Source: an uncultured Chlamydiae bacterium
GTDB taxonomy: Bacteria > Chlamydiota > Chlamydiia > Chlamydiales > Parachlamydiaceae
Direction of reading: 5' to 3'
DNA: 64,000 bases
Assembly (NCBI GenBank): GCA_963754655.1
Contig: CAVWGN010000001.1
Coordinates: forward strand, 1,024,001-1,088,000
Numbering within the stretch: position 1 is the first letter of the stretch; the number at the start of each line of letters is the position of its first letter. The notes under the pieces are model-generated. The model did not search any database, had not been told where the DNA came from, and saw only the letters and a program-made list of their open reading frames with translations. Positions 1 through 64,000 of the stretch are shown one piece after another. Position numbers and translations under genes: made by a program.

Positions 1-578
1 GCAATTAAGATACCCGAAATGGCAGTCGGAATGCGATAAGATTCCAATAAAGGAGAATTGAGAATGGCGGCCAGCTGATTGGCTTGAGCACTTGACCAAG
101 CGGCCATAAGGATAAAACAACCCATGGCATACCACTTAGCGAAAGCAGGGGAGAGGAGATGTGTTAGATATTGCATGGGTCCTCCCATGATGATACCATT
201 CTCTAGTCTTTTACGATATTGAATGCAAAGATTAACCTCCGCATAAGTAGCGGCACTGCCAAAAAAAGCGGTTAAGAGAAATCCTAGTAAGGCACCTGGG
301 CCTCCCAACGAAATGGCAATGATAGGAGCGACAATCGTTGAAATTCCCACTGTCGTAGACATGGCTGTAAAGAGAGCTTTGTGAGGGGGGATTGTGTGGC
401 CACACTCTTTGTGATTCCGATTAAACAGAGACATTCCTAGCATTTTGAAAAGGGAAGGAATAAAACGTAGCTGGACAAAGCGCGTTCTAAAAGAAATAAA
501 GATACTTCCCAATAAAATAAAGAGACAGACGCCAAATAAAATGTAATCCGCTATTGTGGTAATAGCACTTTCAAACAT
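1..578 (-). CDS. Alanine/glycine:cation symporter (AGCS) family protein, runs off the window start
   Basis: Manual translation from ATG at 578 (GAGGAAG RBS upstream): MFESAITTIADYILF...TRFVQLRF...HKALFTAMSTTVGISTIVAPIIAISLGGPGALLGF...GGPMQYL. These are AGCS-type motifs. Confidence 0.85.
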   Translation of the reverse strand, partial: MFESAITTIADYILFGVCLFILLGSIFISFRTRFVQLRFIPSLFKMLGMSLFNRNHKECGHTIPPHKALFTAMSTTVGISTIVAPIIAISLGGPGALLGFLLTAFFGSAATYAEVNLCIQYRKRLENGIIMGGPMQYLTHLLSPAFAKWYAMGCFILMAAWSSAQANQLAAILNSPLLESYRIPTAISGILI

Positions 579-1132
579 AACTTCCTCTTCATTCTTACGA
601 ACTGTTATTAATTAAAATATATTTTTTAAATTTATCATCTGTTTCGCTTGCTTGCAAAAGGGCGAGTTTAAAATAGGTTCGTTTTGGCTTCTAGGCTTAA
701 TTTGCAATGATGAAGATGTCAAATTGTCTGACTCATCTCATTCATTCTAAATGATTAAATTCTAGGGTTGATTGCCAATAAAATAAAAAACTATACAGGG
801 AAATTAATTATTCTGAGAAGCGCAATTAACATTGCGTTGCTGGAAGGAGAGGCGTTGGGAAATGACAGAAACAACATTCTTGTTCGTAAATGAGCTGCGT
901 GACCTTAGGAGTGATAGATACATATAAACCTTCTTAATTAATTTCTATCCTTATCATAAATACAGATTGCGTGAACTCTTTTTAGAGTGAGTCATTGCAA
1001 TAACCTTTATAAAATTATAAAGAAATGAAAATTTTTTTTCCACTATTTTTTTAAAATTTTAGAATAGAAAAGAGATTTTATCAAAAAAGGCTCTTTTTGC
1101 AGAGCCTAATAAAGATGAATCAATCTTGTTAA

Positions 1133-1531
1133 TTAAAATGCGTGATTGGAATTGTGTCCTTCAGATCCTTTATCCTGTTTTTGCCCATTTTGATTTCTCG
1201 CCAGTTCTTTTGCTACACGCTCTCTCGCTTGAGCTTGATAATCGAAGGAATACTTGTGGTCTCTAAAAAATCGATGCGTTTGACAAAAGGTCTTGTTACA
1301 AGCACATTTGGCAAACATAGCTTGAATTTCAGGCAAGCGCTTGGGACATAGCGGATATTCGCATTTCACCTTTGTGCTTATTTTTTTTGGCGGGCTTTGC
1401 ACATTTAGGATGCCACTTTGTGTCAACGCAGTGTTTGTATTTGCTTCTGCTTGTAATTGAGTAGAACCTTGATCTTGATTTTGACTGCGCATTTCGACGG
1501 GAGAAAAAAGCAAAGTTGAATTCAATTGCAT
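1133..1531 (-). CDS. Eukaryote-like AN1-type zinc-finger protein, putative effector
   Basis: C-x4-C...KCACNKTFCQTHRFFRDHKYSFDYQAQARERVAKE resembles the ZFAND5/6 AN1 C-terminus. The N-terminus is S/T/Q/N-rich. Confidence 0.75.
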   Translation of the reverse strand: MQLNSTLLFSPVEMRSQNQDQGSTQLQAEANTNTALTQSGILNVQSPPKKISTKVKCEYPLCPKRLPEIQAMFAKCACNKTFCQTHRFFRDHKYSFDYQAQARERVAKELARNQNGQKQDKGSEGHNSNHAF

Positions 1532-1750
1532 GTTATTTCCTCTGATGTTTATCTATAAAAGTAAAGGTGTTTGAAAATTCGAATGAATCATAGTTAATAG
1601 CCTGAATTAATTTCAAATAGATTCATTATTAACTCACCACGCAAGTGAGGTCGAAGAGTCGGTGAGATCCTCTAAATAACCCAATCGCTTTTATTTGTTT
1701 TATAGTAGGTAGGATTGCTTCATATTTATCATCTAAGGATGATAAGAAAT

Positions 1751-2530
1751 TCAATCTAAAGCTTCAAGCTCTTCAAATACTGCTAAAGCATACTTCTGGC
1801 GATCTTTGCTCATGTAAGGCATTGCTCGGCGCAAATATCCTTCTCGCTGCCATTCCCATCGCTCAGTGTCAATAAAAGCAATTTTGTTCTGATAGGTAAA
1901 TGGCATATTATGCAACATAGAGTCTAAACCTCTAAAATAATACACAACATAGCAAAGCTCCCTCAAAATTTCGAAATCAATAGTGTAATATCTTCTCGCT
2001 ACTTCTCCATCCGGATCTTTGCCTCCTTTACAAATGTCGATTTCTTCTACAATGAGAATGTAAGTTATTTTACCTGTGTTTGAATTTGAGAATCGCTTTG
2101 GCAGAGGATATAACCATTTCTGAGGAACAACAATGTGCTGTAAATGATTGGTTTGAATAAACCGGCTTAAAGCTCTAGCTCCATTAATTCGTCTCAAATA
2201 ATTTCGCAATTGAGAATCTTGTGGAACTTTATCTTGAAATTTTTTAATTAAGCAATTTTTAAGGGCTGGATGCCTTGCAACCATGAGGCCGCGATGGACT
2301 CGATTAATCACCTGAAATCCTGAATCGCTTAACTGAGCGGGTGAGCTGAACATATGAGAATGATCAAAAAGATCTTTTAACTGGTCTTGTAAAGGATGAT
2401 CTGCAGGTAGCAAACATTCTTTTAATTTAAGCTTGGGAACAGAGACTGGAATCACCTCGCTAAATACCGCCGTATAATTTACGAGAAAAAGAAAAAGGAA
2501 GGAAAAATATAATTGCTTTGCTAGGTGCAT
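1751..2530 (-). CDS. Secreted hypothetical protein, atypical kinase-like (paralog of 3580..4401)
   Basis: Signal-peptide-like N-terminus; motifs LIKKF, IVVPQKWLY, D-x4-N (LDSMLHN) and IAFIDTE. Confidence 0.6.
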   Translation of the reverse strand: MHLAKQLYFSFLFLFLVNYTAVFSEVIPVSVPKLKLKECLLPADHPLQDQLKDLFDHSHMFSSPAQLSDSGFQVINRVHRGLMVARHPALKNCLIKKFQDKVPQDSQLRNYLRRINGARALSRFIQTNHLQHIVVPQKWLYPLPKRFSNSNTGKITYILIVEEIDICKGGKDPDGEVARRYYTIDFEILRELCYVVYYFRGLDSMLHNMPFTYQNKIAFIDTERWEWQREGYLRRAMPYMSKDRQKYALAVFEELEALD

Positions 2531-2600
2531 TAAAGTCGCCCCTATTTAAAATTTAGAAGATAAACTCTCGCACATTGCTTAGAGATCCTGATCAAACTAA

Positions 2601-3471
2601 TACTCGTTTACATTAGTTTTACGTATTTAGACTACTTCAAAGCCCGGGTTGGGATGAGATGATTCTCTTGTAGTCCTTCAGACTACATGACGAAGGCTAA
2701 TCTAACTCAGGACTAGGGTGTTCATTTTGTGCAAAAAATGAGCTTTATTTTTCACAATAATTGGCATAGTTGAATTGAAGGTCGCATGTTTATGCCGTCC
2801 TTTCAGGACTCGATGTCTTTTTGATAGAACCCAGGCCTCCGCTTCGCTGCGACCTGGGCTGTAACATGACGGCCCTTCAGGCCTTAACAAAAGCCTATTT
2901 AGGGACTATAGAAGAGGGACTTAAACATCTCTTGTTAAGGCCTGAAGGGCCGTCATGTTACAGCCCAGGTCGCAGCGAAGCGGAGGCCTGGGTTCTATCA
3001 AAAAGACATCGAGTCCTGAAAGGACAGCATAAACATGCGACCTTCAATTCAACTTTTGTTAAGGCCTGAAGGGCCGTCATGTTACAGCCCAGGTCGCAGC
3101 GAAGCGGAGGCCTGGGTTCTATCAAAAAGACATCGAGTCCTGAAAGGACGGCATAAACATGCGACCTTCAATTCAACTTTTGTTAAGGCCTGAAGGGCCG
3201 TCATGTTACAGCCCAGGTCGCAGCGAAGCGGAGGCCTGGGTTCTATCAAAAAGACATCGAGTCCTGAAAGGACGGCATAAACATGCGACCTTCAATTCAA
3301 CTATGCCAATTATTGTGAAAAATAAAGCTCATTTTTTGCACAAAATGAACACCCTAGTCCTGGGTTAGATTACCCCTCTTTATGTAGTCTGAAGGACTAC
3401 AAGAGAATCATCTCATCCCAACCCCGGGCTTTGAAGCAATCCCAATAGGCTAAAACTCATGTAATGGAGTA
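2601..3471. mobile_element. Large palindromic REP/MITE composite with three 124-bp tandem units
   Basis: Termini TACTCGTTTACATTAG...CATGTAATGGAGTA, flanked by CTAA/CTAG. Arms are mirrored. One inverted core plus direct cores start at about 2932, 3056 and 3180. Confidence 0.85.
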
Positions 3472-3579
3472 CTAGATTAAGCAAAGCCTAAGATATTATA
3501 TGAATGAAAAATTCTTGATAAGCAAAATGGTTAACTTATAAGTTTAGCTTAGCGTAAAAACTCATGAAAATAAAAGAGA

Positions 3580-4401
3580 ATGAAAATGACTATACTTTTA
3601 CATATTCGCACCAAGCGTTTAATTTTTTCCTTTCTTACGTTTTGGGTAATTTCTTATGGGCATTTGCCTGCTCATGAGGAATTTATTAAAGCTCAAGGAA
3701 AAACACATCCAATCAATCCACAATCTTTACATTCTTATTTACTTCCCCAAGATCATCCTTTACAGAGTGAACTTAGAGCGCTCTTTTATGATCGTCTCAT
3801 GTTTAAATCAGCCCAACATTTTAAAAAAGCAGGATTTAAGGTTAAACTTGGCCATCGCCATCTTATGGTTGGTTCACATCCAACTATTCCTTATTACCTC
3901 ATCAAGAAATTTTCTGATCAACGTTCGCAACCCGTGCAATTAGAGAATTATATTCAACGCATTGAAGGAGCTAGGGTGCTAAGGGAATTTATTAAGGAAC
4001 ATCATTTTCAACATCTGGTTGTTCCTGAAAAATGGCTTTACAAACTTCCAACTTTTTTTCCCAAGCAATCTTATGTTTTAGTTGTGGAAAAAATGAATAT
4101 TTATGATTGGAATGATCCTAGCGGAGAGGCAAAAAGACTCTATTACAATATGGATATAGAAGTCTTAACCGAACTGTGCACAATTTTACATGATGTAGGA
4201 GGATGCGATGCGTTCCCGCGTAATCAACCTTTTACTCATGCGGGAAAAATTGCTTTTGTCGATACAGAGCATGTAGGCAAATACAAAGGACATTTTCACA
4301 AGCATATTATTCCAGCCCTTAATAAAGAGCTGCAGGCTTATGCCATTGCGTTATGGGAGAAACTCGAAGAGGAAGAAAGGGCGAGAAAATCATTTCATTA
4401 G
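3580..4401 (+). CDS. Secreted hypothetical protein, atypical kinase-like (paralog of 1751..2530)
   Basis: Hydrophobic N-terminus; motifs LIKKF, LVVPEKWLY, CDAFPRN and IAFVDTE. Confidence 0.6.
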   Translation: MKMTILLHIRTKRLIFSFLTFWVISYGHLPAHEEFIKAQGKTHPINPQSLHSYLLPQDHPLQSELRALFYDRLMFKSAQHFKKAGFKVKLGHRHLMVGSHPTIPYYLIKKFSDQRSQPVQLENYIQRIEGARVLREFIKEHHFQHLVVPEKWLYKLPTFFPKQSYVLVVEKMNIYDWNDPSGEAKRLYYNMDIEVLTELCTILHDVGGCDAFPRNQPFTHAGKIAFVDTEHVGKYKGHFHKHIIPALNKELQAYAIALWEKLEEEERARKSFH

Positions 4402-4548
4402 GAGACCTTTCAAAAAACCATTAAGCCCTATCTGAAAAATATTTAGCGACTTAAACCATGGGCTAACATCGCTAAATATTTTCAGTCTCTAATGCAAAAA
4501 ACCAGTATCTTAGACAATCAGCAGAGAAAAAGCACTTGTCTCTTAATG

Positions 4549-5454
4549 CTATAAGGGATGAATAGGAAAACGCTTCTGTCTCAAATAAGTATGAAAGGAG
4601 ACAAAATGATAGCCTTTGCTCTTGAATTTATTGATGTGCTCTAAATCCGGGCTATTAGTCCATTTTAGTTCATGCAAGGCAACTTGACTTGTATGATTAA
4701 GCGCAAAATTATAATAGATTTCATATTCGGAAGCCCCTTTGTTAGCCTTAAGATCCACGCATAAACAAAAAGCTACCCAGAATTCAGTTTGATGATGTTG
4801 TTCCACTGTAGAAAACAAGTGTTCTAAGATTGGTTTTTGAAAGAGCATATGATGACAGACACTATACACTTTAGGATAGATTCTCTTATAGTCGGGCACT
4901 AATCTTTTTGCATGCGCAAAGTAATGCCTTTTGGGTTCGGTCTGATCACGGCTAATACAAAAGAGTCCCCCATTAGACTGATTTAAAAACTTAACAGGAT
5001 TCATAAAAATTGTATCTGAATCTAGGATTAATACATTAGAAGAAATATTAGGAATGAGAAAAGGGGAATACAATTTCAGAAGTTGCTGAAAGTACCATCC
5101 GGGCGACCGATGGTTGTTTCGAAAAAAACTTTCTCGCTTTGTTTTATCTCCTCTTACAATAGTCGCTGCAATATCTTCTTTACTAAAAGGAAATTTGTTT
5201 TCATCAAACCATTCTGCTTTATCTGTAAGCTTTTGGGAAGAAACAACAATGACACGTCTTATATGACTGCAGTTTTCTCGAATTCCATCAATGCAAAGAT
5301 CGAGCGTTGCGGTGTCTTTAGGATGAGTCACAATTACAACATCAATTAGATCGTCTACAAGATCATAATGCATTTTATTTAATTTACTATTCTCACCATG
5401 TAGACATAAATTCAGACATAAAAAGCATAAAAATAGAAACAAACGAAAAATCAT
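4549..5454 (-). CDS. DUF6492/GT-A-like glycosyltransferase with signal peptide
   Basis: IDVVIVTHPKD, GWYFQQLLKL, LILDSDTIF (DxD motif), SEYEIY. Confidence 0.65.
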   Translation of the reverse strand: MIFRLFLFLCFLCLNLCLHGENSKLNKMHYDLVDDLIDVVIVTHPKDTATLDLCIDGIRENCSHIRRVIVVSSQKLTDKAEWFDENKFPFSKEDIAATIVRGDKTKRESFFRNNHRSPGWYFQQLLKLYSPFLIPNISSNVLILDSDTIFMNPVKFLNQSNGGLFCISRDQTEPKRHYFAHAKRLVPDYKRIYPKVYSVCHHMLFQKPILEHLFSTVEQHHQTEFWVAFCLCVDLKANKGASEYEIYYNFALNHTSQVALHELKWTNSPDLEHINKFKSKGYHFVSFHTYLRQKRFPIHPL

Positions 5455-5560
5455 GATTTTCTCTTTTGAGTGAAGGATATAGGGTTAAAAATCTATCTTC
5501 TTTAATTAAATAACAAACCAACTGCTTAGAATTTAAGATCATGCCTGGCTATATTCTAGG

Positions 5561-5680
5561 TCACTTTCCTTTCATATAGGTGTGAAAGGTAACAAAATGA
5601 TAGCTTGTCTTTGGAAGAGACTTGCTTATTGATCTAGGCATACACTTATAGATATAATAAATTTCGTATTCTAAAGCTTC
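5561..5680 (-). pseudogene. Degraded C-terminal remnant of a paralog of 4549..5454
   Basis: Reads EALEYEIYY...YHFVTFHTYMKGK*, against GASEYEIYY...YHFVSFHTYLRQK in the intact gene. Confidence 0.6.
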
Positions 5681-5876
5681 TTTTTTTTTGAGATGATATT
5701 TAAAATGGTTATTTTAAAATTTATCTTATATCTGTCTCTCAAGCGAAAAGCTAATTATTTAGTAATTGTAATATTTTAAAAAATTCCGCAAACTACGGCT
5801 TTATACGGAGTGAAGGCAAAAATTGAATGAGAATTGTTGATGGATGTCAAGATTCTCATGAGCAAAGGAATTAGGC

Positions 5877-6518
5877 ATGTTTTTTCAAGATCGAAGAGAG
5901 GCTGGACGTTTGCTTGCTGCGAAGCTCAACCAATATAAAGGCAATAAAGACGTTTCGATTGTGGGCTTGGCTCGTGGGGGTGTTGTCATTGCTTGTGAAG
6001 TAGCAAAAGAATTAGCCCTTCCCCTCAATGTTGTGACTCCTCGAAAAATTGGAGCTCCCGACAATCCTGAGCTTGCTCTAGGATCTATTATGGAAAATGG
6101 AGAGGGTGTTTTTAATCAATCCATTATTCGTCTTTTAGGTGTGTCTCCAAAGGATATTGCAAAGGAAGTTGAAAAGGAAAAAGAGCGAGCTCAGCAACGT
6201 TTTGCTTTGTATCGTCAATATGCTCCTTCGCTAGATATCAAAAATCACACCGTGATTTTGGTTGATGATGGGATAGCAACAGGATCTACCATGCTTACAG
6301 TAGTGAAAGCAATGTATTCAAGAGGGGCGCAGCGCATTGTAGTAGCTGCACCTGTATCCTCTTCGGAAGCTTATCAATTGCTAGAAGAAGCGGCTGATGA
6401 AGTTGTTTGCTTGCATGTCAGAGAAGATTTTATTAGTGTAGGGATGTACTATCGCCATTTTGATCAAACAGAAGATGAAGAGGTTATTCAATTACTTAAA
6501 GAGGCAAATCAATCATGA
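5877..6518 (+). CDS. Phosphoribosyltransferase family protein
   Basis: FQDRREAG, GLARGGV, VILVDDGIATGST (PRPP-binding loop). Confidence 0.9.
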   Translation: MFFQDRREAGRLLAAKLNQYKGNKDVSIVGLARGGVVIACEVAKELALPLNVVTPRKIGAPDNPELALGSIMENGEGVFNQSIIRLLGVSPKDIAKEVEKEKERAQQRFALYRQYAPSLDIKNHTVILVDDGIATGSTMLTVVKAMYSRGAQRIVVAAPVSSSEAYQLLEEAADEVVCLHVREDFISVGMYYRHFDQTEDEEVIQLLKEANQS

Positions 6519-7180
6519 AAGTGCAATCAGTGGAACAAGTTGTGCACATCCCCATTGGTAAGATCGAACTTGAGGGTGAATTAATGATTCCAGTAGATGC
6601 CAAAGGAATTGTGTTATTTGTGCATGGCAGCGGAAGCAGTCGCTTTAGTCCACGCAATCAATTTGTTGCGCGATTTTTGCGAGGAAAACAGTTAGGGACG
6701 CTTCTGATCGATCTCTTGACAGAGGAAGAAGAGAAAATTGATCGATTGACAAGGGAAATTCGATTTGACATTGAATTACTTACCAATCGCTTGTTAGGGA
6801 TAACACAATGGTTGAGGCAAGACTCTAGGACCAAATCTTTTTATATTGGTTATTTTGGATCCAGCACAGGAGCGGCGGCGGCATTAATTGCTGCAGCAAA
6901 ATTAGGAAAGACTGTTTCAGCAGTCGTGTCTAGGGGAGGGCGCCCTGATTTAGCCGACCCATTTTTAGCGCAAGTGCAAGTTCCTACTTTATTCATTGTT
7001 GGCGGGGCTGATACAGGGGTCATTGAACTTAATCAAGAAGCCTATACGATGCTAAATGGAATTAAAAAATTGGAAATTGTTCCTCTTGCCACTCATTTAT
7101 TTGAAGAGCCTGGTGCTTTAGAACAAGTGGCTAACTTAGCGAGTCAATGGTTTACAAAATATTTAGCAAATCATTTATGA
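6515..7180 (+). CDS. Dienelactone hydrolase / alpha-beta hydrolase
   Basis: HGSGSSRFSPRN, GYFGSSTGAA, SRGGRPDL, ATHLFEEPG. ATGA overlap with the upstream gene. Confidence 0.88.
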   Translation: MKVQSVEQVVHIPIGKIELEGELMIPVDAKGIVLFVHGSGSSRFSPRNQFVARFLRGKQLGTLLIDLLTEEEEKIDRLTREIRFDIELLTNRLLGITQWLRQDSRTKSFYIGYFGSSTGAAAALIAAAKLGKTVSAVVSRGGRPDLADPFLAQVQVPTLFIVGGADTGVIELNQEAYTMLNGIKKLEIVPLATHLFEEPGALEQVANLASQWFTKYLANHL

Positions 7181-8091
7181 CAGCAACGCCTCTCTTATTT
7201 AGTGGATCTTCCCATCCTCATTTAGCTCATGAAATCATTACCTGTCTGGGAACTTCCCTTGGAAAGCGAAATTTGCGATTGTTTCCTGATCGCGAGATTG
7301 TGGTCGAAATCCTAGAGTCCGTTCAAGGGCGCGATATTTGTGTGCTTCAATCACTTGGTGAAAAGCCCAATCTCTACCTCATGGAGTTATTTCTGATTTT
7401 AGATGCTTTAAAAAGAGCATCTGCGGCTTCTATTACGGTGATCCTCCCTTACTTTGCCTATGCTCGACAAGATCGATTAGACAAGCCTGGTGTGCCGATA
7501 TCTGCTAAACTAGTTGCCAATCTTTTGACACAAGCTGGGGCAGATCATTTGATTACGATGGATCTTCACTCTGAACAAATTGAAGGATTTTTTGATATTC
7601 CTGTGCATCATTTGTTAAGCCGCACTCTTTTGATCCCTTATTGTGCATCGCTAGAATTGGAGGATGTGGTAATCGTGGCTCCTGATAAAGGAGGAATTAA
7701 AATTGCAAGTGCTTATGCCAGAGAATTAGAGGCTCCTATTGCTTTAATTGATAAAGAACGCATTGATTCTTTTCAGGTGGAAATGCGCTTATTTATTGGG
7801 AATGTCAACAGAAAAACTGTTTTGCTGCCTGATGATATGTGTTCAACAGCAGGAACATTGGTCAATGCTGCTCATGTATGTGCTGAACAAGGGGCTAAGC
7901 GCATCATTGCCGTGGTTGGACATGGATTATTTATTGATAATGCTTTAGAGAAAATTGAGAAGAGTTCCATTGAAATGGTGGTGACTACAAATAGTATTTC
8001 CATTCCTGATCATATACGCACACATCCAAAAATTCGTGTCGTTTCCATTGCTCCTTTATTGGCAAAAGCCATTCATTCCAAAGTGTTTTAG
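7177..8091 (+). CDS. prs: Ribose-phosphate pyrophosphokinase
   Basis: PYFAYARQDR, DLHSEQIEGFF, VAPDKGG, DDMCSTAGTL. Start moved to the ATGA overlap at 7177. Confidence 0.92.
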   Translation: MTATPLLFSGSSHPHLAHEIITCLGTSLGKRNLRLFPDREIVVEILESVQGRDICVLQSLGEKPNLYLMELFLILDALKRASAASITVILPYFAYARQDRLDKPGVPISAKLVANLLTQAGADHLITMDLHSEQIEGFFDIPVHHLLSRTLLIPYCASLELEDVVIVAPDKGGIKIASAYARELEAPIALIDKERIDSFQVEMRLFIGNVNRKTVLLPDDMCSTAGTLVNAAHVCAEQGAKRIIAVVGHGLFIDNALEKIEKSSIEMVVTTNSISIPDHIRTHPKIRVVSIAPLLAKAIHSKVF

Positions 8092-8317
8092 TTTCCGCGT
8101 CTAAAGACCTGATAAAACTAAATATCACCTTTTACAAGCAATCTAAATGTTTTATCTCCTTCATTAAGCCGTCTAACTAGAAACCGGCACTTTCTCATTT
8201 ATTTTAGCACTGTATTATTAGTTTGTTGATTTGTAATATTCAATATTATATCATGAAAAAATAATATTAATTTTATTTGTTTAACATAAAAATTAAAAAC
8301 TTTATTAAGGAATAGTT

Positions 8318-10102
8318 ATGCAAATTAACAAATTTTCAGAGACGGTGCAAAACAATTCAAACGAAAACTTGCTGGATAACTTAATTCCTAATGAAGTAGT
8401 AGGAGTGATTTTTGATCAAGTTATCAATCAAAGCCAATCTTTAAGAAGTATTTCTTCTATTTTACTGACTTGTAAAAAATGGAAAAGTATTCTTGAGAGG
8501 AACTTTTGTATTTCATTGGCGCAGGCATTTTTTCAACTTAAAAAGAAGCCTCCCTTCAAGATTACGTTTCCCCAATGTATCATAACTGATCAAAAGAATC
8601 AGCTTACCTCTGCGGAACTTAACTTGATTGATCGAGCCTTCAGTAAACAGCGTATCAGTTTTGAAAGGCTTTTAAATTGTGATACAAATTTATTTCAGCC
8701 GAAGTGTTTATCTCTTTCTCTTTTGAAGTTCTATTTATGGCATCCTGAAGCTTGTAAAGAAAGCGCCAATGAAAATATCCGACAGATAGCCAAAGAGCAA
8801 TTACAGATTTTAAGCTCTCTTACATCAGGCACTGATGATCAAAGACTGAGCGCGATCAAAGACTTTATCGGAAAACTTTACAGTGGTGGTCGAAATTTAA
8901 CATGGCCGCAGGAAAAAATATCTGTTGTCTCTACACTAAAAAATCTTTCCAATTTTAACGATAAAAACATTCTCATGCAAGTGATTCGGTATTTTGGAAG
9001 TGCTGTTTTTGATATACATGAAAGCCTTAAAAAAGATCGAGAAATTGTCTTAGCGGTCATTCAGCAAGATGGCTATGCTCTTCAATATGCAGATGATAGC
9101 CTTAAAAAAGATCGAGAAGTTGTCTTGGCTGCCGTTAAGCAAAATGGTAACGCTCTTCGTTTTGCAGATGAAAATCTTAAAAAAGATCGAGACATTGTGT
9201 TGGTTGCCGTTCAGCAATCTGGCAGAGCTCTTCAATATGCAGATGAAAGCCTTAAAAAAGATCGAGAGATTGTCTGGGTTGCCCTTCAGCAAAATGGCAA
9301 AGCTCTTGGATATGCAGATGAAAGCCTTAAAAAAGATCGAGACATTGTCTTGGTTGCGATTACTCAAGATGGCCAGGCTATTGAATTTGCAGATGAAAGC
9401 CTTAAAAAAGATCGAGAGATTGTCTTGGCTGCCGTTAAGCAAGATGGCTATAATCTTCACTATGCAGATGAAACCTTTAAAAAAGACCGAGAGTTTGTTT
9501 TGGCTGTTGTTCAGCAAAATGGCAATGCTCTTCTCTATGCAGATGAAAGTCTTAAACAAGATCGCGAAATTGTCTTGGCTGCTATTAAGCAAGATGGCAC
9601 TGCTCTTCTTTATGCAAATGAAAGCTTTAAACAAGATCGCGAAATTGTCTTGACTGCTGTTAAGCAAAATGGCTGTGCTCTTGTCTATGCAGTTAAAGGC
9701 CTTAAAAAAGATCGAGAAATTGTCTCAGCTAGCTTACAACAAAATTACGCATTTTTTGAATTTGCAGACGAAAGCCTTAAAAAAGATCGTGCAATTGTTT
9801 TGGTTGCCGTTCAGCAAAGTGGTTATGCTCTTAGATTTGCAGATAAGAGCTTTCAAAAAGATCGAGAGATTGTCTTGGCTGCCGTTAAGCAATATGGCTT
9901 AGCTCTTGAATTTGCAGATGAAAGCCTTAAAAAAGATCAAGAGATTGTTTTGACTGCCGTTAAGCAAGAGGGTATGGCTCTTCAATTTGCAGATGAAAGC
10001 CTTAGAAAAGATCAAGAGATTGTTTTGGCTGCCTTTCAGCAAGATCCAAAAGCTCTTAAATATGCAGATGAAAGTCTAAAAAAGATCGACAGATTGTCTT
10101 GA
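8318..10102 (+). CDS. F-box-like + DUF4116 repeat protein (array 1, copy 1; 14 repeats)
   Basis: LIPNEVVGVIFDQV...SILLTCKKWKSI F-box-like motif; 25-aa repeats KKDREIVLAAVKQNGxALxYADESL. Confidence 0.85.
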   Translation: MQINKFSETVQNNSNENLLDNLIPNEVVGVIFDQVINQSQSLRSISSILLTCKKWKSILERNFCISLAQAFFQLKKKPPFKITFPQCIITDQKNQLTSAELNLIDRAFSKQRISFERLLNCDTNLFQPKCLSLSLLKFYLWHPEACKESANENIRQIAKEQLQILSSLTSGTDDQRLSAIKDFIGKLYSGGRNLTWPQEKISVVSTLKNLSNFNDKNILMQVIRYFGSAVFDIHESLKKDREIVLAVIQQDGYALQYADDSLKKDREVVLAAVKQNGNALRFADENLKKDRDIVLVAVQQSGRALQYADESLKKDREIVWVALQQNGKALGYADESLKKDRDIVLVAITQDGQAIEFADESLKKDREIVLAAVKQDGYNLHYADETFKKDREFVLAVVQQNGNALLYADESLKQDREIVLAAIKQDGTALLYANESFKQDREIVLTAVKQNGCALVYAVKGLKKDREIVSASLQQNYAFFEFADESLKKDRAIVLVAVQQSGYALRFADKSFQKDREIVLAAVKQYGLALEFADESLKKDQEIVLTAVKQEGMALQFADESLRKDQEIVLAAFQQDPKALKYADESLKKIDRLS

Positions 10103-10107
10103 TTATA

Positions 10108-10131
10108 AGGCCCAGCTATCTTGCTGGGCCT
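10108..10131 (+). terminator. Hairpin after each array-1 gene (also ~13182, ~15755, ~18171, ~23543)
   Basis: AGGCCCAGC-TATCTT-GCTGGGCCT inverted repeat just after the stop codon. The U-tract is weak. Confidence 0.55.
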
Positions 10132-10463
10132 ACACTTTGTTCGATAGCCGCAAATAATCCAAGTTTCTCTCAGCGTTTTCTGCGGCTCTGCATTAAACCC
10201 GCCTTATATGTTCTATTTTATAGTTTTTGCCTATAGGGCAATTTTTAAGATTCTTATGGGCTGAGTGAAGAGAGATGAGCTAAAGCTAACGACGTCTTCA
10301 GTCTCCCTTCATTACAGATAGATAGCCAGGTGACTAACCATTAGAAAGCAATTTTTAAATAAATGATCGAGATGAGCAGAGGAGTTAGCCTTGTACAATT
10401 TCTTCCCAGTCCTTAGCTCCACAAAAGTACTCCTACAAGAATTATAAATATTATCTTGACTAG

Positions 10464-10890
10464 TACTCAACCACACTAGTTTTGTGTATTTAGACTGCTT
10501 CAAAGCGCTGGGATTGGGATGAGATGATTCTCTTGTAGTTCTTCAGACTACATGACGAGGGCTAATCTAACCCAGGGCGATGCCCTGGGCTATTTTATTT
10601 GAGCCTTTCAGGCTCGGAACATTGGACATCTTTTTATTAACTGTCTCTAAAATGATTGTGGAGTATGTACCATTTAATAGGCATGGGCCCTACAATCGTT
10701 ATAGAAGGAGGCCTTCTAAAAATTGTCCAATGTTCAGAGCCTGAAAGGCTTCAAATAAAATAGCCCAGGGCATCGCCCTGGGTTAGATTGTCCATCGTCA
10801 TGTAGTCTGAAGGACTACAAGAGAATCATCTCATCCCAATTCCGGGGTTTTGAAGCAGTCCCAATAGGCTAAAGCTAATGTAATGAAGTA
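10464..10890. mobile_element. Palindromic REP/MITE inserted in an ISAs1 remnant
   Basis: Perfect CTAG duplication (10460-63 and 10891-94). The empty site GACTAGGGAA is seen at ~13535 and ~16100. Confidence 0.85.
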
Positions 10891-11241
10891 CTAGGGAGTA
10901 TATTGAAAATTGCACGACAGTTTTACGAGGGTCTTCCACTTCCATGAGGATTTGATAGAATCATCCCCTTAGGGTGTTGAAATTCTTTAAACTTAATGTG
11001 AAGAGGAACTTTGCCTTTTGGTTGAGTCATATAAAAACTCCTTGGATATTAAATAATTAAGTTTTAATAATTCAATAATTTTTTATAAAACTAATAGATT
11101 TTAAATAAGTTGATTTAATGGTTAGTCATCTTCAACGTATTATTAGTTTGTTGATTTATAGTATTTAATATTATATGATAAAAAATCATATTAATTTCAT
11201 CTGTTTAATATAAAAATTAAAAATTTAATTAAGGAATAATT

Positions 11242-13176
11242 ATGCAAATTAACAAATTTTCAGAGACAGTGCAAAACAATTCAAACGAAAACTTGCTGGA
11301 CAACTTACTTCCTAATGAAGTAGTAGGAGTGATTTTTGATCAAGTTATCAATCAAAGCCAATCTTTAAGAAGTATTTCTTCTATTTTACTGACTTGTAAA
11401 AAATGGAAAAGTATTCTTGAGGGGAATTTTTGTATTTCATTGGCGCAGGCATTTTTTCAAATTAACAAGAAGCCTATCTTCAAGATTACGTTTCCCCAAT
11501 GTATCATAACTGATCAAAAGAAGCAGCTTACATCTGCGGAACTTAACTTGATTAATCGAGCCTTCAGTAAACAGCGTATCAGTTTTGAAAGGCTTTTAAA
11601 GTGGGATACAAATTTATTTCAGCCGAAGTGTTTATCTCTTTCTCTTTTGAATTTCTATTTATGGAATCCTGAAGCTTGTAAAGAAAGCGCTAATGAAAAT
11701 ATCCGACAGATAGCTAAAGAGCAATCACAGATTTTAGACTCTCTGACATCAGGCACTGATGATCAAAGACTGAATGCGATCAAAGACTTTATTGGAAAAC
11801 TTTACAAGGGTGTTCGAAGTTTAACATGGCAGCAGAAAAAAATATCTGTTGTCTCTACACTAAAAAATCTTCCCAATTTTAACGATAAAAACATTCTCAT
11901 GCAAGTGATTCACTATTTTGGAAGTGCTGTTTTTGATATACATGAAAGCCTTAAAAAAGATCGAGAAATTGTCTTAGCGGTTATTCAGCAAGATGGCGGG
12001 GCTCTTTACGATGCAGATGAAAGCTTTAAAAAAGATCGAGAAGTTGTCTTGGCTGCCGTTAAGCAATATGGTAAAGCTCTTCATTTTGCAGATAAAAGTC
12101 TTAAAAAAGATCGAGACATTGTGTTGGTTGCCTTTCAGCAATATGGCAGAGCTCTTAAATATGCAGATGAAAGCCTTAAAAAAGATCGTGAGATTGTGTT
12201 GGCGGCCCTTCAGCAAGATGGCAAAGCTCTTAAATATGCAGATGAAAGTCTTAAAAAAGATCGAGACATTGTCTTGGCTGCCGTTAAGCAAAATGGCCGG
12301 GCTCTTCAATATGCAGATGAAAGTCTTAAAAAAGATCGAGAGATTATCTGGGCTACTGTCCAGCAAGATGGCTGGGCTCTTCAATATGTAGATGAAAGCC
12401 TTAAAAAAGATCGAGACATTGTCTTGGTGGCCGTTAATAAAAACGGCTATGCTCTTGAATATGCAGATGAAAGCTTTAAAAAAGATCGAGACATTGTCTT
12501 GGCTGCCGTTAAGCAAGATGGCTATGCTCTTAAATTTGCAGATGAAAGCCTTAAAAAAGATCGAGAGTTTGTTTTGTCTGCTGTTAAGCAAAATGGCACT
12601 GCTCTTCAATATGCAGATGAAAGCCTTAAACAAGATCGCGAAATTGTTTTGGCTGCCGTTAAGCAAAATGGCTATGCTCTTCAATTTGTAGATAAAAGCC
12701 TTAAAAAAGATCGAGAGATTGCCTCAGCTAGTTTACAACAAAATGGCTCATTTTTTGAATTGGCAGACGAAAGTTTTAGAAAAGATCGAGAGTTTGTTTT
12801 GGTTATCATTCAGCAAGATGGCACAACTCTTGAATATGCAGATGAAAGCCTTAAAAAAGATCAAGAGGTTGTCTTGGTTGCCGTTAAGCAAAGTGGCTAT
12901 GCTCTTCGATATGCAGATGAAAGCCTTAAAAAAGATCAAGAGGTTGTCTTGGTTGCCGTTAAGCAAAGTGGCATGGCTCTTCAATTTGCAGATGAAAGTC
13001 TAAAAAAAGATCGAGAAATTGTTTTGGCTGCCGTTAAGCAAGAGGGTATGGCTCTTCAGTTTGCAGATGAAAGCCTTAGAAAAGATCAAGAGATTGTTTT
13101 GGCTGCCTTTCAGCAAGATCCAAAAGCTCTTAAATATGCAGATGAAAGTTTAAAAAAGATCGACAGATTGTCTTGA
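11242..13176 (+). CDS. F-box-like + DUF4116 repeat protein (array 1, copy 2; 16 repeats)
   Basis: Same architecture as copy 1, 644 aa. Confidence 0.85.
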   Translation: MQINKFSETVQNNSNENLLDNLLPNEVVGVIFDQVINQSQSLRSISSILLTCKKWKSILEGNFCISLAQAFFQINKKPIFKITFPQCIITDQKKQLTSAELNLINRAFSKQRISFERLLKWDTNLFQPKCLSLSLLNFYLWNPEACKESANENIRQIAKEQSQILDSLTSGTDDQRLNAIKDFIGKLYKGVRSLTWQQKKISVVSTLKNLPNFNDKNILMQVIHYFGSAVFDIHESLKKDREIVLAVIQQDGGALYDADESFKKDREVVLAAVKQYGKALHFADKSLKKDRDIVLVAFQQYGRALKYADESLKKDREIVLAALQQDGKALKYADESLKKDRDIVLAAVKQNGRALQYADESLKKDREIIWATVQQDGWALQYVDESLKKDRDIVLVAVNKNGYALEYADESFKKDRDIVLAAVKQDGYALKFADESLKKDREFVLSAVKQNGTALQYADESLKQDREIVLAAVKQNGYALQFVDKSLKKDREIASASLQQNGSFFELADESFRKDREFVLVIIQQDGTTLEYADESLKKDQEVVLVAVKQSGYALRYADESLKKDQEVVLVAVKQSGMALQFADESLKKDREIVLAAVKQEGMALQFADESLRKDQEIVLAAFQQDPKALKYADESLKKIDRLS

Positions 13177-13319
13177 TTATAAGGCCCAGCTATCTTGCTG
13201 GGCCTACACTTTGTTCGATAGCCGCAAGTAATCCAAGTTTGTCTCGGCGTTTGCTCAGCGTTTCTCGGCTTTGCGTTAAACCCTCCTTATGTTCAGTCCT
13301 ATTAGTTTTTGCCTATTAG

Positions 13320-13678
13320 GGCGATTTTAAAATTCCTATGGGTTAAGTGAAGAGAGATGAGCTAAAGCTAACGCCGCTTCAATCGCCCTTCATTAAAGAT
13401 AGATAGCCAGGTGACTCACCATTAAAAGCAATTTTTAAATAAATGATCGCGATAGAAGAGGAGGCGCCTGTACAATTTCTTCCCAGTTCTTAGCTCCACA
13501 AAGCACTCCTACAAGAGTTATAAATATTATCTTGACTAGGGAATGTTGAAAATTGCAAGACGCGGTTTACGAGGGTCTTCCACTTCCATGAGGATTGAAT
13601 AATAGAATCATTTACCTTAGGGTGTTGAAATTCTTTAAACTTAATGTGAAGAGGAACTTTGCCTTTTGGTTGACTCAT
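13320..13678 (-). pseudogene. ISAs1-family transposase remnant
   Basis: Frameshifted homolog of 15977..16243. Confidence 0.6.
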
Positions 13679-13889
13679 ATAAGAACTCATTTGATATTAA
13701 AAACTTAAGTTTTAATAATTCAAGAATTCTTCATAAAGCTAATAAATTTTAAACAAATTGATTTAATGCTTAGTCACCTGCATTCCATTATTAGTTTGTT
13801 TATTTATAGTATTTAATATTATATCATAAAAAATGATATTAATTTTATGTGCTTAATATAAAAACTAAAATTTTAATTAAGGAATAATT

Positions 13890-15749
13890 ATGCAAATTAA
13901 CACGTTTTATTCAGAAACGTTGCAAAACAATTCAAACGAAAACTTGCTAGACAACTTACTTCCTAATGAAGTAGTAGGAGTGATTTTTGATCAAGTTATC
14001 AATCAAAGCAAATGTTTAAGAAGTATTTCTTCTATTTTACTGACTTGTAAAAAATGGAAAAGCATTCTTGAAGGGAACTTTTGTGTTTCATTGGCACAGG
14101 CATTTTTTCAACTTAACAAGAAGCCTCCCTCCAAGATTACGTTTCCCCACTGTATCATAACTGATCAAAAGAAGCTTACCTCTGCGGAACTTAACTTGAT
14201 TGATCGAGCCTTCCGTAAACAGTCTATCAAGTTTGAAAGCTTGTTAAGGCAGGATACAAATTTATTTCAGCCGAAGTGTTTATCTCTTTCTCTTTTGAAT
14301 TTCTATACATGGGATCCTGAAGCTTGTAAAGAGAGCGCCAATGAAAATATCCGACAGATAGCTAAAGAGCAATTACAGATTTTAGACTCTCTGACATCAG
14401 GCACTGATGATCAAAGACTGAACGCGATCAAAGACTTTATCGGAAAACTTTACAGTGGGGGTCGAAATTCAACATGGCCGCAGGAAAAAATATCTATTAT
14501 CTCTACACTAAAAAATCTTCCCAATTTTAACGATAAAAACATTCTCATGCAAGTGATTCGGTATTTTGGAAGTGCTGTTTTTGATATACATGAAAGCCTT
14601 AAAAAAGATCGAGAAATTGTTTTAGCGGTCATTCAGCAAGATGGCGAGACTCTTTTCTATGCGGATGAAAGTCTTAAAAAAGATCGAGAAGTTGTCTTGG
14701 CTGCCGTTAAGCAAAATGGTAACGCTCTTCATTTTGCAGATAAAAATCTTAAAAAAGATCGAGACATTGTGTTGGTTGCCATTCGGCAAGACGGCAGAGC
14801 TCTTAAATATGCAGATAAAAGTTTTAAAAAAGATCGAGAGATTGTCTGGATTGCCATTCAGCAAGATGGCACGGCTCTTAAATATGCAGATAATAGCCTT
14901 AAACAAGATCAAGAGACTGTCTTGGCTGCGGTTAAGCAAGATGGCTATGCTCTTAAATATGCAGATGAAAGCTTTAAAAAAGATCGAGAGATTGTTTTGA
15001 TTGCTGTTCAGCAAAATGGCTGGGCTCTTCAATATGCAAATGGAAGCCTTATAAGAGATCAAGAGATTGTGTTGGCTGCCGTTCAGCAAAATGGCTATAC
15101 CTTTAATTATGCATGTGTAAGCTTTAAAATAGATCGAGAGTTTGTTTTGGCTGCTGTTCAGCAAAGTGGCACTGCTCTTCTCTATACAGCTGAAAGCCTT
15201 AAACAAGATCGCGAAATTGTCTTGGCTGCTGTTAAGCAAGATGGTTACGCTCTTCAATTTGCAGATAAAAGCCTTAAAAAAGATCGAGAGATTGTCTTAG
15301 CTAGTTTACAACAAAATTACGCATTTTTTGAATTTGCAGACGAAAGCCTTAGAAAAGATCGAGAGTTTGTTTTGGCTATCATTCAGCAAGATGGCATAAC
15401 TCTTGAATATGCAGATGAAAGCCTTAAAAAAGATCGAGATATGGTCTTGGTTGCTGTTCAGCAAAATGGCTATGCTCTTCACTATGCAGATAAAAGCCTT
15501 CAAAAAGATCGAGAGGTTGTCTTGGCTGCCGTTAAGCAAAATGGCTATGCTCTTAGATTTGCAGATGAGAGCCTTCAAAAAGATCGAGAGATTGTTTTGG
15601 CTGCCGTTAAGCAAGAGGGTATGGCTCTTGAATTTGCAGATGAAAGCCTTAGAAAAGATCAAGAGATTGTTTTGGCTGCGTTTCAGCAAAATGCAAAGGC
15701 TCTTAAATATGCAGATAAAAGTCTAAAAAAGATCGACAGATTGTCTTGA
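13890..15749 (+). CDS. F-box-like + DUF4116 repeat protein (array 1, copy 3; 15 repeats)
   Basis: Same architecture, 619 aa. Confidence 0.85.
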   Translation: MQINTFYSETLQNNSNENLLDNLLPNEVVGVIFDQVINQSKCLRSISSILLTCKKWKSILEGNFCVSLAQAFFQLNKKPPSKITFPHCIITDQKKLTSAELNLIDRAFRKQSIKFESLLRQDTNLFQPKCLSLSLLNFYTWDPEACKESANENIRQIAKEQLQILDSLTSGTDDQRLNAIKDFIGKLYSGGRNSTWPQEKISIISTLKNLPNFNDKNILMQVIRYFGSAVFDIHESLKKDREIVLAVIQQDGETLFYADESLKKDREVVLAAVKQNGNALHFADKNLKKDRDIVLVAIRQDGRALKYADKSFKKDREIVWIAIQQDGTALKYADNSLKQDQETVLAAVKQDGYALKYADESFKKDREIVLIAVQQNGWALQYANGSLIRDQEIVLAAVQQNGYTFNYACVSFKIDREFVLAAVQQSGTALLYTAESLKQDREIVLAAVKQDGYALQFADKSLKKDREIVLASLQQNYAFFEFADESLRKDREFVLAIIQQDGITLEYADESLKKDRDMVLVAVQQNGYALHYADKSLQKDREVVLAAVKQNGYALRFADESLQKDREIVLAAVKQEGMALEFADESLRKDQEIVLAAFQQNAKALKYADKSLKKIDRLS

Positions 15750-15976
15750 TTATAAGGTCCAGCTATCTTGCTGGGCCTATACCTTGTTCAATAGCCGCAA
15801 GTGATCCAAGTTCTGTCGGCGTTTGCTCAGCGTTTTCTGCGGCTCTGCGTTATATGTTCTGTTTTATAGCTTTTGCCTATAAGGCAATTTTAAAATTCTT
15901 ATGGGCTGACTGAAGAGAAATAAACTAAAGCTAACGCCGCCTTCAGTCGCCTTTCATAAAGATAATAGCCAGGTGG

Positions 15977-16243
15977 TTAATTATTAAAAGCAATTTTTAA
16001 ATAAACGATCGCGATAAGAAGAGGAGTTAGCCTGTATACAATTTCTTCCCAATCCTTAGCTCCACAAAGCAATCCTACAAGAGTTATAAATATTATCTTG
16101 ACTAGGGAACGTTGAAAATTGCACGACGGTTTACGAGGGTCTTTTATTTCTATAAGGATGTGAATAATAGAATCATTCGCCTGAGGGTGGTAAAATTCTT
16201 TGAACTTAATGTGAAGAGGAACTTTGCCTTTTGGTCGACTCAT
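15977..16243 (-). pseudogene. ISAs1-family (H-repeat) transposase N-terminal remnant
   Basis: IKDPRKPSCNFQRSLVKIIFITLVGLLCGAKDWEEIV fits the DDE_Tnp_1-associated N-terminal motif. No catalytic domain follows. Confidence 0.75.
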
Positions 16244-16454
16244 ATAAAAATTCCTTGGATATTAAATAATTAAGTTTGAATAATTCAAGAATTTATTATA
16301 AAACTAATAGATTTTAAATAACTTGATTTAATGGTTAGTCATCTTCAACGTATTATTAGTTTATTGATTTATAGTATTTAATACTATATCATAAAAATTC
16401 GTGTTAATTTTACCCGTATAATATAAAAACTAAAAATTTAATTAAGGAATAATT

Positions 16455-18165
16455 ATGCAAATTAACAAATTTTCAGAGACAGTGCAAAACACTTCAAACG
16501 AAAACTTGCTGGACAACTTAATTCCTAATGAAGTAGTAGGAGTGATTTTTGATCAAGTTATCAATCAAAGCCAATCTTTAAGAAGTATTTCTTCTATTTT
16601 ACTGACTTGTAAAAAATGGAAAAGTATTCTTGAGGGGAACTTTTGTATTTCATTGGCGCAGGCATTTTCTCAACTTAAAAAGAAGCCTCCCTTCAAGATT
16701 ACGTTTCCCCAATGTATCATAACTGATCAAAAGAAGCAGCTTACATCTGCGGAACTTAATTTGATTGATCGAGCCTTCCGTAAACAGCTTATCAGGTTTG
16801 AAAGCTTGTTAAGGTAGGATATAAATTTATTTCATCCGAAGGTGTTTATCTCTTTCTCTTTTGAATTTCTATTTATGGGATCCTGAAGTTTGCAAAGAAA
16901 GCGCCAATGAAAATATCCGACAGATAGCTAAAGAGCAATTACAGATTTTAGACTCTCTGACATCAGGCACTGATGATCAAAGACTGAGCGCGATCAAAGA
17001 CTTTATTGGAAAACTTTACAGTGGTGGTCGAAATTTAACATGGCCGCAGAAAAAAACATCTGTTATCTCTACACTAAAAAATCTTCCCAATTTTAACGAT
17101 AAAAACATTCTCATGCAAGTGATTCACTATTTTAGAAGTGCTGTTTTTGATATACATGAAAGCCTTAAAAAAGATCGAGAAATTGTTTTAGCGGTCATTC
17201 AGCAAGATGGCGAGACTCTTTTCTATGCGGATGAAAGCCTTAAAAAAGATCGAGAAGTTGTCTTGGCTGCCGTTAAGCAAAATGGTAACGCTCTTCATTT
17301 TGCAGATAAAGATCTTAAGAAAGATCGAGACATTGTGTTGGTTGCCGTTCAGCAAGACGGCAGAGCTCTTAAATATGCAGATGAAAGTTTTAAAAAAGAT
17401 CGAGAGATTGTCTGGATTGCCCTTCAGCAAGATGGCACGGCTCTTAAATATGCAGATGATAGCCTTAAACAAGATCGAGAGACTGTCTTGGCTGCGGTTA
17501 AGCAAGATGGCTATGCTCTTAAATATGCAGATGAAAGCTTTAAAAAAGATCGAGAGATTGTTTTGATTACTGTTCAGCAAAATGGCGGCGCTCTTGACTA
17601 TGCAAATGAAAGCCTTAAAAAAGATCGAGAGATTGTCTTGGCTGCCGTTCAGCAAAAGGGCTATGCTCTTCTCTATGCAGATGAAAGCCTTACAACAGAT
17701 CGAGAGTTTTTTTTGGCTGCTGTTCAGCAAAATGGCACTGCTCTTAAATATGCAGATGAAAGCCTTAAACAAGATCGCGAAATTGTTTTGGCTGCTGTTA
17801 AGAAAAATGGCTATGCTCTTGAATATGCAGATGAAAGCCTTAAAAAAAATCGAGATATGGTCTTGTTTGCTGTTCAGCAAAATGGCTATGCTCTTCACTA
17901 TGCAGATAAAAGCCTTCAAAAAGATCGAAAGGTTGTCTTGGCTGCCGTTAAGCAAAATGGCTATGCTCTTAGATTTGCAGATGAGAGCCTTCAAAAAGAT
18001 CGAGAGATTGTTTTGGCTGCCGTTAAGCAAGAGGGCATGGCTCTTGAATTTGCAGATGAAAGCCTTAGAAAAGATCAAGAGATTGTTTTGGCTGCCTTTC
18101 AGCAAGATCCAAAAGCTCTTAAATATGCAGATGAAAGTTTAAAAAAGATTGACAGATTGTCCTGA
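16455..18165 (+). pseudogene. F-box-like + DUF4116 repeat pseudogene (array 1, copy 4; 13 repeats)
   Basis: Premature TAG at 16815-16817 (TGG in copy 5) and a +1 insertion near 16841. Confidence 0.85.
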
Positions 18166-18937
18166 TTATAAGGCCCAGCTATCTTGCTGGCCTACACTTT
18201 GTGCGATAGATGCAAGTTATTCAAAAGTTCTCTCGGCGTTTGCTCAGCGCTCTCTGCAGCTCTGCGTTAAACCCGCCTTATGTTCTGTCTTATTAGTTTT
18301 TGCCTATTAAGTCACCTTACGCAAGCGAGGTTAAAGAATCAGTAATATCCTTTAAATAACCAATAGCTTGATTTTTTTAATAGCCTGAAAGGCTTCAAAG
18401 AAAATAGCCCAGGGCATGTCTGAAAAACATTACCAAAAAGTGATATAAATGATAATACACGCAATTATAACCACTCCTCTATATATTTTTTCTAACTCAT
18501 AACGGGTGTTTTACTAAAATATTTGACATTTGCAGCCCTTCAGGCTGCATGACACAACTCACTCATACCCAGGGCTAGGGTATTCATTTTGTGCAAAAAA
18601 TGAGCTTTATTTTTCACAATAATTGGCATAGTTAAATTGAAGGTCGTATGTTTATGCCGTCCTTTCAGGACTCGATGTCTTTTTGATAGAACCCAGGCCT
18701 CCGCTTCGCTGCGACCTGGGCTGTAACATGACGGCCCTTCAGGCCTTAACAAGAGATGTTTAAGTCCCTCTTCTATAGTCCCTAAATCATCTTTTGTTAA
18801 GGCCTGAAGGGCCGTCAATGTTGTCCGATCAAGCACATAGGTAACACATTATCCAAGGACATAGGTAACTCTATCTAAGCACATGGGTAACGGTTTTAAT
18901 TAAAATAAAACACTTATATAATAAGGCAATGTCCTTT

Positions 18938-19385
18938 TTAGGCCCATCTATAAAGACAACTTTTTTGGTACAGCCTTTCAAGAGCCAGCTTAAACTCACT
19001 TATTACTATAGTTAAAGGGAGGTCATCTCCTGTTACACTGTCCTTAACATATTTTTCGTAAATTTTCAAATCACTCCACTTTTTTGTCATAGCAATTCTA
19101 ATGCATATTCTCGATTGAATTGACATGTATCGTTAACAACTGTACTTCCATTTTGAAGGAGATTACGAATAAATCCCCCAGTATTCAGGATTTTCTGCCC
19201 TGAAGTCATTCTTACATTTGCAAACTCAACAACTTCTTTTAGCCTTTTTGAAGGGTATGTTTTTACCCAATAGCAAAGAGTTCCATCATCTGTATTTATT
19301 TCTTGCTCTTTCAACCATACGTATATCCTAATTTGCTCATCTGTAAGTTTAAACTTTTTGGTAGAAAATTTGTGTTTTCCTTCAT
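18938..19385 (-). pseudogene. Frameshifted passenger gene fragment inside IS481
   Basis: One frame reads KFKLTDEQIRIYVWLKEQ...NTGGFIRNLLQNG...REYALE, then a frameshift leads to AMTKKWSDLKIYEKY...*. Confidence 0.45.
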
Positions 19386-20536
19386 AATCTCTTAAACCCT
19401 CTGGCCATGTTAATTTTTCCTAGGAGAATTGGGCCGAAATAAATCCCCATTATCCCTACTTCAATTTCTCTGAGTCCTACATATTCCCCTCGTAGCATTT
19501 CACTAATGAAGAAATAGGTGCCCTTCCAAGAAATCAATCCTCCTGCGCAAACTTTTCTGACTTCATAGTAACTGGGGTATTCAATGGGTTTGAATTTACC
19601 ATCCCAAATAGGTCGAGAAGGTTTATACACGGAAGCTGGTGTTTGCTGGCCTAATGCTTCGTGGTAACGTCTGTTATTGTAATATTTTTTGAATTGAAGA
19701 AATTTTTCCTGTTGAAGAGATAACGTCAAGGCTGGGGGATTTGCTGTCTCATTTTTTAGAGTTAAATGAAACCTCTCATGCCTACCGTTTTGTTCAGGAC
19801 ATCCAGGATCGATCCATTCTGGAGTAACGCCAATTTTGATTAATTTAATTGCAATGCTAGATAATCGACCTACAGCCAAAGAAGCAAAAGGGGGACCATT
19901 ATCACTTCGCAATTTCTTTGGTAATCCGTACACATAAAAAAGTTGTTCTAATTCCTTCCAAACATCACATCCCCGTTTCCTTGGCATATGTTGACAATGA
20001 AGAAGATAGCGAGAAAAGCCATCTGTAACTGTTAAAGGTTCGCATATTTGATTATCACCTGTTCGAAACCACCCTTTAAAATCATACATCCAGGTATCAT
20101 TTGAAGCGTTGCAATCGCCCAATGGAGCTGTTTGAGTAACATGTCTCCTGTGGATTCGTTGATTGGACAAATTATTTCTCTTTAAAATATTACCGATACT
20201 GGCTTCAGAAGGCACTAATAATTCACGATAGTGATTTACAAGCTCGGCTCGTATTTTTTTAGGGCCCCAGTTAGGAAATTGCTTGCGAATACTGACAGTT
20301 GCTAATTCAACTTCTTTTGAAATTTGATTAGGGTGGGAAAAGGGAGCCCGAGAAAGGTCTTCAAGGCCCTTTTCTCCGTTTTTTTTAAATCTATTTAACC
20401 ATTTATATCCTGTTTTAGTACTAATATTGTAACTTTCACATAAATCTGCAAAAGCTACATGGCGGCGATCAGTGCGTAAAGCTTGATCTATGAATTTTTT
20501 ACGTTCCTCTGTAGTCGACATAATCCTCCAAGGCAT
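19382..20536 (-). CDS. IS481-family transposase (HTH + rve integrase core)
   Basis: ISTKTGYKWLNRF, WGPKKI, WMYDFKG, RSDNGPPF, PEQNGRHERFHLTLK. Confidence 0.92.
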   Translation of the reverse strand: MPWRIMSTTEERKKFIDQALRTDRRHVAFADLCESYNISTKTGYKWLNRFKKNGEKGLEDLSRAPFSHPNQISKEVELATVSIRKQFPNWGPKKIRAELVNHYRELLVPSEASIGNILKRNNLSNQRIHRRHVTQTAPLGDCNASNDTWMYDFKGWFRTGDNQICEPLTVTDGFSRYLLHCQHMPRKRGCDVWKELEQLFYVYGLPKKLRSDNGPPFASLAVGRLSSIAIKLIKIGVTPEWIDPGCPEQNGRHERFHLTLKNETANPPALTLSLQQEKFLQFKKYYNNRRYHEALGQQTPASVYKPSRPIWDGKFKPIEYPSYYEVRKVCAGGLISWKGTYFFISEMLRGEYVGLREIEVGIMGIYFGPILLGKINMARGFKRL

Positions 20537-21602
20537 GGGTTTACCTCCAGTTGTTAATCAACCGGAGTGTTACCCATGTCCTTGGATAATGTCACCTATG
20601 TCCTTAGATAAAGTGTTACCCATGTCCCTAGATCGGACCATGTTACAGCCCAGGTCGCAGCGAAGCGGAGGCCTGGGTTCTATCAAAAAGACATCGAGTC
20701 CTGAAAGGACGGCATAAACATACGACCTTCAATTTAACTATGCCAATTATTGTGAAAAATAAAGCTCATTTTTTGCACAAAATGAATACCCTAGCCCTGG
20801 GTATGAGTGAGTTGTGTCATGCAGCCTGAAGGGCTGCCAGAGTGTCAAATTTTTAGTAAAATACTAGTCATGAAACACGTCCTATGGGCCCTACAACTAT
20901 TATTTATATCATAAATAATCTTTTTCAAACACGCCCCAGGGCGATGCCCTGGGCTATTTTCTTTGAAGCCTTTCAGGCTCTGAACATGGGACATCTTTTT
21001 GTTAACCGTCTCTAAAATGATTGTGGAGTACGTACCATTTAATAGGCATGGGCCCTACAATCGTTATAGAAGGAGGTCTTCTAAAAATTGTCCAAGTTCA
21101 GAGCCTGAAAGGCTTCAAAGAAAATAGCCCAGGGCATCACCCTGGGTTAGATTAGCCCTCTTCATGTAGTCTGAAGGACTACAAGAGAATCCTCTTATCC
21201 CAACCCCGGGCTTTGAAGCAGTTCCAATAGGCTAAAACTAATGTAATGGAGTATTAAGGAGTATATTGAAAATTGCACGACGGGTTACGAGGGTCTTCCA
21301 CTTCCTGAGGGTTTGATAGAATCATCGCCTTAGGGTGTTGAAATTCTTTGAACTTAATATGAAGAGGAACTTTGCCTTTGGTTGACTCATATAAAAACTC
21401 CTTGGATATTAAATACTTAAGTTTTAATAATTCAAAAATTTTTTATAAAACTAATAGATTTTAAACAACTTGATTTAATGGTTAGTCATTATTCAATGTA
21501 TTATTAGTTTGTTGATTTATAGTATTTAATATTATATCATAAAAAATCATATTAATTTTATCTGTTTAATATAAAAATTAAAAATTTAATTAAGGAATAA
21601 TT

Positions 21603-23537
21603 ATGCAAATTAACAAATTTTCAGAGACAGTGCAAAACAATTCAAACGAAAACTTGCTGGACAACTTAATTCCTAATGAAGTAGTAGGAGTGATTTTTGA
21701 TCAAGTTATCAATCAAAGCCAATCTTTAAGAAGTATTTCTTCTATTTTACTGACTTGTAAAAAATGGAAAAGTATTCTTGAGGGGAACTTTTGTATTTCA
21801 TTGGCGCAGGCATTTTCTCAACTTAAAAAGAAGCCTCCCTTCAAGATTGCGTTTCCCCAATGTATCATAACTGATCAAAAGAATCAGCTTACATCTGCAG
21901 AACTTAACTTGATTGATCGAGCCTTCAATAAACAGCTTATCAAATTTGAAAGGTTGTTAAAGTGGGATATAAATTTATTTCAGCCAAGGTGTTTATCTCT
22001 TTCTCTTTTGAATTTCTATTTATGGGATCCTGAAGTTTGCAAAGAAAGCGCCAATGAAAATATCCGAGAGATAGCTAAAGAGCAATTACAGATTTTAGAC
22101 TCTCTGACATCAGGCACTGATGATCAAAGACTGAGCGCGATCAAAGACTTTATTGGAAAACTTTACAGTGGTGGTCGAAATTTAACATGGCCGCAGAAAA
22201 AAACATCTGTTATCTCTACACTAAAAAATCTTCCCAATTTTAACGATAAAAACATTCTCATGCAAGTGATTCACTATTTTGGAAGTGCTGTTTTTGATAT
22301 ACATGAAAGCCTTAAAAAAGATCGAGAAATTGTCTTAGCGGTCATTCAGCAAGATGGCGGGGCTCTTTACGATGCAGATGAAAGCTTTAAAAAAGATCGA
22401 GAAGTTGTCTTGGCTGCCGTTAAGCAATATGGTAACGCTCTTCATTTTGCAGATGAAAGTCTTAAAAAAGATCGAGACATTGTGTTGGTTGCCTTTCAGC
22501 AATATGGCAGAGCTCTTAAATATGCAGATGAAAGCCTTAAAAAAGATCGTGAGATTGTGTTGGCGGCCCTTCAGCAAGATGGCAAAGCTCTTAAATATGC
22601 AGATGAAAGTCTTAAAAAAGATCGAGAGATTGTCTTGGTTGCCCTTCAGCAGGATGGCTCGGTTCTTAAATATGTAGATGAAAACCTTAAAAAAGATCGA
22701 GAGATTGTCTTGGCTGCCGTTCAGCAAGATGGCTATGCTCTTCAATATGCAGATAAAAGCCTTAAAAAAGATCGCGAAATTGTCTTGGCTGCCGTTAAGC
22801 AAAGTGGCTATGCTCTTCTCTATGCAGATGAAAGCCTTAAAAAAGATCGAGGGTTTGTTTTGGCTACTGTTAAGCAAAATGGCACTGCTCTTAAATATGC
22901 AGATGATAGCCTTAAACAAGATCGCGAAATTGTTTTGGCTGCTGTTAAGCAAAATGGCTATGCTCTTCGATATGCAGATGAAAGCCTTAAAAAAGATCGA
23001 GAGATTGCCTTAGCTAGTTTACAACAAAACAACTTATTTTTTGAATTGGCAGACGAAAGCTTTAGAAAAGATCGAGAGTTTGTTTTGGTTATCATTCAGC
23101 AAAATGGCACAGCTCTTGAATATGCAGATGAAAGCCTTAAAAAAGATCGAGAGTTTGTCTTGGTTGCCGTTAAGCAAAGTGGCTATGCTCTTGAATATGC
23201 AGATGAAAGCCTTAAAAAAGATCGAGAGTTTGTCTTGGTTGCCGTTAAGCAAAGTGGCTATGCTCTTCGATATGCAGATGAAAGCTTTAAAAAAGATCGA
23301 GAGGTTGTCTTGGTTGCCGTTAAGCCAAGTGGCATGGCTCTTCAATTTGCAGATGAAAGCCTTAAAAAAGATCGAGAGATTGTCTTAGCTGCCGTTAAGG
23401 AAAATGGCTACGCTCTTCAATTTGCAGATGAAAGCCTTAGAAAAGATCAAGAAATTGTTTTGGCTGCCTTTCAGCAAGATCCAAAAGCTCTTAAATATGC
23501 AGATGAAAGTTTAAAAAAGATTGACAGATTGTGCTAA
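21603..23537 (+). CDS. F-box-like + DUF4116 repeat protein (array 1, copy 5; 16 repeats)
   Basis: Same architecture, 644 aa. Confidence 0.85.
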   Translation: MQINKFSETVQNNSNENLLDNLIPNEVVGVIFDQVINQSQSLRSISSILLTCKKWKSILEGNFCISLAQAFSQLKKKPPFKIAFPQCIITDQKNQLTSAELNLIDRAFNKQLIKFERLLKWDINLFQPRCLSLSLLNFYLWDPEVCKESANENIREIAKEQLQILDSLTSGTDDQRLSAIKDFIGKLYSGGRNLTWPQKKTSVISTLKNLPNFNDKNILMQVIHYFGSAVFDIHESLKKDREIVLAVIQQDGGALYDADESFKKDREVVLAAVKQYGNALHFADESLKKDRDIVLVAFQQYGRALKYADESLKKDREIVLAALQQDGKALKYADESLKKDREIVLVALQQDGSVLKYVDENLKKDREIVLAAVQQDGYALQYADKSLKKDREIVLAAVKQSGYALLYADESLKKDRGFVLATVKQNGTALKYADDSLKQDREIVLAAVKQNGYALRYADESLKKDREIALASLQQNNLFFELADESFRKDREFVLVIIQQNGTALEYADESLKKDREFVLVAVKQSGYALEYADESLKKDREFVLVAVKQSGYALRYADESFKKDREVVLVAVKPSGMALQFADESLKKDREIVLAAVKENGYALQFADESLRKDQEIVLAAFQQDPKALKYADESLKKIDRLC

Positions 23538-23949
23538 TTATAAGGCCCAGCTATCTTGCTGGGCCTACACTTTGTGCGATAGATGCAAGTGATTCAAAAG
23601 TTCTCTCGGCGTTTGCTCAGCGCTCTCTGCAGCTCTGCGTTAAACCCGCCTTATGTTCTGTCTTATTAGTTTTTGCCTATTAAGGCGATTTTAAAATTCA
23701 TATGGTTGAAGTGAAGAGAGATGAGCTAAAGCTAACGACGTCTTCATTCGCCCTTCATTACAGATAGATAGCTTAAAAATTTCTCTTTTTCATCCTTTTA
23801 TGATAGTCTTTCAACGTTCTGTTTTGTCTCCATTTTTTGTGTGTCTTAAGAACACACAAGTCTCTAAGTCTAATAGATTAGAGATGCTGGTTTTAGAGAT
23901 TTGATCAATATTAGCCATTTTATTTTTTTACTGGAAAGGCTCTTTGTAA

Positions 23950-26900
23950 ATGATGAATTCATGGAGTGTGAGTATGAAACGATGTCAAAAGGGTTTCAAA
24001 AAAAGAATGTGGATATGGGTGTGTTTATTGGTGTTAAAAATCAGTGTTTGGGGGGAGGGGTTGGAATCTTCCACAGCAGTTGTAGAAAGGGATCAATTAG
24101 AAATTGAACAATTTCTCAATCTTGTAGCGATTGCAGAAGTTCATGAGTGGCCAGAGATCATTCATCTTATGCGACTTAAATTCCCACAACTGATGGCTGA
24201 AACATCGTTAAAAAATGTTTTAAATCATCTGAAGGTGCATTTATTGGAAAGCAAGGATCTCCGATTAATTCGACTTTTCAATCGGGCTGTGCGCAATCAT
24301 GATACCTTATCTGCAGAAAAGGCAGATCCTGTGGTTTCTTATTACAAGCATTACGAGCCTCCTACTTTTTTGATTCCGAAGATTCATCTTACGTTTGATA
24401 TCAGTCAAATCAAGGTCTTAGTGACAAGTGAGATCAGCGTAAAGCGCAATAGCCAAGAAAATTGCTTGATTCTAGATGGCAGAGGACACAAAGTCCACAC
24501 TGTTATTTTAAATGGAGCATTAATTCCTAAAGAGCAATATAAAGTCACACCTCACGAATTGATTTTATTCAATATTCCTCAAGAAGAAACATTTCAAGTG
24601 ACGATAAAGAGTGAAATAGATCCCTTTACCAATGACTCTTTGGAAGGAATGTATCGTTGTGGTCAATGGTTGACAACTCAATGTGAGTCGGAAGGAGCGC
24701 GCCGCATTTTTTTTACTTTGGATCGTCCCGATGTCCTCAGTTGCATCACGACGACAATTATTGCGGATAAGGAGCATTATCCCTATCGTCTATCTAATGG
24801 CAACTTTATTAAAGAAGATCTATTAGAAGATGGACGTACCGCTATCACATGGCATGATCCCTTTCCTAAACCTAGCTACCTTTTTGCCTGTGTATTGGGA
24901 CATTTTACCCAATTAACAAGTCATTTTACGACGAAAAGTGGTAAAGAGGTAGAGCTGCAAATTTATGTCGAGCCAGGAAAAGAATCGAGAGCGCAATACG
25001 CTCTTTTTGCATTGAAAAAAGCCATGGAATTTGATGAGGTTTTATTTGATCGAGAATATGATTTATCTTGTTTAAAAATGGTGGGCATTCCCAATTTTAA
25101 TTCTGGAGCTATGGAAAACAAAGGATTAATGATTTTTAACGATATCCGCCTGTTGGTTGATTCTCATTCGGGGACGGACAAATCGCATCGAGAAGTTGCT
25201 CATGTTGTAGGGCATGAATATTTTCACAATTGGTCGGGTAATCGCGTGACAGTGCGTAATTGGTTTGAGATAGCTTTAAAAGAGGCATTTACAGATTTAA
25301 GAGCCATGCTTTTTAGTGAATGGCTATTTGGAACCGAGTTTATTCGTCCAAAGGCTGTTCTAGCTCTTAGAGAAAATCAATTTCCTGAAGAAACTTCTGA
25401 GAAAGGACACCCCCTCATTGTCGAATCCTATGTTGATGCTCACTCCATTTATGATAATACCACTTATACAAAGGGGCGGGAAGTCTTCCGCACTCTAAAA
25501 AATTATATTGACATGTTGGTTCCTGCCGGTTTTAGAGAGGTGCAAAATCTCTATTTTACTCGATATGATGGGCAAGCTGTGACATTCCGGGAACTGCTTA
25601 GCGCGGGCAATGAGGTTTTAAAAAGATGTGGCAGAGATCTTTCACTCTTTGAGAGATGGTTTCATCAACCAGGGACGCCAATCATTAGTGTTAATATGGA
25701 ATATGATGCAAAAGAGAAAGAGGCAAAGTTCATTGTGGAACAATTATGCCTTCACCCCAGAACCCATCAGCCGCAAGATCCTTTTCAAATTCCTTTCAGT
25801 GTAGAGCTTTTAGGAAGAAGTGGAAACGTTATTCATCCCACATTTTCTTGTATTTTAGAAGAAGACAGGACAGTCATTAAGCTTCCTTCTTTTGAAAAGC
25901 CGACTCCTGTCTTTATGCATGGCTACAGTGCACCTGTCATTTTGCATTATGATTATACATTGGAAGATCTTGCTTGCATTGTAAAATATACAGACGATGC
26001 TTTTAGTCGTTGGGAAGCCGCTCAAAACTATTCTATTTTGGCTGTGAAAGAAATGAAGGCAAGAATCGAGGCAAATCCAAATCTTGAATTACAGGCTCAG
26101 AAAGGAGAATTGATGTTTGTCGACTTGCATCAACTTTATATTCAGGTCTTAAACAGTTTGCAGCACTCTCCTTTAGCTAAAGCACAAGTTTTAGAAATTC
26201 CCTCTATTCGCGCGCTTTCACAAGCCTTTAATGATTATGACTTCGAAAGATTGCATCAGTTACGATTATTATTTATTAAGCAGCTGGCACTGCTTTGCAA
26301 GCCGTCGCTAGAAAGTCTGCTAGTGGAACATCCCTCTCCTTTGGTTTATGAGCCCCATTCAGACCAGATGCAAATTAGAGAATTGCGATATGCCATTCTC
26401 AATCTTTTAGTGCTGATAGACAAAGATTATCATGAGAAAATTTTGACTCAGTATCAAACAGCCAATAATTTGGATGATTATGTCTCTGCATTCAATCTTT
26501 GCCTTAAAATTGGCCATTCCTGTAGAGAATTCGTTGTTAAAGACTTTTATAATAAATGGAAAAATGATAAGGCGATTTTTAATTTTTGGCTTTCGAGTCA
26601 AGCTTCTTCTGTCGATTGCACTGTTAATGATCTGCGAAGGCTTGAATCTGTTAACGGCTACGATGCGAAAAATCCTAACCACGTTCGATCCATTTTGCGC
26701 GCTTTCATTGCTAATCTCAAGTGCTACCATCATCCAACTGGAGAGGGCTATCGTTATATAGTAGATAAAATTCTAGAGATTGGAAGATTTAATCCATTGT
26801 TAGCGCATAACTATATTGCTGTCCCTGCTTTTTTAGATTTTGAAAATCTTTCAAGCACACAACAAGCCTTAATGGCAAAAGAGTTGGAGCGTTTGCGAGC

Positions 26901-26985
26901 AGATGAGGTACCTGCACAAACAAGGGATTTAGTCGAAAGAATGCTTGACCGCTATCATTCTAAAGAAAATAATCGCAATTCCTAA
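23950..26985 (+). CDS. pepN: Aminopeptidase N (M1) with N-terminal extension; start may be 24007
   Basis: TQCESEG, GAMENKGL, HEYFHNWSGNRVT...KE, YTKG, NPNHVRS. Confidence 0.92.
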   Translation: MMNSWSVSMKRCQKGFKKRMWIWVCLLVLKISVWGEGLESSTAVVERDQLEIEQFLNLVAIAEVHEWPEIIHLMRLKFPQLMAETSLKNVLNHLKVHLLESKDLRLIRLFNRAVRNHDTLSAEKADPVVSYYKHYEPPTFLIPKIHLTFDISQIKVLVTSEISVKRNSQENCLILDGRGHKVHTVILNGALIPKEQYKVTPHELILFNIPQEETFQVTIKSEIDPFTNDSLEGMYRCGQWLTTQCESEGARRIFFTLDRPDVLSCITTTIIADKEHYPYRLSNGNFIKEDLLEDGRTAITWHDPFPKPSYLFACVLGHFTQLTSHFTTKSGKEVELQIYVEPGKESRAQYALFALKKAMEFDEVLFDREYDLSCLKMVGIPNFNSGAMENKGLMIFNDIRLLVDSHSGTDKSHREVAHVVGHEYFHNWSGNRVTVRNWFEIALKEAFTDLRAMLFSEWLFGTEFIRPKAVLALRENQFPEETSEKGHPLIVESYVDAHSIYDNTTYTKGREVFRTLKNYIDMLVPAGFREVQNLYFTRYDGQAVTFRELLSAGNEVLKRCGRDLSLFERWFHQPGTPIISVNMEYDAKEKEAKFIVEQLCLHPRTHQPQDPFQIPFSVELLGRSGNVIHPTFSCILEEDRTVIKLPSFEKPTPVFMHGYSAPVILHYDYTLEDLACIVKYTDDAFSRWEAAQNYSILAVKEMKARIEANPNLELQAQKGELMFVDLHQLYIQVLNSLQHSPLAKAQVLEIPSIRALSQAFNDYDFERLHQLRLLFIKQLALLCKPSLESLLVEHPSPLVYEPHSDQMQIRELRYAILNLLVLIDKDYHEKILTQYQTANNLDDYVSAFNLCLKIGHSCREFVVKDFYNKWKNDKAIFNFWLSSQASSVDCTVNDLRRLESVNGYDAKNPNHVRSILRAFIANLKCYHHPTGEGYRYIVDKILEIGRFNPLLAHNYIAVPAFLDFENLSSTQQALMAKELERLRADEVPAQTRDLVERMLDRYHSKENNRNS

Positions 26986-27045
26986 AGGGATTTTCACACT
27001 TTAAAGAGTAGATAAAATATCTTAGTGAATGATAGAAAGAATTAG

Positions 27046-27354
27046 GGCATGGTTCAATTGAAGGTCGCATGTTTATGCCGTCCTTTCAGGACTCGATGTC
27101 TTATTGATAGAACCCAGGCCTCCGCTTCGCTGCGACCTGGGCTGTAACATAACGGCCCTTCAGGCCTTAACAAAAAAATGATTTAAGGACTTATATAAGA
27201 GGGACTTAAACATCTCTTGCTAAGGCCTGAAAGGCCGTCCTATTACAGCCCAGGTCGCAGCGAAGCGGAGGCCTGGGTTCTATCAATAAGACATCGAGTC
27301 CTGAAAGGACGGCATAAACATGTGACCCAAAATTCACTCTTTTTGAACCATGCC
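27046..27354. mobile_element. MITE carrying an inverted REP pair, IS1595-like ends
   Basis: TIR GGCATGGTTCAA/TTGAACCATGCC; flanks AGAATTAG/AGAATTAA (8-bp TSD, 1 mismatch). Confidence 0.8.
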
Positions 27355-27446
27355 AGAATTAAAGAACCTTCTAATAGCCTTGGTTTTATTGATGGTAGTA
27401 TTAAAATATTTAATTTAAAATAATGGGCTTTCTGAAAGGAAATTAA

Positions 27447-28199
27447 ATGATATTGGCTTTATTGGGAGCGCTAGCAATAGGTCTCAGTTTGGGGCTTTTA
27501 GGTTCAGGAGGATCTATTCTCACTGTTCCTGTTCTTGTTTTTATTTTGCATACGCCAGAAAAACCAGCCTTTGCAGAGTCTTTGGCAATTGTTGGGTGCA
27601 TCGCTTTAATGGGATCAATTCCTTATGTTTGGCGAAAACAAGTTCACTGGAATAGTGTTCTTTTCTTTGGTTTGCCAGGTATGTTAGGAGCCTATTTAGG
27701 TGGACAGGGTTCTTATTATATTAGTGGCTCCATACAGCTAATGATTTTTGCTTGTGTGATGCTGCTTGTTGCGACTATGATGCTTTTTGGACCTTCTTCT
27801 TTTGACAAATGGACTCCCTCTAGGCAAGCAATCTGGCTCACCATTTTAGAAGGGTTTCTTGTGGGGGGACTAGCATGCCTTATTGGAATAGGAGGAGGCT
27901 TTTTAATTGTTCCTGCGCTTGTCATATTAACCAATTTATCAATGCCTCTTGCCATTGGGACGAGCCTTATTATTATTGCCATGAATTCTTTTACAGGTTT
28001 TATTGAACAACTCACGATGTTAAATTCATTAAAATTGGATATCAGTTGGAAAATTATTGGCATCATCTCAATTATTGGAATTTTAGGAAGTTTTGCCGGA
28101 AGCTGGATTGGTAAGAAGGTTCCACAAATTTACTTAAGAAAAGTGTTTGGTTTAAGCATTTTAGCAATGAGCTTCTATATTCTCCTAAGAGAATTTTAG
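27447..28199 (+). CDS. TauE/SafE (TSUP) family membrane protein
   Basis: GLLGSGGSILTVP and GIGGGFLIVPAL repeats; AIGTSL. Confidence 0.9.
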   Translation: MILALLGALAIGLSLGLLGSGGSILTVPVLVFILHTPEKPAFAESLAIVGCIALMGSIPYVWRKQVHWNSVLFFGLPGMLGAYLGGQGSYYISGSIQLMIFACVMLLVATMMLFGPSSFDKWTPSRQAIWLTILEGFLVGGLACLIGIGGGFLIVPALVILTNLSMPLAIGTSLIIIAMNSFTGFIEQLTMLNSLKLDISWKIIGIISIIGILGSFAGSWIGKKVPQIYLRKVFGLSILAMSFYILLREF

Positions 28200-28274
28200 T
28201 GCCCGACTTTTTAAATCACTAGTGGGTCATTGATACGCATTAGTCTAAGAAAAATAGCATTTTCCAAACACGCC

Positions 28275-29342
28275 CTAAGGCATGGCTTTCCAGGCGTGTT
28301 CTATCATCACTTCAAGTGAAGAATAACGAGGACTCCAATCGAGTTCTCGTTGAGCTTTAGATCCATTTGCCCTGACAATGGCAGCATCTCCTAACCGACG
28401 ACCTGCTTCGCGTTTATTTACACGTTGTCCTGTTACTTTTTCTACGGCAGCAATGACTTGTCGCACACTAAATCCTTGACCATTTCCTAAATTATAATAA
28501 TTGGATGGCGCTCCACTTAAAAGCTTTTCCATCGCAGCAATGTGCGCCGAGCCAAGATCTTCGATATGAATGTAGTCCCGTATACAAGTTCCATCTGGTG
28601 TAGGATAATCAGTTCCATAGATTGAGACAACTCCATTAGGTGTTTTTAAACTGCGTAAGACAATGGGAATTAAGTTTGAATCTTGAGTATTGAAGTTTTT
28701 CCTTTTTCCCTTAGGATCTCCTCCTACCGCATTAAAATAACGCAGGCTACAAAAACGGAGTTGATTGAATTGATCTAAATCTTTCAAAATATTTTCAACC
28801 ATCCGTTTGGATTGACCATAGGGGTTCAGCGGATTGCACGGATGAGTTTCAGAGATATAATTTTCTTGGGGATTGCCAAAAATGGCAGCAGATGACGAAA
28901 AAATAAACACTGTGACTTTGTGGCGCAACATGGCTGACAATAAATGAAGCGTATTAACAACGTTGTTTGTATAATATTTTATGGGATGTTGTGTCGATTC
29001 GCTAATATTTTTAAAAGCTGCAAAGTGCATGACAGCATCAATTTGATAGTGGCTAAAAATTTGATCGAGCAAAGCTGTATCTGCAAGATCTCCTTCAATA
29101 AAAATACCATGTTGGACAGCCTCTCGATAGCCTTGGCTTAAGTTGTCTAAAACAACTGTTTGATATCCTAGGCAGTATAGCATTTCGTTGATATGAGAGC
29201 CTATAAATCCAGCTCCTCCTGTAACTAATATGCACTTGGAATTCATAGGGGAACTTTGTAAAAAAGATAAATTTAAGACCAAAAAAACAATCAAAAGAGA
29301 AAAATATTTTCTGGGCATGAGTTTCCTTATAAATGATGACAA
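28275..29342 (-). CDS. galE: UDP-glucose 4-epimerase
   Basis: GGAGFIGSH, FSSSAA, YGQSK, LRYFN, DGTCIRDYIH. Confidence 0.9.
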   Translation of the reverse strand: MSSFIRKLMPRKYFSLLIVFLVLNLSFLQSSPMNSKCILVTGGAGFIGSHINEMLYCLGYQTVVLDNLSQGYREAVQHGIFIEGDLADTALLDQIFSHYQIDAVMHFAAFKNISESTQHPIKYYTNNVVNTLHLLSAMLRHKVTVFIFSSSAAIFGNPQENYISETHPCNPLNPYGQSKRMVENILKDLDQFNQLRFCSLRYFNAVGGDPKGKRKNFNTQDSNLIPIVLRSLKTPNGVVSIYGTDYPTPDGTCIRDYIHIEDLGSAHIAAMEKLLSGAPSNYYNLGNGQGFSVRQVIAAVEKVTGQRVNKREAGRRLGDAAIVRANGSKAQRELDWSPRYSSLEVMIEHAWKAMP

Positions 29343-29354
29343 TTGACGGTTAGA

Positions 29355-30623
29355 TTAGTTTTGTAGTGGGTTGCATTCATTGAAACGCTGTGCTAATGCC
29401 TCTTGTTTGGCAACGAAATAGCTTGCTATTAGCCCCAAAATCATCCAATACCAACCCACACTGGTAATCCAATTTGTTTTTTGGAAAAGCCAGAGGGAAA
29501 CAGCTGCCATGGGTCCACCTAGCAGTTGTGTTCCGATGGCATAACCCAAGGAAATGACTGTATACCGATGAGAAGGGGGAACTAAGTTTTGAGACCAAGC
29601 ATGCAGGGGAGCAGAAAAACAGACTCCGATCATGACCAATAGAAATCGGATGAAAATAACGGTAAATAAGGAAGCTCCTTCTAACAACCAAAAAAGAGGA
29701 AGGCCGGATAACATTGCGAGGACGCCTGAAAGTGTCATCATTTTTTCTCTTGAGAATCGCTTTGCCAGCATTCCAAATAGAGGAAGCAATAGAAAATCTA
29801 GGCCGAGCAAAAAAGTATTAAGGTGCATCATTTCTGTTTTAGAAACTGCGGAAACAAGAGGGGCAAAGCCATTCATCATGACCAAAGACAAGCTATAGGA
29901 AGCATAAGAAAATCCGGAGGCAATAGCGATAGCAGCGAGCGCTTGCCGCCTATTCCAGCAAGATTGAAGAATAGACTTAAATGAACTTTCAGGGGATAAA
30001 TTGACAAGCAATGATTTTAAAGGCATTTTGATGCGAAGAAAAGCAACACATACGGCTGTCAAGCATCCTGCAAAATAGAGGCATCTCCAATAATCTTGAA
30101 CAAGATTGAGCGCGCAAAGCGCAGATACGCCTGCGGAAGCTAATAATACACCTGCAACTGTAGATGAGTTATACACACTACTGATCATATCTTTGTAAGA
30201 TTCCGGCGAATTTTCAATCAAATAAATCGCCCCTCCCATTATCTCTCCAGCTGCAAAGAAATTTTGAAAAACACGGCCGATTGAAAGCAAAATGGGAGCT
30301 AAAATTCCCGCTTGATGATAGGTAGGTAAAAATCCCATGCTACCAGTGACAATGGCCATGCCAGACAGAGAGATGACCAGAGCCTCTTTACGCCCACGTG
30401 TATCTCCAATATAGCCAAACACCAATGAACCTATAGGCCGAGCAATCATTCCTAAAGGAATGATGCAATAAGTCAAAATAAGAGCGGTCAGTGGATCTTG
30501 CTCTGGAAAGAATAAAGGAGCTAAAAAAGGAGAAAGAAGGCTAAATAAAGCAGCATCGTAATGCTCAAACAAATTGCCTAGCAGCATGCTCCATTTAGAT
30601 AGAGCGGAAACGCGAGAACTCAT
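29355..30623 (-). CDS. MFS transporter (ProP/MHS-like), probable thiamine or precursor importer
   Basis: GNLFEHYD, ARPIGSLVFGYIGDTRGRK. Lies directly downstream of a TPP riboswitch. Confidence 0.85.
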   Translation of the reverse strand: MSSRVSALSKWSMLLGNLFEHYDAALFSLLSPFLAPLFFPEQDPLTALILTYCIIPLGMIARPIGSLVFGYIGDTRGRKEALVISLSGMAIVTGSMGFLPTYHQAGILAPILLSIGRVFQNFFAAGEIMGGAIYLIENSPESYKDMISSVYNSSTVAGVLLASAGVSALCALNLVQDYWRCLYFAGCLTAVCVAFLRIKMPLKSLLVNLSPESSFKSILQSCWNRRQALAAIAIASGFSYASYSLSLVMMNGFAPLVSAVSKTEMMHLNTFLLGLDFLLLPLFGMLAKRFSREKMMTLSGVLAMLSGLPLFWLLEGASLFTVIFIRFLLVMIGVCFSAPLHAWSQNLVPPSHRYTVISLGYAIGTQLLGGPMAAVSLWLFQKTNWITSVGWYWMILGLIASYFVAKQEALAQRFNECNPLQN

Positions 30624-30683
30624 GCCCCCTCCTAGTTAAAAAAATGCTTATTACCAGGAGTGATTAAAATATCGATAACTGGC

Positions 30684-30786
30684 ACACTCCCTACGCTAGT
30701 ACGATCTAGATCAGGTCATGAGGGTTAAACAACATGTTTTTTCAGCCAACATCATAGATAAATTCTGTTGGCACCCCTGGTGAATG
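30684..30786 (-). promoter_or_regulatory. TPP riboswitch
   Basis: Minus strand reads CAGGGGTGCCAACA...TGTTGGCTGAAA...AACCCTCATGACCTGATCTAGATCGTACTAGCGTAGGGAG. Confidence 0.88.
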
Positions 30787-30902
30787 CATGATTCTAGCAA
30801 AGATTAAGGTTTATATGCTAGTATAAATAAAAAAATTTCTAATCATTAAAAGAAGAATTAGCAATCTCAAAGCGGGAAAAAATTTTATAAGAGATAGGAA
30901 AT

Positions 30903-31535
30903 ATGTTTGGAAAATGGCTGCCTAAAGAGACACTTTTTTTTGACCTCTTCGAGCAACATGCGAAGATTACGCATCAAGCCGCTCAAACCTTTGAGCAATT
31001 TGTGCTATGCGATCATATTCTTCTTCAAGGGAATGTTAATCCCATAAAAGATTTTGAGCATCAAGCGGATAAAGTGGCTTATCGTTGCATTGACACTTTG
31101 CATAAAAGTTTTATTACTCCTTTGCAGCACAATGATATTTTTCGCCTTATTTCATCTATGGACGATGTGATGGATGGCATTGATGAAGTTTTCGAGGATT
31201 GCCTCATTTATCGAATTTCTTTCTTTACACCCGCTGCTAAAGAGATGAGTCATCTTCTTTTATTGGCAACAGAAAAGATTGAATGGATTGTGAGAGGTTT
31301 GCGCGATCGCAAAAAGCAAGCCCCACTTATGCGAGAGGCAATCCTTCACATCCATCAATTGGAGGATCAAACCGATCAAATTTTGCGCAAAGCTCTTGGA
31401 CAGCTTTTTGATGAAGAACAAAATCTGCGTCTTCTAATTAAATGGAAAGACATTTATGAGAAATTAGAAGGAACAATGGATTATTGTAATGTTGTTTCTA
31501 ATATTATTGAAGGCATTATAGTGGAGTATGATTAA
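30903..31535 (+). CDS. DUF47 / Pit accessory protein
   Basis: FFDLF, EHQAD, SFITPL, LIKWKDIYEKLE. Directly upstream of a PiT gene. Confidence 0.88.
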   Translation: MFGKWLPKETLFFDLFEQHAKITHQAAQTFEQFVLCDHILLQGNVNPIKDFEHQADKVAYRCIDTLHKSFITPLQHNDIFRLISSMDDVMDGIDEVFEDCLIYRISFFTPAAKEMSHLLLLATEKIEWIVRGLRDRKKQAPLMREAILHIHQLEDQTDQILRKALGQLFDEEQNLRLLIKWKDIYEKLEGTMDYCNVVSNIIEGIIVEYD

Positions 31536-31537
31536 AA

Positions 31538-32578
31538 ATGTCTATCACACTTGTCGTTCTCATTTTTTCCATTGGGCTGGTGATTATTTTTGATTTAGTC
31601 AATGGTTTTCACGATGCAGCCAATTCCATTGCAACTGTTGTTTCCACTCAGGTATTGCGACCTAGCACGGCTGTTTTATGGGCAGCTTTTTTTAATCTTA
31701 TTGCCATGTTTATTTTTCCCCCTAAAGTAGCAGATACTATCGCCAAAATAGTCAAAATTGGCTATTCAGATTTTCTTTATGTTTATGTCGTCCTATGCGG
31801 AGTCTTAAGCGCTTTAGGTTGGGGACTTTTGACATGGTGGTGGGGCTTGCCCATTAGCTCTTCACACGCTCTCATTGGCGGCATAGCGGGAGCTGGAATT
31901 GCCCATGCTGGATGGCAGGCATTAGAATGGGAGCTATTCCTTTTGACAATAGCCTTCATCGTCATTGCTCCTTTCATTGGTTTTGTATTGGGATCGGTTT
32001 TAATGTTTGCCATTTATTGGATTTTCCAGCATTGGCACCCAGGAGCCGTTGATCGATTATTTAGAAGGGGACAGCTCGTGTCAGCCGCCCTCTATTCTAT
32101 TGGACATGGAGCCAACGATGCCCAAAAGATGATGGGGATTATCTTGGCTTTATTACTTGCTTCAGGGCAAATTAGTCCAACAAGTTCTCTATCCCTCTGG
32201 AATCCTCAAACGTCTTGGATTATCCTCTCTTGCCAAATTGCCATGGGTTTAGGAACAGCTTTAGGAGGATGGCGAATAGTCAAGACAATGGGTATGAAAA
32301 TTACCAAGCTTGAACCTGTTGGAGGATTTTCTGCCGAGACCGGCGGCGCCCTTACTCTCTTCTTTGCTTCCTATTTTGGTATCCCTATCTCTACCACACA
32401 TACCATTGTAGGATCTATCATTGGAGTAGGAAGCATGAGCCATAAACTTTCCAATATTCGATGGACTATTGCTAAAAAAATTGTATGGGCTTGGATCTTG
32501 ACTATCCCTCTAACCGCCGGATGCGCTGCTCTCCTTTTTAAAATTGGGAGTTATGGATCTTTATTTACTCCATCCTAA
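31538..32578 (+). CDS. Inorganic phosphate transporter (PiT family)
   Basis: NGFHDAANSIAT, PISSSHALIG, HGANDAQK, PISTTH. Confidence 0.93.
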   Translation: MSITLVVLIFSIGLVIIFDLVNGFHDAANSIATVVSTQVLRPSTAVLWAAFFNLIAMFIFPPKVADTIAKIVKIGYSDFLYVYVVLCGVLSALGWGLLTWWWGLPISSSHALIGGIAGAGIAHAGWQALEWELFLLTIAFIVIAPFIGFVLGSVLMFAIYWIFQHWHPGAVDRLFRRGQLVSAALYSIGHGANDAQKMMGIILALLLASGQISPTSSLSLWNPQTSWIILSCQIAMGLGTALGGWRIVKTMGMKITKLEPVGGFSAETGGALTLFFASYFGIPISTTHTIVGSIIGVGSMSHKLSNIRWTIAKKIVWAWILTIPLTAGCAALLFKIGSYGSLFTPS

Positions 32579-32780
32579 TTATTCAACTATTGAGAATTTC
32601 CCTTTCTTTTATAAATACTTTTTTTAAATTAATAAAATGTTGATTAAAAAGCAATAAATCAATTATTATTAATTATTGTTTAAATTAGTTTTATATAATA
32701 TTAATACAAAATTTACAATTTGTCACTAAGCTTAGTGATTATTAATGTGTTTATTATTAAATGTAACTTTAAAGGTCATC

Positions 32781-34994
32781 ATGAACCATATTTTTAGCTA
32801 TACCGCTTCTCTTTCGCACTCTCTCTCCTCTATCTTTACACAACGGTTATTACCTGAATTAACTGCAAAACAGAAAAAAATACTGATTATTAGCTCGATA
32901 GCGATGAGCATACTGACAGCTTGTTTTCTTGTTTATCGATATTGTTTTCGTCAAAATCCTCGCGTACCCAATCACCCAAACGTTCATCCTTATATTGCTC
33001 CTAAGCCTCGAGTATATATTCCTCCTAGTCCTCGGGTATCACCGGTTAAAAATTTTTATGGCAGGTCTCAACTAAATCTTACCCCTAACCAGTCTCCTCA
33101 AGGTTTTTCTTTTAAACAGCCTCCAATCATTGATCCTCCAAAATCTTCAATTATTCAGGTAGATACCTCTCAAATTTCGCCTAGAACACTTGCTGCTATC
33201 TCTAAAGCCATGTTCCCATCTTCGCCAAAAGTTCTTTCTTCACCATCAGATCTAGGAGCAGGAGGGAATGCAGGTGTTGTGAAAGATCCTGTTGTAAATC
33301 CTCTCCATCAGACAAATGGGGTGATCAAACAACCAAGGAGAGTCCTAAGAACAGATCTAGAAGGTATGGAAGATGATATTAATGATTTTATGGAAGATTT
33401 AAAAACCGAACGACAAGTTTTAGACTTGTTCAGTCCGCTAAGCCCTTTAAAACAAAGCCAGCAAAATCAAAAGGATGTGGTAAAAAAAGACGATGCAAAA
33501 ACAGATGTAAAAGAAGATGAGCAAGATTTAAAAGATGAGGATGTTTTCGATCTGGCAGATGATGCGAATATGACAAATCCAACGGATGATCCAAGTTTAA
33601 CAGATCCAGTAGATAAGCGAAGTATTCAATCAGATGAAACAAAGCAAAGAGTTGTTCAATTGGAAAAAGATTTAGAAACAGCCTTAAAAGCTTATCCTGC
33701 GACGTTCCGTCAATATCTAGAGGATAAATTTACTGGTTATCAGCATAAGGACTTGCAAGATATTTACTATCACTTGGTGAAGTTTTCTGACTATATGGAT
33801 ACACAGGCAGATAACGAGGTATTCATTCATGATTGTTTAAAAGAAATGGATGCTTTTTTAACGCGCGCATTTTTTACTTCTCGGACTGAGATGTGTTTAC
33901 AAGAAGAAAAGAAAACGGATCTTATTGTTTTTCATAAATTCTTTGATATTGTTGAAAAGCATTTTAAAGTCCTTGAAAAGACGAATCCTCAATTAGCACT
34001 TAATCTCAAAGTGAAGCTTGCGAATCTTCCACTTAGGGATGAAGTGAATCGCTCTAAGGGGTTTCCTAATGTGTATTTAAAAGAGCAGGATCAATTAAGA
34101 ATTCTCATTGATCACTTCGAGAAAGAGGAAGAAAAACACATCACACTTGTGACTCAAAATTTACATAAAAAATTTACCGAAAACGATATTCACAAACTTT
34201 CGAAAATTGTTTCTAAAAAACAAACTCACTTGCGTATTGATCATAGGCAGAGGTTACAAGATGCGCTGATAAAACAGATGGGTCATAAAGCTCCGGCCAA
34301 TTGGGACGATAGTGCTGAAATTGAGAATGATTTAAAGAAGTTTTTTAAGCCGGTAAGCAGCAACAACAACCCTGGTTATCATTATAATTATGGAATGCAG
34401 ATAGATGATCAGGACATTCTTAGCCTTCACCGAGCAAACAAAGCAAAAGAATATTTTGCTAGCCAATTGAATTTAGATGAAGATCAAATTCAAATTCCTC
34501 GTTGGTACCATGCAACATCTTATCAGAATTTGAAGCCCATTATTGACTCAGGCAAAATTCTCGTCCTGCATAGACAAGCTTATAATGGGGCTTGGGTTTC
34601 TACTCAAAGAGAAATTAGCATGGGTGAGTGCGTTTTTGTGTTCAACCACCGCATTACAGAAATTGATCCAAACGTCTTTATTGGATACGAAAAAGGACAA
34701 GTCCGTTGGAGAGGTCTTCAAAAGGAAATTCCTTTGGCTGGTTCAAATAAAACAACAAATATGCATTTAGTGGGTTACAACAAGGATCTCAATACAAAAA
34801 CAAACAAAACGCAAATTATTACTAACTTGTCAAAGTCATTCAAAAATGTCAAAGTGGTTTCTGTCGACCAGATTGATTATCTGCAAAGAGAGATTATAAA
34901 GGTCATCGGCAATCCAAATCTAAGTGAAAAGTGGTGGGGTAAAGCTGATATTAGTGCTTTAGAAAAGCCACTCAATCAGCATCAACACATGTAA
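32781..34994 (+). CDS. Membrane-anchored hypothetical protein with C-terminal ART-like domain
   Basis: N-terminal TM (KKILIISSIAMSILTACFLVYRYCF), Pro/Ser-rich and acidic linkers, then WYHATS...IIDSGKI...GAWVST. Confidence 0.6.
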   Translation: MNHIFSYTASLSHSLSSIFTQRLLPELTAKQKKILIISSIAMSILTACFLVYRYCFRQNPRVPNHPNVHPYIAPKPRVYIPPSPRVSPVKNFYGRSQLNLTPNQSPQGFSFKQPPIIDPPKSSIIQVDTSQISPRTLAAISKAMFPSSPKVLSSPSDLGAGGNAGVVKDPVVNPLHQTNGVIKQPRRVLRTDLEGMEDDINDFMEDLKTERQVLDLFSPLSPLKQSQQNQKDVVKKDDAKTDVKEDEQDLKDEDVFDLADDANMTNPTDDPSLTDPVDKRSIQSDETKQRVVQLEKDLETALKAYPATFRQYLEDKFTGYQHKDLQDIYYHLVKFSDYMDTQADNEVFIHDCLKEMDAFLTRAFFTSRTEMCLQEEKKTDLIVFHKFFDIVEKHFKVLEKTNPQLALNLKVKLANLPLRDEVNRSKGFPNVYLKEQDQLRILIDHFEKEEEKHITLVTQNLHKKFTENDIHKLSKIVSKKQTHLRIDHRQRLQDALIKQMGHKAPANWDDSAEIENDLKKFFKPVSSNNNPGYHYNYGMQIDDQDILSLHRANKAKEYFASQLNLDEDQIQIPRWYHATSYQNLKPIIDSGKILVLHRQAYNGAWVSTQREISMGECVFVFNHRITEIDPNVFIGYEKGQVRWRGLQKEIPLAGSNKTTNMHLVGYNKDLNTKTNKTQIITNLSKSFKNVKVVSVDQIDYLQREIIKVIGNPNLSEKWWGKADISALEKPLNQHQHM

Positions 34995-35013
34995 GCCAAT
35001 AGGTAAAAAGTTT

Positions 35014-35038
35014 GCGAAGTCCACTTTGTGGACTTCGC
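35014..35038. terminator. Hairpin between convergent genes
   Basis: GCGAAGTCCAC-TTT-GTGGACTTCGC. Confidence 0.7.
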
Positions 35039-35089
35039 GCTTTGTTAAAGGTATAGAACAAATGCAGATGTTCCTATCCGATTAGCCTA

Positions 35090-35962
35090 TCAATCTTCAG
35101 CAGAGGTTTGTCCAATGACATCTTTCAGACGTCGGCCTTCTGTCAAATTGTGACCGGGTGGATGTTCCTCTAAATAAGCTTTAATTTTTACCATTCTGTG
35201 TTCTGGATAGGGATGCGTCAACAGCATTTCGGGTGTATGACCAGCAGGGACAGCCTTTTCCAAAATTTGCATGACCTCGAGCATCGCTTTAGGGTTATAG
35301 CCTGCTTCGGACATCAGTCGCAGCCCCCATTGGTCTGCTTGTAGCTCATCCTTCCGACTATAACGAAGTTGAATCGCTTGATTGACGACGCTAGCCATAG
35401 CTGTCGCTTGTTGTGCACGGCTGGGATGATCGGCATTGCTTGCGCCGACACCTGTTGCCATGACTAGGATTTGACCTAATTGTCCCTTGGTCATTTGTTG
35501 AGCAGAATGGCGTTCAATAACGTGCCCTGTTTCATGAGCTAAAACTCCAGCAAGCTGAGCTTCTGTTTCTAATTTATTCAAAAGTCCTAAAGTGATAAAA
35601 ATTTGACCGCCAGGTAAAGCGAATGCATTAATAGTCTTAGGATCAGCGAGTAAATGAAATTGAAAATGCCAAGGACCTCTATGTGCTTCAGTATGTGAGA
35701 TGATTTGCTGTCCAATTTTTTGCACTTCTTGCGTGCGCGGATCAGATGAAGAAATTTCTCCGCCCATCTGAGCAGCCATTCCAGGAGCTGCTTGCAAGCC
35801 CAGGCGAATTTCTTGTTGAGGTGAAATAGAAATGTGTTGTTCGACGCCTGTGATAGGATTTTTTTCTGTTTGAGTTAAATACATAAAAAAGCCTACAGCA
35901 GCAATAATAAGACCGATCAATAACCTCGATCCCCCTCTTTGTCCTTGATCATACATCCCCAT
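35090..35962 (-). CDS. M48 family zinc metallopeptidase
   Basis: INAFALPGG, LAHETGH, YSRKDELQAD, THP. Confidence 0.92.
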   Translation of the reverse strand: MGMYDQGQRGGSRLLIGLIIAAVGFFMYLTQTEKNPITGVEQHISISPQQEIRLGLQAAPGMAAQMGGEISSSDPRTQEVQKIGQQIISHTEAHRGPWHFQFHLLADPKTINAFALPGGQIFITLGLLNKLETEAQLAGVLAHETGHVIERHSAQQMTKGQLGQILVMATGVGASNADHPSRAQQATAMASVVNQAIQLRYSRKDELQADQWGLRLMSEAGYNPKAMLEVMQILEKAVPAGHTPEMLLTHPYPEHRMVKIKAYLEEHPPGHNLTEGRRLKDVIGQTSAED

Positions 35963-36182
35963 AACTCCTCCTCATACATGAATTCATCGATATATCAAAC
36001 TTATCAAATTTTATATAGTTATTCTCTCATGAAAATAAACTCAAATAGAAATTTTCTTCCTATCTTCCCTTTAACATTCCAAGAGGAATTTTAGTGTATT
36101 TAATTATGAAATTGATTATGAGTAAATTATTTGTCAAGGATGGCAAATTCGGAAATTAAATCCATCTTAAGGAGAAAATAAT

Positions 36183-36386
36183 ATGAAGCAATCTTTTATT
36201 TTATTTATTTGTTTATTTAGCGTTGGATTTTTACAAGCAGAATCTCTTTCAAATGGCTGCTGTGGTGGGAAGAAAAAGCATAAGTATAGAAAGCATCTTG
36301 AACAAGAAATTGTTTTTACTGGCTGTGGCTGCGGCGGTGGGGGTAGAGGCGGTTCAAATGAGATCCCTCCTGATAATCAAAAATAA
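36183..36386 (+). CDS. Small secreted Cys/Gly-rich protein
   Basis: AAGGAG RBS, signal peptide, CCGGKKK and GCGCGGGG motifs, downstream hairpin at ~36402-36433. Confidence 0.6.
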   Translation: MKQSFILFICLFSVGFLQAESLSNGCCGGKKKHKYRKHLEQEIVFTGCGCGGGGRGGSNEIPPDNQK

Positions 36387-36601
36387 AGAGTGAATTGTAT
36401 GATTCCATTCTAATCCTTAGCATTAGAATGGAATAAATCATCTAAGCTTTCATTTTTTCCTTTTTCCATTATTCATCAAGTTATAACGAAGTTAAGTCTT
36501 AAAATGATAAGATCTTTCTTGCAGTAATCATATCGATTTGATATCACTTAATTCTTTTGTGTAAAAGATTCTATAACCAGTCTTACTTATGAGAAAGGAT
36601 T

Positions 36602-37624
36602 ATGCGCTATTCTAGATATCTCTCTATCTTTTTATTAAGTTTAAGTACCGCCTGCTTATATGGTGGAAATGATACCGATTGTGTAAACCCTGGTCCTGAT
36701 TGCCCTGAACCTAAAACATGTGAAAGCCAACTTGATCTTGATTGTCGCCAAGATGATAGTCTTTATGATGATTATGATTGGTATGCAACAGCTCCTGAAA
36801 CCGATTATGAGTTTGCACGCGAACATCATTTACGGGGAATTTGGCTGCCTGAAGGACCTCCTGCTTTTCGTCCTTTTATTGCAGATCCTAGGCAACTGAC
36901 GTTTGGCTTAGGTTGGCGATTTAATGATCCCGTATTGGGAAAAAACCTTGTTCCTGTTTCCTTTGGAGATACTTTCCCCATCTATCGCTGGATTGACATT
37001 TGGTATTTTCGCGGAGATTTGCAATTAGAGATTGAAGGAGCGGTGTGGGCCATTTTTCAGCCCTTGCATGAATCTTCTCCATTAATAGATGCAGATTACT
37101 ATGTTGGATTTCCTTTGACTTATTTGTTTGGCAATTGGGCCTTTCGTTTAAGAGGTTATCATATTTCAACACATATTGGAGATGAGTTCCTTCTCGATCA
37201 TCCCCATTTTGATCGCCGCAATCCTAGTATTGAAGCGTTTGACTTGTATGTCTCTAATCAATTTACGAACGACATTCGTCTCTATGGAGGAATTGGATGG
37301 GTGGCTTGTCAGGATGATTCTTTTAGAGTGGGCCCTTTTTATTTCCAAGCAGGAGTTGAAATTCGCTTTTCTGAATTAGGATACCGAGATTATTGTAATC
37401 GTCTTTATGGCGAACCTTTTTTTGCCGTGGATGTCTACTATCAATCCCACTTTAAACATCATATTAATTCTACGTATGCTTTGGGATATGAATGGGGTAA
37501 AGTTTCGGGAATTCGCCGCAAATTCCGCTTATTTCTTGAATACCATGATGGTTATGCTATTGAAGGACAATTTTCTAAATTTCCGACACATTATTTGAGT
37601 ATTCGTGGAACTTATGGATTTTAA
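36602..37624 (+). CDS. DUF1207 family protein (chlamydial outer-membrane-like)
   Basis: Signal peptide; FRPFIADPRQ, LIDADYYVG, YHISTHIGDEF, C-terminal YGF. Confidence 0.8.
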   Translation: MRYSRYLSIFLLSLSTACLYGGNDTDCVNPGPDCPEPKTCESQLDLDCRQDDSLYDDYDWYATAPETDYEFAREHHLRGIWLPEGPPAFRPFIADPRQLTFGLGWRFNDPVLGKNLVPVSFGDTFPIYRWIDIWYFRGDLQLEIEGAVWAIFQPLHESSPLIDADYYVGFPLTYLFGNWAFRLRGYHISTHIGDEFLLDHPHFDRRNPSIEAFDLYVSNQFTNDIRLYGGIGWVACQDDSFRVGPFYFQAGVEIRFSELGYRDYCNRLYGEPFFAVDVYYQSHFKHHINSTYALGYEWGKVSGIRRKFRLFLEYHDGYAIEGQFSKFPTHYLSIRGTYGF

Positions 37625-37629
37625 TCAGT

Positions 37630-38499
37630 ATGAATCTTAATACTCCTCCCTCTGGTCGACCACCCTTATCGGAAAAAGATTTTATCCAAAATGGGTGGTC
37701 TTTGACCTCTTTGCCTTTTTGGCTCTGGATTGCTGTCACGACTTCCTTCATTGCCATTATTTGGGGATCAAGCGGATGGTATGAGGGTTTTCTTCAAAAG
37801 GAAAAAAGCCATGATCCTTTTCTTGAAGTGACCAACCGCGAATTTTCTGTGTTCTTATGGCAATTTCCCTCTTTTATGCGCGTTAATGCCAGCAAGAAAT
37901 CGGGTTATTTGCCAGGCTTTCTTGCGACTGGTGAGAATTTTAACCCCAGAACTGGGGAAGAATTTGTTTCTGCTCCACCCGATCTCATTTTTCTCTATCA
38001 TACTTGGCACCGTTTGCTTGCTCCTGAATTCATTGCTCGACCTATTAGCCCTAAAGAGTTTGAAGATTTTCTAGAGCAATTGCCAGAATGGAAGCCTATG
38101 AATTGGTCAAATGCCCCTGAAGCATATGTTCAATTAATTAATACTAAGGATTATACTAAAACTGAAAATTTACAAACCTTGCTTCCCACAACATTGCCTT
38201 TGATTGTTCGACAAGCGTATCAAGGATGGAAAAATTATTTTATAGAAGGAGCGCAAATTAATGACCTTCAACCGACGTTTGCTCAAGTGAAAACCTTTTT
38301 AGAAGATCATTCTCATTATGCATACAATTATTGGCGCAATATTCAAGAAATTAATGGGCAACAAGTGGCGGGTAAAGACTATTTATATGCATTTGTAAAT
38401 AGTACGTTTATTCCAGATGCCCATGTCCCAAAAGAAGAATTGGCCCCTTTTTTAAAAGTGGCCTTGTATAACGCAGAACAGGCGAAGCAAAATCGCTGA
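37630..38499 (+). CDS. Hypothetical membrane-anchored protein
   Basis: Clean 289-aa ORF with one N-terminal TM; 5-nt gap after the DUF1207 gene. Confidence 0.75.
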   Translation: MNLNTPPSGRPPLSEKDFIQNGWSLTSLPFWLWIAVTTSFIAIIWGSSGWYEGFLQKEKSHDPFLEVTNREFSVFLWQFPSFMRVNASKKSGYLPGFLATGENFNPRTGEEFVSAPPDLIFLYHTWHRLLAPEFIARPISPKEFEDFLEQLPEWKPMNWSNAPEAYVQLINTKDYTKTENLQTLLPTTLPLIVRQAYQGWKNYFIEGAQINDLQPTFAQVKTFLEDHSHYAYNYWRNIQEINGQQVAGKDYLYAFVNSTFIPDAHVPKEELAPFLKVALYNAEQAKQNR

Positions 38500-38516
38500 A
38501 AAAAAATTTAAATCCT

Positions 38517-40079
38517 CTATTCTATTTTTTGCTTTCCCGAAGCCGTGACAATCACGCGCGCCATTTGATTAGGGGCATAATGATAAGGCACAATCTGCAC
38601 ATCGACAATTTGAATGGCTTCCCGGTCTGCTCCCTTGTGAATGGCTAACTCTTTGGCTTGCTCTTGTAGAGAAGCTAAAACGTGATTGCGTTGATTAAGC
38701 GACACAACGGTATCAACTGTCGCGGCAATTTCAGCTAACGCGGCTCCATAGGCATTGGCAACGTGGGCATGAACCGGACGAAAAAAACGTGTTTCGCTTG
38801 GGGGCAACAAAGCAGCTCCTCCTCCAATCACTACAATAGGGAGGTGCGATTCATCTATTCCTCTTGTCCTTGTAATAAGATGTGAAAGTCTTTTCATCAC
38901 TTCTTGCATGACATTCTGACACTCTTCTTGAGATAGAGGGATGCAATCGAGGCATGCGTTTGGAATATTTAAATGTTGTAAAGCGAGGGCAATATCTGTC
39001 AGAGTTAAATGCGAACCTCCAAACACACAACTTTCTTCATGAATCCGCCTTCCACAACTTAGAGGCCCAATCTGCCACTGTTCTCTTTCACGTGAGACAT
39101 GGCTTCCTCCTCCCAAAGCAATAGATAAGACATCAGGCATTGAAAAGTTAAGTGTGATGCCTCCTATTTGCGAATTATTTAGCCGTCGTCTAGGATATCC
39201 CTTTCGTACAATGCCAATATCCGTTGATGTGCCTCCAATATCAATAACTAATGCATCGGTCAATTTGGCTAACTTGGCTCCTCCTATAAAAGAATTAGTG
39301 GGACCGGCGGAAATAGTTAAAACGGGATAATCTAAAGCGTGCTGCAAATCAATGAGACTGCCATTGTTTTGAGTGATCCATAATGGACACGATAATCCTA
39401 CCTGTTGTTTGATGCTTTCCAACTTTTCAAACCCGCTTGCCATGACTTTTTTGAGCGCTGCATTTAAAAGAGTAGAGTTTTCTCTTTCGATAAATCCAAT
39501 CCCACCTATTTCGTGGGAAAGCGAGAGAGGAATTTTTCTCCCTATGTAGGTTTCTGCAATGGCTTTAGCTTGATTTTCTTGATCTGCATTTAAAGGTGAA
39601 AAAACCCCTACAATCGCTAAACTCTCCACGCCTAATTCTTGGAGCTGATCAATGGCCTGTCTAATCTCATCAGGATTAAGAGGAGAAAGAGGAGTTCCAT
39701 CGCATTCGAATCCTCCTCCCACATTCACTTGCCATAATCCTAATGTTTTTTTTAATTCAGATGGCCAAGTGTACCCGGCAGGGAGGGAAAGAGGATGATA
39801 CCCTGCTAATCGAATGACTCCTACCCGGTAGAGATCTTTTTGTTGCAAGAGGGCATTAGTGGCATGAGTCGTTCCTAAATAAATTCCTTTTATTTGACTC
39901 AATTTTACTAGAGGGGTTTGTAAAAGCGTTTTCAATACAATTTCAAATCCTTCTTCCGTTTTTTCTGTTGTCGTTGTCTTTGTGGCAGCAACAATGTGAG
40001 AGTGTTCATCAACGAGTACGGCATCTGTATGGGTGCCTCCTATGTCGATACCAATTCGATAAAGAGAATGGGTAATCAT
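38517..40079 (-). CDS. Hydantoinase/oxoprolinase family protein
   Basis: IGIDIGGTHTDAV, LGTTHATNA, AGPTNS, DIGGTSTD, ANAYGAA. Start set at ATG 40079. Confidence 0.9.
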   Translation of the reverse strand: MITHSLYRIGIDIGGTHTDAVLVDEHSHIVAATKTTTTEKTEEGFEIVLKTLLQTPLVKLSQIKGIYLGTTHATNALLQQKDLYRVGVIRLAGYHPLSLPAGYTWPSELKKTLGLWQVNVGGGFECDGTPLSPLNPDEIRQAIDQLQELGVESLAIVGVFSPLNADQENQAKAIAETYIGRKIPLSLSHEIGGIGFIERENSTLLNAALKKVMASGFEKLESIKQQVGLSCPLWITQNNGSLIDLQHALDYPVLTISAGPTNSFIGGAKLAKLTDALVIDIGGTSTDIGIVRKGYPRRRLNNSQIGGITLNFSMPDVLSIALGGGSHVSREREQWQIGPLSCGRRIHEESCVFGGSHLTLTDIALALQHLNIPNACLDCIPLSQEECQNVMQEVMKRLSHLITRTRGIDESHLPIVVIGGGAALLPPSETRFFRPVHAHVANAYGAALAEIAATVDTVVSLNQRNHVLASLQEQAKELAIHKGADREAIQIVDVQIVPYHYAPNQMARVIVTASGKQKIE

Positions 40080-40081
40080 AA

Positions 40082-41158
40082 TCAAATCGCTCCTTGTTTT
40101 TGAGGACAAATAGGGGTATAACTTACATTTAACCCGAAGGCTTGAGGACCTACTAAGGTAAGGCCTTGAGGTGTCTGCCACAAGGGGGGAGAAGGTAAAG
40201 CAATTAGCTCAACATGCAATCCAAACTGTAAAGATTCGCTTGTGATTGGTCGTCCGGTATCTTGCTCAAATAACATCAGAATATCAGGAGTAGTCGCTAA
40301 GGTTTTTTCTTGGCAAGTTACCATCAAATATTCATTTTGATATATTAGCTTCCATTGGATGGCGCCTTCTTGAATTGTGACATTCCCAATTAAAAACCCT
40401 TGCTCAACCTTCTGTTGAATATCAGTAATTTTGCCGGCCCCCAATCGTACCCCACCCATCAAATTCAACACAGCTTCTATTGGAGAGCTTTTTTGTTCTT
40501 GTGCTTTTAAAAATGCATGTCCAATTGCAATCGCTTGCGATAAGCTACCTTGGATGGTTGCATAAGTTGCCTGCTGACCAGATAGAAGGTATAAGGCCAC
40601 GGCACAACAAGAGCCCATTGCAATAGTTGTTTGACGAGCAAGCTTTTCAAGAGCGAAAGAATTTTTGGCATGCACTGACACTGTGTTTCCAAAACAATCA
40701 GTGAGGAAAGCGGGTGCTGAAGAAATGCCATGCAAGTGACAGGAACTCATTTGCAATTCAGGAAAGGCGCGTCCAATCATATCTGCATCAAGAACAGGAA
40801 GGCCAAGTTGGCATGCAGCAATTAATGGGGTAAAGGCATTACTTCCCCCAATTTCTGCTGCCATTAACACATTAGCTGGATGTCCAACCGTTTGTTGTAA
40901 AATGGGAAGCATTTCTATGAATTCGCGGCCGCTGGGAATTTTTTCAATGCCAACTAAAGGGGCTCCCATGAAAGCTAGGGGAACAACTAAAGTATCCGGT
41001 TCTAATTCATCAATACTCATGAGAGTAATGGGACCCTGGCGCTCCATTTGATATTTAGCCATCCAAATATCATATGTCGGATCTCCTCCGCCTCCTGAAC
41101 CCAAGATGGCACTTCCAATGGCAAGGCAGTCAAGATCATAATGCGTAAGCTTTTTCAT
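40082..41158 (-). CDS. DUF917 family protein (S-methyl thiohydantoin desulfurase-like)
   Basis: ILGSGGGGDP, MGAP, EIGGSN, DADMIGRAFPELQM, QNEY, PDIL. Confidence 0.88.
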   Translation of the reverse strand: MKKLTHYDLDCLAIGSAILGSGGGGDPTYDIWMAKYQMERQGPITLMSIDELEPDTLVVPLAFMGAPLVGIEKIPSGREFIEMLPILQQTVGHPANVLMAAEIGGSNAFTPLIAACQLGLPVLDADMIGRAFPELQMSSCHLHGISSAPAFLTDCFGNTVSVHAKNSFALEKLARQTTIAMGSCCAVALYLLSGQQATYATIQGSLSQAIAIGHAFLKAQEQKSSPIEAVLNLMGGVRLGAGKITDIQQKVEQGFLIGNVTIQEGAIQWKLIYQNEYLMVTCQEKTLATTPDILMLFEQDTGRPITSESLQFGLHVELIALPSPPLWQTPQGLTLVGPQAFGLNVSYTPICPQKQGAI

Positions 41159-41159
41159 T

Positions 41160-42347
41160 TTATTTTCTTCCGATTAAAAAAATTAAAGTTATAAGCAAGG
41201 TTGCTAAAAAAGTATCTACTGTGGCTATCGCAGTGCCCGGCAATAAATGGCATAAGCTTGCGAATCCAATTAAAATCCCTCCTCCCCAAGCTTGGAGATG
41301 CAAGCGTTGATCAAGAGACTTGCATTCTGGGATCCATTTCCTTAAGAGTGCGCGGGTAAGAATCACAGCTCCCATGCTGGCTAGCAAAATTCCTAAGATA
41401 TCGAGTATCTTTTCAAAATGTGCCAATAAATCGAAGCACGATATTCCTGTCCCCACCAGCCCTAAGCCTAACATGCGTTTTTCTTCGTTAAGTTTAGGGA
41501 AAAGAAGGCTTAGGCTTGCGGCACCCGAATAAAGATTAGTATTATTCGTCGTCCAACCTGCCAGCAGCAAAAAGAGAGCAATCCACCCATTCCACCAAGG
41601 ATAAGCAGGATGTTTAAGATGATCGATCAGTTGATCTCCTGCGCCATGAGAAGCAAGGTAAACTCCAGTGGCTTCAATAAGCGGAAGAGTGATTCCAAAT
41701 ATTAGCACAAGGCTAATCCATCCATCTTGAGCTGTGCGAGCATGCCGAAAATAAGTGGGTAGATCAATGACTGCTGCAATTGCTGCCGCCACAATCAACG
41801 ATGTACCTTTCCAAGAAAATGGCAGAGTCTCATTGATTTGAGCATTCTCTTGCATGTAAAGAGCATATCCGAGCGTTAGGACCAGAATAGGCAAACTCAT
41901 ATTGGCCAATTGATGAATCGCACGAATTCCATATAAAGCGACACCTGTGATGAAGCAACCGAGTCCCATATTGATCCAAAGGGGGGAAAAAGTTCTTTCC
42001 CCTAAATAGGCTGACATTACCTCTAAAATGCTTTGGCTCATCACATTGAGTTGGATGCCAAACCATCCCAGCATGGAGAATGCCATTGCAAAAGCTAGAA
42101 GCAAGATTCCTTTGGATCCAAAATAGAGAGAAGCATGTTCTATCGTTGTGAAGCGTCCTGGATAGCTAATGCGAAACATGAGCAATGCTAAGCCCAAAAG
42201 CACAGCATTGCCTAATGCAATTGCTACCCAAGCAGAGAGCAACCCATAGGTTTGGCCTAGAGTATGCCCAACCATGATCATTGGAAGGCAAATTGCTCCT
42301 CCAATTTGAATGCTTGCGAGCTGCCTCCAGTTTTGAGTCACAATCAT
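41160..42347 (-). CDS. NCS1 / cytosine-purine permease
   Basis: GWFGIQ, WTTNNTNLYS, many TM helices. Confidence 0.85.
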   Translation of the reverse strand: MIVTQNWRQLASIQIGGAICLPMIMVGHTLGQTYGLLSAWVAIALGNAVLLGLALLMFRISYPGRFTTIEHASLYFGSKGILLLAFAMAFSMLGWFGIQLNVMSQSILEVMSAYLGERTFSPLWINMGLGCFITGVALYGIRAIHQLANMSLPILVLTLGYALYMQENAQINETLPFSWKGTSLIVAAAIAAVIDLPTYFRHARTAQDGWISLVLIFGITLPLIEATGVYLASHGAGDQLIDHLKHPAYPWWNGWIALFLLLAGWTTNNTNLYSGAASLSLLFPKLNEEKRMLGLGLVGTGISCFDLLAHFEKILDILGILLASMGAVILTRALLRKWIPECKSLDQRLHLQAWGGGILIGFASLCHLLPGTAIATVDTFLATLLITLIFLIGRK

Positions 42348-43651
42348 AACATCTCCATATTTTCCAAAGCTGCATCTAGGCGATCACACAAAATATGCGA
42401 CACGGTAAATAAGGACATATTGGCTTTCGAGCATCCTATTTCCTGAGCTTGCTTCGCTAATGCAAGACGTCTCCCATCATCTGGAAGCGGGCTTGTTTTA
42501 TCTAGGTCACCTGGATATTGAGCATGCTGAGCCCAATTGGCATTTAAAATCTCTTCCAATGAATAAGAGTCGAACATTTTGAGGTATTCATCACGAGGCA
42601 ATTGTTCTTGATCCTCTCGTATACTGGTTCCAATAATGACGAATACCGATTCAGGCAGAATCTCTTCATTTAATGACATCTTCTTAAAAGAATGTGTCAC
42701 TTGATCAGGTTCATAAAGCATTTTAATGCGATCTATTTCCTTTCCCTGTGGAGTCCAACGCGTGACATCGATTAAGAGATGCTGCTTTTTATCTATTAGA
42801 CGTTGTATCAAAGTCTCTAAATTATAGAAGCAAGGAGAGCAACGACGTCCCACTTTGTCTCTACGAATTCCCTCACTGATGACTTTGTGAGCAAATTGGT
42901 TAACAGGTGTTTCTCGTGTTTCGCCAAGACGCCATAATTCTCTTTGAAGATATTTGATGGACTGTAAGGCAAGATCGCATTGCAGCAAATTAACCAAATC
43001 TCCCAATTTTTTGCTGCCAATCAGTCGACTCTCTTCATTGGGTGTTTGACCTTCTAAACTGCAATTAAAGCGAGCTAAATTTTCTGCATGTGTGACATCG
43101 AATAGCTGATAGAAGCATTCATTTTTTGGAACAAGTGTTTTTGTTTGGGCAAGCAAATAACTTTCTACAACAAAGCGTACATTGTCCGATGCTCTGTGCA
43201 AAATTTTCAACTTTTCACATGCTTCTCGAGGAGAAATCTTGTTTCCATATTCCGCTTTAAACTCTTTTCCAGAGTGGATCTTTGATGTAATCTGGCTCTT
43301 AATGGCCGGCAATTGCTTTAAAATGGTTCGAGCATCCGAGCAAGCTTTGTCTATTTCTTGCTGCCACTCGTGAAAATTTAAGTATAAGTCCGCCAGATCT
43401 TTAATTTTGGCAGCTCGCAATTGGCAGGCATTTTCTCCTACTAAAGCATCGAATTGCCTCCATTGATGCTTTTGAAATGCTTCTAAAGCAGCAACTGTCA
43501 CCTGAGACATGAAAGATACATAGCCTAGAATGTTGATGAGATCAGTCCTTCCCTTGAGAGTTTGAACGAGTCTCTTTTCTTCAAAAATTTCAATAAATGA
43601 TCGCTCATATCCATTTACTTGCTGAGAAATTTGAGCACTTAAAGAATCCAT
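42344..43651 (-). CDS. Hypothetical protein
   Basis: 435-aa ORF whose stop overlaps the permease start. No motif recognised. Confidence 0.75.
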   Translation of the reverse strand: MDSLSAQISQQVNGYERSFIEIFEEKRLVQTLKGRTDLINILGYVSFMSQVTVAALEAFQKHQWRQFDALVGENACQLRAAKIKDLADLYLNFHEWQQEIDKACSDARTILKQLPAIKSQITSKIHSGKEFKAEYGNKISPREACEKLKILHRASDNVRFVVESYLLAQTKTLVPKNECFYQLFDVTHAENLARFNCSLEGQTPNEESRLIGSKKLGDLVNLLQCDLALQSIKYLQRELWRLGETRETPVNQFAHKVISEGIRRDKVGRRCSPCFYNLETLIQRLIDKKQHLLIDVTRWTPQGKEIDRIKMLYEPDQVTHSFKKMSLNEEILPESVFVIIGTSIREDQEQLPRDEYLKMFDSYSLEEILNANWAQHAQYPGDLDKTSPLPDDGRRLALAKQAQEIGCSKANMSLFTVSHILCDRLDAALENMEML

Positions 43652-44219
43652 ACGTTACCTATCCATGCTTCCAAAAGGAAACGGTTAAAAATAAAATAAA
43701 ATAATTATTTGACAATAGAGTTATAGGTACGCGAGTAGGCTCAAAAAGTCGCTTTTAGAACAAAAAAGTTACGATACACATATTTAAGCTTGTCAAAACA
43801 CGCGTTCTACAACGGCAACATTTAAAAAATGTGATTAAGCAAAATAGGGATAAAAAGAATAGGATCCCTTTCGTTTAAAAACGTCAAAGCGTTTAAAAAG
43901 AAATGGAAAATAAGAAGAGAAAAAGAAGCAAGATGGGTTTGAAAAGGAAAGAGGGGAGAGAATGCCACAACGCGAATCCTCAGCCGGTTGAATCGACTGA
44001 TCGCATACATGGCTTCTCCATAATTGAGAAAGCACACTTAACATAATCAATTCCTTTATATAAAAAGGTTAATACACAACAATTTTCTAAAAATTGAAAC
44101 TATTTGTTTATTATATATGCTTTCCCATTAATTTGCAAGCAGGATTTCATTATGATAAAATGATAAAATGATAGGGTGTGATTAAATCTGGGAGTTTATA
44201 TTTTTAGCAGATCGATACG

Positions 44220-44336
44220 AAATGGTAGGGCGGCGGTAGCCGCTTTCAGTGGGAAGCCCCGTATGAAGCGAGCGTGCGAGTGGAATGCGGGGTGTAGGCA
44301 AGATAGCATTGAGCTGCGGAAGCAGCGTAAGATCAC
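44220..44336 (+). mobile_element. Possible IS200/IS605-type right-end remnant
   Basis: GC-rich island: GAAGCCCCG...CGGGG and GCTGC-GGAA-GCAGC hairpins, ending in TCAC. Confidence 0.4.
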
Positions 44337-44369
44337 TGATTAAAAAAGGGACTCATTTGATTTGAAAAT

Positions 44370-44694
44370 TTAGACCTGCAAATTGAAAAGCCCAACCATC
44401 TTACTGAAAACGGTAGCCAAGAAAAACTCTCGATTTTTTTTAAAGCTTTCATCTGCATAGAGAAGAGCTAAGTTATCTTGCTGAATGGCAGCCAAGACAA
44501 TCTCTCGATCCTTTTTAAGGCTTTTATGTGCATATTGAAGAGCCTCACCAGCTTGCTGAACGGCAATCAAGACAATTTCTCGATCTTGTTTAAAGATTTC
44601 ATCTGCATAGTACAGATTATGACCATTTTGCTGAACGGCAGCTAAGACAAAGCCCGATCTTTTTTAAGGCTTTTATCCGCATATTGAAGAGCTC
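44370..44694 (-). pseudogene. 3' remnant of an F-box/DUF4116 gene
   Basis: About 4 repeats plus the FSKMVGLFNLQV tail; the 5' end is joined to a REP hairpin. Confidence 0.8.
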
Positions 44695-45123
44695 CAAAGT
44701 GAAATAGCCCAGGCCCAGCGGCCTGGAAAAAACACCTCCATATCGTAGTCTGAAAGACTACAAGAGAAATTGTAGACAGATTGAGCAGTTTGCAGAAAAG
44801 AAATTTTGATTTATCGTAATCCTCTATTAATTTTGTATACGGGATTTCCATGAGTATAGATGCACAAGTAGAGCGATTGGAAACATGCCCGGGCTATTTT
44901 AACTTTAGAGTTCTGCAGGCTCGAATAAATAATAAAATTAGTTTAAATTTAAAAATTGACAGTATAATATTCTATTAGCTAAAGCGCATCATTTTTAACA
45001 TAACTACTAAAATCAATCCGTTTTTATATTCATTATAAATTATTATGTTGGTATAATTTAGCATTAAATATTATAAAATTATTAATAGTCAATTAAAATT
45101 ATAAAGTTAATTAAAGGGTATGT

Positions 45124-47043
45124 ATGCAACTTACGCTCGTTAATTCACAAGCAATGTCAGCTCCTTCAAATGAAGCTTGCTTAAACACCATCCTTCCTGA
45201 GGAGGTATTGGAAATTTTTTTTGATCGGGTTGTCAATCAAAAAAGGCCAGTTTTAAGTGATATTTCTTCTATTTTGCTCACTTGTACAAGATGGAAAAGA
45301 GTTTTTGAAAAAAATCCTTGCATCTCCTTGGCACAGACTCTTTTTCAACTTAAAAAGAATCCTCGATCCCCTATTCATTCTGCCCGAGAATGTCTCGCAA
45401 CTGAACAAAAGAAGTCTTTTACATCCCAAGAACTCAAGTTGATTGATCGAGCCCAAAAAAGCTCCTACGGAGAAAGAATTTTTAAAAAATTGTTAATGGT
45501 TCAATCACCTTTATTTTGTGCTAACAGTTTATTTCTTTCTCTTTTGGATCGCTATTCATGGGATCTTCAAGATTGCAAAGCCAGCGCCAATAAGAACATC
45601 CAGCAAGTGGCTGAAGAACAATTATCTATTTTAAACTCTCTTGTATGGGGAACTGACGATCAAAGACTAATGATGATCAAAAATGATTTTATCGCAAAAC
45701 TTTATTTAGGTGGTCTAGATCAATTAAGGCGGCTTGCAAACGAATCGGTTATTTCCCCACTTAAAAACATTTCCAATTTTAATGATAAAAAAATTTTTAT
45801 GCAAGTTGCACGCTATTTTGGACATTCTGTTTTTGATATAAATGCAAACCTTAAAAAAGATCGAGAATTGGTCTTGGCTGTCGTTCAGCAAAATGGCGAA
45901 GCTCTTCTCTATGTAGATGAAAACTTTAAAAAAGATCGAGAGATTGTTTTGGCTGCCGTTCAGCAAAATAGTGCAGCTTTTCACTATGCAGATGCAAGCT
46001 TTAAACAAGATCGAGAGATTGTCTTAGCTGCCGTTCAGCAAAATGGCTTGGTTCTAAAATATGCAGATGAAAGTCTTAAAAAAGATCGAGAGATTGTCTT
46101 GGCTGCCGTTAAGCAAAATAGCTTGGTTCTGCAATATGCAGATGAAAACTTTAAAAAAGATCGAGAAATTATCTTGGCTGCCGTTCAGCAACATAGCACA
46201 GCTTTTGAATATGCAGATGAAGGCTTTAAAAAAGACCGAGAATTTGTTTTGGCTGCCGTTAAGCGAAATAGCTTGGTTCTGCAATATGCAGAGGAAAGCT
46301 TTAAAAAAGATTGTGAGATTGTTTTGGCTGCCGTTAAGCAAAATGGCTATGCTATTGAATATGCAGGCGAAAGCTTTAAAAAAGATCGAGAGATTGTTTT
46401 GGCTGCCGTTCAGCAAGATGGTTTTGCTCTTCAATGTGCAGATGAAAACTTTAAAAAAGATCGAGAAATTATCTTGGCTGCTGTTCAGCAAAGAGGCAAG
46501 GCTCTTCAATTTGCAGATGAAAGCTTTAAAAAAGATCGAGAGGTTGTTTTGGCTGCCCTTAAGCAAGATTACGGAGCTCTTCAATTTGCAGATGAAAACT
46601 TTAAAAAAAATCGAGAGATTATCTTGACTATCGTTCAGCAAAGTGGCTGGGTCCTTTACCATGCAGATAAAAGCCTTCAAAAAGATCGAGAGTGTGTCTT
46701 GGCTGCCGTTCAGCAAAATGGCCATGCTCTTTACCATGCAGACAAAAGCTTTACAAAAGATCGAGAGATTGTCTTGGCTGCCGTTAAGCAAGATGGCTGT
46801 AGTCTTCAATATGCAGATGAAAGACTTAAAAAAGATCGAGAGATTGTCTTGGCTGCCGTTAAGCAAAATGGCTATGCTCTTCTCTATGCAGATGAAAGCC
46901 TTACAAAAGATCGAGAGATTGTTTTGGCTGCTGTTCAGCAAAATGGCTATGCTCTTGAATATGCGGATGAAAGCTTTAAAAAAGATCAAGAGTTTGTCTT
47001 GGCTACTTTTTTCAGTAAGATGAGTGGACTTTTCAATTTGTAG
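45124..47043 (+). CDS. F-box-like + DUF4116 repeat protein (array 2, inverted copy; 15 repeats)
   Basis: ILPEEVLEIFFDRV...SILLTCTRWKRV, then 25-aa repeats. Confidence 0.85.
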   Translation: MQLTLVNSQAMSAPSNEACLNTILPEEVLEIFFDRVVNQKRPVLSDISSILLTCTRWKRVFEKNPCISLAQTLFQLKKNPRSPIHSARECLATEQKKSFTSQELKLIDRAQKSSYGERIFKKLLMVQSPLFCANSLFLSLLDRYSWDLQDCKASANKNIQQVAEEQLSILNSLVWGTDDQRLMMIKNDFIAKLYLGGLDQLRRLANESVISPLKNISNFNDKKIFMQVARYFGHSVFDINANLKKDRELVLAVVQQNGEALLYVDENFKKDREIVLAAVQQNSAAFHYADASFKQDREIVLAAVQQNGLVLKYADESLKKDREIVLAAVKQNSLVLQYADENFKKDREIILAAVQQHSTAFEYADEGFKKDREFVLAAVKRNSLVLQYAEESFKKDCEIVLAAVKQNGYAIEYAGESFKKDREIVLAAVQQDGFALQCADENFKKDREIILAAVQQRGKALQFADESFKKDREVVLAALKQDYGALQFADENFKKNREIILTIVQQSGWVLYHADKSLQKDRECVLAAVQQNGHALYHADKSFTKDREIVLAAVKQDGCSLQYADERLKKDREIVLAAVKQNGYALLYADESLTKDREIVLAAVQQNGYALEYADESFKKDQEFVLATFFSKMSGLFNL

Positions 47044-47073
47044 GTCTAAATTTTTAAATCAAATGAGTCTCGT

Positions 47074-47330
47074 TAAATAGCTTTTATTTGTTTAATAGCC
47101 TGAAGGGCTTCAAATAGAAATAGCCAGGGCCGGGACTTAACAAAGAACTATTCTGGGCTTGATATTCGTCGCGCCAATTTAACAACACTATATCTGTAAT
47201 AGATTTTATAGGCATATTTTCCGAAAATAACGCAAAAAACATCAATTCCAAAACAGTTCTTTGTTAAGTCCCGGCCCTGGCTATTTCTATTTGAAGCCTT
47301 TCAGGCTATAAAACAAATAAAAGCTATTTA
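47074..47330. repeat. Palindromic REP element with inner MITE-like insert (47131..47273)
   Basis: Mirrored arms; inner TIR CGGGACTTAACAAAGAACT/AGTTCTTTGTTAAGTCCCG. Confidence 0.75.
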
Positions 47331-47483
47331 CCTAATTTTTTATTGTTGTAACGCCGTCTTTTTTATTTTTTTTGAAAGCACATTTACAATTTAATGCCAT
47401 CCTCTCGAGCTTTATACTCGAGTTTGGGATGGAGAATGCCAAACCAATGATTTAAAAAAAGGGGACTCATTTGATTTGAAAAT

Positions 47484-49256
47484 TTAAATCTGCAAATTGA
47501 AAAAACCAGCCATCTTACTGAAAATGGTAGCCCAGACAAAATCTTGATCTTTTTTAAAGCTTTCATCTGCATATTGGAAAGCCAAGCTATCTTGCTGAAC
47601 GGCAGCCAAGACAATGTCTCGATCTTTTTTAAAGCTTGCATCTGCATATTTAAGGGCAGTACCATGTTGCTGAACAGCAGCCAAGGTAATGTCTCGATCT
47701 TTTTTAAGGCTTTCATGTGCATATTGAAGAGCTATCGCCTTTTGCTTAACGGCAGCCAGGACAATGTCTCGATCTTGTTTAAAGCTTGCATATGCATATT
47801 GAAGAGCGCGGCCATCTTGTTGAACGGCAGCCAAGACAATGTCTCGCTCTTTTTTAAGATTTGCGTCTGCAAATTCAAGATCCCTACCATTTTGCTGAAC
47901 GGCCGCCAAGACAATGTCTCGATCCTTTTTAAGGCTTTCATCTGCATATTGAAGCGACCCTTTCATTGTTTGAATGCTAGCCAAGACAATCTCTCGATCT
48001 TTTTTAAAGCTTGCATCTGCATATTGAAGAGCCCAGCCATTTTGCTTAACGGCAGCCAAAACAATCTTTCGATCTTGTTTAAGACTTTTGCCTGCACTTG
48101 CAAGAGCCCTGCCATCTTGCTGAACGGCAGCCAAGACAATGTCCCGATCTTGTTTTAATCTTTCAACAGCATATTCAAGAGCCATGCCATCTTGCTTAAC
48201 GGCAGCTAAGACAATGTCTTGATCTTGTTTAAAGCTTTCATCTGCATATTCAAGAGCTAAGCCATTTTGCTGAACAGCAGTCAAGACAATGTCTCGATCT
48301 TGTTTAAAGCTTGCATCTGCAAAGTAAAGAGCTTCCGCCCTTTGCTTAACGGCAGACAAGACAATGCTTCGATCTTTTTTAAGGTTTTCATCTGCAAAGA
48401 GAAGCGCCGAGCCATTTTGCTGAACGGCAACCAATACAATGTCTCGATCTTGTCTAAAACTTTCATCTACATATTGAAGAGCGTATCCATTATGCTGAAC
48501 AGTAGCCAAGACAATGTCTCGATCTTTTTTAAGGCTTTCATCTATATTAAAAACAGAATCTCCAAAACAGCGAGCAACTTGCATAAAAATTTTTTTATCG
48601 TTAAAATCGGGAAATTTTTTAAGTGTGGAGATGACCAAGTCTGTTGCCAGCTCCCATGTTTGATCTGGTTGACCACCTAGGTAAAGTTTTGCAATAAAAT
48701 CATTTTTGATTACCATTAATCTTTGTTCGTCAGTGCCCCAGGCAAGAGAGTTTAAAATAGACAACTGCTCTTCAGCCACTTGCTGGATATTCTTATTTGC
48801 GCTGGTTTTGCAATGTTGAGGATCCCATGAATAGCGATGCAAAAGAGAAAGAAATAAACTATCAGAGCAAAATAACTGTGATTTAACCATTAACAATTTT
48901 TTAAAACTCTCCCCATAGCAGCCATGTTGGACTCGATCAATCAACTTAAGTTCTTGAGAAGTAAAAGACTTCTTTTGTTTTGCGATACATTCTTCAGGAA
49001 AATTAATAGGGGATTGAGGGCTCTTTTTAAGTTGAAAAAGAGTCCGCGCCAAGGAGATGCAAGGATTCTTTTCAAAAACTCTTTTCCATCTTGTACAAGT
49101 GAGCAAAGTAGAAGAAATATCACTTAAAAGTGGACTTTTTTGATTAATAACCCGATCAAAAAAAATTTCCAATACCTCATCAGGAAGGATGGTGTTTAAG
49201 CAAGCTTCATTTGAAGGAGCTGACCTTGCTTGTGAATTAACAAGAGTAAGTTGCAT
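47484..49256 (-). CDS. F-box-like + DUF4116 repeat protein (array 2; 13 repeats)
   Basis: 590 aa, same architecture. Confidence 0.85.
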   Translation of the reverse strand: MQLTLVNSQARSAPSNEACLNTILPDEVLEIFFDRVINQKSPLLSDISSTLLTCTRWKRVFEKNPCISLARTLFQLKKSPQSPINFPEECIAKQKKSFTSQELKLIDRVQHGCYGESFKKLLMVKSQLFCSDSLFLSLLHRYSWDPQHCKTSANKNIQQVAEEQLSILNSLAWGTDEQRLMVIKNDFIAKLYLGGQPDQTWELATDLVISTLKKFPDFNDKKIFMQVARCFGDSVFNIDESLKKDRDIVLATVQHNGYALQYVDESFRQDRDIVLVAVQQNGSALLFADENLKKDRSIVLSAVKQRAEALYFADASFKQDRDIVLTAVQQNGLALEYADESFKQDQDIVLAAVKQDGMALEYAVERLKQDRDIVLAAVQQDGRALASAGKSLKQDRKIVLAAVKQNGWALQYADASFKKDREIVLASIQTMKGSLQYADESLKKDRDIVLAAVQQNGRDLEFADANLKKERDIVLAAVQQDGRALQYAYASFKQDRDIVLAAVKQKAIALQYAHESLKKDRDITLAAVQQHGTALKYADASFKKDRDIVLAAVQQDSLAFQYADESFKKDQDFVWATIFSKMAGFFNLQI

Positions 49257-49293
49257 AAATATTCTGTAGTTAATTTTATAATTTTAATTGTTG

Positions 49294-49724
49294 TAGGAGT
49301 TACGCAGTTGATAAATTATTTTCATAAATTGGATTAGCTAAATAAGATTTAACTGCGTCTCGAACAATTCCTATCTTCGCTTCAAACCAACTCTTTCCTG
49401 TTTTAAAGTTGTATCGCTCTATTCTTAAAAAGGCTCTTATTGCACACCCAATATGATTTAATTGAATAGTAGCAGATCTCGCTTGGCATTTTTCTATGCC
49501 ACAATATTGTTTGATCCCTCTATGAATGAATCATGAGCTGGAACATTTTCTTTTTCTGTTGAACTTTTGCTGCTCGTACAACTATAAATTCGCTGAGTTG
49601 CAATCAAAAAATTAATGCAATCATATTCATCGCATTTAGGCTTATTCATACGTTCCTCCTATGAAATTACCTAGATTTATTATCACATTTATTTATTTAA
49701 TTTTATTCAACTACACAACTCCTA
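49294..49724 (-). mobile_element. Internally deleted IS701-family element
   Basis: TIR TAGGAGTTACGCAGTTGA/TCAACTACACAACTCCTA. 49649..49300 reads MNKPKCDEYDCINFLIATQRIYSC...PAHDSF//HRGIKQYCGIEKCQARS...NHIGCAIRAFLRIE...WFEAK...YLANP...STA*. Confidence 0.8.
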
Positions 49725-49813
49725 AATTTTATAATATCTAATATTATAGTTCTACAAATATAATATCTTGATTGCAATTATGTTTTTTTTTGATATAGAT
49801 GAAAGCCATAACG

Positions 49814-49897
49814 AAAAAAAAGACATTTCAAGATGAATATCGCAGATTTCTGAAAAAACATGAAATTGTGTCTGATGAAAAATATGTTTGGGATTAG
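49814..49897 (+). pseudogene. tnpA: C-terminal fragment of an IS200/IS605-family (RAYT-like) Y1 transposase
   Basis: Reads KKKTFQDEYRRFLKKHEIVSDEKYVWD*, followed at once by the REP motif TTCTCTTGTAGTCCTTCAGACTA. Confidence 0.75.
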
Positions 49898-50167
49898 ATT
49901 ATTCTCTTGTAGTCCTTCAGACTAAATGATCATGACCAATTTAACGCAGGCGATGCGCTGGAATATTTTCTATTTGAAGCCTTTCAGACTATAAAACAAA
50001 TAAAAGCTATTTACCTAATTTTGTATTGTTGTAAAGGCGTCTTTTTTATTTCTTTTGAAACCACATTTGCAATTTAATGCCATCCCCTCGAGCCTTATAC
50101 TCGAGTTTGGGATGGAGAATGCCAAACCAAATGATTTAAGAAAACTGGACTCATTTGATTTGAAAAT

Positions 50168-52165
50168 TTAGATCTGTAAATTGAGAAGCCCAGCCATCTT
50201 ACTGAAAACAGTAGCCAAGAAAAACTCTTGATCTTTTTTAAAAGTTTCATCTGCATATTGAAGAGCCATGCTATCTTGCTGAACGGCAGCCAAGACAATC
50301 TTTCGATCTTTCCTAAGGCTTTCATCCGCATATTGAAGAGCATTGCCATTTTGCTGAACGGCAGCCAAGACAATGTCTTGATCTTGTTTAAAGCTTGCAT
50401 CTACATATTCAAGAGCACATCCATTTTGCTGAACAGCAGCCAAGACAATGTCTCTATCTTGTTTAAAACTTTCATCTACACAGTAAAGAGCATAGCCATT
50501 TTGCTTAACGGCTGCCAAGACAATGTCTCGATCTTGTTGAAGGCTTGCAGATGCATATTTAAGAGATCTGCTATCTTGCTGAACGGCAGTCAAGACAATT
50601 TCTCGATCTTGTTGAAGGCTTGCATCTGCATATTTAAGAGCCCTGCCATTTTGCTTAACGGCTGCCAAGACAATCTCTTGATTTTTTTTAAGATTAGCGT
50701 CTGCAAATGCAAGCTCCCTACCATCTTGCTGAACGGCAGCCAAGACAATCTCTCGATCTTGTTTAAAGCTTGCATCTGCATATTCAAGAGCACATCCATT
50801 TTGCTGAACGGCCGCCAAGACAATCTCTCGATCTTGTTTAAAGCTTGCATCTGCATATTCAAGAGCACATCCATTTTGCTGAACGGCCGCCAAAACAATC
50901 TTTCGATTTTGTTTAAGAATTTTGCCCGCACTTGCAAGAGCCTTACCATTTTGCTGAACAGCAGCCAAGACAATCTCTCGATCTTGTTTAAGGCTTTCAT
51001 CTGCATATTTAAGGGAGGTGCCATCTTCCTGAACAGCAGCCAAGACAATGTCTCGATTTTCTTGAAGGCTTCCATCTGCAAATTGAAGAGATCTACCATC
51101 TTGCTGAACGGCAGCCAAGACAATGTCTCGATCTTTTTTAAAGCTTGCATCCGCATCTTCAAGAGCATACCCATATCGCTGAATGGCAGCCAAGAAAATG
51201 TCTCGATCCTGTTTAAAGCTTGCATCTGCGTGTTTAAGAGCATCGCCTCTTTGTTGAATGGCAGCCAAGACAATTTCTCGATCTTTTTTAAGGCTTTCAT
51301 CTGCATATTTAAGAGCCCAGCCATTTTCCTGAACGGCAACCAAGACAATATCTCGATCTTGCTTAAATCTTGCATCCGCGTATGCAAGAGCACATCCATT
51401 TTGCTGAACAGTAGCCAAGACAATGTCTCGATCTTTTTTAAGGCTTTCATCGATATTAAAAACAGAATGTCCAAAACAGTGAGCAACTTGCAGAAAAATT
51501 TTTTTATTGTTAAAAGCGGGAAATTTTTTAAGTGTGGAGATGACCAAGTCTGTTGCCAGCGGCCATGTTTTATGTTTTTTAATATCCAGGTAAAGTTTTG
51601 AGATAAAATCCTTTTCAATCACCATTAATCTTTGGTCGTCAGTGCCCCAAGCAAGAGAGGCTAAAATAGACAACTGCCCTTCAGCCAATTGCTGGATATT
51701 GTCATTGGCGCTGGTTTTGCAATCTTGAGGATCCCATGAATAGCGATTCAAAAGAGAAAGAAATAAACTATTAGAGCAAAATAACTGTGATTTAATCATT
51801 AACAATTTTCTAAAACTTTCCCCATAGCAGCCTTGTTGGGCTCGATCGATCAAATTAAGTTCCTGAGAAGTAAAAGATTTATTTTGTTTATCGATATATC
51901 CTTGAGGAGGATTAATAGGGGATTGAGGATTCTTTTTAAGTTGAAAAAGAGTTTGCGCCAAGGAAATGCAAGGATTGTTTTCAAAAATTCTTTTCCATCT
52001 TGTACAACTGAGTAAAATAGAAAAAATATCACTTAAAAGAGGCCTTTTTTGATTGACAACCCGATCAAAAAAAATTGCTAATACCTCATCAGGAAGTAAA
52101 GTATTTAAACAAACTTCATTTGAAGTAGTTGGCATTGCTTGCGAATTAACGAGGGTAGGTTGCAT
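50168..52165 (-). CDS. F-box-like + DUF4116 repeat protein (array 2; 16 repeats)
   Basis: 665 aa; contains a recent near-exact internal repeat duplication (QNGCALEYADASFKQDREIVLAAVQ twice). Confidence 0.85.
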   Translation of the reverse strand: MQPTLVNSQAMPTTSNEVCLNTLLPDEVLAIFFDRVVNQKRPLLSDIFSILLSCTRWKRIFENNPCISLAQTLFQLKKNPQSPINPPQGYIDKQNKSFTSQELNLIDRAQQGCYGESFRKLLMIKSQLFCSNSLFLSLLNRYSWDPQDCKTSANDNIQQLAEGQLSILASLAWGTDDQRLMVIEKDFISKLYLDIKKHKTWPLATDLVISTLKKFPAFNNKKIFLQVAHCFGHSVFNIDESLKKDRDIVLATVQQNGCALAYADARFKQDRDIVLVAVQENGWALKYADESLKKDREIVLAAIQQRGDALKHADASFKQDRDIFLAAIQRYGYALEDADASFKKDRDIVLAAVQQDGRSLQFADGSLQENRDIVLAAVQEDGTSLKYADESLKQDREIVLAAVQQNGKALASAGKILKQNRKIVLAAVQQNGCALEYADASFKQDREIVLAAVQQNGCALEYADASFKQDREIVLAAVQQDGRELAFADANLKKNQEIVLAAVKQNGRALKYADASLQQDREIVLTAVQQDSRSLKYASASLQQDRDIVLAAVKQNGYALYCVDESFKQDRDIVLAAVQQNGCALEYVDASFKQDQDIVLAAVQQNGNALQYADESLRKDRKIVLAAVQQDSMALQYADETFKKDQEFFLATVFSKMAGLLNLQI

Positions 52166-52752
52166 AAATATCCTTTAATTAAATTTATCATTAATTATAA
52201 TTAATTATAATTAGTTTTACAATGTTTAAATTTATAATTATGGAAATGCAATATATTGATTTTAACTAAATTACTTTTAATTAGATGAAAATCTTAATCA
52301 TCTGATTTTTGAGTTTATCCATTTGCCTGCCAATTAGATGAATCAAAAAGTGATGACAAAAGAGATCTTGCACAACTTAAATTTTATTGCATAATCACTC
52401 CCTTTAAGAAGAAGAGAAGATATAGAAATAGAGAAAACTAAAAAATAAAAAAATTTAAAGTTAATAGAATGAGTATGAAAATAAATTGATTTTAAATGCG
52501 CTTCCTAATATTTATTTTAAAAATAATGAGTTTTAGCTAATACAATATTGTACTTTCAACTTTTAAATTTATCCTAATCTTAGTATTTATTCGAGCCTGA
52601 AAGGCTCTAAAATGAAATAGCCCAGACCAGCGGCCTGGGAAAAAACACCCCATAGCGTAGCCTGAAAGACTACAAGAGAAATTGTGAGACAGTCATTTGC
52701 AGGCATTCTTAACCAATGAGTTAATAAAACAGGACTCATTTCATTTGAAAAT

Positions 52753-54603
52753 TTAGATCTGCAAATTGAAAAGCCCAGCCATCTTACTGAAAACGTTAGC
52801 CAAGAAAAACTCTTCATCTTTTCTAAAGCTTTCATCTGCATATTCAAGAGCATAACTATCTTGATTAACGGCAGCTAAGACAATTTCTCGATCTTTTTTA
52901 AAGCTTTCATCTGCAAACTCAAGAGCTCTGCCATCTTGCTTAACGGCAGTCAAGACAATATCTCGATCTTTTTTAAGGCTTTCATCTGCATATTCAAGAG
53001 CATTGCCATCTTGCTGAATGGCAGCCAAGACAATCTCTCGATCCTTTTTAAGGCTTTCATCTGCAAATTGAAGAGTACGGCCATTTTTCTGAACGGCAAC
53101 CAAGACAATGTCTCGATCTTTTGTAAGGCTTTTATCTACAGATCTAAGAGCTCTACCATCTTGCTGAACGGCAGCCAAGACAATCTCTTGATCTTTTTTA
53201 AGATTTGCGTTTGCAAATGCAAGCTCTACACCATATTGCTGAACGGCCGCCAAGACAATGTCTCGATCCTTTGTAAGGCTTTCATCTGCATGTTGAAGCG
53301 CTCCATGCACTGTCTGAACGCCAGCCAAGACAATGTCTCGATCTTTGGTAAAGCTTTCATCTGCATATTGAAGAGCGCTGCCTCTTTGCTGAACAGCAGC
53401 CAAAACAATCTCTCGATTTTGTTTAAGACTTGCGCTTGCAGTTCCAAGAGCCATACCATTTTGCTTAACGGCCACCAAAAAAATGTCTCGATCTTGTTTA
53501 AAGCTTTCATCTGCATAGTGAAGAGCTTGGCCATCTTGCTGAACAGCAGCCAAGGTAATCTCTCGATCTTTTTTAAGGCTTTCATCTGCAAATTGAAGAG
53601 CTCTACCATATTGCTTAACGGCAGCCAAGAAAATGTCTCGATCTTGTTTAAAGCTTGCATCTGCATAGTAAAGAGCCTCGCCACTTCGTTGAACGGCAGC
53701 CAAGACAATGTCTCGATCCTTTTTAAGGCTTTCATCGGCAAATTGAAGAGCTCTACCATTTTGCTGAACGGCAATCAAAACAATGTCTCGATCTTTTTTA
53801 AAGCTTGCATCTGCATATTCAAGAGCACATCCATTTTGCTGAACAGTAGCCAAGACAAATTCTCGATCTCTTTTAAGGTTTTCATCTATATCAAAAATAC
53901 AATGTCCAAAACAGCGAGCAATTTGCATAAGTTTCTTTTTATCGTTAAAATGGGGAAATTTTTTTAATGTAGAGATGATTGATTCTTTTGCTAGCTGCCA
54001 TATTTTATCATCTTGACCACCTAGGTAAAGGTTTGCGATAAAATCATTTTTGATCACCATTAATTTTTGGTCGTCAGTGCTCCATATAAGAGAATTTAAA
54101 ATAAATAATTGCCCTTTAGCCACTTGCTGGATGTTCTTATTGGCGCTGGTTTTGCAATCTTGAGGATCCCATGAATAGTGATTCAAAAGAGAAAGAAATA
54201 AACTGTTAGCGCAAAATAAAGGTGATTTAATCATTAATAATTTTTTAAAACTTTCCCCATAGGAGCCTTGTTTGGCTCGGTCAATCAACTTAAGTTCTTG
54301 AGATGTAAAAGACTTCTTTTGTTCAGTTGCGATACATTCTTGGGCAGAATCAATAGGGGATTGAGGACTCTTTTTAAATTTAAAAAGAGTCTGCGCCAAT
54401 GAGATGCAAGGATTTTTTTCAAAAACTCTTTTCCATCTTGTACAAGTGAGCAAAATAGAAGAAATATCACCTAAAAGGGGCCTTTTTTGATTAACAACTA
54501 GATCAAAAAAATATTCTAGTAATTCATCGGGAAGTAACGTGTTTAAGCAAGCTTCATTAGAAGTGATTGGCATTGCTTGTGAATTAACGAGTGTAAGTTG
54601 CAT
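52753..54603 (-). CDS. F-box-like + DUF4116 repeat protein (array 2; 14 repeats)
   Basis: Start set at ATG 54603 (MQLTL) by comparison with paralogs. Confidence 0.85.
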   Translation of the reverse strand: MQLTLVNSQAMPITSNEACLNTLLPDELLEYFFDLVVNQKRPLLGDISSILLTCTRWKRVFEKNPCISLAQTLFKFKKSPQSPIDSAQECIATEQKKSFTSQELKLIDRAKQGSYGESFKKLLMIKSPLFCANSLFLSLLNHYSWDPQDCKTSANKNIQQVAKGQLFILNSLIWSTDDQKLMVIKNDFIANLYLGGQDDKIWQLAKESIISTLKKFPHFNDKKKLMQIARCFGHCIFDIDENLKRDREFVLATVQQNGCALEYADASFKKDRDIVLIAVQQNGRALQFADESLKKDRDIVLAAVQRSGEALYYADASFKQDRDIFLAAVKQYGRALQFADESLKKDREITLAAVQQDGQALHYADESFKQDRDIFLVAVKQNGMALGTASASLKQNREIVLAAVQQRGSALQYADESFTKDRDIVLAGVQTVHGALQHADESLTKDRDIVLAAVQQYGVELAFANANLKKDQEIVLAAVQQDGRALRSVDKSLTKDRDIVLVAVQKNGRTLQFADESLKKDREIVLAAIQQDGNALEYADESLKKDRDIVLTAVKQDGRALEFADESFKKDREIVLAAVNQDSYALEYADESFRKDEEFFLANVFSKMAGLFNLQI

Positions 54604-55009
54604 AAACACCTCTAATTGAATTTATAATTTTAAATTTTTATTCATAATTTTATATTGTTTAAGTTGATAATTATACAAATATAATCTATTGATTACAACT
54701 ATGTTATTTTTTGATATAGATGAAAGCCGTAACAACCTGATTTTTGAATTTATCCTGTCTGCGAATTAGATAAATCCAAAAGCGATGACAAAAGACATTT
54801 GGCATAACATAAATTTTATTGCATCATGACTTCGTTTAAAAAGGAGAGAAGAGGCAGAAATATAGAAAAATAAAAAAAAATTTAAAGCCAATAGAATGAG
54901 TATAAAAATGGCTTGATTTTAGTATTTATGTTAAAAATTGATGGGAGTTTTAGCTAATACAATATTGCACTTTCAAGTTTTAAATTTATCCTAATCTTAG
55001 TATTTATTC

Positions 55010-55240
55010 GAGCCTGAAGAGCTCTCTCTGAATATTAGACATTTTTTATTAACCGTCCCTAAAATGATTGCGGAGCATGTACCATTTAATAGGCATAGCC
55101 CTACAATCGTTATAGAAGAAGGTCTTCCAAAAATGTTCAATGTTCATGGAGCCTGAAGGCTCTAAAGTGAAATAGCCCAGACCAGCGGCCTGGGAAAAAA
55201 ACACCCCATAGCCTAGTCTGAAAGACTACAAGAGAAATTG
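55010..55240. repeat. REP-like element (related copies ~44690-44790, ~44890-44925, ~49900-50010, ~52590-52685)
   Basis: GAGCCTGAAGGCTC, AGCCCAGACCAGCGGCCTGGG, AGTCTGAAAGACT. Shares its internal spacer with 10620-10735. Confidence 0.75.
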
Positions 55241-55484
55241 TGGAATAGTCATTTGCAAGCATTCTTAATTCCTTATCCTATTCAGTAACAAAACACACTG
55301 GCTATTTATACAATCACTAATGATTTGGATCTATCCTTTTGATAGGGCAAGTTTTGTATTGCTACAACGCCTTCTTTTTTATTTCTTTGAAAGCACGTTT
55401 AAAATTTAACACTATCTCCCTCAAATCTGATACTCCGAGTTTGGAATGAAGAATGACAAATCAAAGAAGTTAAGAAAACGGGAT

Positions 55485-57488
55485 TCATTTGATTTGAAAA
55501 TTTAAATCTGCAAATTGAAAAAACTCAACCATTTTACTGAAAACCGTAGCCGAGACAAATTCTTGATCTTTTTTAAAGCTTTCATCTACATATTGAAGAG
55601 CACAGCTATCTTGATTAACGGCAGCCAAGACAATCTCTCGATCTTTTTTAAGGCTTTCATCTGCAAATTGAAAAGCGCGACCTTTTTGCTTAACGGCAAC
55701 TAAGACAATCTCTCGATCTTTTTTAAGGCTTTCATCTGCATATTCAAGAGCATAGCCATCTTGATTAACCGCAGCCAAGATAATGTCTCGATCTTGTTTA
55801 AAGCTTTCATCTACATAGTAAAGAGCTAAGCCATTTTGCTGAATGGCAGCTAAGACAAATTCTCGATCTTTTTTAAGGCTTTCATCTGCATAGTGAAGAG
55901 CCCCCGCACTTTGATTAACGGCAGCCAAGACAAATTCTCGATCTTTTTTAAAGCTTTCATCTGCATATTTAAGAGCTTCGTAAGTTTTCTGAACGGCAGT
56001 TAAGACAATTTCTCGATCTTTTTTAAGGCTTTCATCTACATATTGAAGAACTCTGCCAGCTTGCTTAACAGCAGCTAAGATAATCTCTCGATTTTTTTTA
56101 AAACTTTTATCTGCAAATTGAAGGGCAAGACCATCTTGCTCAACGGCAGCCAAGAGACTCTCACGATCTTTTTTAAAGCTTTCACCTGCATATTCAAGAG
56201 CCCTGCCATTTTGCTTAACGGCAGCCAAGACAATCTCTCGATCTTTTTTAAAGCTTTCATCTACATAGAGAAGAGCTTCGCCATTTTGCTTAACGGCAGC
56301 CAAGACAATCTCTCGATCTTGTTTAAAGCTTGCATCTGCATATTTAAGAGCCCATCCAATTTGCTTACCGGTAGCTAAGACAATCTCTCGATCTTCTTTC
56401 AAGCTTTCATCTGCATATTCAAGAGCTAAGCCATTTTGCTGAACAGCAGCTAAGACAATCTCACGATCTTTTTTCAAGCTTTCATCTGCATATTCAAGAG
56501 CTAAGCCATTTTGTTGAACAGCAGCTAAGACAATCTCAAGATCTTTTTTAAAGCTTTCATCTGCATAGTGAAGAGCCCTGCCGTCTTGCTGAACGGCAGC
56601 CAAGACAATTTCTCGATCTTTTTCAAGACTTTTATCCGCATAGAGAAGAGCACAGCCATATTGCTGAACGGTAGCCAAGACAACCTCTCGATCCTTTTTA
56701 AGACTTTTATCTGCATATTTAAAAGCTGCGCCATTTTGCTTAACAGCAGCCAAGACAATGTCTTGATCTTTTTTAAGGTTTGCATCTATATCAAAAACAC
56801 AATGTCCAAAACAACGAGCAACTTGTATCAAATTTTTTTTATCGTTAAAATTGGGAAATTTTTTAAAGGTAGAGATGATCGATTCTCGTGCCAGCAGCCA
56901 TATTTGAGCTCGAGCACCTAGATAAAGTTTTGCGATAAAATCATTTTTGATCATTAGGAGTCTTTGGTCTTCAGTGCCCCATATAAGAGAGTTTAAAATA
57001 GACAATTGCCCTTCAGCCACTTGCTGGATGTTCTTATTGGCGCTGGTTTTGCAATCTTGAAGATCCCATCCATAGTGATCCAAAAGAGAAAGAAATAAAC
57101 TGTTAGCGCAAAATAAAGGTGATTGAACCATTAACAAATTTCTAAAACTTCTTTGTTGGGCTCGATCAATCAACTTAAGTTCTTGAGATGTAAAAGACTT
57201 CTTTTGTTCAGTTGTGATACATTCTCGGGCAGAATGAATAGGGGATTGAGGACTCTTTTTAAGTTGAAAAAAAGTCTGCGCCAAGGAGATACAAGGATTC
57301 TTCTCAAGAACTCTTTTCCATCTTGTACAAGTGAGTAAAATAGAAGAAATATCACCCAAAGGTGGCCTTTTTTGATTAACAACCCGATCAAAAAAAATTT
57401 CTAATACTTCATCGGGAAGTAAATTGTTTAAGCAAGCTTCGTTTGAAGGAGGTGGCATTGCTTGTGAATTAACGAGCGTAAGTTGCAT
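55485..57488 (-). CDS. F-box-like + DUF4116 repeat protein (array 2; 16 repeats)
   Basis: 667 aa, same architecture. Confidence 0.85.
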   Translation of the reverse strand: MQLTLVNSQAMPPPSNEACLNNLLPDEVLEIFFDRVVNQKRPPLGDISSILLTCTRWKRVLEKNPCISLAQTFFQLKKSPQSPIHSARECITTEQKKSFTSQELKLIDRAQQRSFRNLLMVQSPLFCANSLFLSLLDHYGWDLQDCKTSANKNIQQVAEGQLSILNSLIWGTEDQRLLMIKNDFIAKLYLGARAQIWLLARESIISTFKKFPNFNDKKNLIQVARCFGHCVFDIDANLKKDQDIVLAAVKQNGAAFKYADKSLKKDREVVLATVQQYGCALLYADKSLEKDREIVLAAVQQDGRALHYADESFKKDLEIVLAAVQQNGLALEYADESLKKDREIVLAAVQQNGLALEYADESLKEDREIVLATGKQIGWALKYADASFKQDREIVLAAVKQNGEALLYVDESFKKDREIVLAAVKQNGRALEYAGESFKKDRESLLAAVEQDGLALQFADKSFKKNREIILAAVKQAGRVLQYVDESLKKDREIVLTAVQKTYEALKYADESFKKDREFVLAAVNQSAGALHYADESLKKDREFVLAAIQQNGLALYYVDESFKQDRDIILAAVNQDGYALEYADESLKKDREIVLVAVKQKGRAFQFADESLKKDREIVLAAVNQDSCALQYVDESFKKDQEFVSATVFSKMVEFFQFADLNFQIK

Positions 57489-57501
57489 AAATACCTTTTA
57501 A

Positions 57502-57937
57502 CTGAAGTTTTGCAAAATTAATTAATTCAAGTTGAGACAAGTCTTAAAGCGTTTATTATATCTGAATTTTGGCATGGTTCAATTGAAGGTAACTTATTTA
57601 TGCCGTCCTTTCAGGACTCGATGTCTTTTTGATAGAACCCAGGCCTCCGCTTCGCTGCGACCTGGGCTGTAACATGACGGCCCTTCAGGCCTTAACAAGA
57701 GATGTTTAAGTCCCTCTTCTATAGTCCCTAAATCATCTTTTTGTTAAGGCCTGAAGGGCCGTCATGTTACAGCCCAGGTCGCAGCGAAGCGGAGGCCTGG
57801 GTTCTATCAAAAAGACATCGAGTCCTGAAAGGACGGCATAAATAAGTTACCTTCAATTGAACCATGCCAAAATTCAGATATAATAAACGCTTTAAGACTT
57901 GTCTCAACTTGAATTAATTAATTTTGCAAAACTTCAG
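57502..57937. mobile_element. 436-bp near-perfect palindromic MITE
   Basis: Termini CTGAAGTTTTGCAAAA/TTTTGCAAAACTTCAG with a TTTTAA duplication (57496-501, 57938-943). Inner GGCATGGTTCAA core holds an inverted REP pair. Confidence 0.88.
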
Positions 57938-58231
57938 TTTTAATTAAATTTATAGTTTTATTCATAAATTTATAATATTTAATTTTATAGTTATAAAAAT
58001 ACGTTATATTAATAGCAACTCATTTATTTTTGATGATATATTAAAAAATTGCAAATTTCCCTTTTAATTGCCAACCTTTTTCAATTTGAGAAGATCGATA
58101 ACCTCTCTTTAATTTGTCAAATATTTTCTGATTTGTTATTCATTCTTTCATCTAAATATGTTTCATCTAAATATCCTGAAAAAGTGAAGAAAAAAATTGG
58201 ATAGTTGTAAATTAATGCAAGGCGATAGGCA

Positions 58232-60904
58232 ATGACATTTCAAGATTTAAAAAATGCTTTATCTATGCGTTTATTTGGTTCATCGACCCATAGTCAGGAT
58301 GCGAATCAGCAGTCTATCTCCTCTTTGCTTGCTTCCTCACGAATGCCTTTATCTGAAGTCTTGAAGAGTTTACAAACGTCAGAAAAAGGACTTAACCAAA
58401 GAGACATTTATCAACGGCTTAATCAATATGGTTTAAATGAGATTGCACATGAGAAGCCTCCCACTTGGTATTCTTTGCTGCTCGCAAATTTTGCAAATCC
58501 TTTTGTCATCTTATTAATTGTGCTTGGGATGATTTCCTTTTTTCTTGGAGAAGAAGATGCTGTTGTGATCATTATTTGCATGGTTCTTCTCAGTGTCATC
58601 ATGCGATTTATTCAAGAATATCGCTCTAATTTGGCAGCTGAAAAGCTCAAAGCTCTCGTTAGCACGAAAGCAACCGTGTTGCGCTGGCTGGAGGCAAACG
58701 TCGAGTCTAAGCCGTATGAAATGGATGTTAAGTATTTGGTTCCTGGCGATGTCATCCATCTTTCTGCGGGAGATCTTGTGCCTGCAGATATTCGTTTAAT
58801 AGCCGCTAAAGATGTGTTTGTCAGTCAAAGTGCTCTCACAGGAGAGTCCATGCCAGTTGAAAAAGAGGAAGTTTCTAAAGGCAAAGAGAACTTGACCAAT
58901 CCAATTGAAATGCCCAATTTATGTTTTATGGGGACAAATGTGCTAAACGGAACGGCAATAGCTGTGGTTCTTAAAACGGGTAATCAAACCTATTTTGGTT
59001 CAATGGCAAAAAGCTTGACAGGCCGACGTTCTCTAACCAGTTTTGACATAGGGGTCAATAAAGTCAGCTGGCTATTGATTCAATTTATGTTTGTGATGGT
59101 TCCTCTTGTCTTTTTGATTAATGTTTTGACTAAAGGCGATTGGTTTGAAGCTTTGCTTTTTTCTTTATCTATTGCAGTCGGGCTGACTCCCGAAATGCTG
59201 CCCATGATTGTCACTGCCAATTTAGCGCGCGGAGCGATCAATATGTCTCGCTCTAAAGTCATTGTCAAACGTTTAAATGCCATCCAAAATTTTGGTGCGA
59301 TGAATATTCTTTGCACAGATAAAACAGGGACACTGACCCAAGATCGAGTCATTTTAGAAAAATATCTCAGCGCTGATAATCAGGAAAGCGAGGAAGTCCT
59401 CAGCTATGGTTTTTTAAATAGTTATTATCAAACAGGTTTAAAAAATCTTTTGGATCTTGCTGTCTTAAATCACCGCCATTTAGAAACAGACATGCAATTG
59501 GATCGCAATTACCGAAAGATAGATGAAATTCCTTTCGACTTTAATCGACGCCGAATGTCTATTGTCCTTCAAAAGCTTCCGCAACAATATCTTTTAATTT
59601 GCAAAGGAGCATTTGATGAAACGCTCTCTATTTGCCAGACAGCTAAGCTTAATGGATCCCTTACCCCTTTAACTGAAGAGATCAAGAAAAAATTAAAAAA
59701 TATAGAAATAGATTTAAATGAAGATGGACTACGTGTTTTGGCAGTGGCTTATAAAGACCTTCAAAATGGAGTTAAAAAAGACTATCGCCCTCAAGATGAA
59801 AATGAACTGACGTTTTTGGGATACTTAGCCTTTCTGGATCCTCCTAAGCATTCAGCAATGAAGGCTTTAGAGCTTTTAAAAGAATATAATGTGCAAGTCA
59901 AAGTTTTAACGGGCGATAATGAAATCGTTACCCAACGCATTTGCAAATGGGTGAATTTGTCCATTGAAGGCGCTCTAACAGGGCCTCAAATCGATCAAAT
60001 GGATGCATGGGAATTGAAAAATAGTGTGGATAAAACAACCATCTTTACGAAGTTAACACCTTTGCAGAAAACGCGAGTGATTTCTGCTCTTAAAGCAAAT
60101 GGTCATACTGTAGGTTTTCTGGGAGACGGAATTAATGATGCGCCCGCTCTTCGGGAAGCTGATGTTGGAATTTCAGTGGATACGGCTGTTGATATTGCAA
60201 AGGAAGCTGCCGATATTATCATGCTTGAAAAAAGTTTGCTGTTTTTGGGCGATGGTGTGCTTGAAGGACGCCGAACATTTGGCAATATTATCAAATATAT
60301 TAAAATGGCGGCAAGTTCCAATTTTGGCAATGTCTTTAGCATGTTAGGTGCAAGTGCTCTATTACCCTTTTTACCTATGCTGCCTGTTCAATTATTAACA
60401 CAAAATTTGCTTTATGATTTTTCGCAAACAGCCATTCCATTTGATCATGTGGACCGAGATTTTCTTTTGCAACCGCGCAAATGGGATCCTTATGGCATTG
60501 CCAAGTTTATGATTTTTATTGGGCCTATTAGCTCAATATTTGATTATGTGACATTTGCTGTTATGTGGTTCGTTTTTGGTGCTAACACAATTGCACATCA
60601 GGCCTTATTTCAATCTGGATGGTTCATTGAAGGTTTGCTTTCTCAAACACTTATCGTGCATATGATTAGAACAAGGCATATTCCTTTTATTCAAAGTATT
60701 GCCTCTTTGCCTCTCTTACTGACAACCTTCTTTGTGATGGCTATTGGACTCTTAATTCCTTTTACCTTTGTGGGACATAGTATCGGCCTTGTCTCACTAT
60801 CAGGTGATTATTTTTATTGGCTGATTACCATCCTATTATCTTATTGCGTCTTAACTCAGTTAGTGAAGATTTGGTTTATTAAACGCTTTAATTATTGGCT
60901 CTAA
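58232..60904 (+). CDS. mgtA: Magnesium-translocating P-type ATPase
   Basis: TGES, GLTPEMLP, DKTGTLT, DEIPFDF, GDGIND, ASSNFGN. Confidence 0.93.
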   Translation: MTFQDLKNALSMRLFGSSTHSQDANQQSISSLLASSRMPLSEVLKSLQTSEKGLNQRDIYQRLNQYGLNEIAHEKPPTWYSLLLANFANPFVILLIVLGMISFFLGEEDAVVIIICMVLLSVIMRFIQEYRSNLAAEKLKALVSTKATVLRWLEANVESKPYEMDVKYLVPGDVIHLSAGDLVPADIRLIAAKDVFVSQSALTGESMPVEKEEVSKGKENLTNPIEMPNLCFMGTNVLNGTAIAVVLKTGNQTYFGSMAKSLTGRRSLTSFDIGVNKVSWLLIQFMFVMVPLVFLINVLTKGDWFEALLFSLSIAVGLTPEMLPMIVTANLARGAINMSRSKVIVKRLNAIQNFGAMNILCTDKTGTLTQDRVILEKYLSADNQESEEVLSYGFLNSYYQTGLKNLLDLAVLNHRHLETDMQLDRNYRKIDEIPFDFNRRRMSIVLQKLPQQYLLICKGAFDETLSICQTAKLNGSLTPLTEEIKKKLKNIEIDLNEDGLRVLAVAYKDLQNGVKKDYRPQDENELTFLGYLAFLDPPKHSAMKALELLKEYNVQVKVLTGDNEIVTQRICKWVNLSIEGALTGPQIDQMDAWELKNSVDKTTIFTKLTPLQKTRVISALKANGHTVGFLGDGINDAPALREADVGISVDTAVDIAKEAADIIMLEKSLLFLGDGVLEGRRTFGNIIKYIKMAASSNFGNVFSMLGASALLPFLPMLPVQLLTQNLLYDFSQTAIPFDHVDRDFLLQPRKWDPYGIAKFMIFIGPISSIFDYVTFAVMWFVFGANTIAHQALFQSGWFIEGLLSQTLIVHMIRTRHIPFIQSIASLPLLLTTFFVMAIGLLIPFTFVGHSIGLVSLSGDYFYWLITILLSYCVLTQLVKIWFIKRFNYWL

Positions 60905-60949
60905 AATACGAATCTAATGTTATCCGTGCAAGAGGCCTAATCAATCTTT

Positions 60950-61786
60950 TCATGTGATTGGACTGCATGGCATCGAATGCATATTCTGAGAAAAAAGAAA
61001 TCCAGCATTCTTAATTTTTTGATTAGATACACGCCGATTTCCTGCGTGAGGGCTGATGCTTTGGGCATTCCATTGAACGGGAGGAAGATGTTCTCTTTGG
61101 CAAATTTGAGCATAGAATTCTGAACGGAGCACGTGAAAATCGTTACACAGGTTATAAACGCCTTGCAAACGCTGAGTTAGGGCAAAATGAAGAGCATTTA
61201 CAATATCAGTTACGTGAATAAGATTAGTATAAGATTGCCCAGTCCCAGCAAAAGGTTGAGACTGCATCTGCATGCGTCTTAGACGTTGTTCAATTTCTCT
61301 GTCCGGGCCATAAATTTCTCCAAGGCGTAGAATACAAACGTGTAAATTTTCTGAAGTACATTCCAATAGAATTTGTTCCGTCTCATAGAGAATTCTAGCA
61401 TTGTCATGTGCAAACTTTGGCGGTGTCAGTTCATCTACCCATGCTCCCTCATGATCACCATAAACTGATGTACTGCTAGTATATAAGATTTGTTTGAGGG
61501 TTGAAGTCCGATTGGCTTCTTCTGCAACTTGTTTGGCCGTTTGTAAATAGGTAGAAGCATAGTCAGAAGAAGAGTCAGGAGCAACGCTGATTAAAAGCGC
61601 TTCTTGTTGATGAACAAAAGAATGCAAGGATTGCGATTCTAAAAGATAAACGCTATCTGCAAAGCTTGCTAAATAAGAAATCCGCTCAGGGCGACGAGTG
61701 GTGACAGAAAGGCGATGCCCCGCTTGCTTCCACTGTAAGGCTATCTTTTGGCCTACATATCCACAGCCAATAATGCCGATTCTCAT
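60950..61786 (-). CDS. NAD-dependent epimerase/dehydratase (YeeZ-like SDR)
   Basis: GCGYVG, YTSSTSVYG, LRLGEIYGP, NLIHVTD. Confidence 0.85.
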   Translation of the reverse strand: MRIGIIGCGYVGQKIALQWKQAGHRLSVTTRRPERISYLASFADSVYLLESQSLHSFVHQQEALLISVAPDSSSDYASTYLQTAKQVAEEANRTSTLKQILYTSSTSVYGDHEGAWVDELTPPKFAHDNARILYETEQILLECTSENLHVCILRLGEIYGPDREIEQRLRRMQMQSQPFAGTGQSYTNLIHVTDIVNALHFALTQRLQGVYNLCNDFHVLRSEFYAQICQREHLPPVQWNAQSISPHAGNRRVSNQKIKNAGFLFSQNMHSMPCSPIT

Positions 61787-62499
61787 ACTACTCCAGCCGC
61801 AATAGATTCCAGCATTCCCAAGCGTTGAAAGCTTTCCTTTAATTCTTGGTTCTCAGGCTTATCAAGGGCACCGCTAGAAGCTAACCATTGGACATATGTG
61901 CGAGGAATTTGGCTTAAAGGTTGGCCTTGATGTTTGCCAAAAGGCATATGCTGAAGAGCGCGTGGGCGGTTAAGAAGTTGATAAACTTCTTCTATTGATA
62001 AATCGTCAATCAAAAAATGGAAAATTTGATGCAGAACCATCACGTCATCTAAAGCACGATGGGCATTGTTAGCTGCAATGCCGTAAATTTCTCGCAAAAA
62101 TTGCAACGTATGCCTCGGAAGATCGGGACGGTATCGACGCGCCCATTTTAAAGAGTCTAAAAACTTCCAAGAGGGCATTTGTAGAGCATGTCGCTCAAAT
62201 GCGTAACGTAAAAAGTGGAAATCGAAATTATCATTATTATGAGCAATGAGAACAACATCGCCCTCGCAAAATTGAATGAACTCTGTTCCAACTTGATCAA
62301 AAGCCGGAGCAGAGGCAACCATCTCATTTGTAATGTGATGAATAGCCGTTGCTTCAGGTGGAATGGGACAACCAGGATTGATGAATTTTTCAAAGTGTAA
62401 ATTGCGAACAGGATCATAAGCTGCAATTTCAATAATGCGGTCTTTTTCAGCGCGGATCCCTGTTGTTTCTGTATCGTAATAGATGGCTCTAAGAGGCAT
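61783..62499 (-). CDS. dnaQ: DEDDh 3'-5' exonuclease (DNA Pol III epsilon-like) with C-terminal PFGK domain
   Basis: YDTETTG, IAHN, FLDSL, AHRALDD, MPFGKHQG. Confidence 0.85.
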   Translation of the reverse strand: MPLRAIYYDTETTGIRAEKDRIIEIAAYDPVRNLHFEKFINPGCPIPPEATAIHHITNEMVASAPAFDQVGTEFIQFCEGDVVLIAHNNDNFDFHFLRYAFERHALQMPSWKFLDSLKWARRYRPDLPRHTLQFLREIYGIAANNAHRALDDVMVLHQIFHFLIDDLSIEEVYQLLNRPRALQHMPFGKHQGQPLSQIPRTYVQWLASSGALDKPENQELKESFQRLGMLESIAAGVV

Positions 62500-62511
62500 A
62501 GTTCAGTAATC

Positions 62512-63054
62512 TTAAGGTTGTTCCATTTCCTGCGCTTTTGCCAAAATTTGATCTAACGTCATTTGACCCGAGCTAACCGCTTCAATAGGTGTTGAAAACA
62601 TTTGACACACATGCTCAACTGTTTTAAGAAAAGCTAAGAGTAAATCTTCTTCAATCCTCTTTTTAGGAGTTGGAAGCATCAGGCGATAAAAAATGACTCC
62701 TGCCATTTCATCCATTCCAAAACCTGGCACATCTAACTCTTTGTTCAGGAGATGGAGTAAACGAGCCAAATCAGCTATCATCGCTTTCTGGTTTTTTCCT
62801 TTTGATGATTCGGAATGGGAAGGCTCAGATCCTTTTTTTCCTAAAGCGAATTGTTCGTTGGGCTCAAGATGACACGGAATAAAGACAAGAAGCTGTAAAA
62901 GGTGGCCTTCATCGAAGACTCTTATAAAAAGAGGATATTCTTTTTGATTGATTTTAAAGATCGTATAGACCTGCTGCGTATCTGCTTGTATATCTGATTC
63001 ATACTGATTTTTTTGCATGAAATTCAGCAAGGACTCTGGGGTGATGTTGATCAC
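62512..63054 (-). CDS. Type III secretion chaperone, Mcsc/CT260-like (YbjN fold)
   Basis: YPLFIR, DLARLLHLLNKELDVPGFGMDE, IFYRL. Adjacent to dnaQ, as for CT260/CT261 in chlamydiae. Confidence 0.75.
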   Translation of the reverse strand: MINITPESLLNFMQKNQYESDIQADTQQVYTIFKINQKEYPLFIRVFDEGHLLQLLVFIPCHLEPNEQFALGKKGSEPSHSESSKGKNQKAMIADLARLLHLLNKELDVPGFGMDEMAGVIFYRLMLPTPKKRIEEDLLLAFLKTVEHVCQMFSTPIEAVSSGQMTLDQILAKAQEMEQP

Positions 63055-63343
63055 AATGACCTCTCTTTGCTTGATTAATAGCCTACGCCTGGAAGCAGAT
63101 TATCATGTTTTTCACAGGTCACAGCCGGATTATTTGTTGTTGGAACAACTGAAAAATCATTTTCTGTCGGCATGCGGTAGCAACTTGTTAAACATACCCA
63201 GGAACAGACAATGAGTATTAAATTCGTAAAAATAAATTTGATAGAAACCATAAGTCATCCATGAGCTTGTTAATTTTTCACTCAATGGCGCAAGAATAGC
63301 GAGGGGAAGAAAAAATCGCAAGGTTAAGTTTAAAAAACGAGGA

Positions 63344-64000
63344 TTAGTCACGAGAATAGCAATGAAGACTATGGGAAGTTTGATAAAAATGAGCCCGTCC
63401 GAAACGAAACTGTTGGCTAAATAAATTTTTTAATTGAGTGAAATAAAATTTAATTTCTTTTTGATTAATTTTCTTTAGGTCTTGTGCTAGAAAGCCTGCA
63501 TACAGCTTAAAATAAAAATAAGTAAAAAGTTTTTGCAGTTCTTCCATGCTTAATGTCTGCATAATCTCTTCTAATTGCGTTTCGTCTAGTTCTTCTCCGC
63601 TGCTTTCTTCACCCAATAGATAAGATTTAAATTTAGCTAATACTTGATTGATTTCATGATTAGGTTGAGAATAAGAGCGATTCTTCACATAAGATTTTTT
63701 GGCTTGAGTGCTGCTCTCCTGCTCATCTAACTCAGATCCTGCCATAGAATCATGACCGAGAAGCTCATAAAGGTATTGGCGATCATACAAAACAATTTTT
63801 TGCAAAAAAATGGCAAATGTGGCAACAACTTCTAATTTTAACTCTGAATGATCAGGAGGATTCCCTAAAAAGTGATAAGTCTCTCTTTTGCCTAAATAAA
63901 AAATGGCATTTGAAGGTTCAATCTCTTCATAGGCTGTTAGATCCAAGTGATTAGTACTGAATTCTTCAAAAATTTTAGACCATAATACATAAGAAAGCAT
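63344..64000 (-). CDS. Hypothetical protein, 3' part (probably starts beyond the window)
   Basis: Open frame reaching the window edge. Confidence 0.55.
   Translation of the reverse strand: MLSYVLWSKIFEEFSTNHLDLTAYEEIEPSNAIFYLGKRETYHFLGNPPDHSELKLEVVATFAIFLQKIVLYDRQYLYELLGHDSMAGSELDEQESSTQAKKSYVKNRSYSQPNHEINQVLAKFKSYLLGEESSGEELDETQLEEIMQTLSMEELQKLFTYFYFKLYAGFLAQDLKKINQKEIKFYFTQLKNLFSQQFRFGRAHFYQTSHSLHCYSRD

Follow-up and report, generated by a model that had tools for sequence, protein, structure and literature searches.

A tandemly amplified family of DUF4116-repeat proteins with a probable, divergent F-box in a Parachlamydiaceae genome

AnkB of Legionella pneumophila, a bacterial effector that combines an F-box with ankyrin repeats, is injected into amoebae and uses host Skp1. 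The family that we describe here shares with AnkB the fusion of a bacterial F-box(-like) domain to helical repeats, but differs in that AnkB is a single gene without a large repertoire, carries two to three ankyrin repeats and depends on a type IV system for delivery. Within the Parachlamydiaceae themselves, the families NEX1a and NEX2 of Neochlamydia and PEX1 of Protochlamydia comprise dozens to more than 100 paralogs, which lie in tandem arrays and undergo birth and death, according to the part of Domman 2014 (PMC4209131) drawn on here. The same part reports functional type III signals, established in a heterologous assay, for chlamydial families that join F-box or BTB domains to LRR or TPR repeats, and no positive selection at the whole-gene level in the NEX/PEX families (Domman 2014, PMC4209131).

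We analysed a 64,000-nt stretch of DNA (hereafter the window) that contains two arrays, A and B, of a family with much the same layout. As in NEX1a, NEX2 and PEX1, an N-terminal domain related to eukaryotic ubiquitin ligases (F-box, BTB) is followed by a conserved, unassigned linker and C-terminal repeats, and close relatives have sharply different copy numbers. The repeats, however, are all-helical DUF4116 units of 25 aa, whereas those of NEX1a, NEX2 and PEX1 are LRR or TPR; a per-site count singles out three repeat positions in the window family, where the NEX/PEX analysis was made on whole genes; and type III signals, assayed in the NEX/PEX-type families, we infer here from the proteins' N-termini (comparisons with the same part of PMC4209131). 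In the literature library searched, only four papers name DUF4116, and chlamydiae are the subject of none of them.

The family in the window and across the genome

All ten ORFs lie where the preliminary description had placed full-length paralogs, and the remnant that it reported is present too (Table 1). Its count of ten full-length copies has to be lowered, in that nine are open from an RBS-preceded ATG through to the stop and g4 is broken: according to tblastn and the sequence, the ORF at 16861-18165 constitutes only the 3' part of g4, and the N-terminal part (16455-16841) lies in another frame; an in-frame stop and a shift of frame occur at around 16.81-16.84 kb. For g9, whose ORF spans 52753-54609 on the minus strand, the ATG at 54603, which has an RBS-like AGG upstream, is the likely start rather than the GTG at 54609. 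Both birth and death have left signs in the window: one copy is broken, another is present as a remnant, and a transposase sits within the A array.

Table 1. Positions of family members, g1 domains and other features in the window.
Feature	Coordinates	Strand	Description	Evidence
g1	8318..10102	+	A array; intact, 594 aa, 14 repeats	DUF4116 E 8.5e-154; F-box-like 12.1 bits, residues 23-61
g1 residues 1-21	8318..8380	+	polar N-terminus without hydrophobic signal-peptide core; candidate type III secretion signal	pLDDT < 50, modelled disordered
g1 residues 22-69	8381..8524	+	F-box-like three-helix motif	hhalign, model helices, Atlas look-alike
g1 residues 70-212	8525..8953	+	conserved helical linker domain	conserved over 81 paralogs; pLDDT 64-92
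g1 residues 213-237	8954..9028	+	degenerate N-cap repeat	weak DUF4116 match, residues 215-240
g1 residues 238-587	9029..10078	+	14 DUF4116 repeats, 25 aa (75 bp) each, exact register	
g2	11242..13176	+	A array; intact, 644 aa, 16 repeats	PF12937 match 17.8 bits, window 11305-11418
g3	13890..15749	+	A array; intact, 619 aa, 15 repeats	
g4	16455..18165	+	A array; broken paralog, 13 repeats	tblastn and sequence
Transposase	19382..20536	-	inside A array, between g4 and g5; rve integrase core and HTH	Pfam rve_3 1.5e-14, HTH_32 9.3e-13, rve 3.6e-9
g5	21603..23537	+	A array; intact, 644 aa, 16 repeats	
Remnant	about 44409..44660	-	three repeats and start of B-type C-terminal cap; no N-domain, stops upstream	tblastn, translation
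g6	45124..47043	+	B array; intact, 639 aa, 15 repeats and cap	DUF4116 E 1.4e-214
g7	47484..49256	-	B array; intact, 590 aa	
g8	50168..52165	-	B array; intact, 665 aa; two identical adjacent repeats	
g9	52753..54603	-	B array; intact	
g10	55485..57488	-	B array; intact, 667 aa; two identical adjacent repeats	DUF4116 E 5.8e-189

Across the 3.16-Mb Parachlamydiaceae genome the family numbers 94 ORFs with at least three repeats, which are spread over 21 loci (the biggest arrays have 18, 16 and 12 genes) and occupy 141.8 kb, or 4.5% of the genome. The N-domain motif is present in 86 of these ORFs; among 81 paralogs N-domain identity is at least 49% (median 57%). In the window copies the conserved N-domain spans ~237 aa and is followed by 13-17 gap-free repeats. 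This domain is almost confined to the genome studied, with 17 representatives among 1.84 billion proteins, and copy number stands at 168 or more scored matches here, compared with 0, 11 and 8 in three congeneric genomes. Among the genomes searched, only this one carries the fusion of the F-box-like N-domain to DUF4116 in ~90 copies. The best reading is of a lineage-specific, tandemly amplified family of ~90 members in an amoeba-associated member of the Parachlamydiaceae. The organism is an environmental chlamydia, in line with the preliminary description, and its closest named records are MAGs of the Parachlamydiaceae.

The N-terminal motif is probably a divergent F-box, as the preliminary description had proposed, although each window copy scores below the Pfam cut-off for F-box-like (12.1-17.8 versus 24.3 bits). 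Elsewhere in the genome, three paralogs reach the curated PF12937 cut-off (26.1, 25.7 and 23.8 bits, the last 24.4 with neighbours) and one divergent family member reaches that of PF00646 (20.8 versus 20.5 bits). When matches were compared with the ORF list by coordinates, 22 of the 36 genome-wide PF12937 matches proved to belong to ORFs of the family, always at the same N-terminal site, and among 32 N-domains scanned, 20 gave a sub-threshold F-box-like match there at E <= 0.1 and six an F-box match. Aligning the N-domains against ten Pfam-passing F-box segments with hhalign gave a probability of 86.4% (E 4.7e-6) over residues 22-69. Atlas, a language-model look-alike search, returned an F-box cluster at 0.92 as the top match for residues 15-110, and all of its ten best named matches belong to the F-box clan. 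In the g1 model this region forms helices at residues 25-37, 42-51 and 53-60, at a pLDDT of only 50-78. The ~140-aa linker domain that follows matched no Pfam family. Contrary to the preliminary description, which called the N-terminal ~18 aa non-conserved, the first ~20 residues show conservation inside each array and follow a loose pattern family-wide. The genome also encodes SctV and two secretins.

Variable positions of the DUF4116 repeat

Pfam assigns the repeats to DUF4116 in each of the four window proteins scanned (E 8.5e-154 to 1.4e-214), in agreement with their initial identification. Leaving aside the B array's degenerate cap units at the C-terminus, we extracted 148 repeats from the window; every one is 25 aa long and in register, with zero indels. 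The repeat length given earlier thus holds, while the range of 13-16 repeats per copy becomes 13-17. Two residues, x1 and x2 (positions 16 and 19), had been singled out as variable, and they do have the two highest entropies (3.68 bits with 19 different residues, and 2.92 bits with 13), but a third site, position 14, had been overlooked (2.32 bits, 13 residues); the remaining 22 positions range from 0.28 to 1.48 bits. That x2 takes "almost any residue" was an overstatement, since 99 of the 148 residues there are Q, E or K. The x1/x2 string reported for copy 1 matches the extracted repeats exactly, and the claim that strings differ from gene to gene is borne out by 93 distinct strings among 94 ORFs.

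Entropy likewise peaks at positions 16, 19 and 14 in a genome-wide set of 781 ungapped repeats (of 1023 HMM matches, 242 partial or gapped ones being left out), over which the scaffold is strongly conserved. Position 16 tolerates all 20 residues there, whether small or large (G to W), acidic or basic (D to R), and is enriched in W (14.5-fold), Y (5.3-fold), M (4.8-fold) and R (2.6-fold). DUF4116 (PF13475) is a repeat family that also occurs in protists, giant viruses, phages and other bacteria, and the same positions vary in unrelated DUF4116 arrays of other genomes with other fused domains. Because they do, positions 14, 16 and 19 would represent a generic variable surface of the DUF4116 repeat; hypervariability goes with this type of repeat, comparable to LRR, ankyrin and armadillo repeats, and is not peculiar to the window family. 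In other genomes of the order, the fusion partners of DUF4116 arrays include, besides an F-box, a PARP catalytic domain, DUF294/SidM_N nucleotidyltransferase-like domains and hydrophobic N-termini, a variety that fits a portable targeting module.

AlphaFold models g1 residues 200-594 as an alpha-solenoid with three helices per repeat (pLDDT 93.2), into which the helices of the N-cap repeat run on. Model helices occupy repeat positions 4-13, 15-20 and 23-1. Helix b carries positions 16 and 19 in an i, i+3 spacing, and the residues that flank them, A17, L18 and A21, are conserved. Helix periodicity and residue tolerance suggest that positions 14, 16 and 19, which lie where the chain turns into this short second helix and along a single face of it, are surface-exposed together; acceptance of all 20 residues at position 16 would agree with a solvent-exposed site. 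Structure comparison, including Foldseek, found no close relative of the modelled solenoid among solved structures. The best, though weak, match is an armadillo protein (6sa7_B, VIA Z 6.3, rmsd 7.4 over 200 residues), at a Z under the level that parts real relatives from generic helical repeats; Foldseek rows include importin-alpha and designed armadillo repeat proteins (dArmRP). These proteins have three helices per repeat in a right-handed-looking alpha-solenoid, as does the rod model, but their repeat is about 42 aa long compared with 25 aa, and the window proteins scanned gave no Pfam match to the Arm family. An armadillo protein binds a peptide in extended form, with some two peptide residues contacted by each repeat, which by analogy makes armadillo peptide binding the nearest known counterpart of a modular read-out by the rod.

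To quantify selection we counted omega on a minimum-spanning tree with bootstrap intervals, in a count that ignores recombination among repeats. With a pooled synonymous rate, intervals lie wholly above 1 only at positions 14, 16 and 19 (1.90, 3.10 and 2.29 in the window, against 0.68 for the 22 scaffold positions; 1.60, 2.52 and 2.08 genome-wide, against 0.61). Recombination among repeats clearly occurs, given identical neighbouring repeats in g8 and g10. Measured against the synonymous rate of their own codons, with single-nucleotide changes only, positions 14 (3.1-3.4) and 19 (1.9-2.8) again exceed 1, showing a surplus of amino-acid-changing substitutions at both. The excess at position 16 holds only against the pooled rate: its own codon has raised synonymous change (0.15 versus 0.086, single-step changes), which yields a site omega of 0.65, or about 1.2 against the scaffold rate without multi-nucleotide changes. 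The variable sites named at the outset therefore fare differently in the dN/dS check, x2 exceeding 1 throughout and x1 only with the pooled rate. Since scaffold omega is 0.61-0.68, the g2 and g5 N-domains differ at 24 non-synonymous versus 6 synonymous codons, and pseudogenes occur, relaxed constraint or drift must be counted as a genuine part of the picture.

Possible function of the rod and alternative readings

We consider it reasonably probable that this is a DUF4116-based form of the known chlamydial expansions of F-box and repeat effectors, encoding host ubiquitin-ligase adaptors with a variable target-binding rod. In this scenario, the short, polar, disordered N-terminus would act as a type III secretion signal and the divergent F-box would dock on host Skp1, giving entry into the host SCF ubiquitin ligase. 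Beyond the ~140-aa conserved helical linker, an alpha-solenoid of 13-17 DUF4116 repeats, each of three short helices, would expose positions 14, 16 and 19 as a continuous variable stripe along the rod. The stripe may be a protein- or peptide-binding surface that picks a host protein, which would then be brought to the ligase or merely sequestered. Paralogs differ mainly along the stripe, and the genome would therefore encode a repertoire of receptors for different targets, presumably built up as genes duplicate in tandem, gain and lose repeats and diversify, and pruned by pseudogenisation in birth-and-death evolution.

Such an expansion might instead be largely non-adaptive, a product of genes duplicating in tandem and drifting within a population both small and isolated, with positions 14, 16 and 19 simply the least constrained surface sites and most copies redundant or decaying. 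Besides the scaffold omega, the broken copy, remnant and transposase would fit this, as would the loss of the N-domain motif from 8 of 94 ORFs, the sharp copy-number difference within the genus and a site-specific omega below 1 at position 16; for the sister families, the part of Domman 2014 (PMC4209131) cited above argues for birth-and-death evolution and drift. We nonetheless think it unlikely, given that omega exceeds 1 at positions 14 and 19 with both denominators, that most ORFs keep the N-domain motif and nine of ten window copies are open, and that the scaffold is so strongly conserved; W, Y and R at x1 would also be an unexpected outcome of drift at unconstrained sites in a 39% G+C genome. 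Another possibility is that the N-terminal motif merely resembles an F-box and that the proteins are no SCF adaptors at all, but binding-only scaffolds, decoys or inhibitors of host proteins, perhaps anchored elsewhere, or intrabacterial proteins. The sub-threshold scores of the window copies, a linker without a recognised relative and the existence of relatives whose DUF4116 rods lack any F-box all speak for this, yet four independent lines of evidence place an F-box on one and the same stretch of 48 residues, a further family within the order fuses a canonical F-box to a DUF4116 array (22.3 bits versus a cut-off of 20.5), and the design agrees with the chlamydial F-box effector families covered in that part of PMC4209131, so that we regard it as quite unlikely.

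The adaptor reading also has to be set against the analogy originally drawn with TALE and PPR proteins, in which the x1/x2 pair of each repeat would read a DNA or RNA base or another polymer unit and the succession of pairs would spell out the target. The rod does share with these proteins a perfectly regular helical solenoid in which variation is mostly limited to a few (here two to three) fixed positions per repeat, the string is near-unique to each gene, and positions 16 and 19 are weakly coupled (mutual information 0.36 versus 0.25 shuffled, z = 6.2). TALE and PPR proteins, however, use a small residue code and differ in repeat length and topology (PPR10 matches the rod with only Z 4.4 and rmsd 18.5), whereas there is no small alphabet here: the 781 repeats contain 156 different x1/x2 pairs, of which the top 4 account for 20% and the top 20 for 52%. 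At x1, the prevailing residues are W, Y, L, R and M, and the enriched W, Y, M and R are characteristic of interfaces between proteins. The repeat regions have an acidic pI (5.0-6.1 for the window copies, genome-wide median 5.26), the same sites vary in unrelated arrays, and relatives fuse the same rod to F-box, PARP-like and nucleotidyltransferase-like domains in the manner of protein-targeting modules. The analogy is thus not supported, a polymer reader being highly improbable, and the family has the look of an extensive set of protein binders and not of a TALE-like code. As to the coupling between positions 16 and 19, the shared ancestry of the repeats alone could yield it.

Family members in the window and across the genome

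The family is very large, and the window contains only a small share of it. A six-frame scan of the genome (3.12 Mb plus a 35-kb contig, 38.8% G+C) recovers 94 open reading frames (ORFs) with at least three DUF4116 repeats, spread over 21 loci and occupying 141.8 kb, or 4.5% of the genome; the biggest arrays comprise 18, 16 and 12 genes. The ~240-aa N-domains that precede the repeats are at least 49% identical among 81 members, with a median of 57%.

Within the window, the preliminary description is confirmed as an observation, in its gene positions, its repeats and its variable positions, and the ten ORFs it claimed are all present where it put them. Of its ten full-length copies nine are intact, and the remnant stands, but the ORF at 16861-18165 is the downstream piece of a broken gene. 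All intact copies have an ATG start with an AGG/GGA-type ribosome-binding site ahead, and those of array A share conserved upstream DNA. Several ORFs of 180-457 aa run antisense or out of frame over the repeat regions (9050-9667, 11974-12684 and 17188-18105 on the minus strand, 50228-51601 on the plus strand, and similar ones); these look like by-products of stop-poor 75-bp repeat DNA rather than genes. The genes between the arrays (24-44 kb) have ordinary housekeeping and transport functions; three ORFs there, at 32745-34994 (+), 41160-42347 (-) and 42344-43651 (-) (749, 395 and 435 aa), match no Pfam family at E <= 1e-5.

Family members and associated features (positions in the window unless a locus in a related genome is named)
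Feature	Position	Strand	Description
Array A	8318-23537	+	paralogs g1-g5
g1	8318-10102	+	intact copy
g2	11242-13176	+	intact copy
g4	16455-16841; 16861-18165	+	broken copy: N-terminal 130 residues, then repeat part in a different frame; in-frame stop and frame change near 16.81-16.84 kb
Transposase	19382-20536	-	rve integrase core and HTH domains; within array A, directly downstream of g4
g5	21603-23537	+	intact copy
Remnant	~44409-44660	-	three repeats and the beginning of a B-type C-terminal cap retained
Array B	45124-57488		paralogs g6-g10
g8	50168-52165	-	intact copy
g10	55485-57488	-	intact copy
Giant DUF4116 protein, genome G009	L058:931-6399	-	1823 aa; N-terminal PARP-type catalytic domain, C-terminal DUF4116 rod
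Giant DUF4116 protein, genome G009	L059:266-4579	-	1438 aa; DUF294/SidM_N nucleotidyltransferase-like domains and TPR, C-terminal DUF4116 rod

Outside this genome the N-domain is almost absent. Of the 17 matches that a word-seeded search found among 5.8 billion proteins, 16 lie on this genome's 3,123,268-bp contig; HMMER, run exhaustively over 1.84 billion representatives, likewise found 17, several being fragments. Among the matches listed for 40 related genomes, the rows covering the N-domain part of the profile all come from this genome, and when the N-domain alignment was run against named genome contigs, none of the 28 pattern matches was confirmed. DUF4116 repeats have a patchy distribution but occur widely in the order, being present in 17 of 40 other genomes; four genomes show large independent expansions, yet the three that share this genome's genus have only 0, 11 and 8 matches. 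The closest named records to a housekeeping gene of this genome are Parachlamydiaceae metagenome-assembled genomes, at no more than 74% identity. Among the matches listed in a search of sequencing runs there is no RNA run and one soil-metagenome DNA run, containing a fraction of 0.16 of the words.

The repeat and its variable positions

All four window proteins that were scanned match Pfam DUF4116 (PF13475, gathering score 24.9 bits) at 499-694 bits, with E values from 8.5e-154 to 1.4e-214. The 148 repeats extracted from the window are tandem and helical, each exactly 25 aa long and in register, with not a single indel. An AlphaFold model of g1 residues 200-594, built from 20 paralogous rows, is all-helical with a mean pLDDT of 93.2; each modelled repeat comprises three helices, of ten residues (positions 4-13), six residues (15-20) and a single turn (beginning at 23 and ending at position 1 of the following repeat), and the N-domain closes with a degenerate capping repeat, made up of its last 25 residues. 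Structure searches return generic alpha-solenoids alone (designed helical repeats, armadillo, ankyrin, HEAT) and hence no close solved relative: the three proteins that Foldseek matches at E <= 0.001 are designed helical repeats, none above a TM of 0.29, and the best Z from VIA wide is 6.3. Because Z <= 6.3 falls short of what would mark helical repeats as relatives, the assignment stops at alpha-solenoid, as which DUF4116 has been predicted in earlier modelling work (PMC8078820). The armadillo repeat likewise has three helices, but over ~42 residues rather than 25, and the scanned window proteins have no Pfam Arm match.

Variation is concentrated at the two residues singled out in the preliminary description, x1 (repeat position 16) and x2 (position 19), whose string in g1 it had read exactly. 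Over the 148 window repeats, Shannon entropy is highest at position 16 (3.68 bits, 19 different residues), followed by position 19 (2.92 bits, 13 residues) and by position 14 (2.32 bits, 13 residues), a third variable position that had been overlooked; the remaining 22 positions lie between 0.28 and 1.48 bits. The same three stand out genome-wide, where a repeat HMM yields 1023 matches, of which we retained the 781 that are full-length and ungapped: position 16 has 3.79 bits, position 19 has 2.94 and position 14 has 2.75, and no other exceeds 1.66. Position 16 tolerates all twenty residues in this larger set. The claim that x2 takes almost any residue was overstated, as Q, E and K account for 99 of the 148 window repeats. 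That every gene has its own x1/x2 string very nearly holds at the scale of the genome, with 93 different strings among the 94 ORFs.

In the model, positions 16 and 19 are related as i and i+3 on the short helix, adjoining the conserved A17, L18 and A21, and position 14 sits in the turn directly before that helix. We infer that all three are exposed and, given the translational symmetry of a solenoid, would form one stripe along the rod.

To estimate selection we built a minimum spanning tree of the unique 75-nt repeat units and tallied Nei-Gojobori changes on its edges. With the pooled synonymous rate of the 22 scaffold positions as denominator, the bootstrap interval for omega lies wholly above 1 at positions 14, 16 and 19 alone (1.90, 3.10 and 2.29 in the window; 1.60, 2.52 and 2.08 in the genome), compared with 0.68 and 0.61 for the scaffold. 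When single-nucleotide codon differences alone are considered, omega is above 1 at positions 14 and 19 also with each position's own synonymous rate as reference. At position 16 it is above 1 against the pooled rate only: the site omega from single-nucleotide differences is 0.65, because synonymous change at the same codon is raised too, and the excess there is due to multi-nucleotide replacements, which account for 165 of 760 edges. Note that the path-averaged Nei-Gojobori dS, inflated at position 16 by six-fold degenerate L/R codons and multi-nucleotide changes, was discounted there and changes were recounted as single steps. A positional comparison of g2 with g5, rough in that the central repeats are out of register, shows non-synonymous change in 18 of 48 variable-position codons and in 60 of 352 others (Fisher p = 0.0017).

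Diversifying selection is thus likely at positions 14 and 19 and possible at position 16. We put it no higher because the spanning-tree count ignores recombination, which is evident here: two identical 25-aa repeats stand side by side in g8, and again two in g10, which shows directly that units were recently duplicated within a gene. The N-domains of g2 and g5 (coordinates given as 8318-9028 and 21603-22313) differ by 24 non-synonymous and 6 synonymous codon changes, an excess that suggests relaxed constraint, or adaptation, beyond the repeats too.

The N-terminal motif and related effector families

The preliminary description took the N-terminus to carry an F-box-like motif. The case is better made from the family as a whole than from the window copies alone, which would not pass: they score 12.1-17.8 bits against the F-box-like model (PF12937), below its gathering score of 24.3. 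Three paralogs with N-domains at least 49% identical do reach that cut-off (26.1, 25.7 and, with neighbours, 24.4 bits), and one divergent member passes PF00646 (20.8 bits, gathering score 20.5). Of the 36 PF12937 matches in the genome, 22 lie in ORFs of the family, always at the corresponding N-terminal site (coordinates counted against the ORF list), and 20 of 32 N-domains have F-box-like matches at E <= 0.1. The profile comparison agrees: hhalign aligns the N-domain alignment, at residues 22-69, with ten Pfam-passing F-box segments (nine belonging to further proteins of this genome and one to a different family in the order) at a probability of 86.4% and E 4.7e-6, the first loop being ~6 residues longer in the family motif. 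A language-model look-alike search with residues 15-110 returned F-box clusters exclusively (best 0.92).

The motif itself, (L/I)PxE(V/I)L..IF ... LLTC(K/T)(K/R)W, with its LLTCKKW-type end, is found in 86 of the 94 ORFs, and has the three-helix, ~45-residue form of an F-box, which starts with L-P-x-E and ends with C/S-K-x-W; in the g1 N-domain model the helices span residues 25-37, 42-51 and 53-60, at moderate confidence (pLDDT 73 overall, 50-78 in the F-box part). Fold searches, which took the whole 240-aa N-domain model as query and so say little about the 48-residue motif within it, gave weak generic helical matches: Foldseek against pdb had none at E <= 0.001, and VIA wide reached a best Z of 5.7 over 74 residues with no F-box chain listed. 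Searched against all PDB chain sequences, the N-domain profile has four matches at E <= 10, none an F-box protein, the best (E 0.12) being an uncharacterised protein. On balance, profile and model evidence together make it probable that the motif is a divergent F-box. A second tandem array in the same genome (G000:C1 ~2072209-2083658; seven ORFs of 463-471 aa, with PF00646 at the same N-terminal place at 19.5-23.1 bits) is a different F-box family.

Parachlamydiaceae are already known for families in which an F-box or BTB domain is joined to LRR or TPR repeats (Domman et al. 2014, PMC4209131). That paper describes 27-138 members per family, tandem arrays, birth-and-death evolution, functional type III signals in a heterologous assay, and a global dN/dS of 0.29-0.63 without evidence of positive selection. 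The present family is best read as a DUF4116-based addition to this known class of chlamydial effector expansions. It resembles the NEX/PEX type in being a large, lineage-specific tandem paralog family with birth and death (94 ORFs at 21 loci, a broken copy, a remnant, and copy numbers that contrast within the genus) and in pairing an N-terminal E3-related domain, here the F-box-like motif, with C-terminal interaction repeats, here the DUF4116 solenoid rather than LRR or TPR. Indirect evidence for a possible type III secretion signal lies in the N-terminus, polar in sequence and disordered in the model, and in the SctV and secretins that the genome encodes. Literature searches (with supplements and subscription journals outside their reach) found nothing on chlamydiae for DUF4116/PF13475, and nothing closer than the Domman families for chlamydial F-box repeat proteins.

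DUF4116 occupies the place that LRR, TPR or ankyrin repeats take in known bacterial F-box effectors, which suggests that the rod may be the substrate-recognition part of a ligase adaptor. The ubiquitin-ligase adaptor proposed at the outset is plausible and partly supported. It would add a third repeat type to ubiquitin-system mimicry in amoeba symbionts, in a family that makes up 4.5% of a genome.

Base code or binding surface

What would such a rod recognise? The preliminary description envisaged a programmable code akin to that of TALE or PPR proteins. The DUF4116 family does share with those readers a concentration of variation at a few fixed positions per repeat (14, 16 and 19). However, it lacks their small recurrent alphabet of pairs: the 781 repeats contain 156 different x1/x2 pairs, the top four making up 20%, and 368 different 14/16/19 triplets. 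It also lacks a basic, nucleic-acid-binding rod, the repeat region of the window proteins being acidic (pI 5.0-6.1, net charge -2 to -11, taken as a proxy for the surface). Compared with family composition, W is 14.5-fold, Y 5.3-fold, M 4.8-fold and R 2.6-fold overrepresented at x1. Such a bias is characteristic of hot spots in protein interfaces.

Other genomes of the order also speak against such a code, which is not supported. There, DUF4116 rods occur in fusion with a canonical F-box, a PARP-type catalytic domain, DUF294/SidM_N nucleotidyltransferase-like domains or hydrophobic N-termini. Among 257 repeats sampled from these genomes, variability peaks at position 16 in four of the five genomes with at least 15 repeats. 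From these fusions, the recurrence of the same variable position and the residue statistics, the stripe appears to be a general property of the repeat, as in LRR, ankyrin and armadillo repeats, and DUF4116 a portable targeting module rather than a TALE- or PPR-like base code.

A bolder reading, which we offer as a long shot, models the grip of the rod on designed armadillo repeat proteins. DUF4116 would then be a natural modular peptide reader, in which each 25-aa repeat, by its positions 14, 16 and 19, holds an extended host peptide at one or two of the peptide's side chains, and the ~90 F-box-linked paralogs would be a diversifying repertoire that sends many host proteins to a ubiquitin ligase. 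If true, this would be the first function for DUF4116, a widespread repeat family (protists, giant viruses, phages, bacteria) without known function or solved structure. 

The family as a whole yields a concrete, testable hypothesis on DUF4116 function and a map of the repeat's putative specificity positions. The ~1000 repeats of this one genome are a large natural data set that shows which three positions carry the diversity. With three helices in 25 aa the repeat would rank among the most compact alpha-solenoid scaffolds, and with its variable positions mapped it may interest binder engineering.

In two related genomes, G004 (loci L053, L068 and L069) and G020 (L056 and L057), independent DUF4116 expansions carry conserved hydrophobic N-terminal segments in place of the F-box; these proteins are possibly membrane-anchored and, at a guess, sit at the inclusion membrane.
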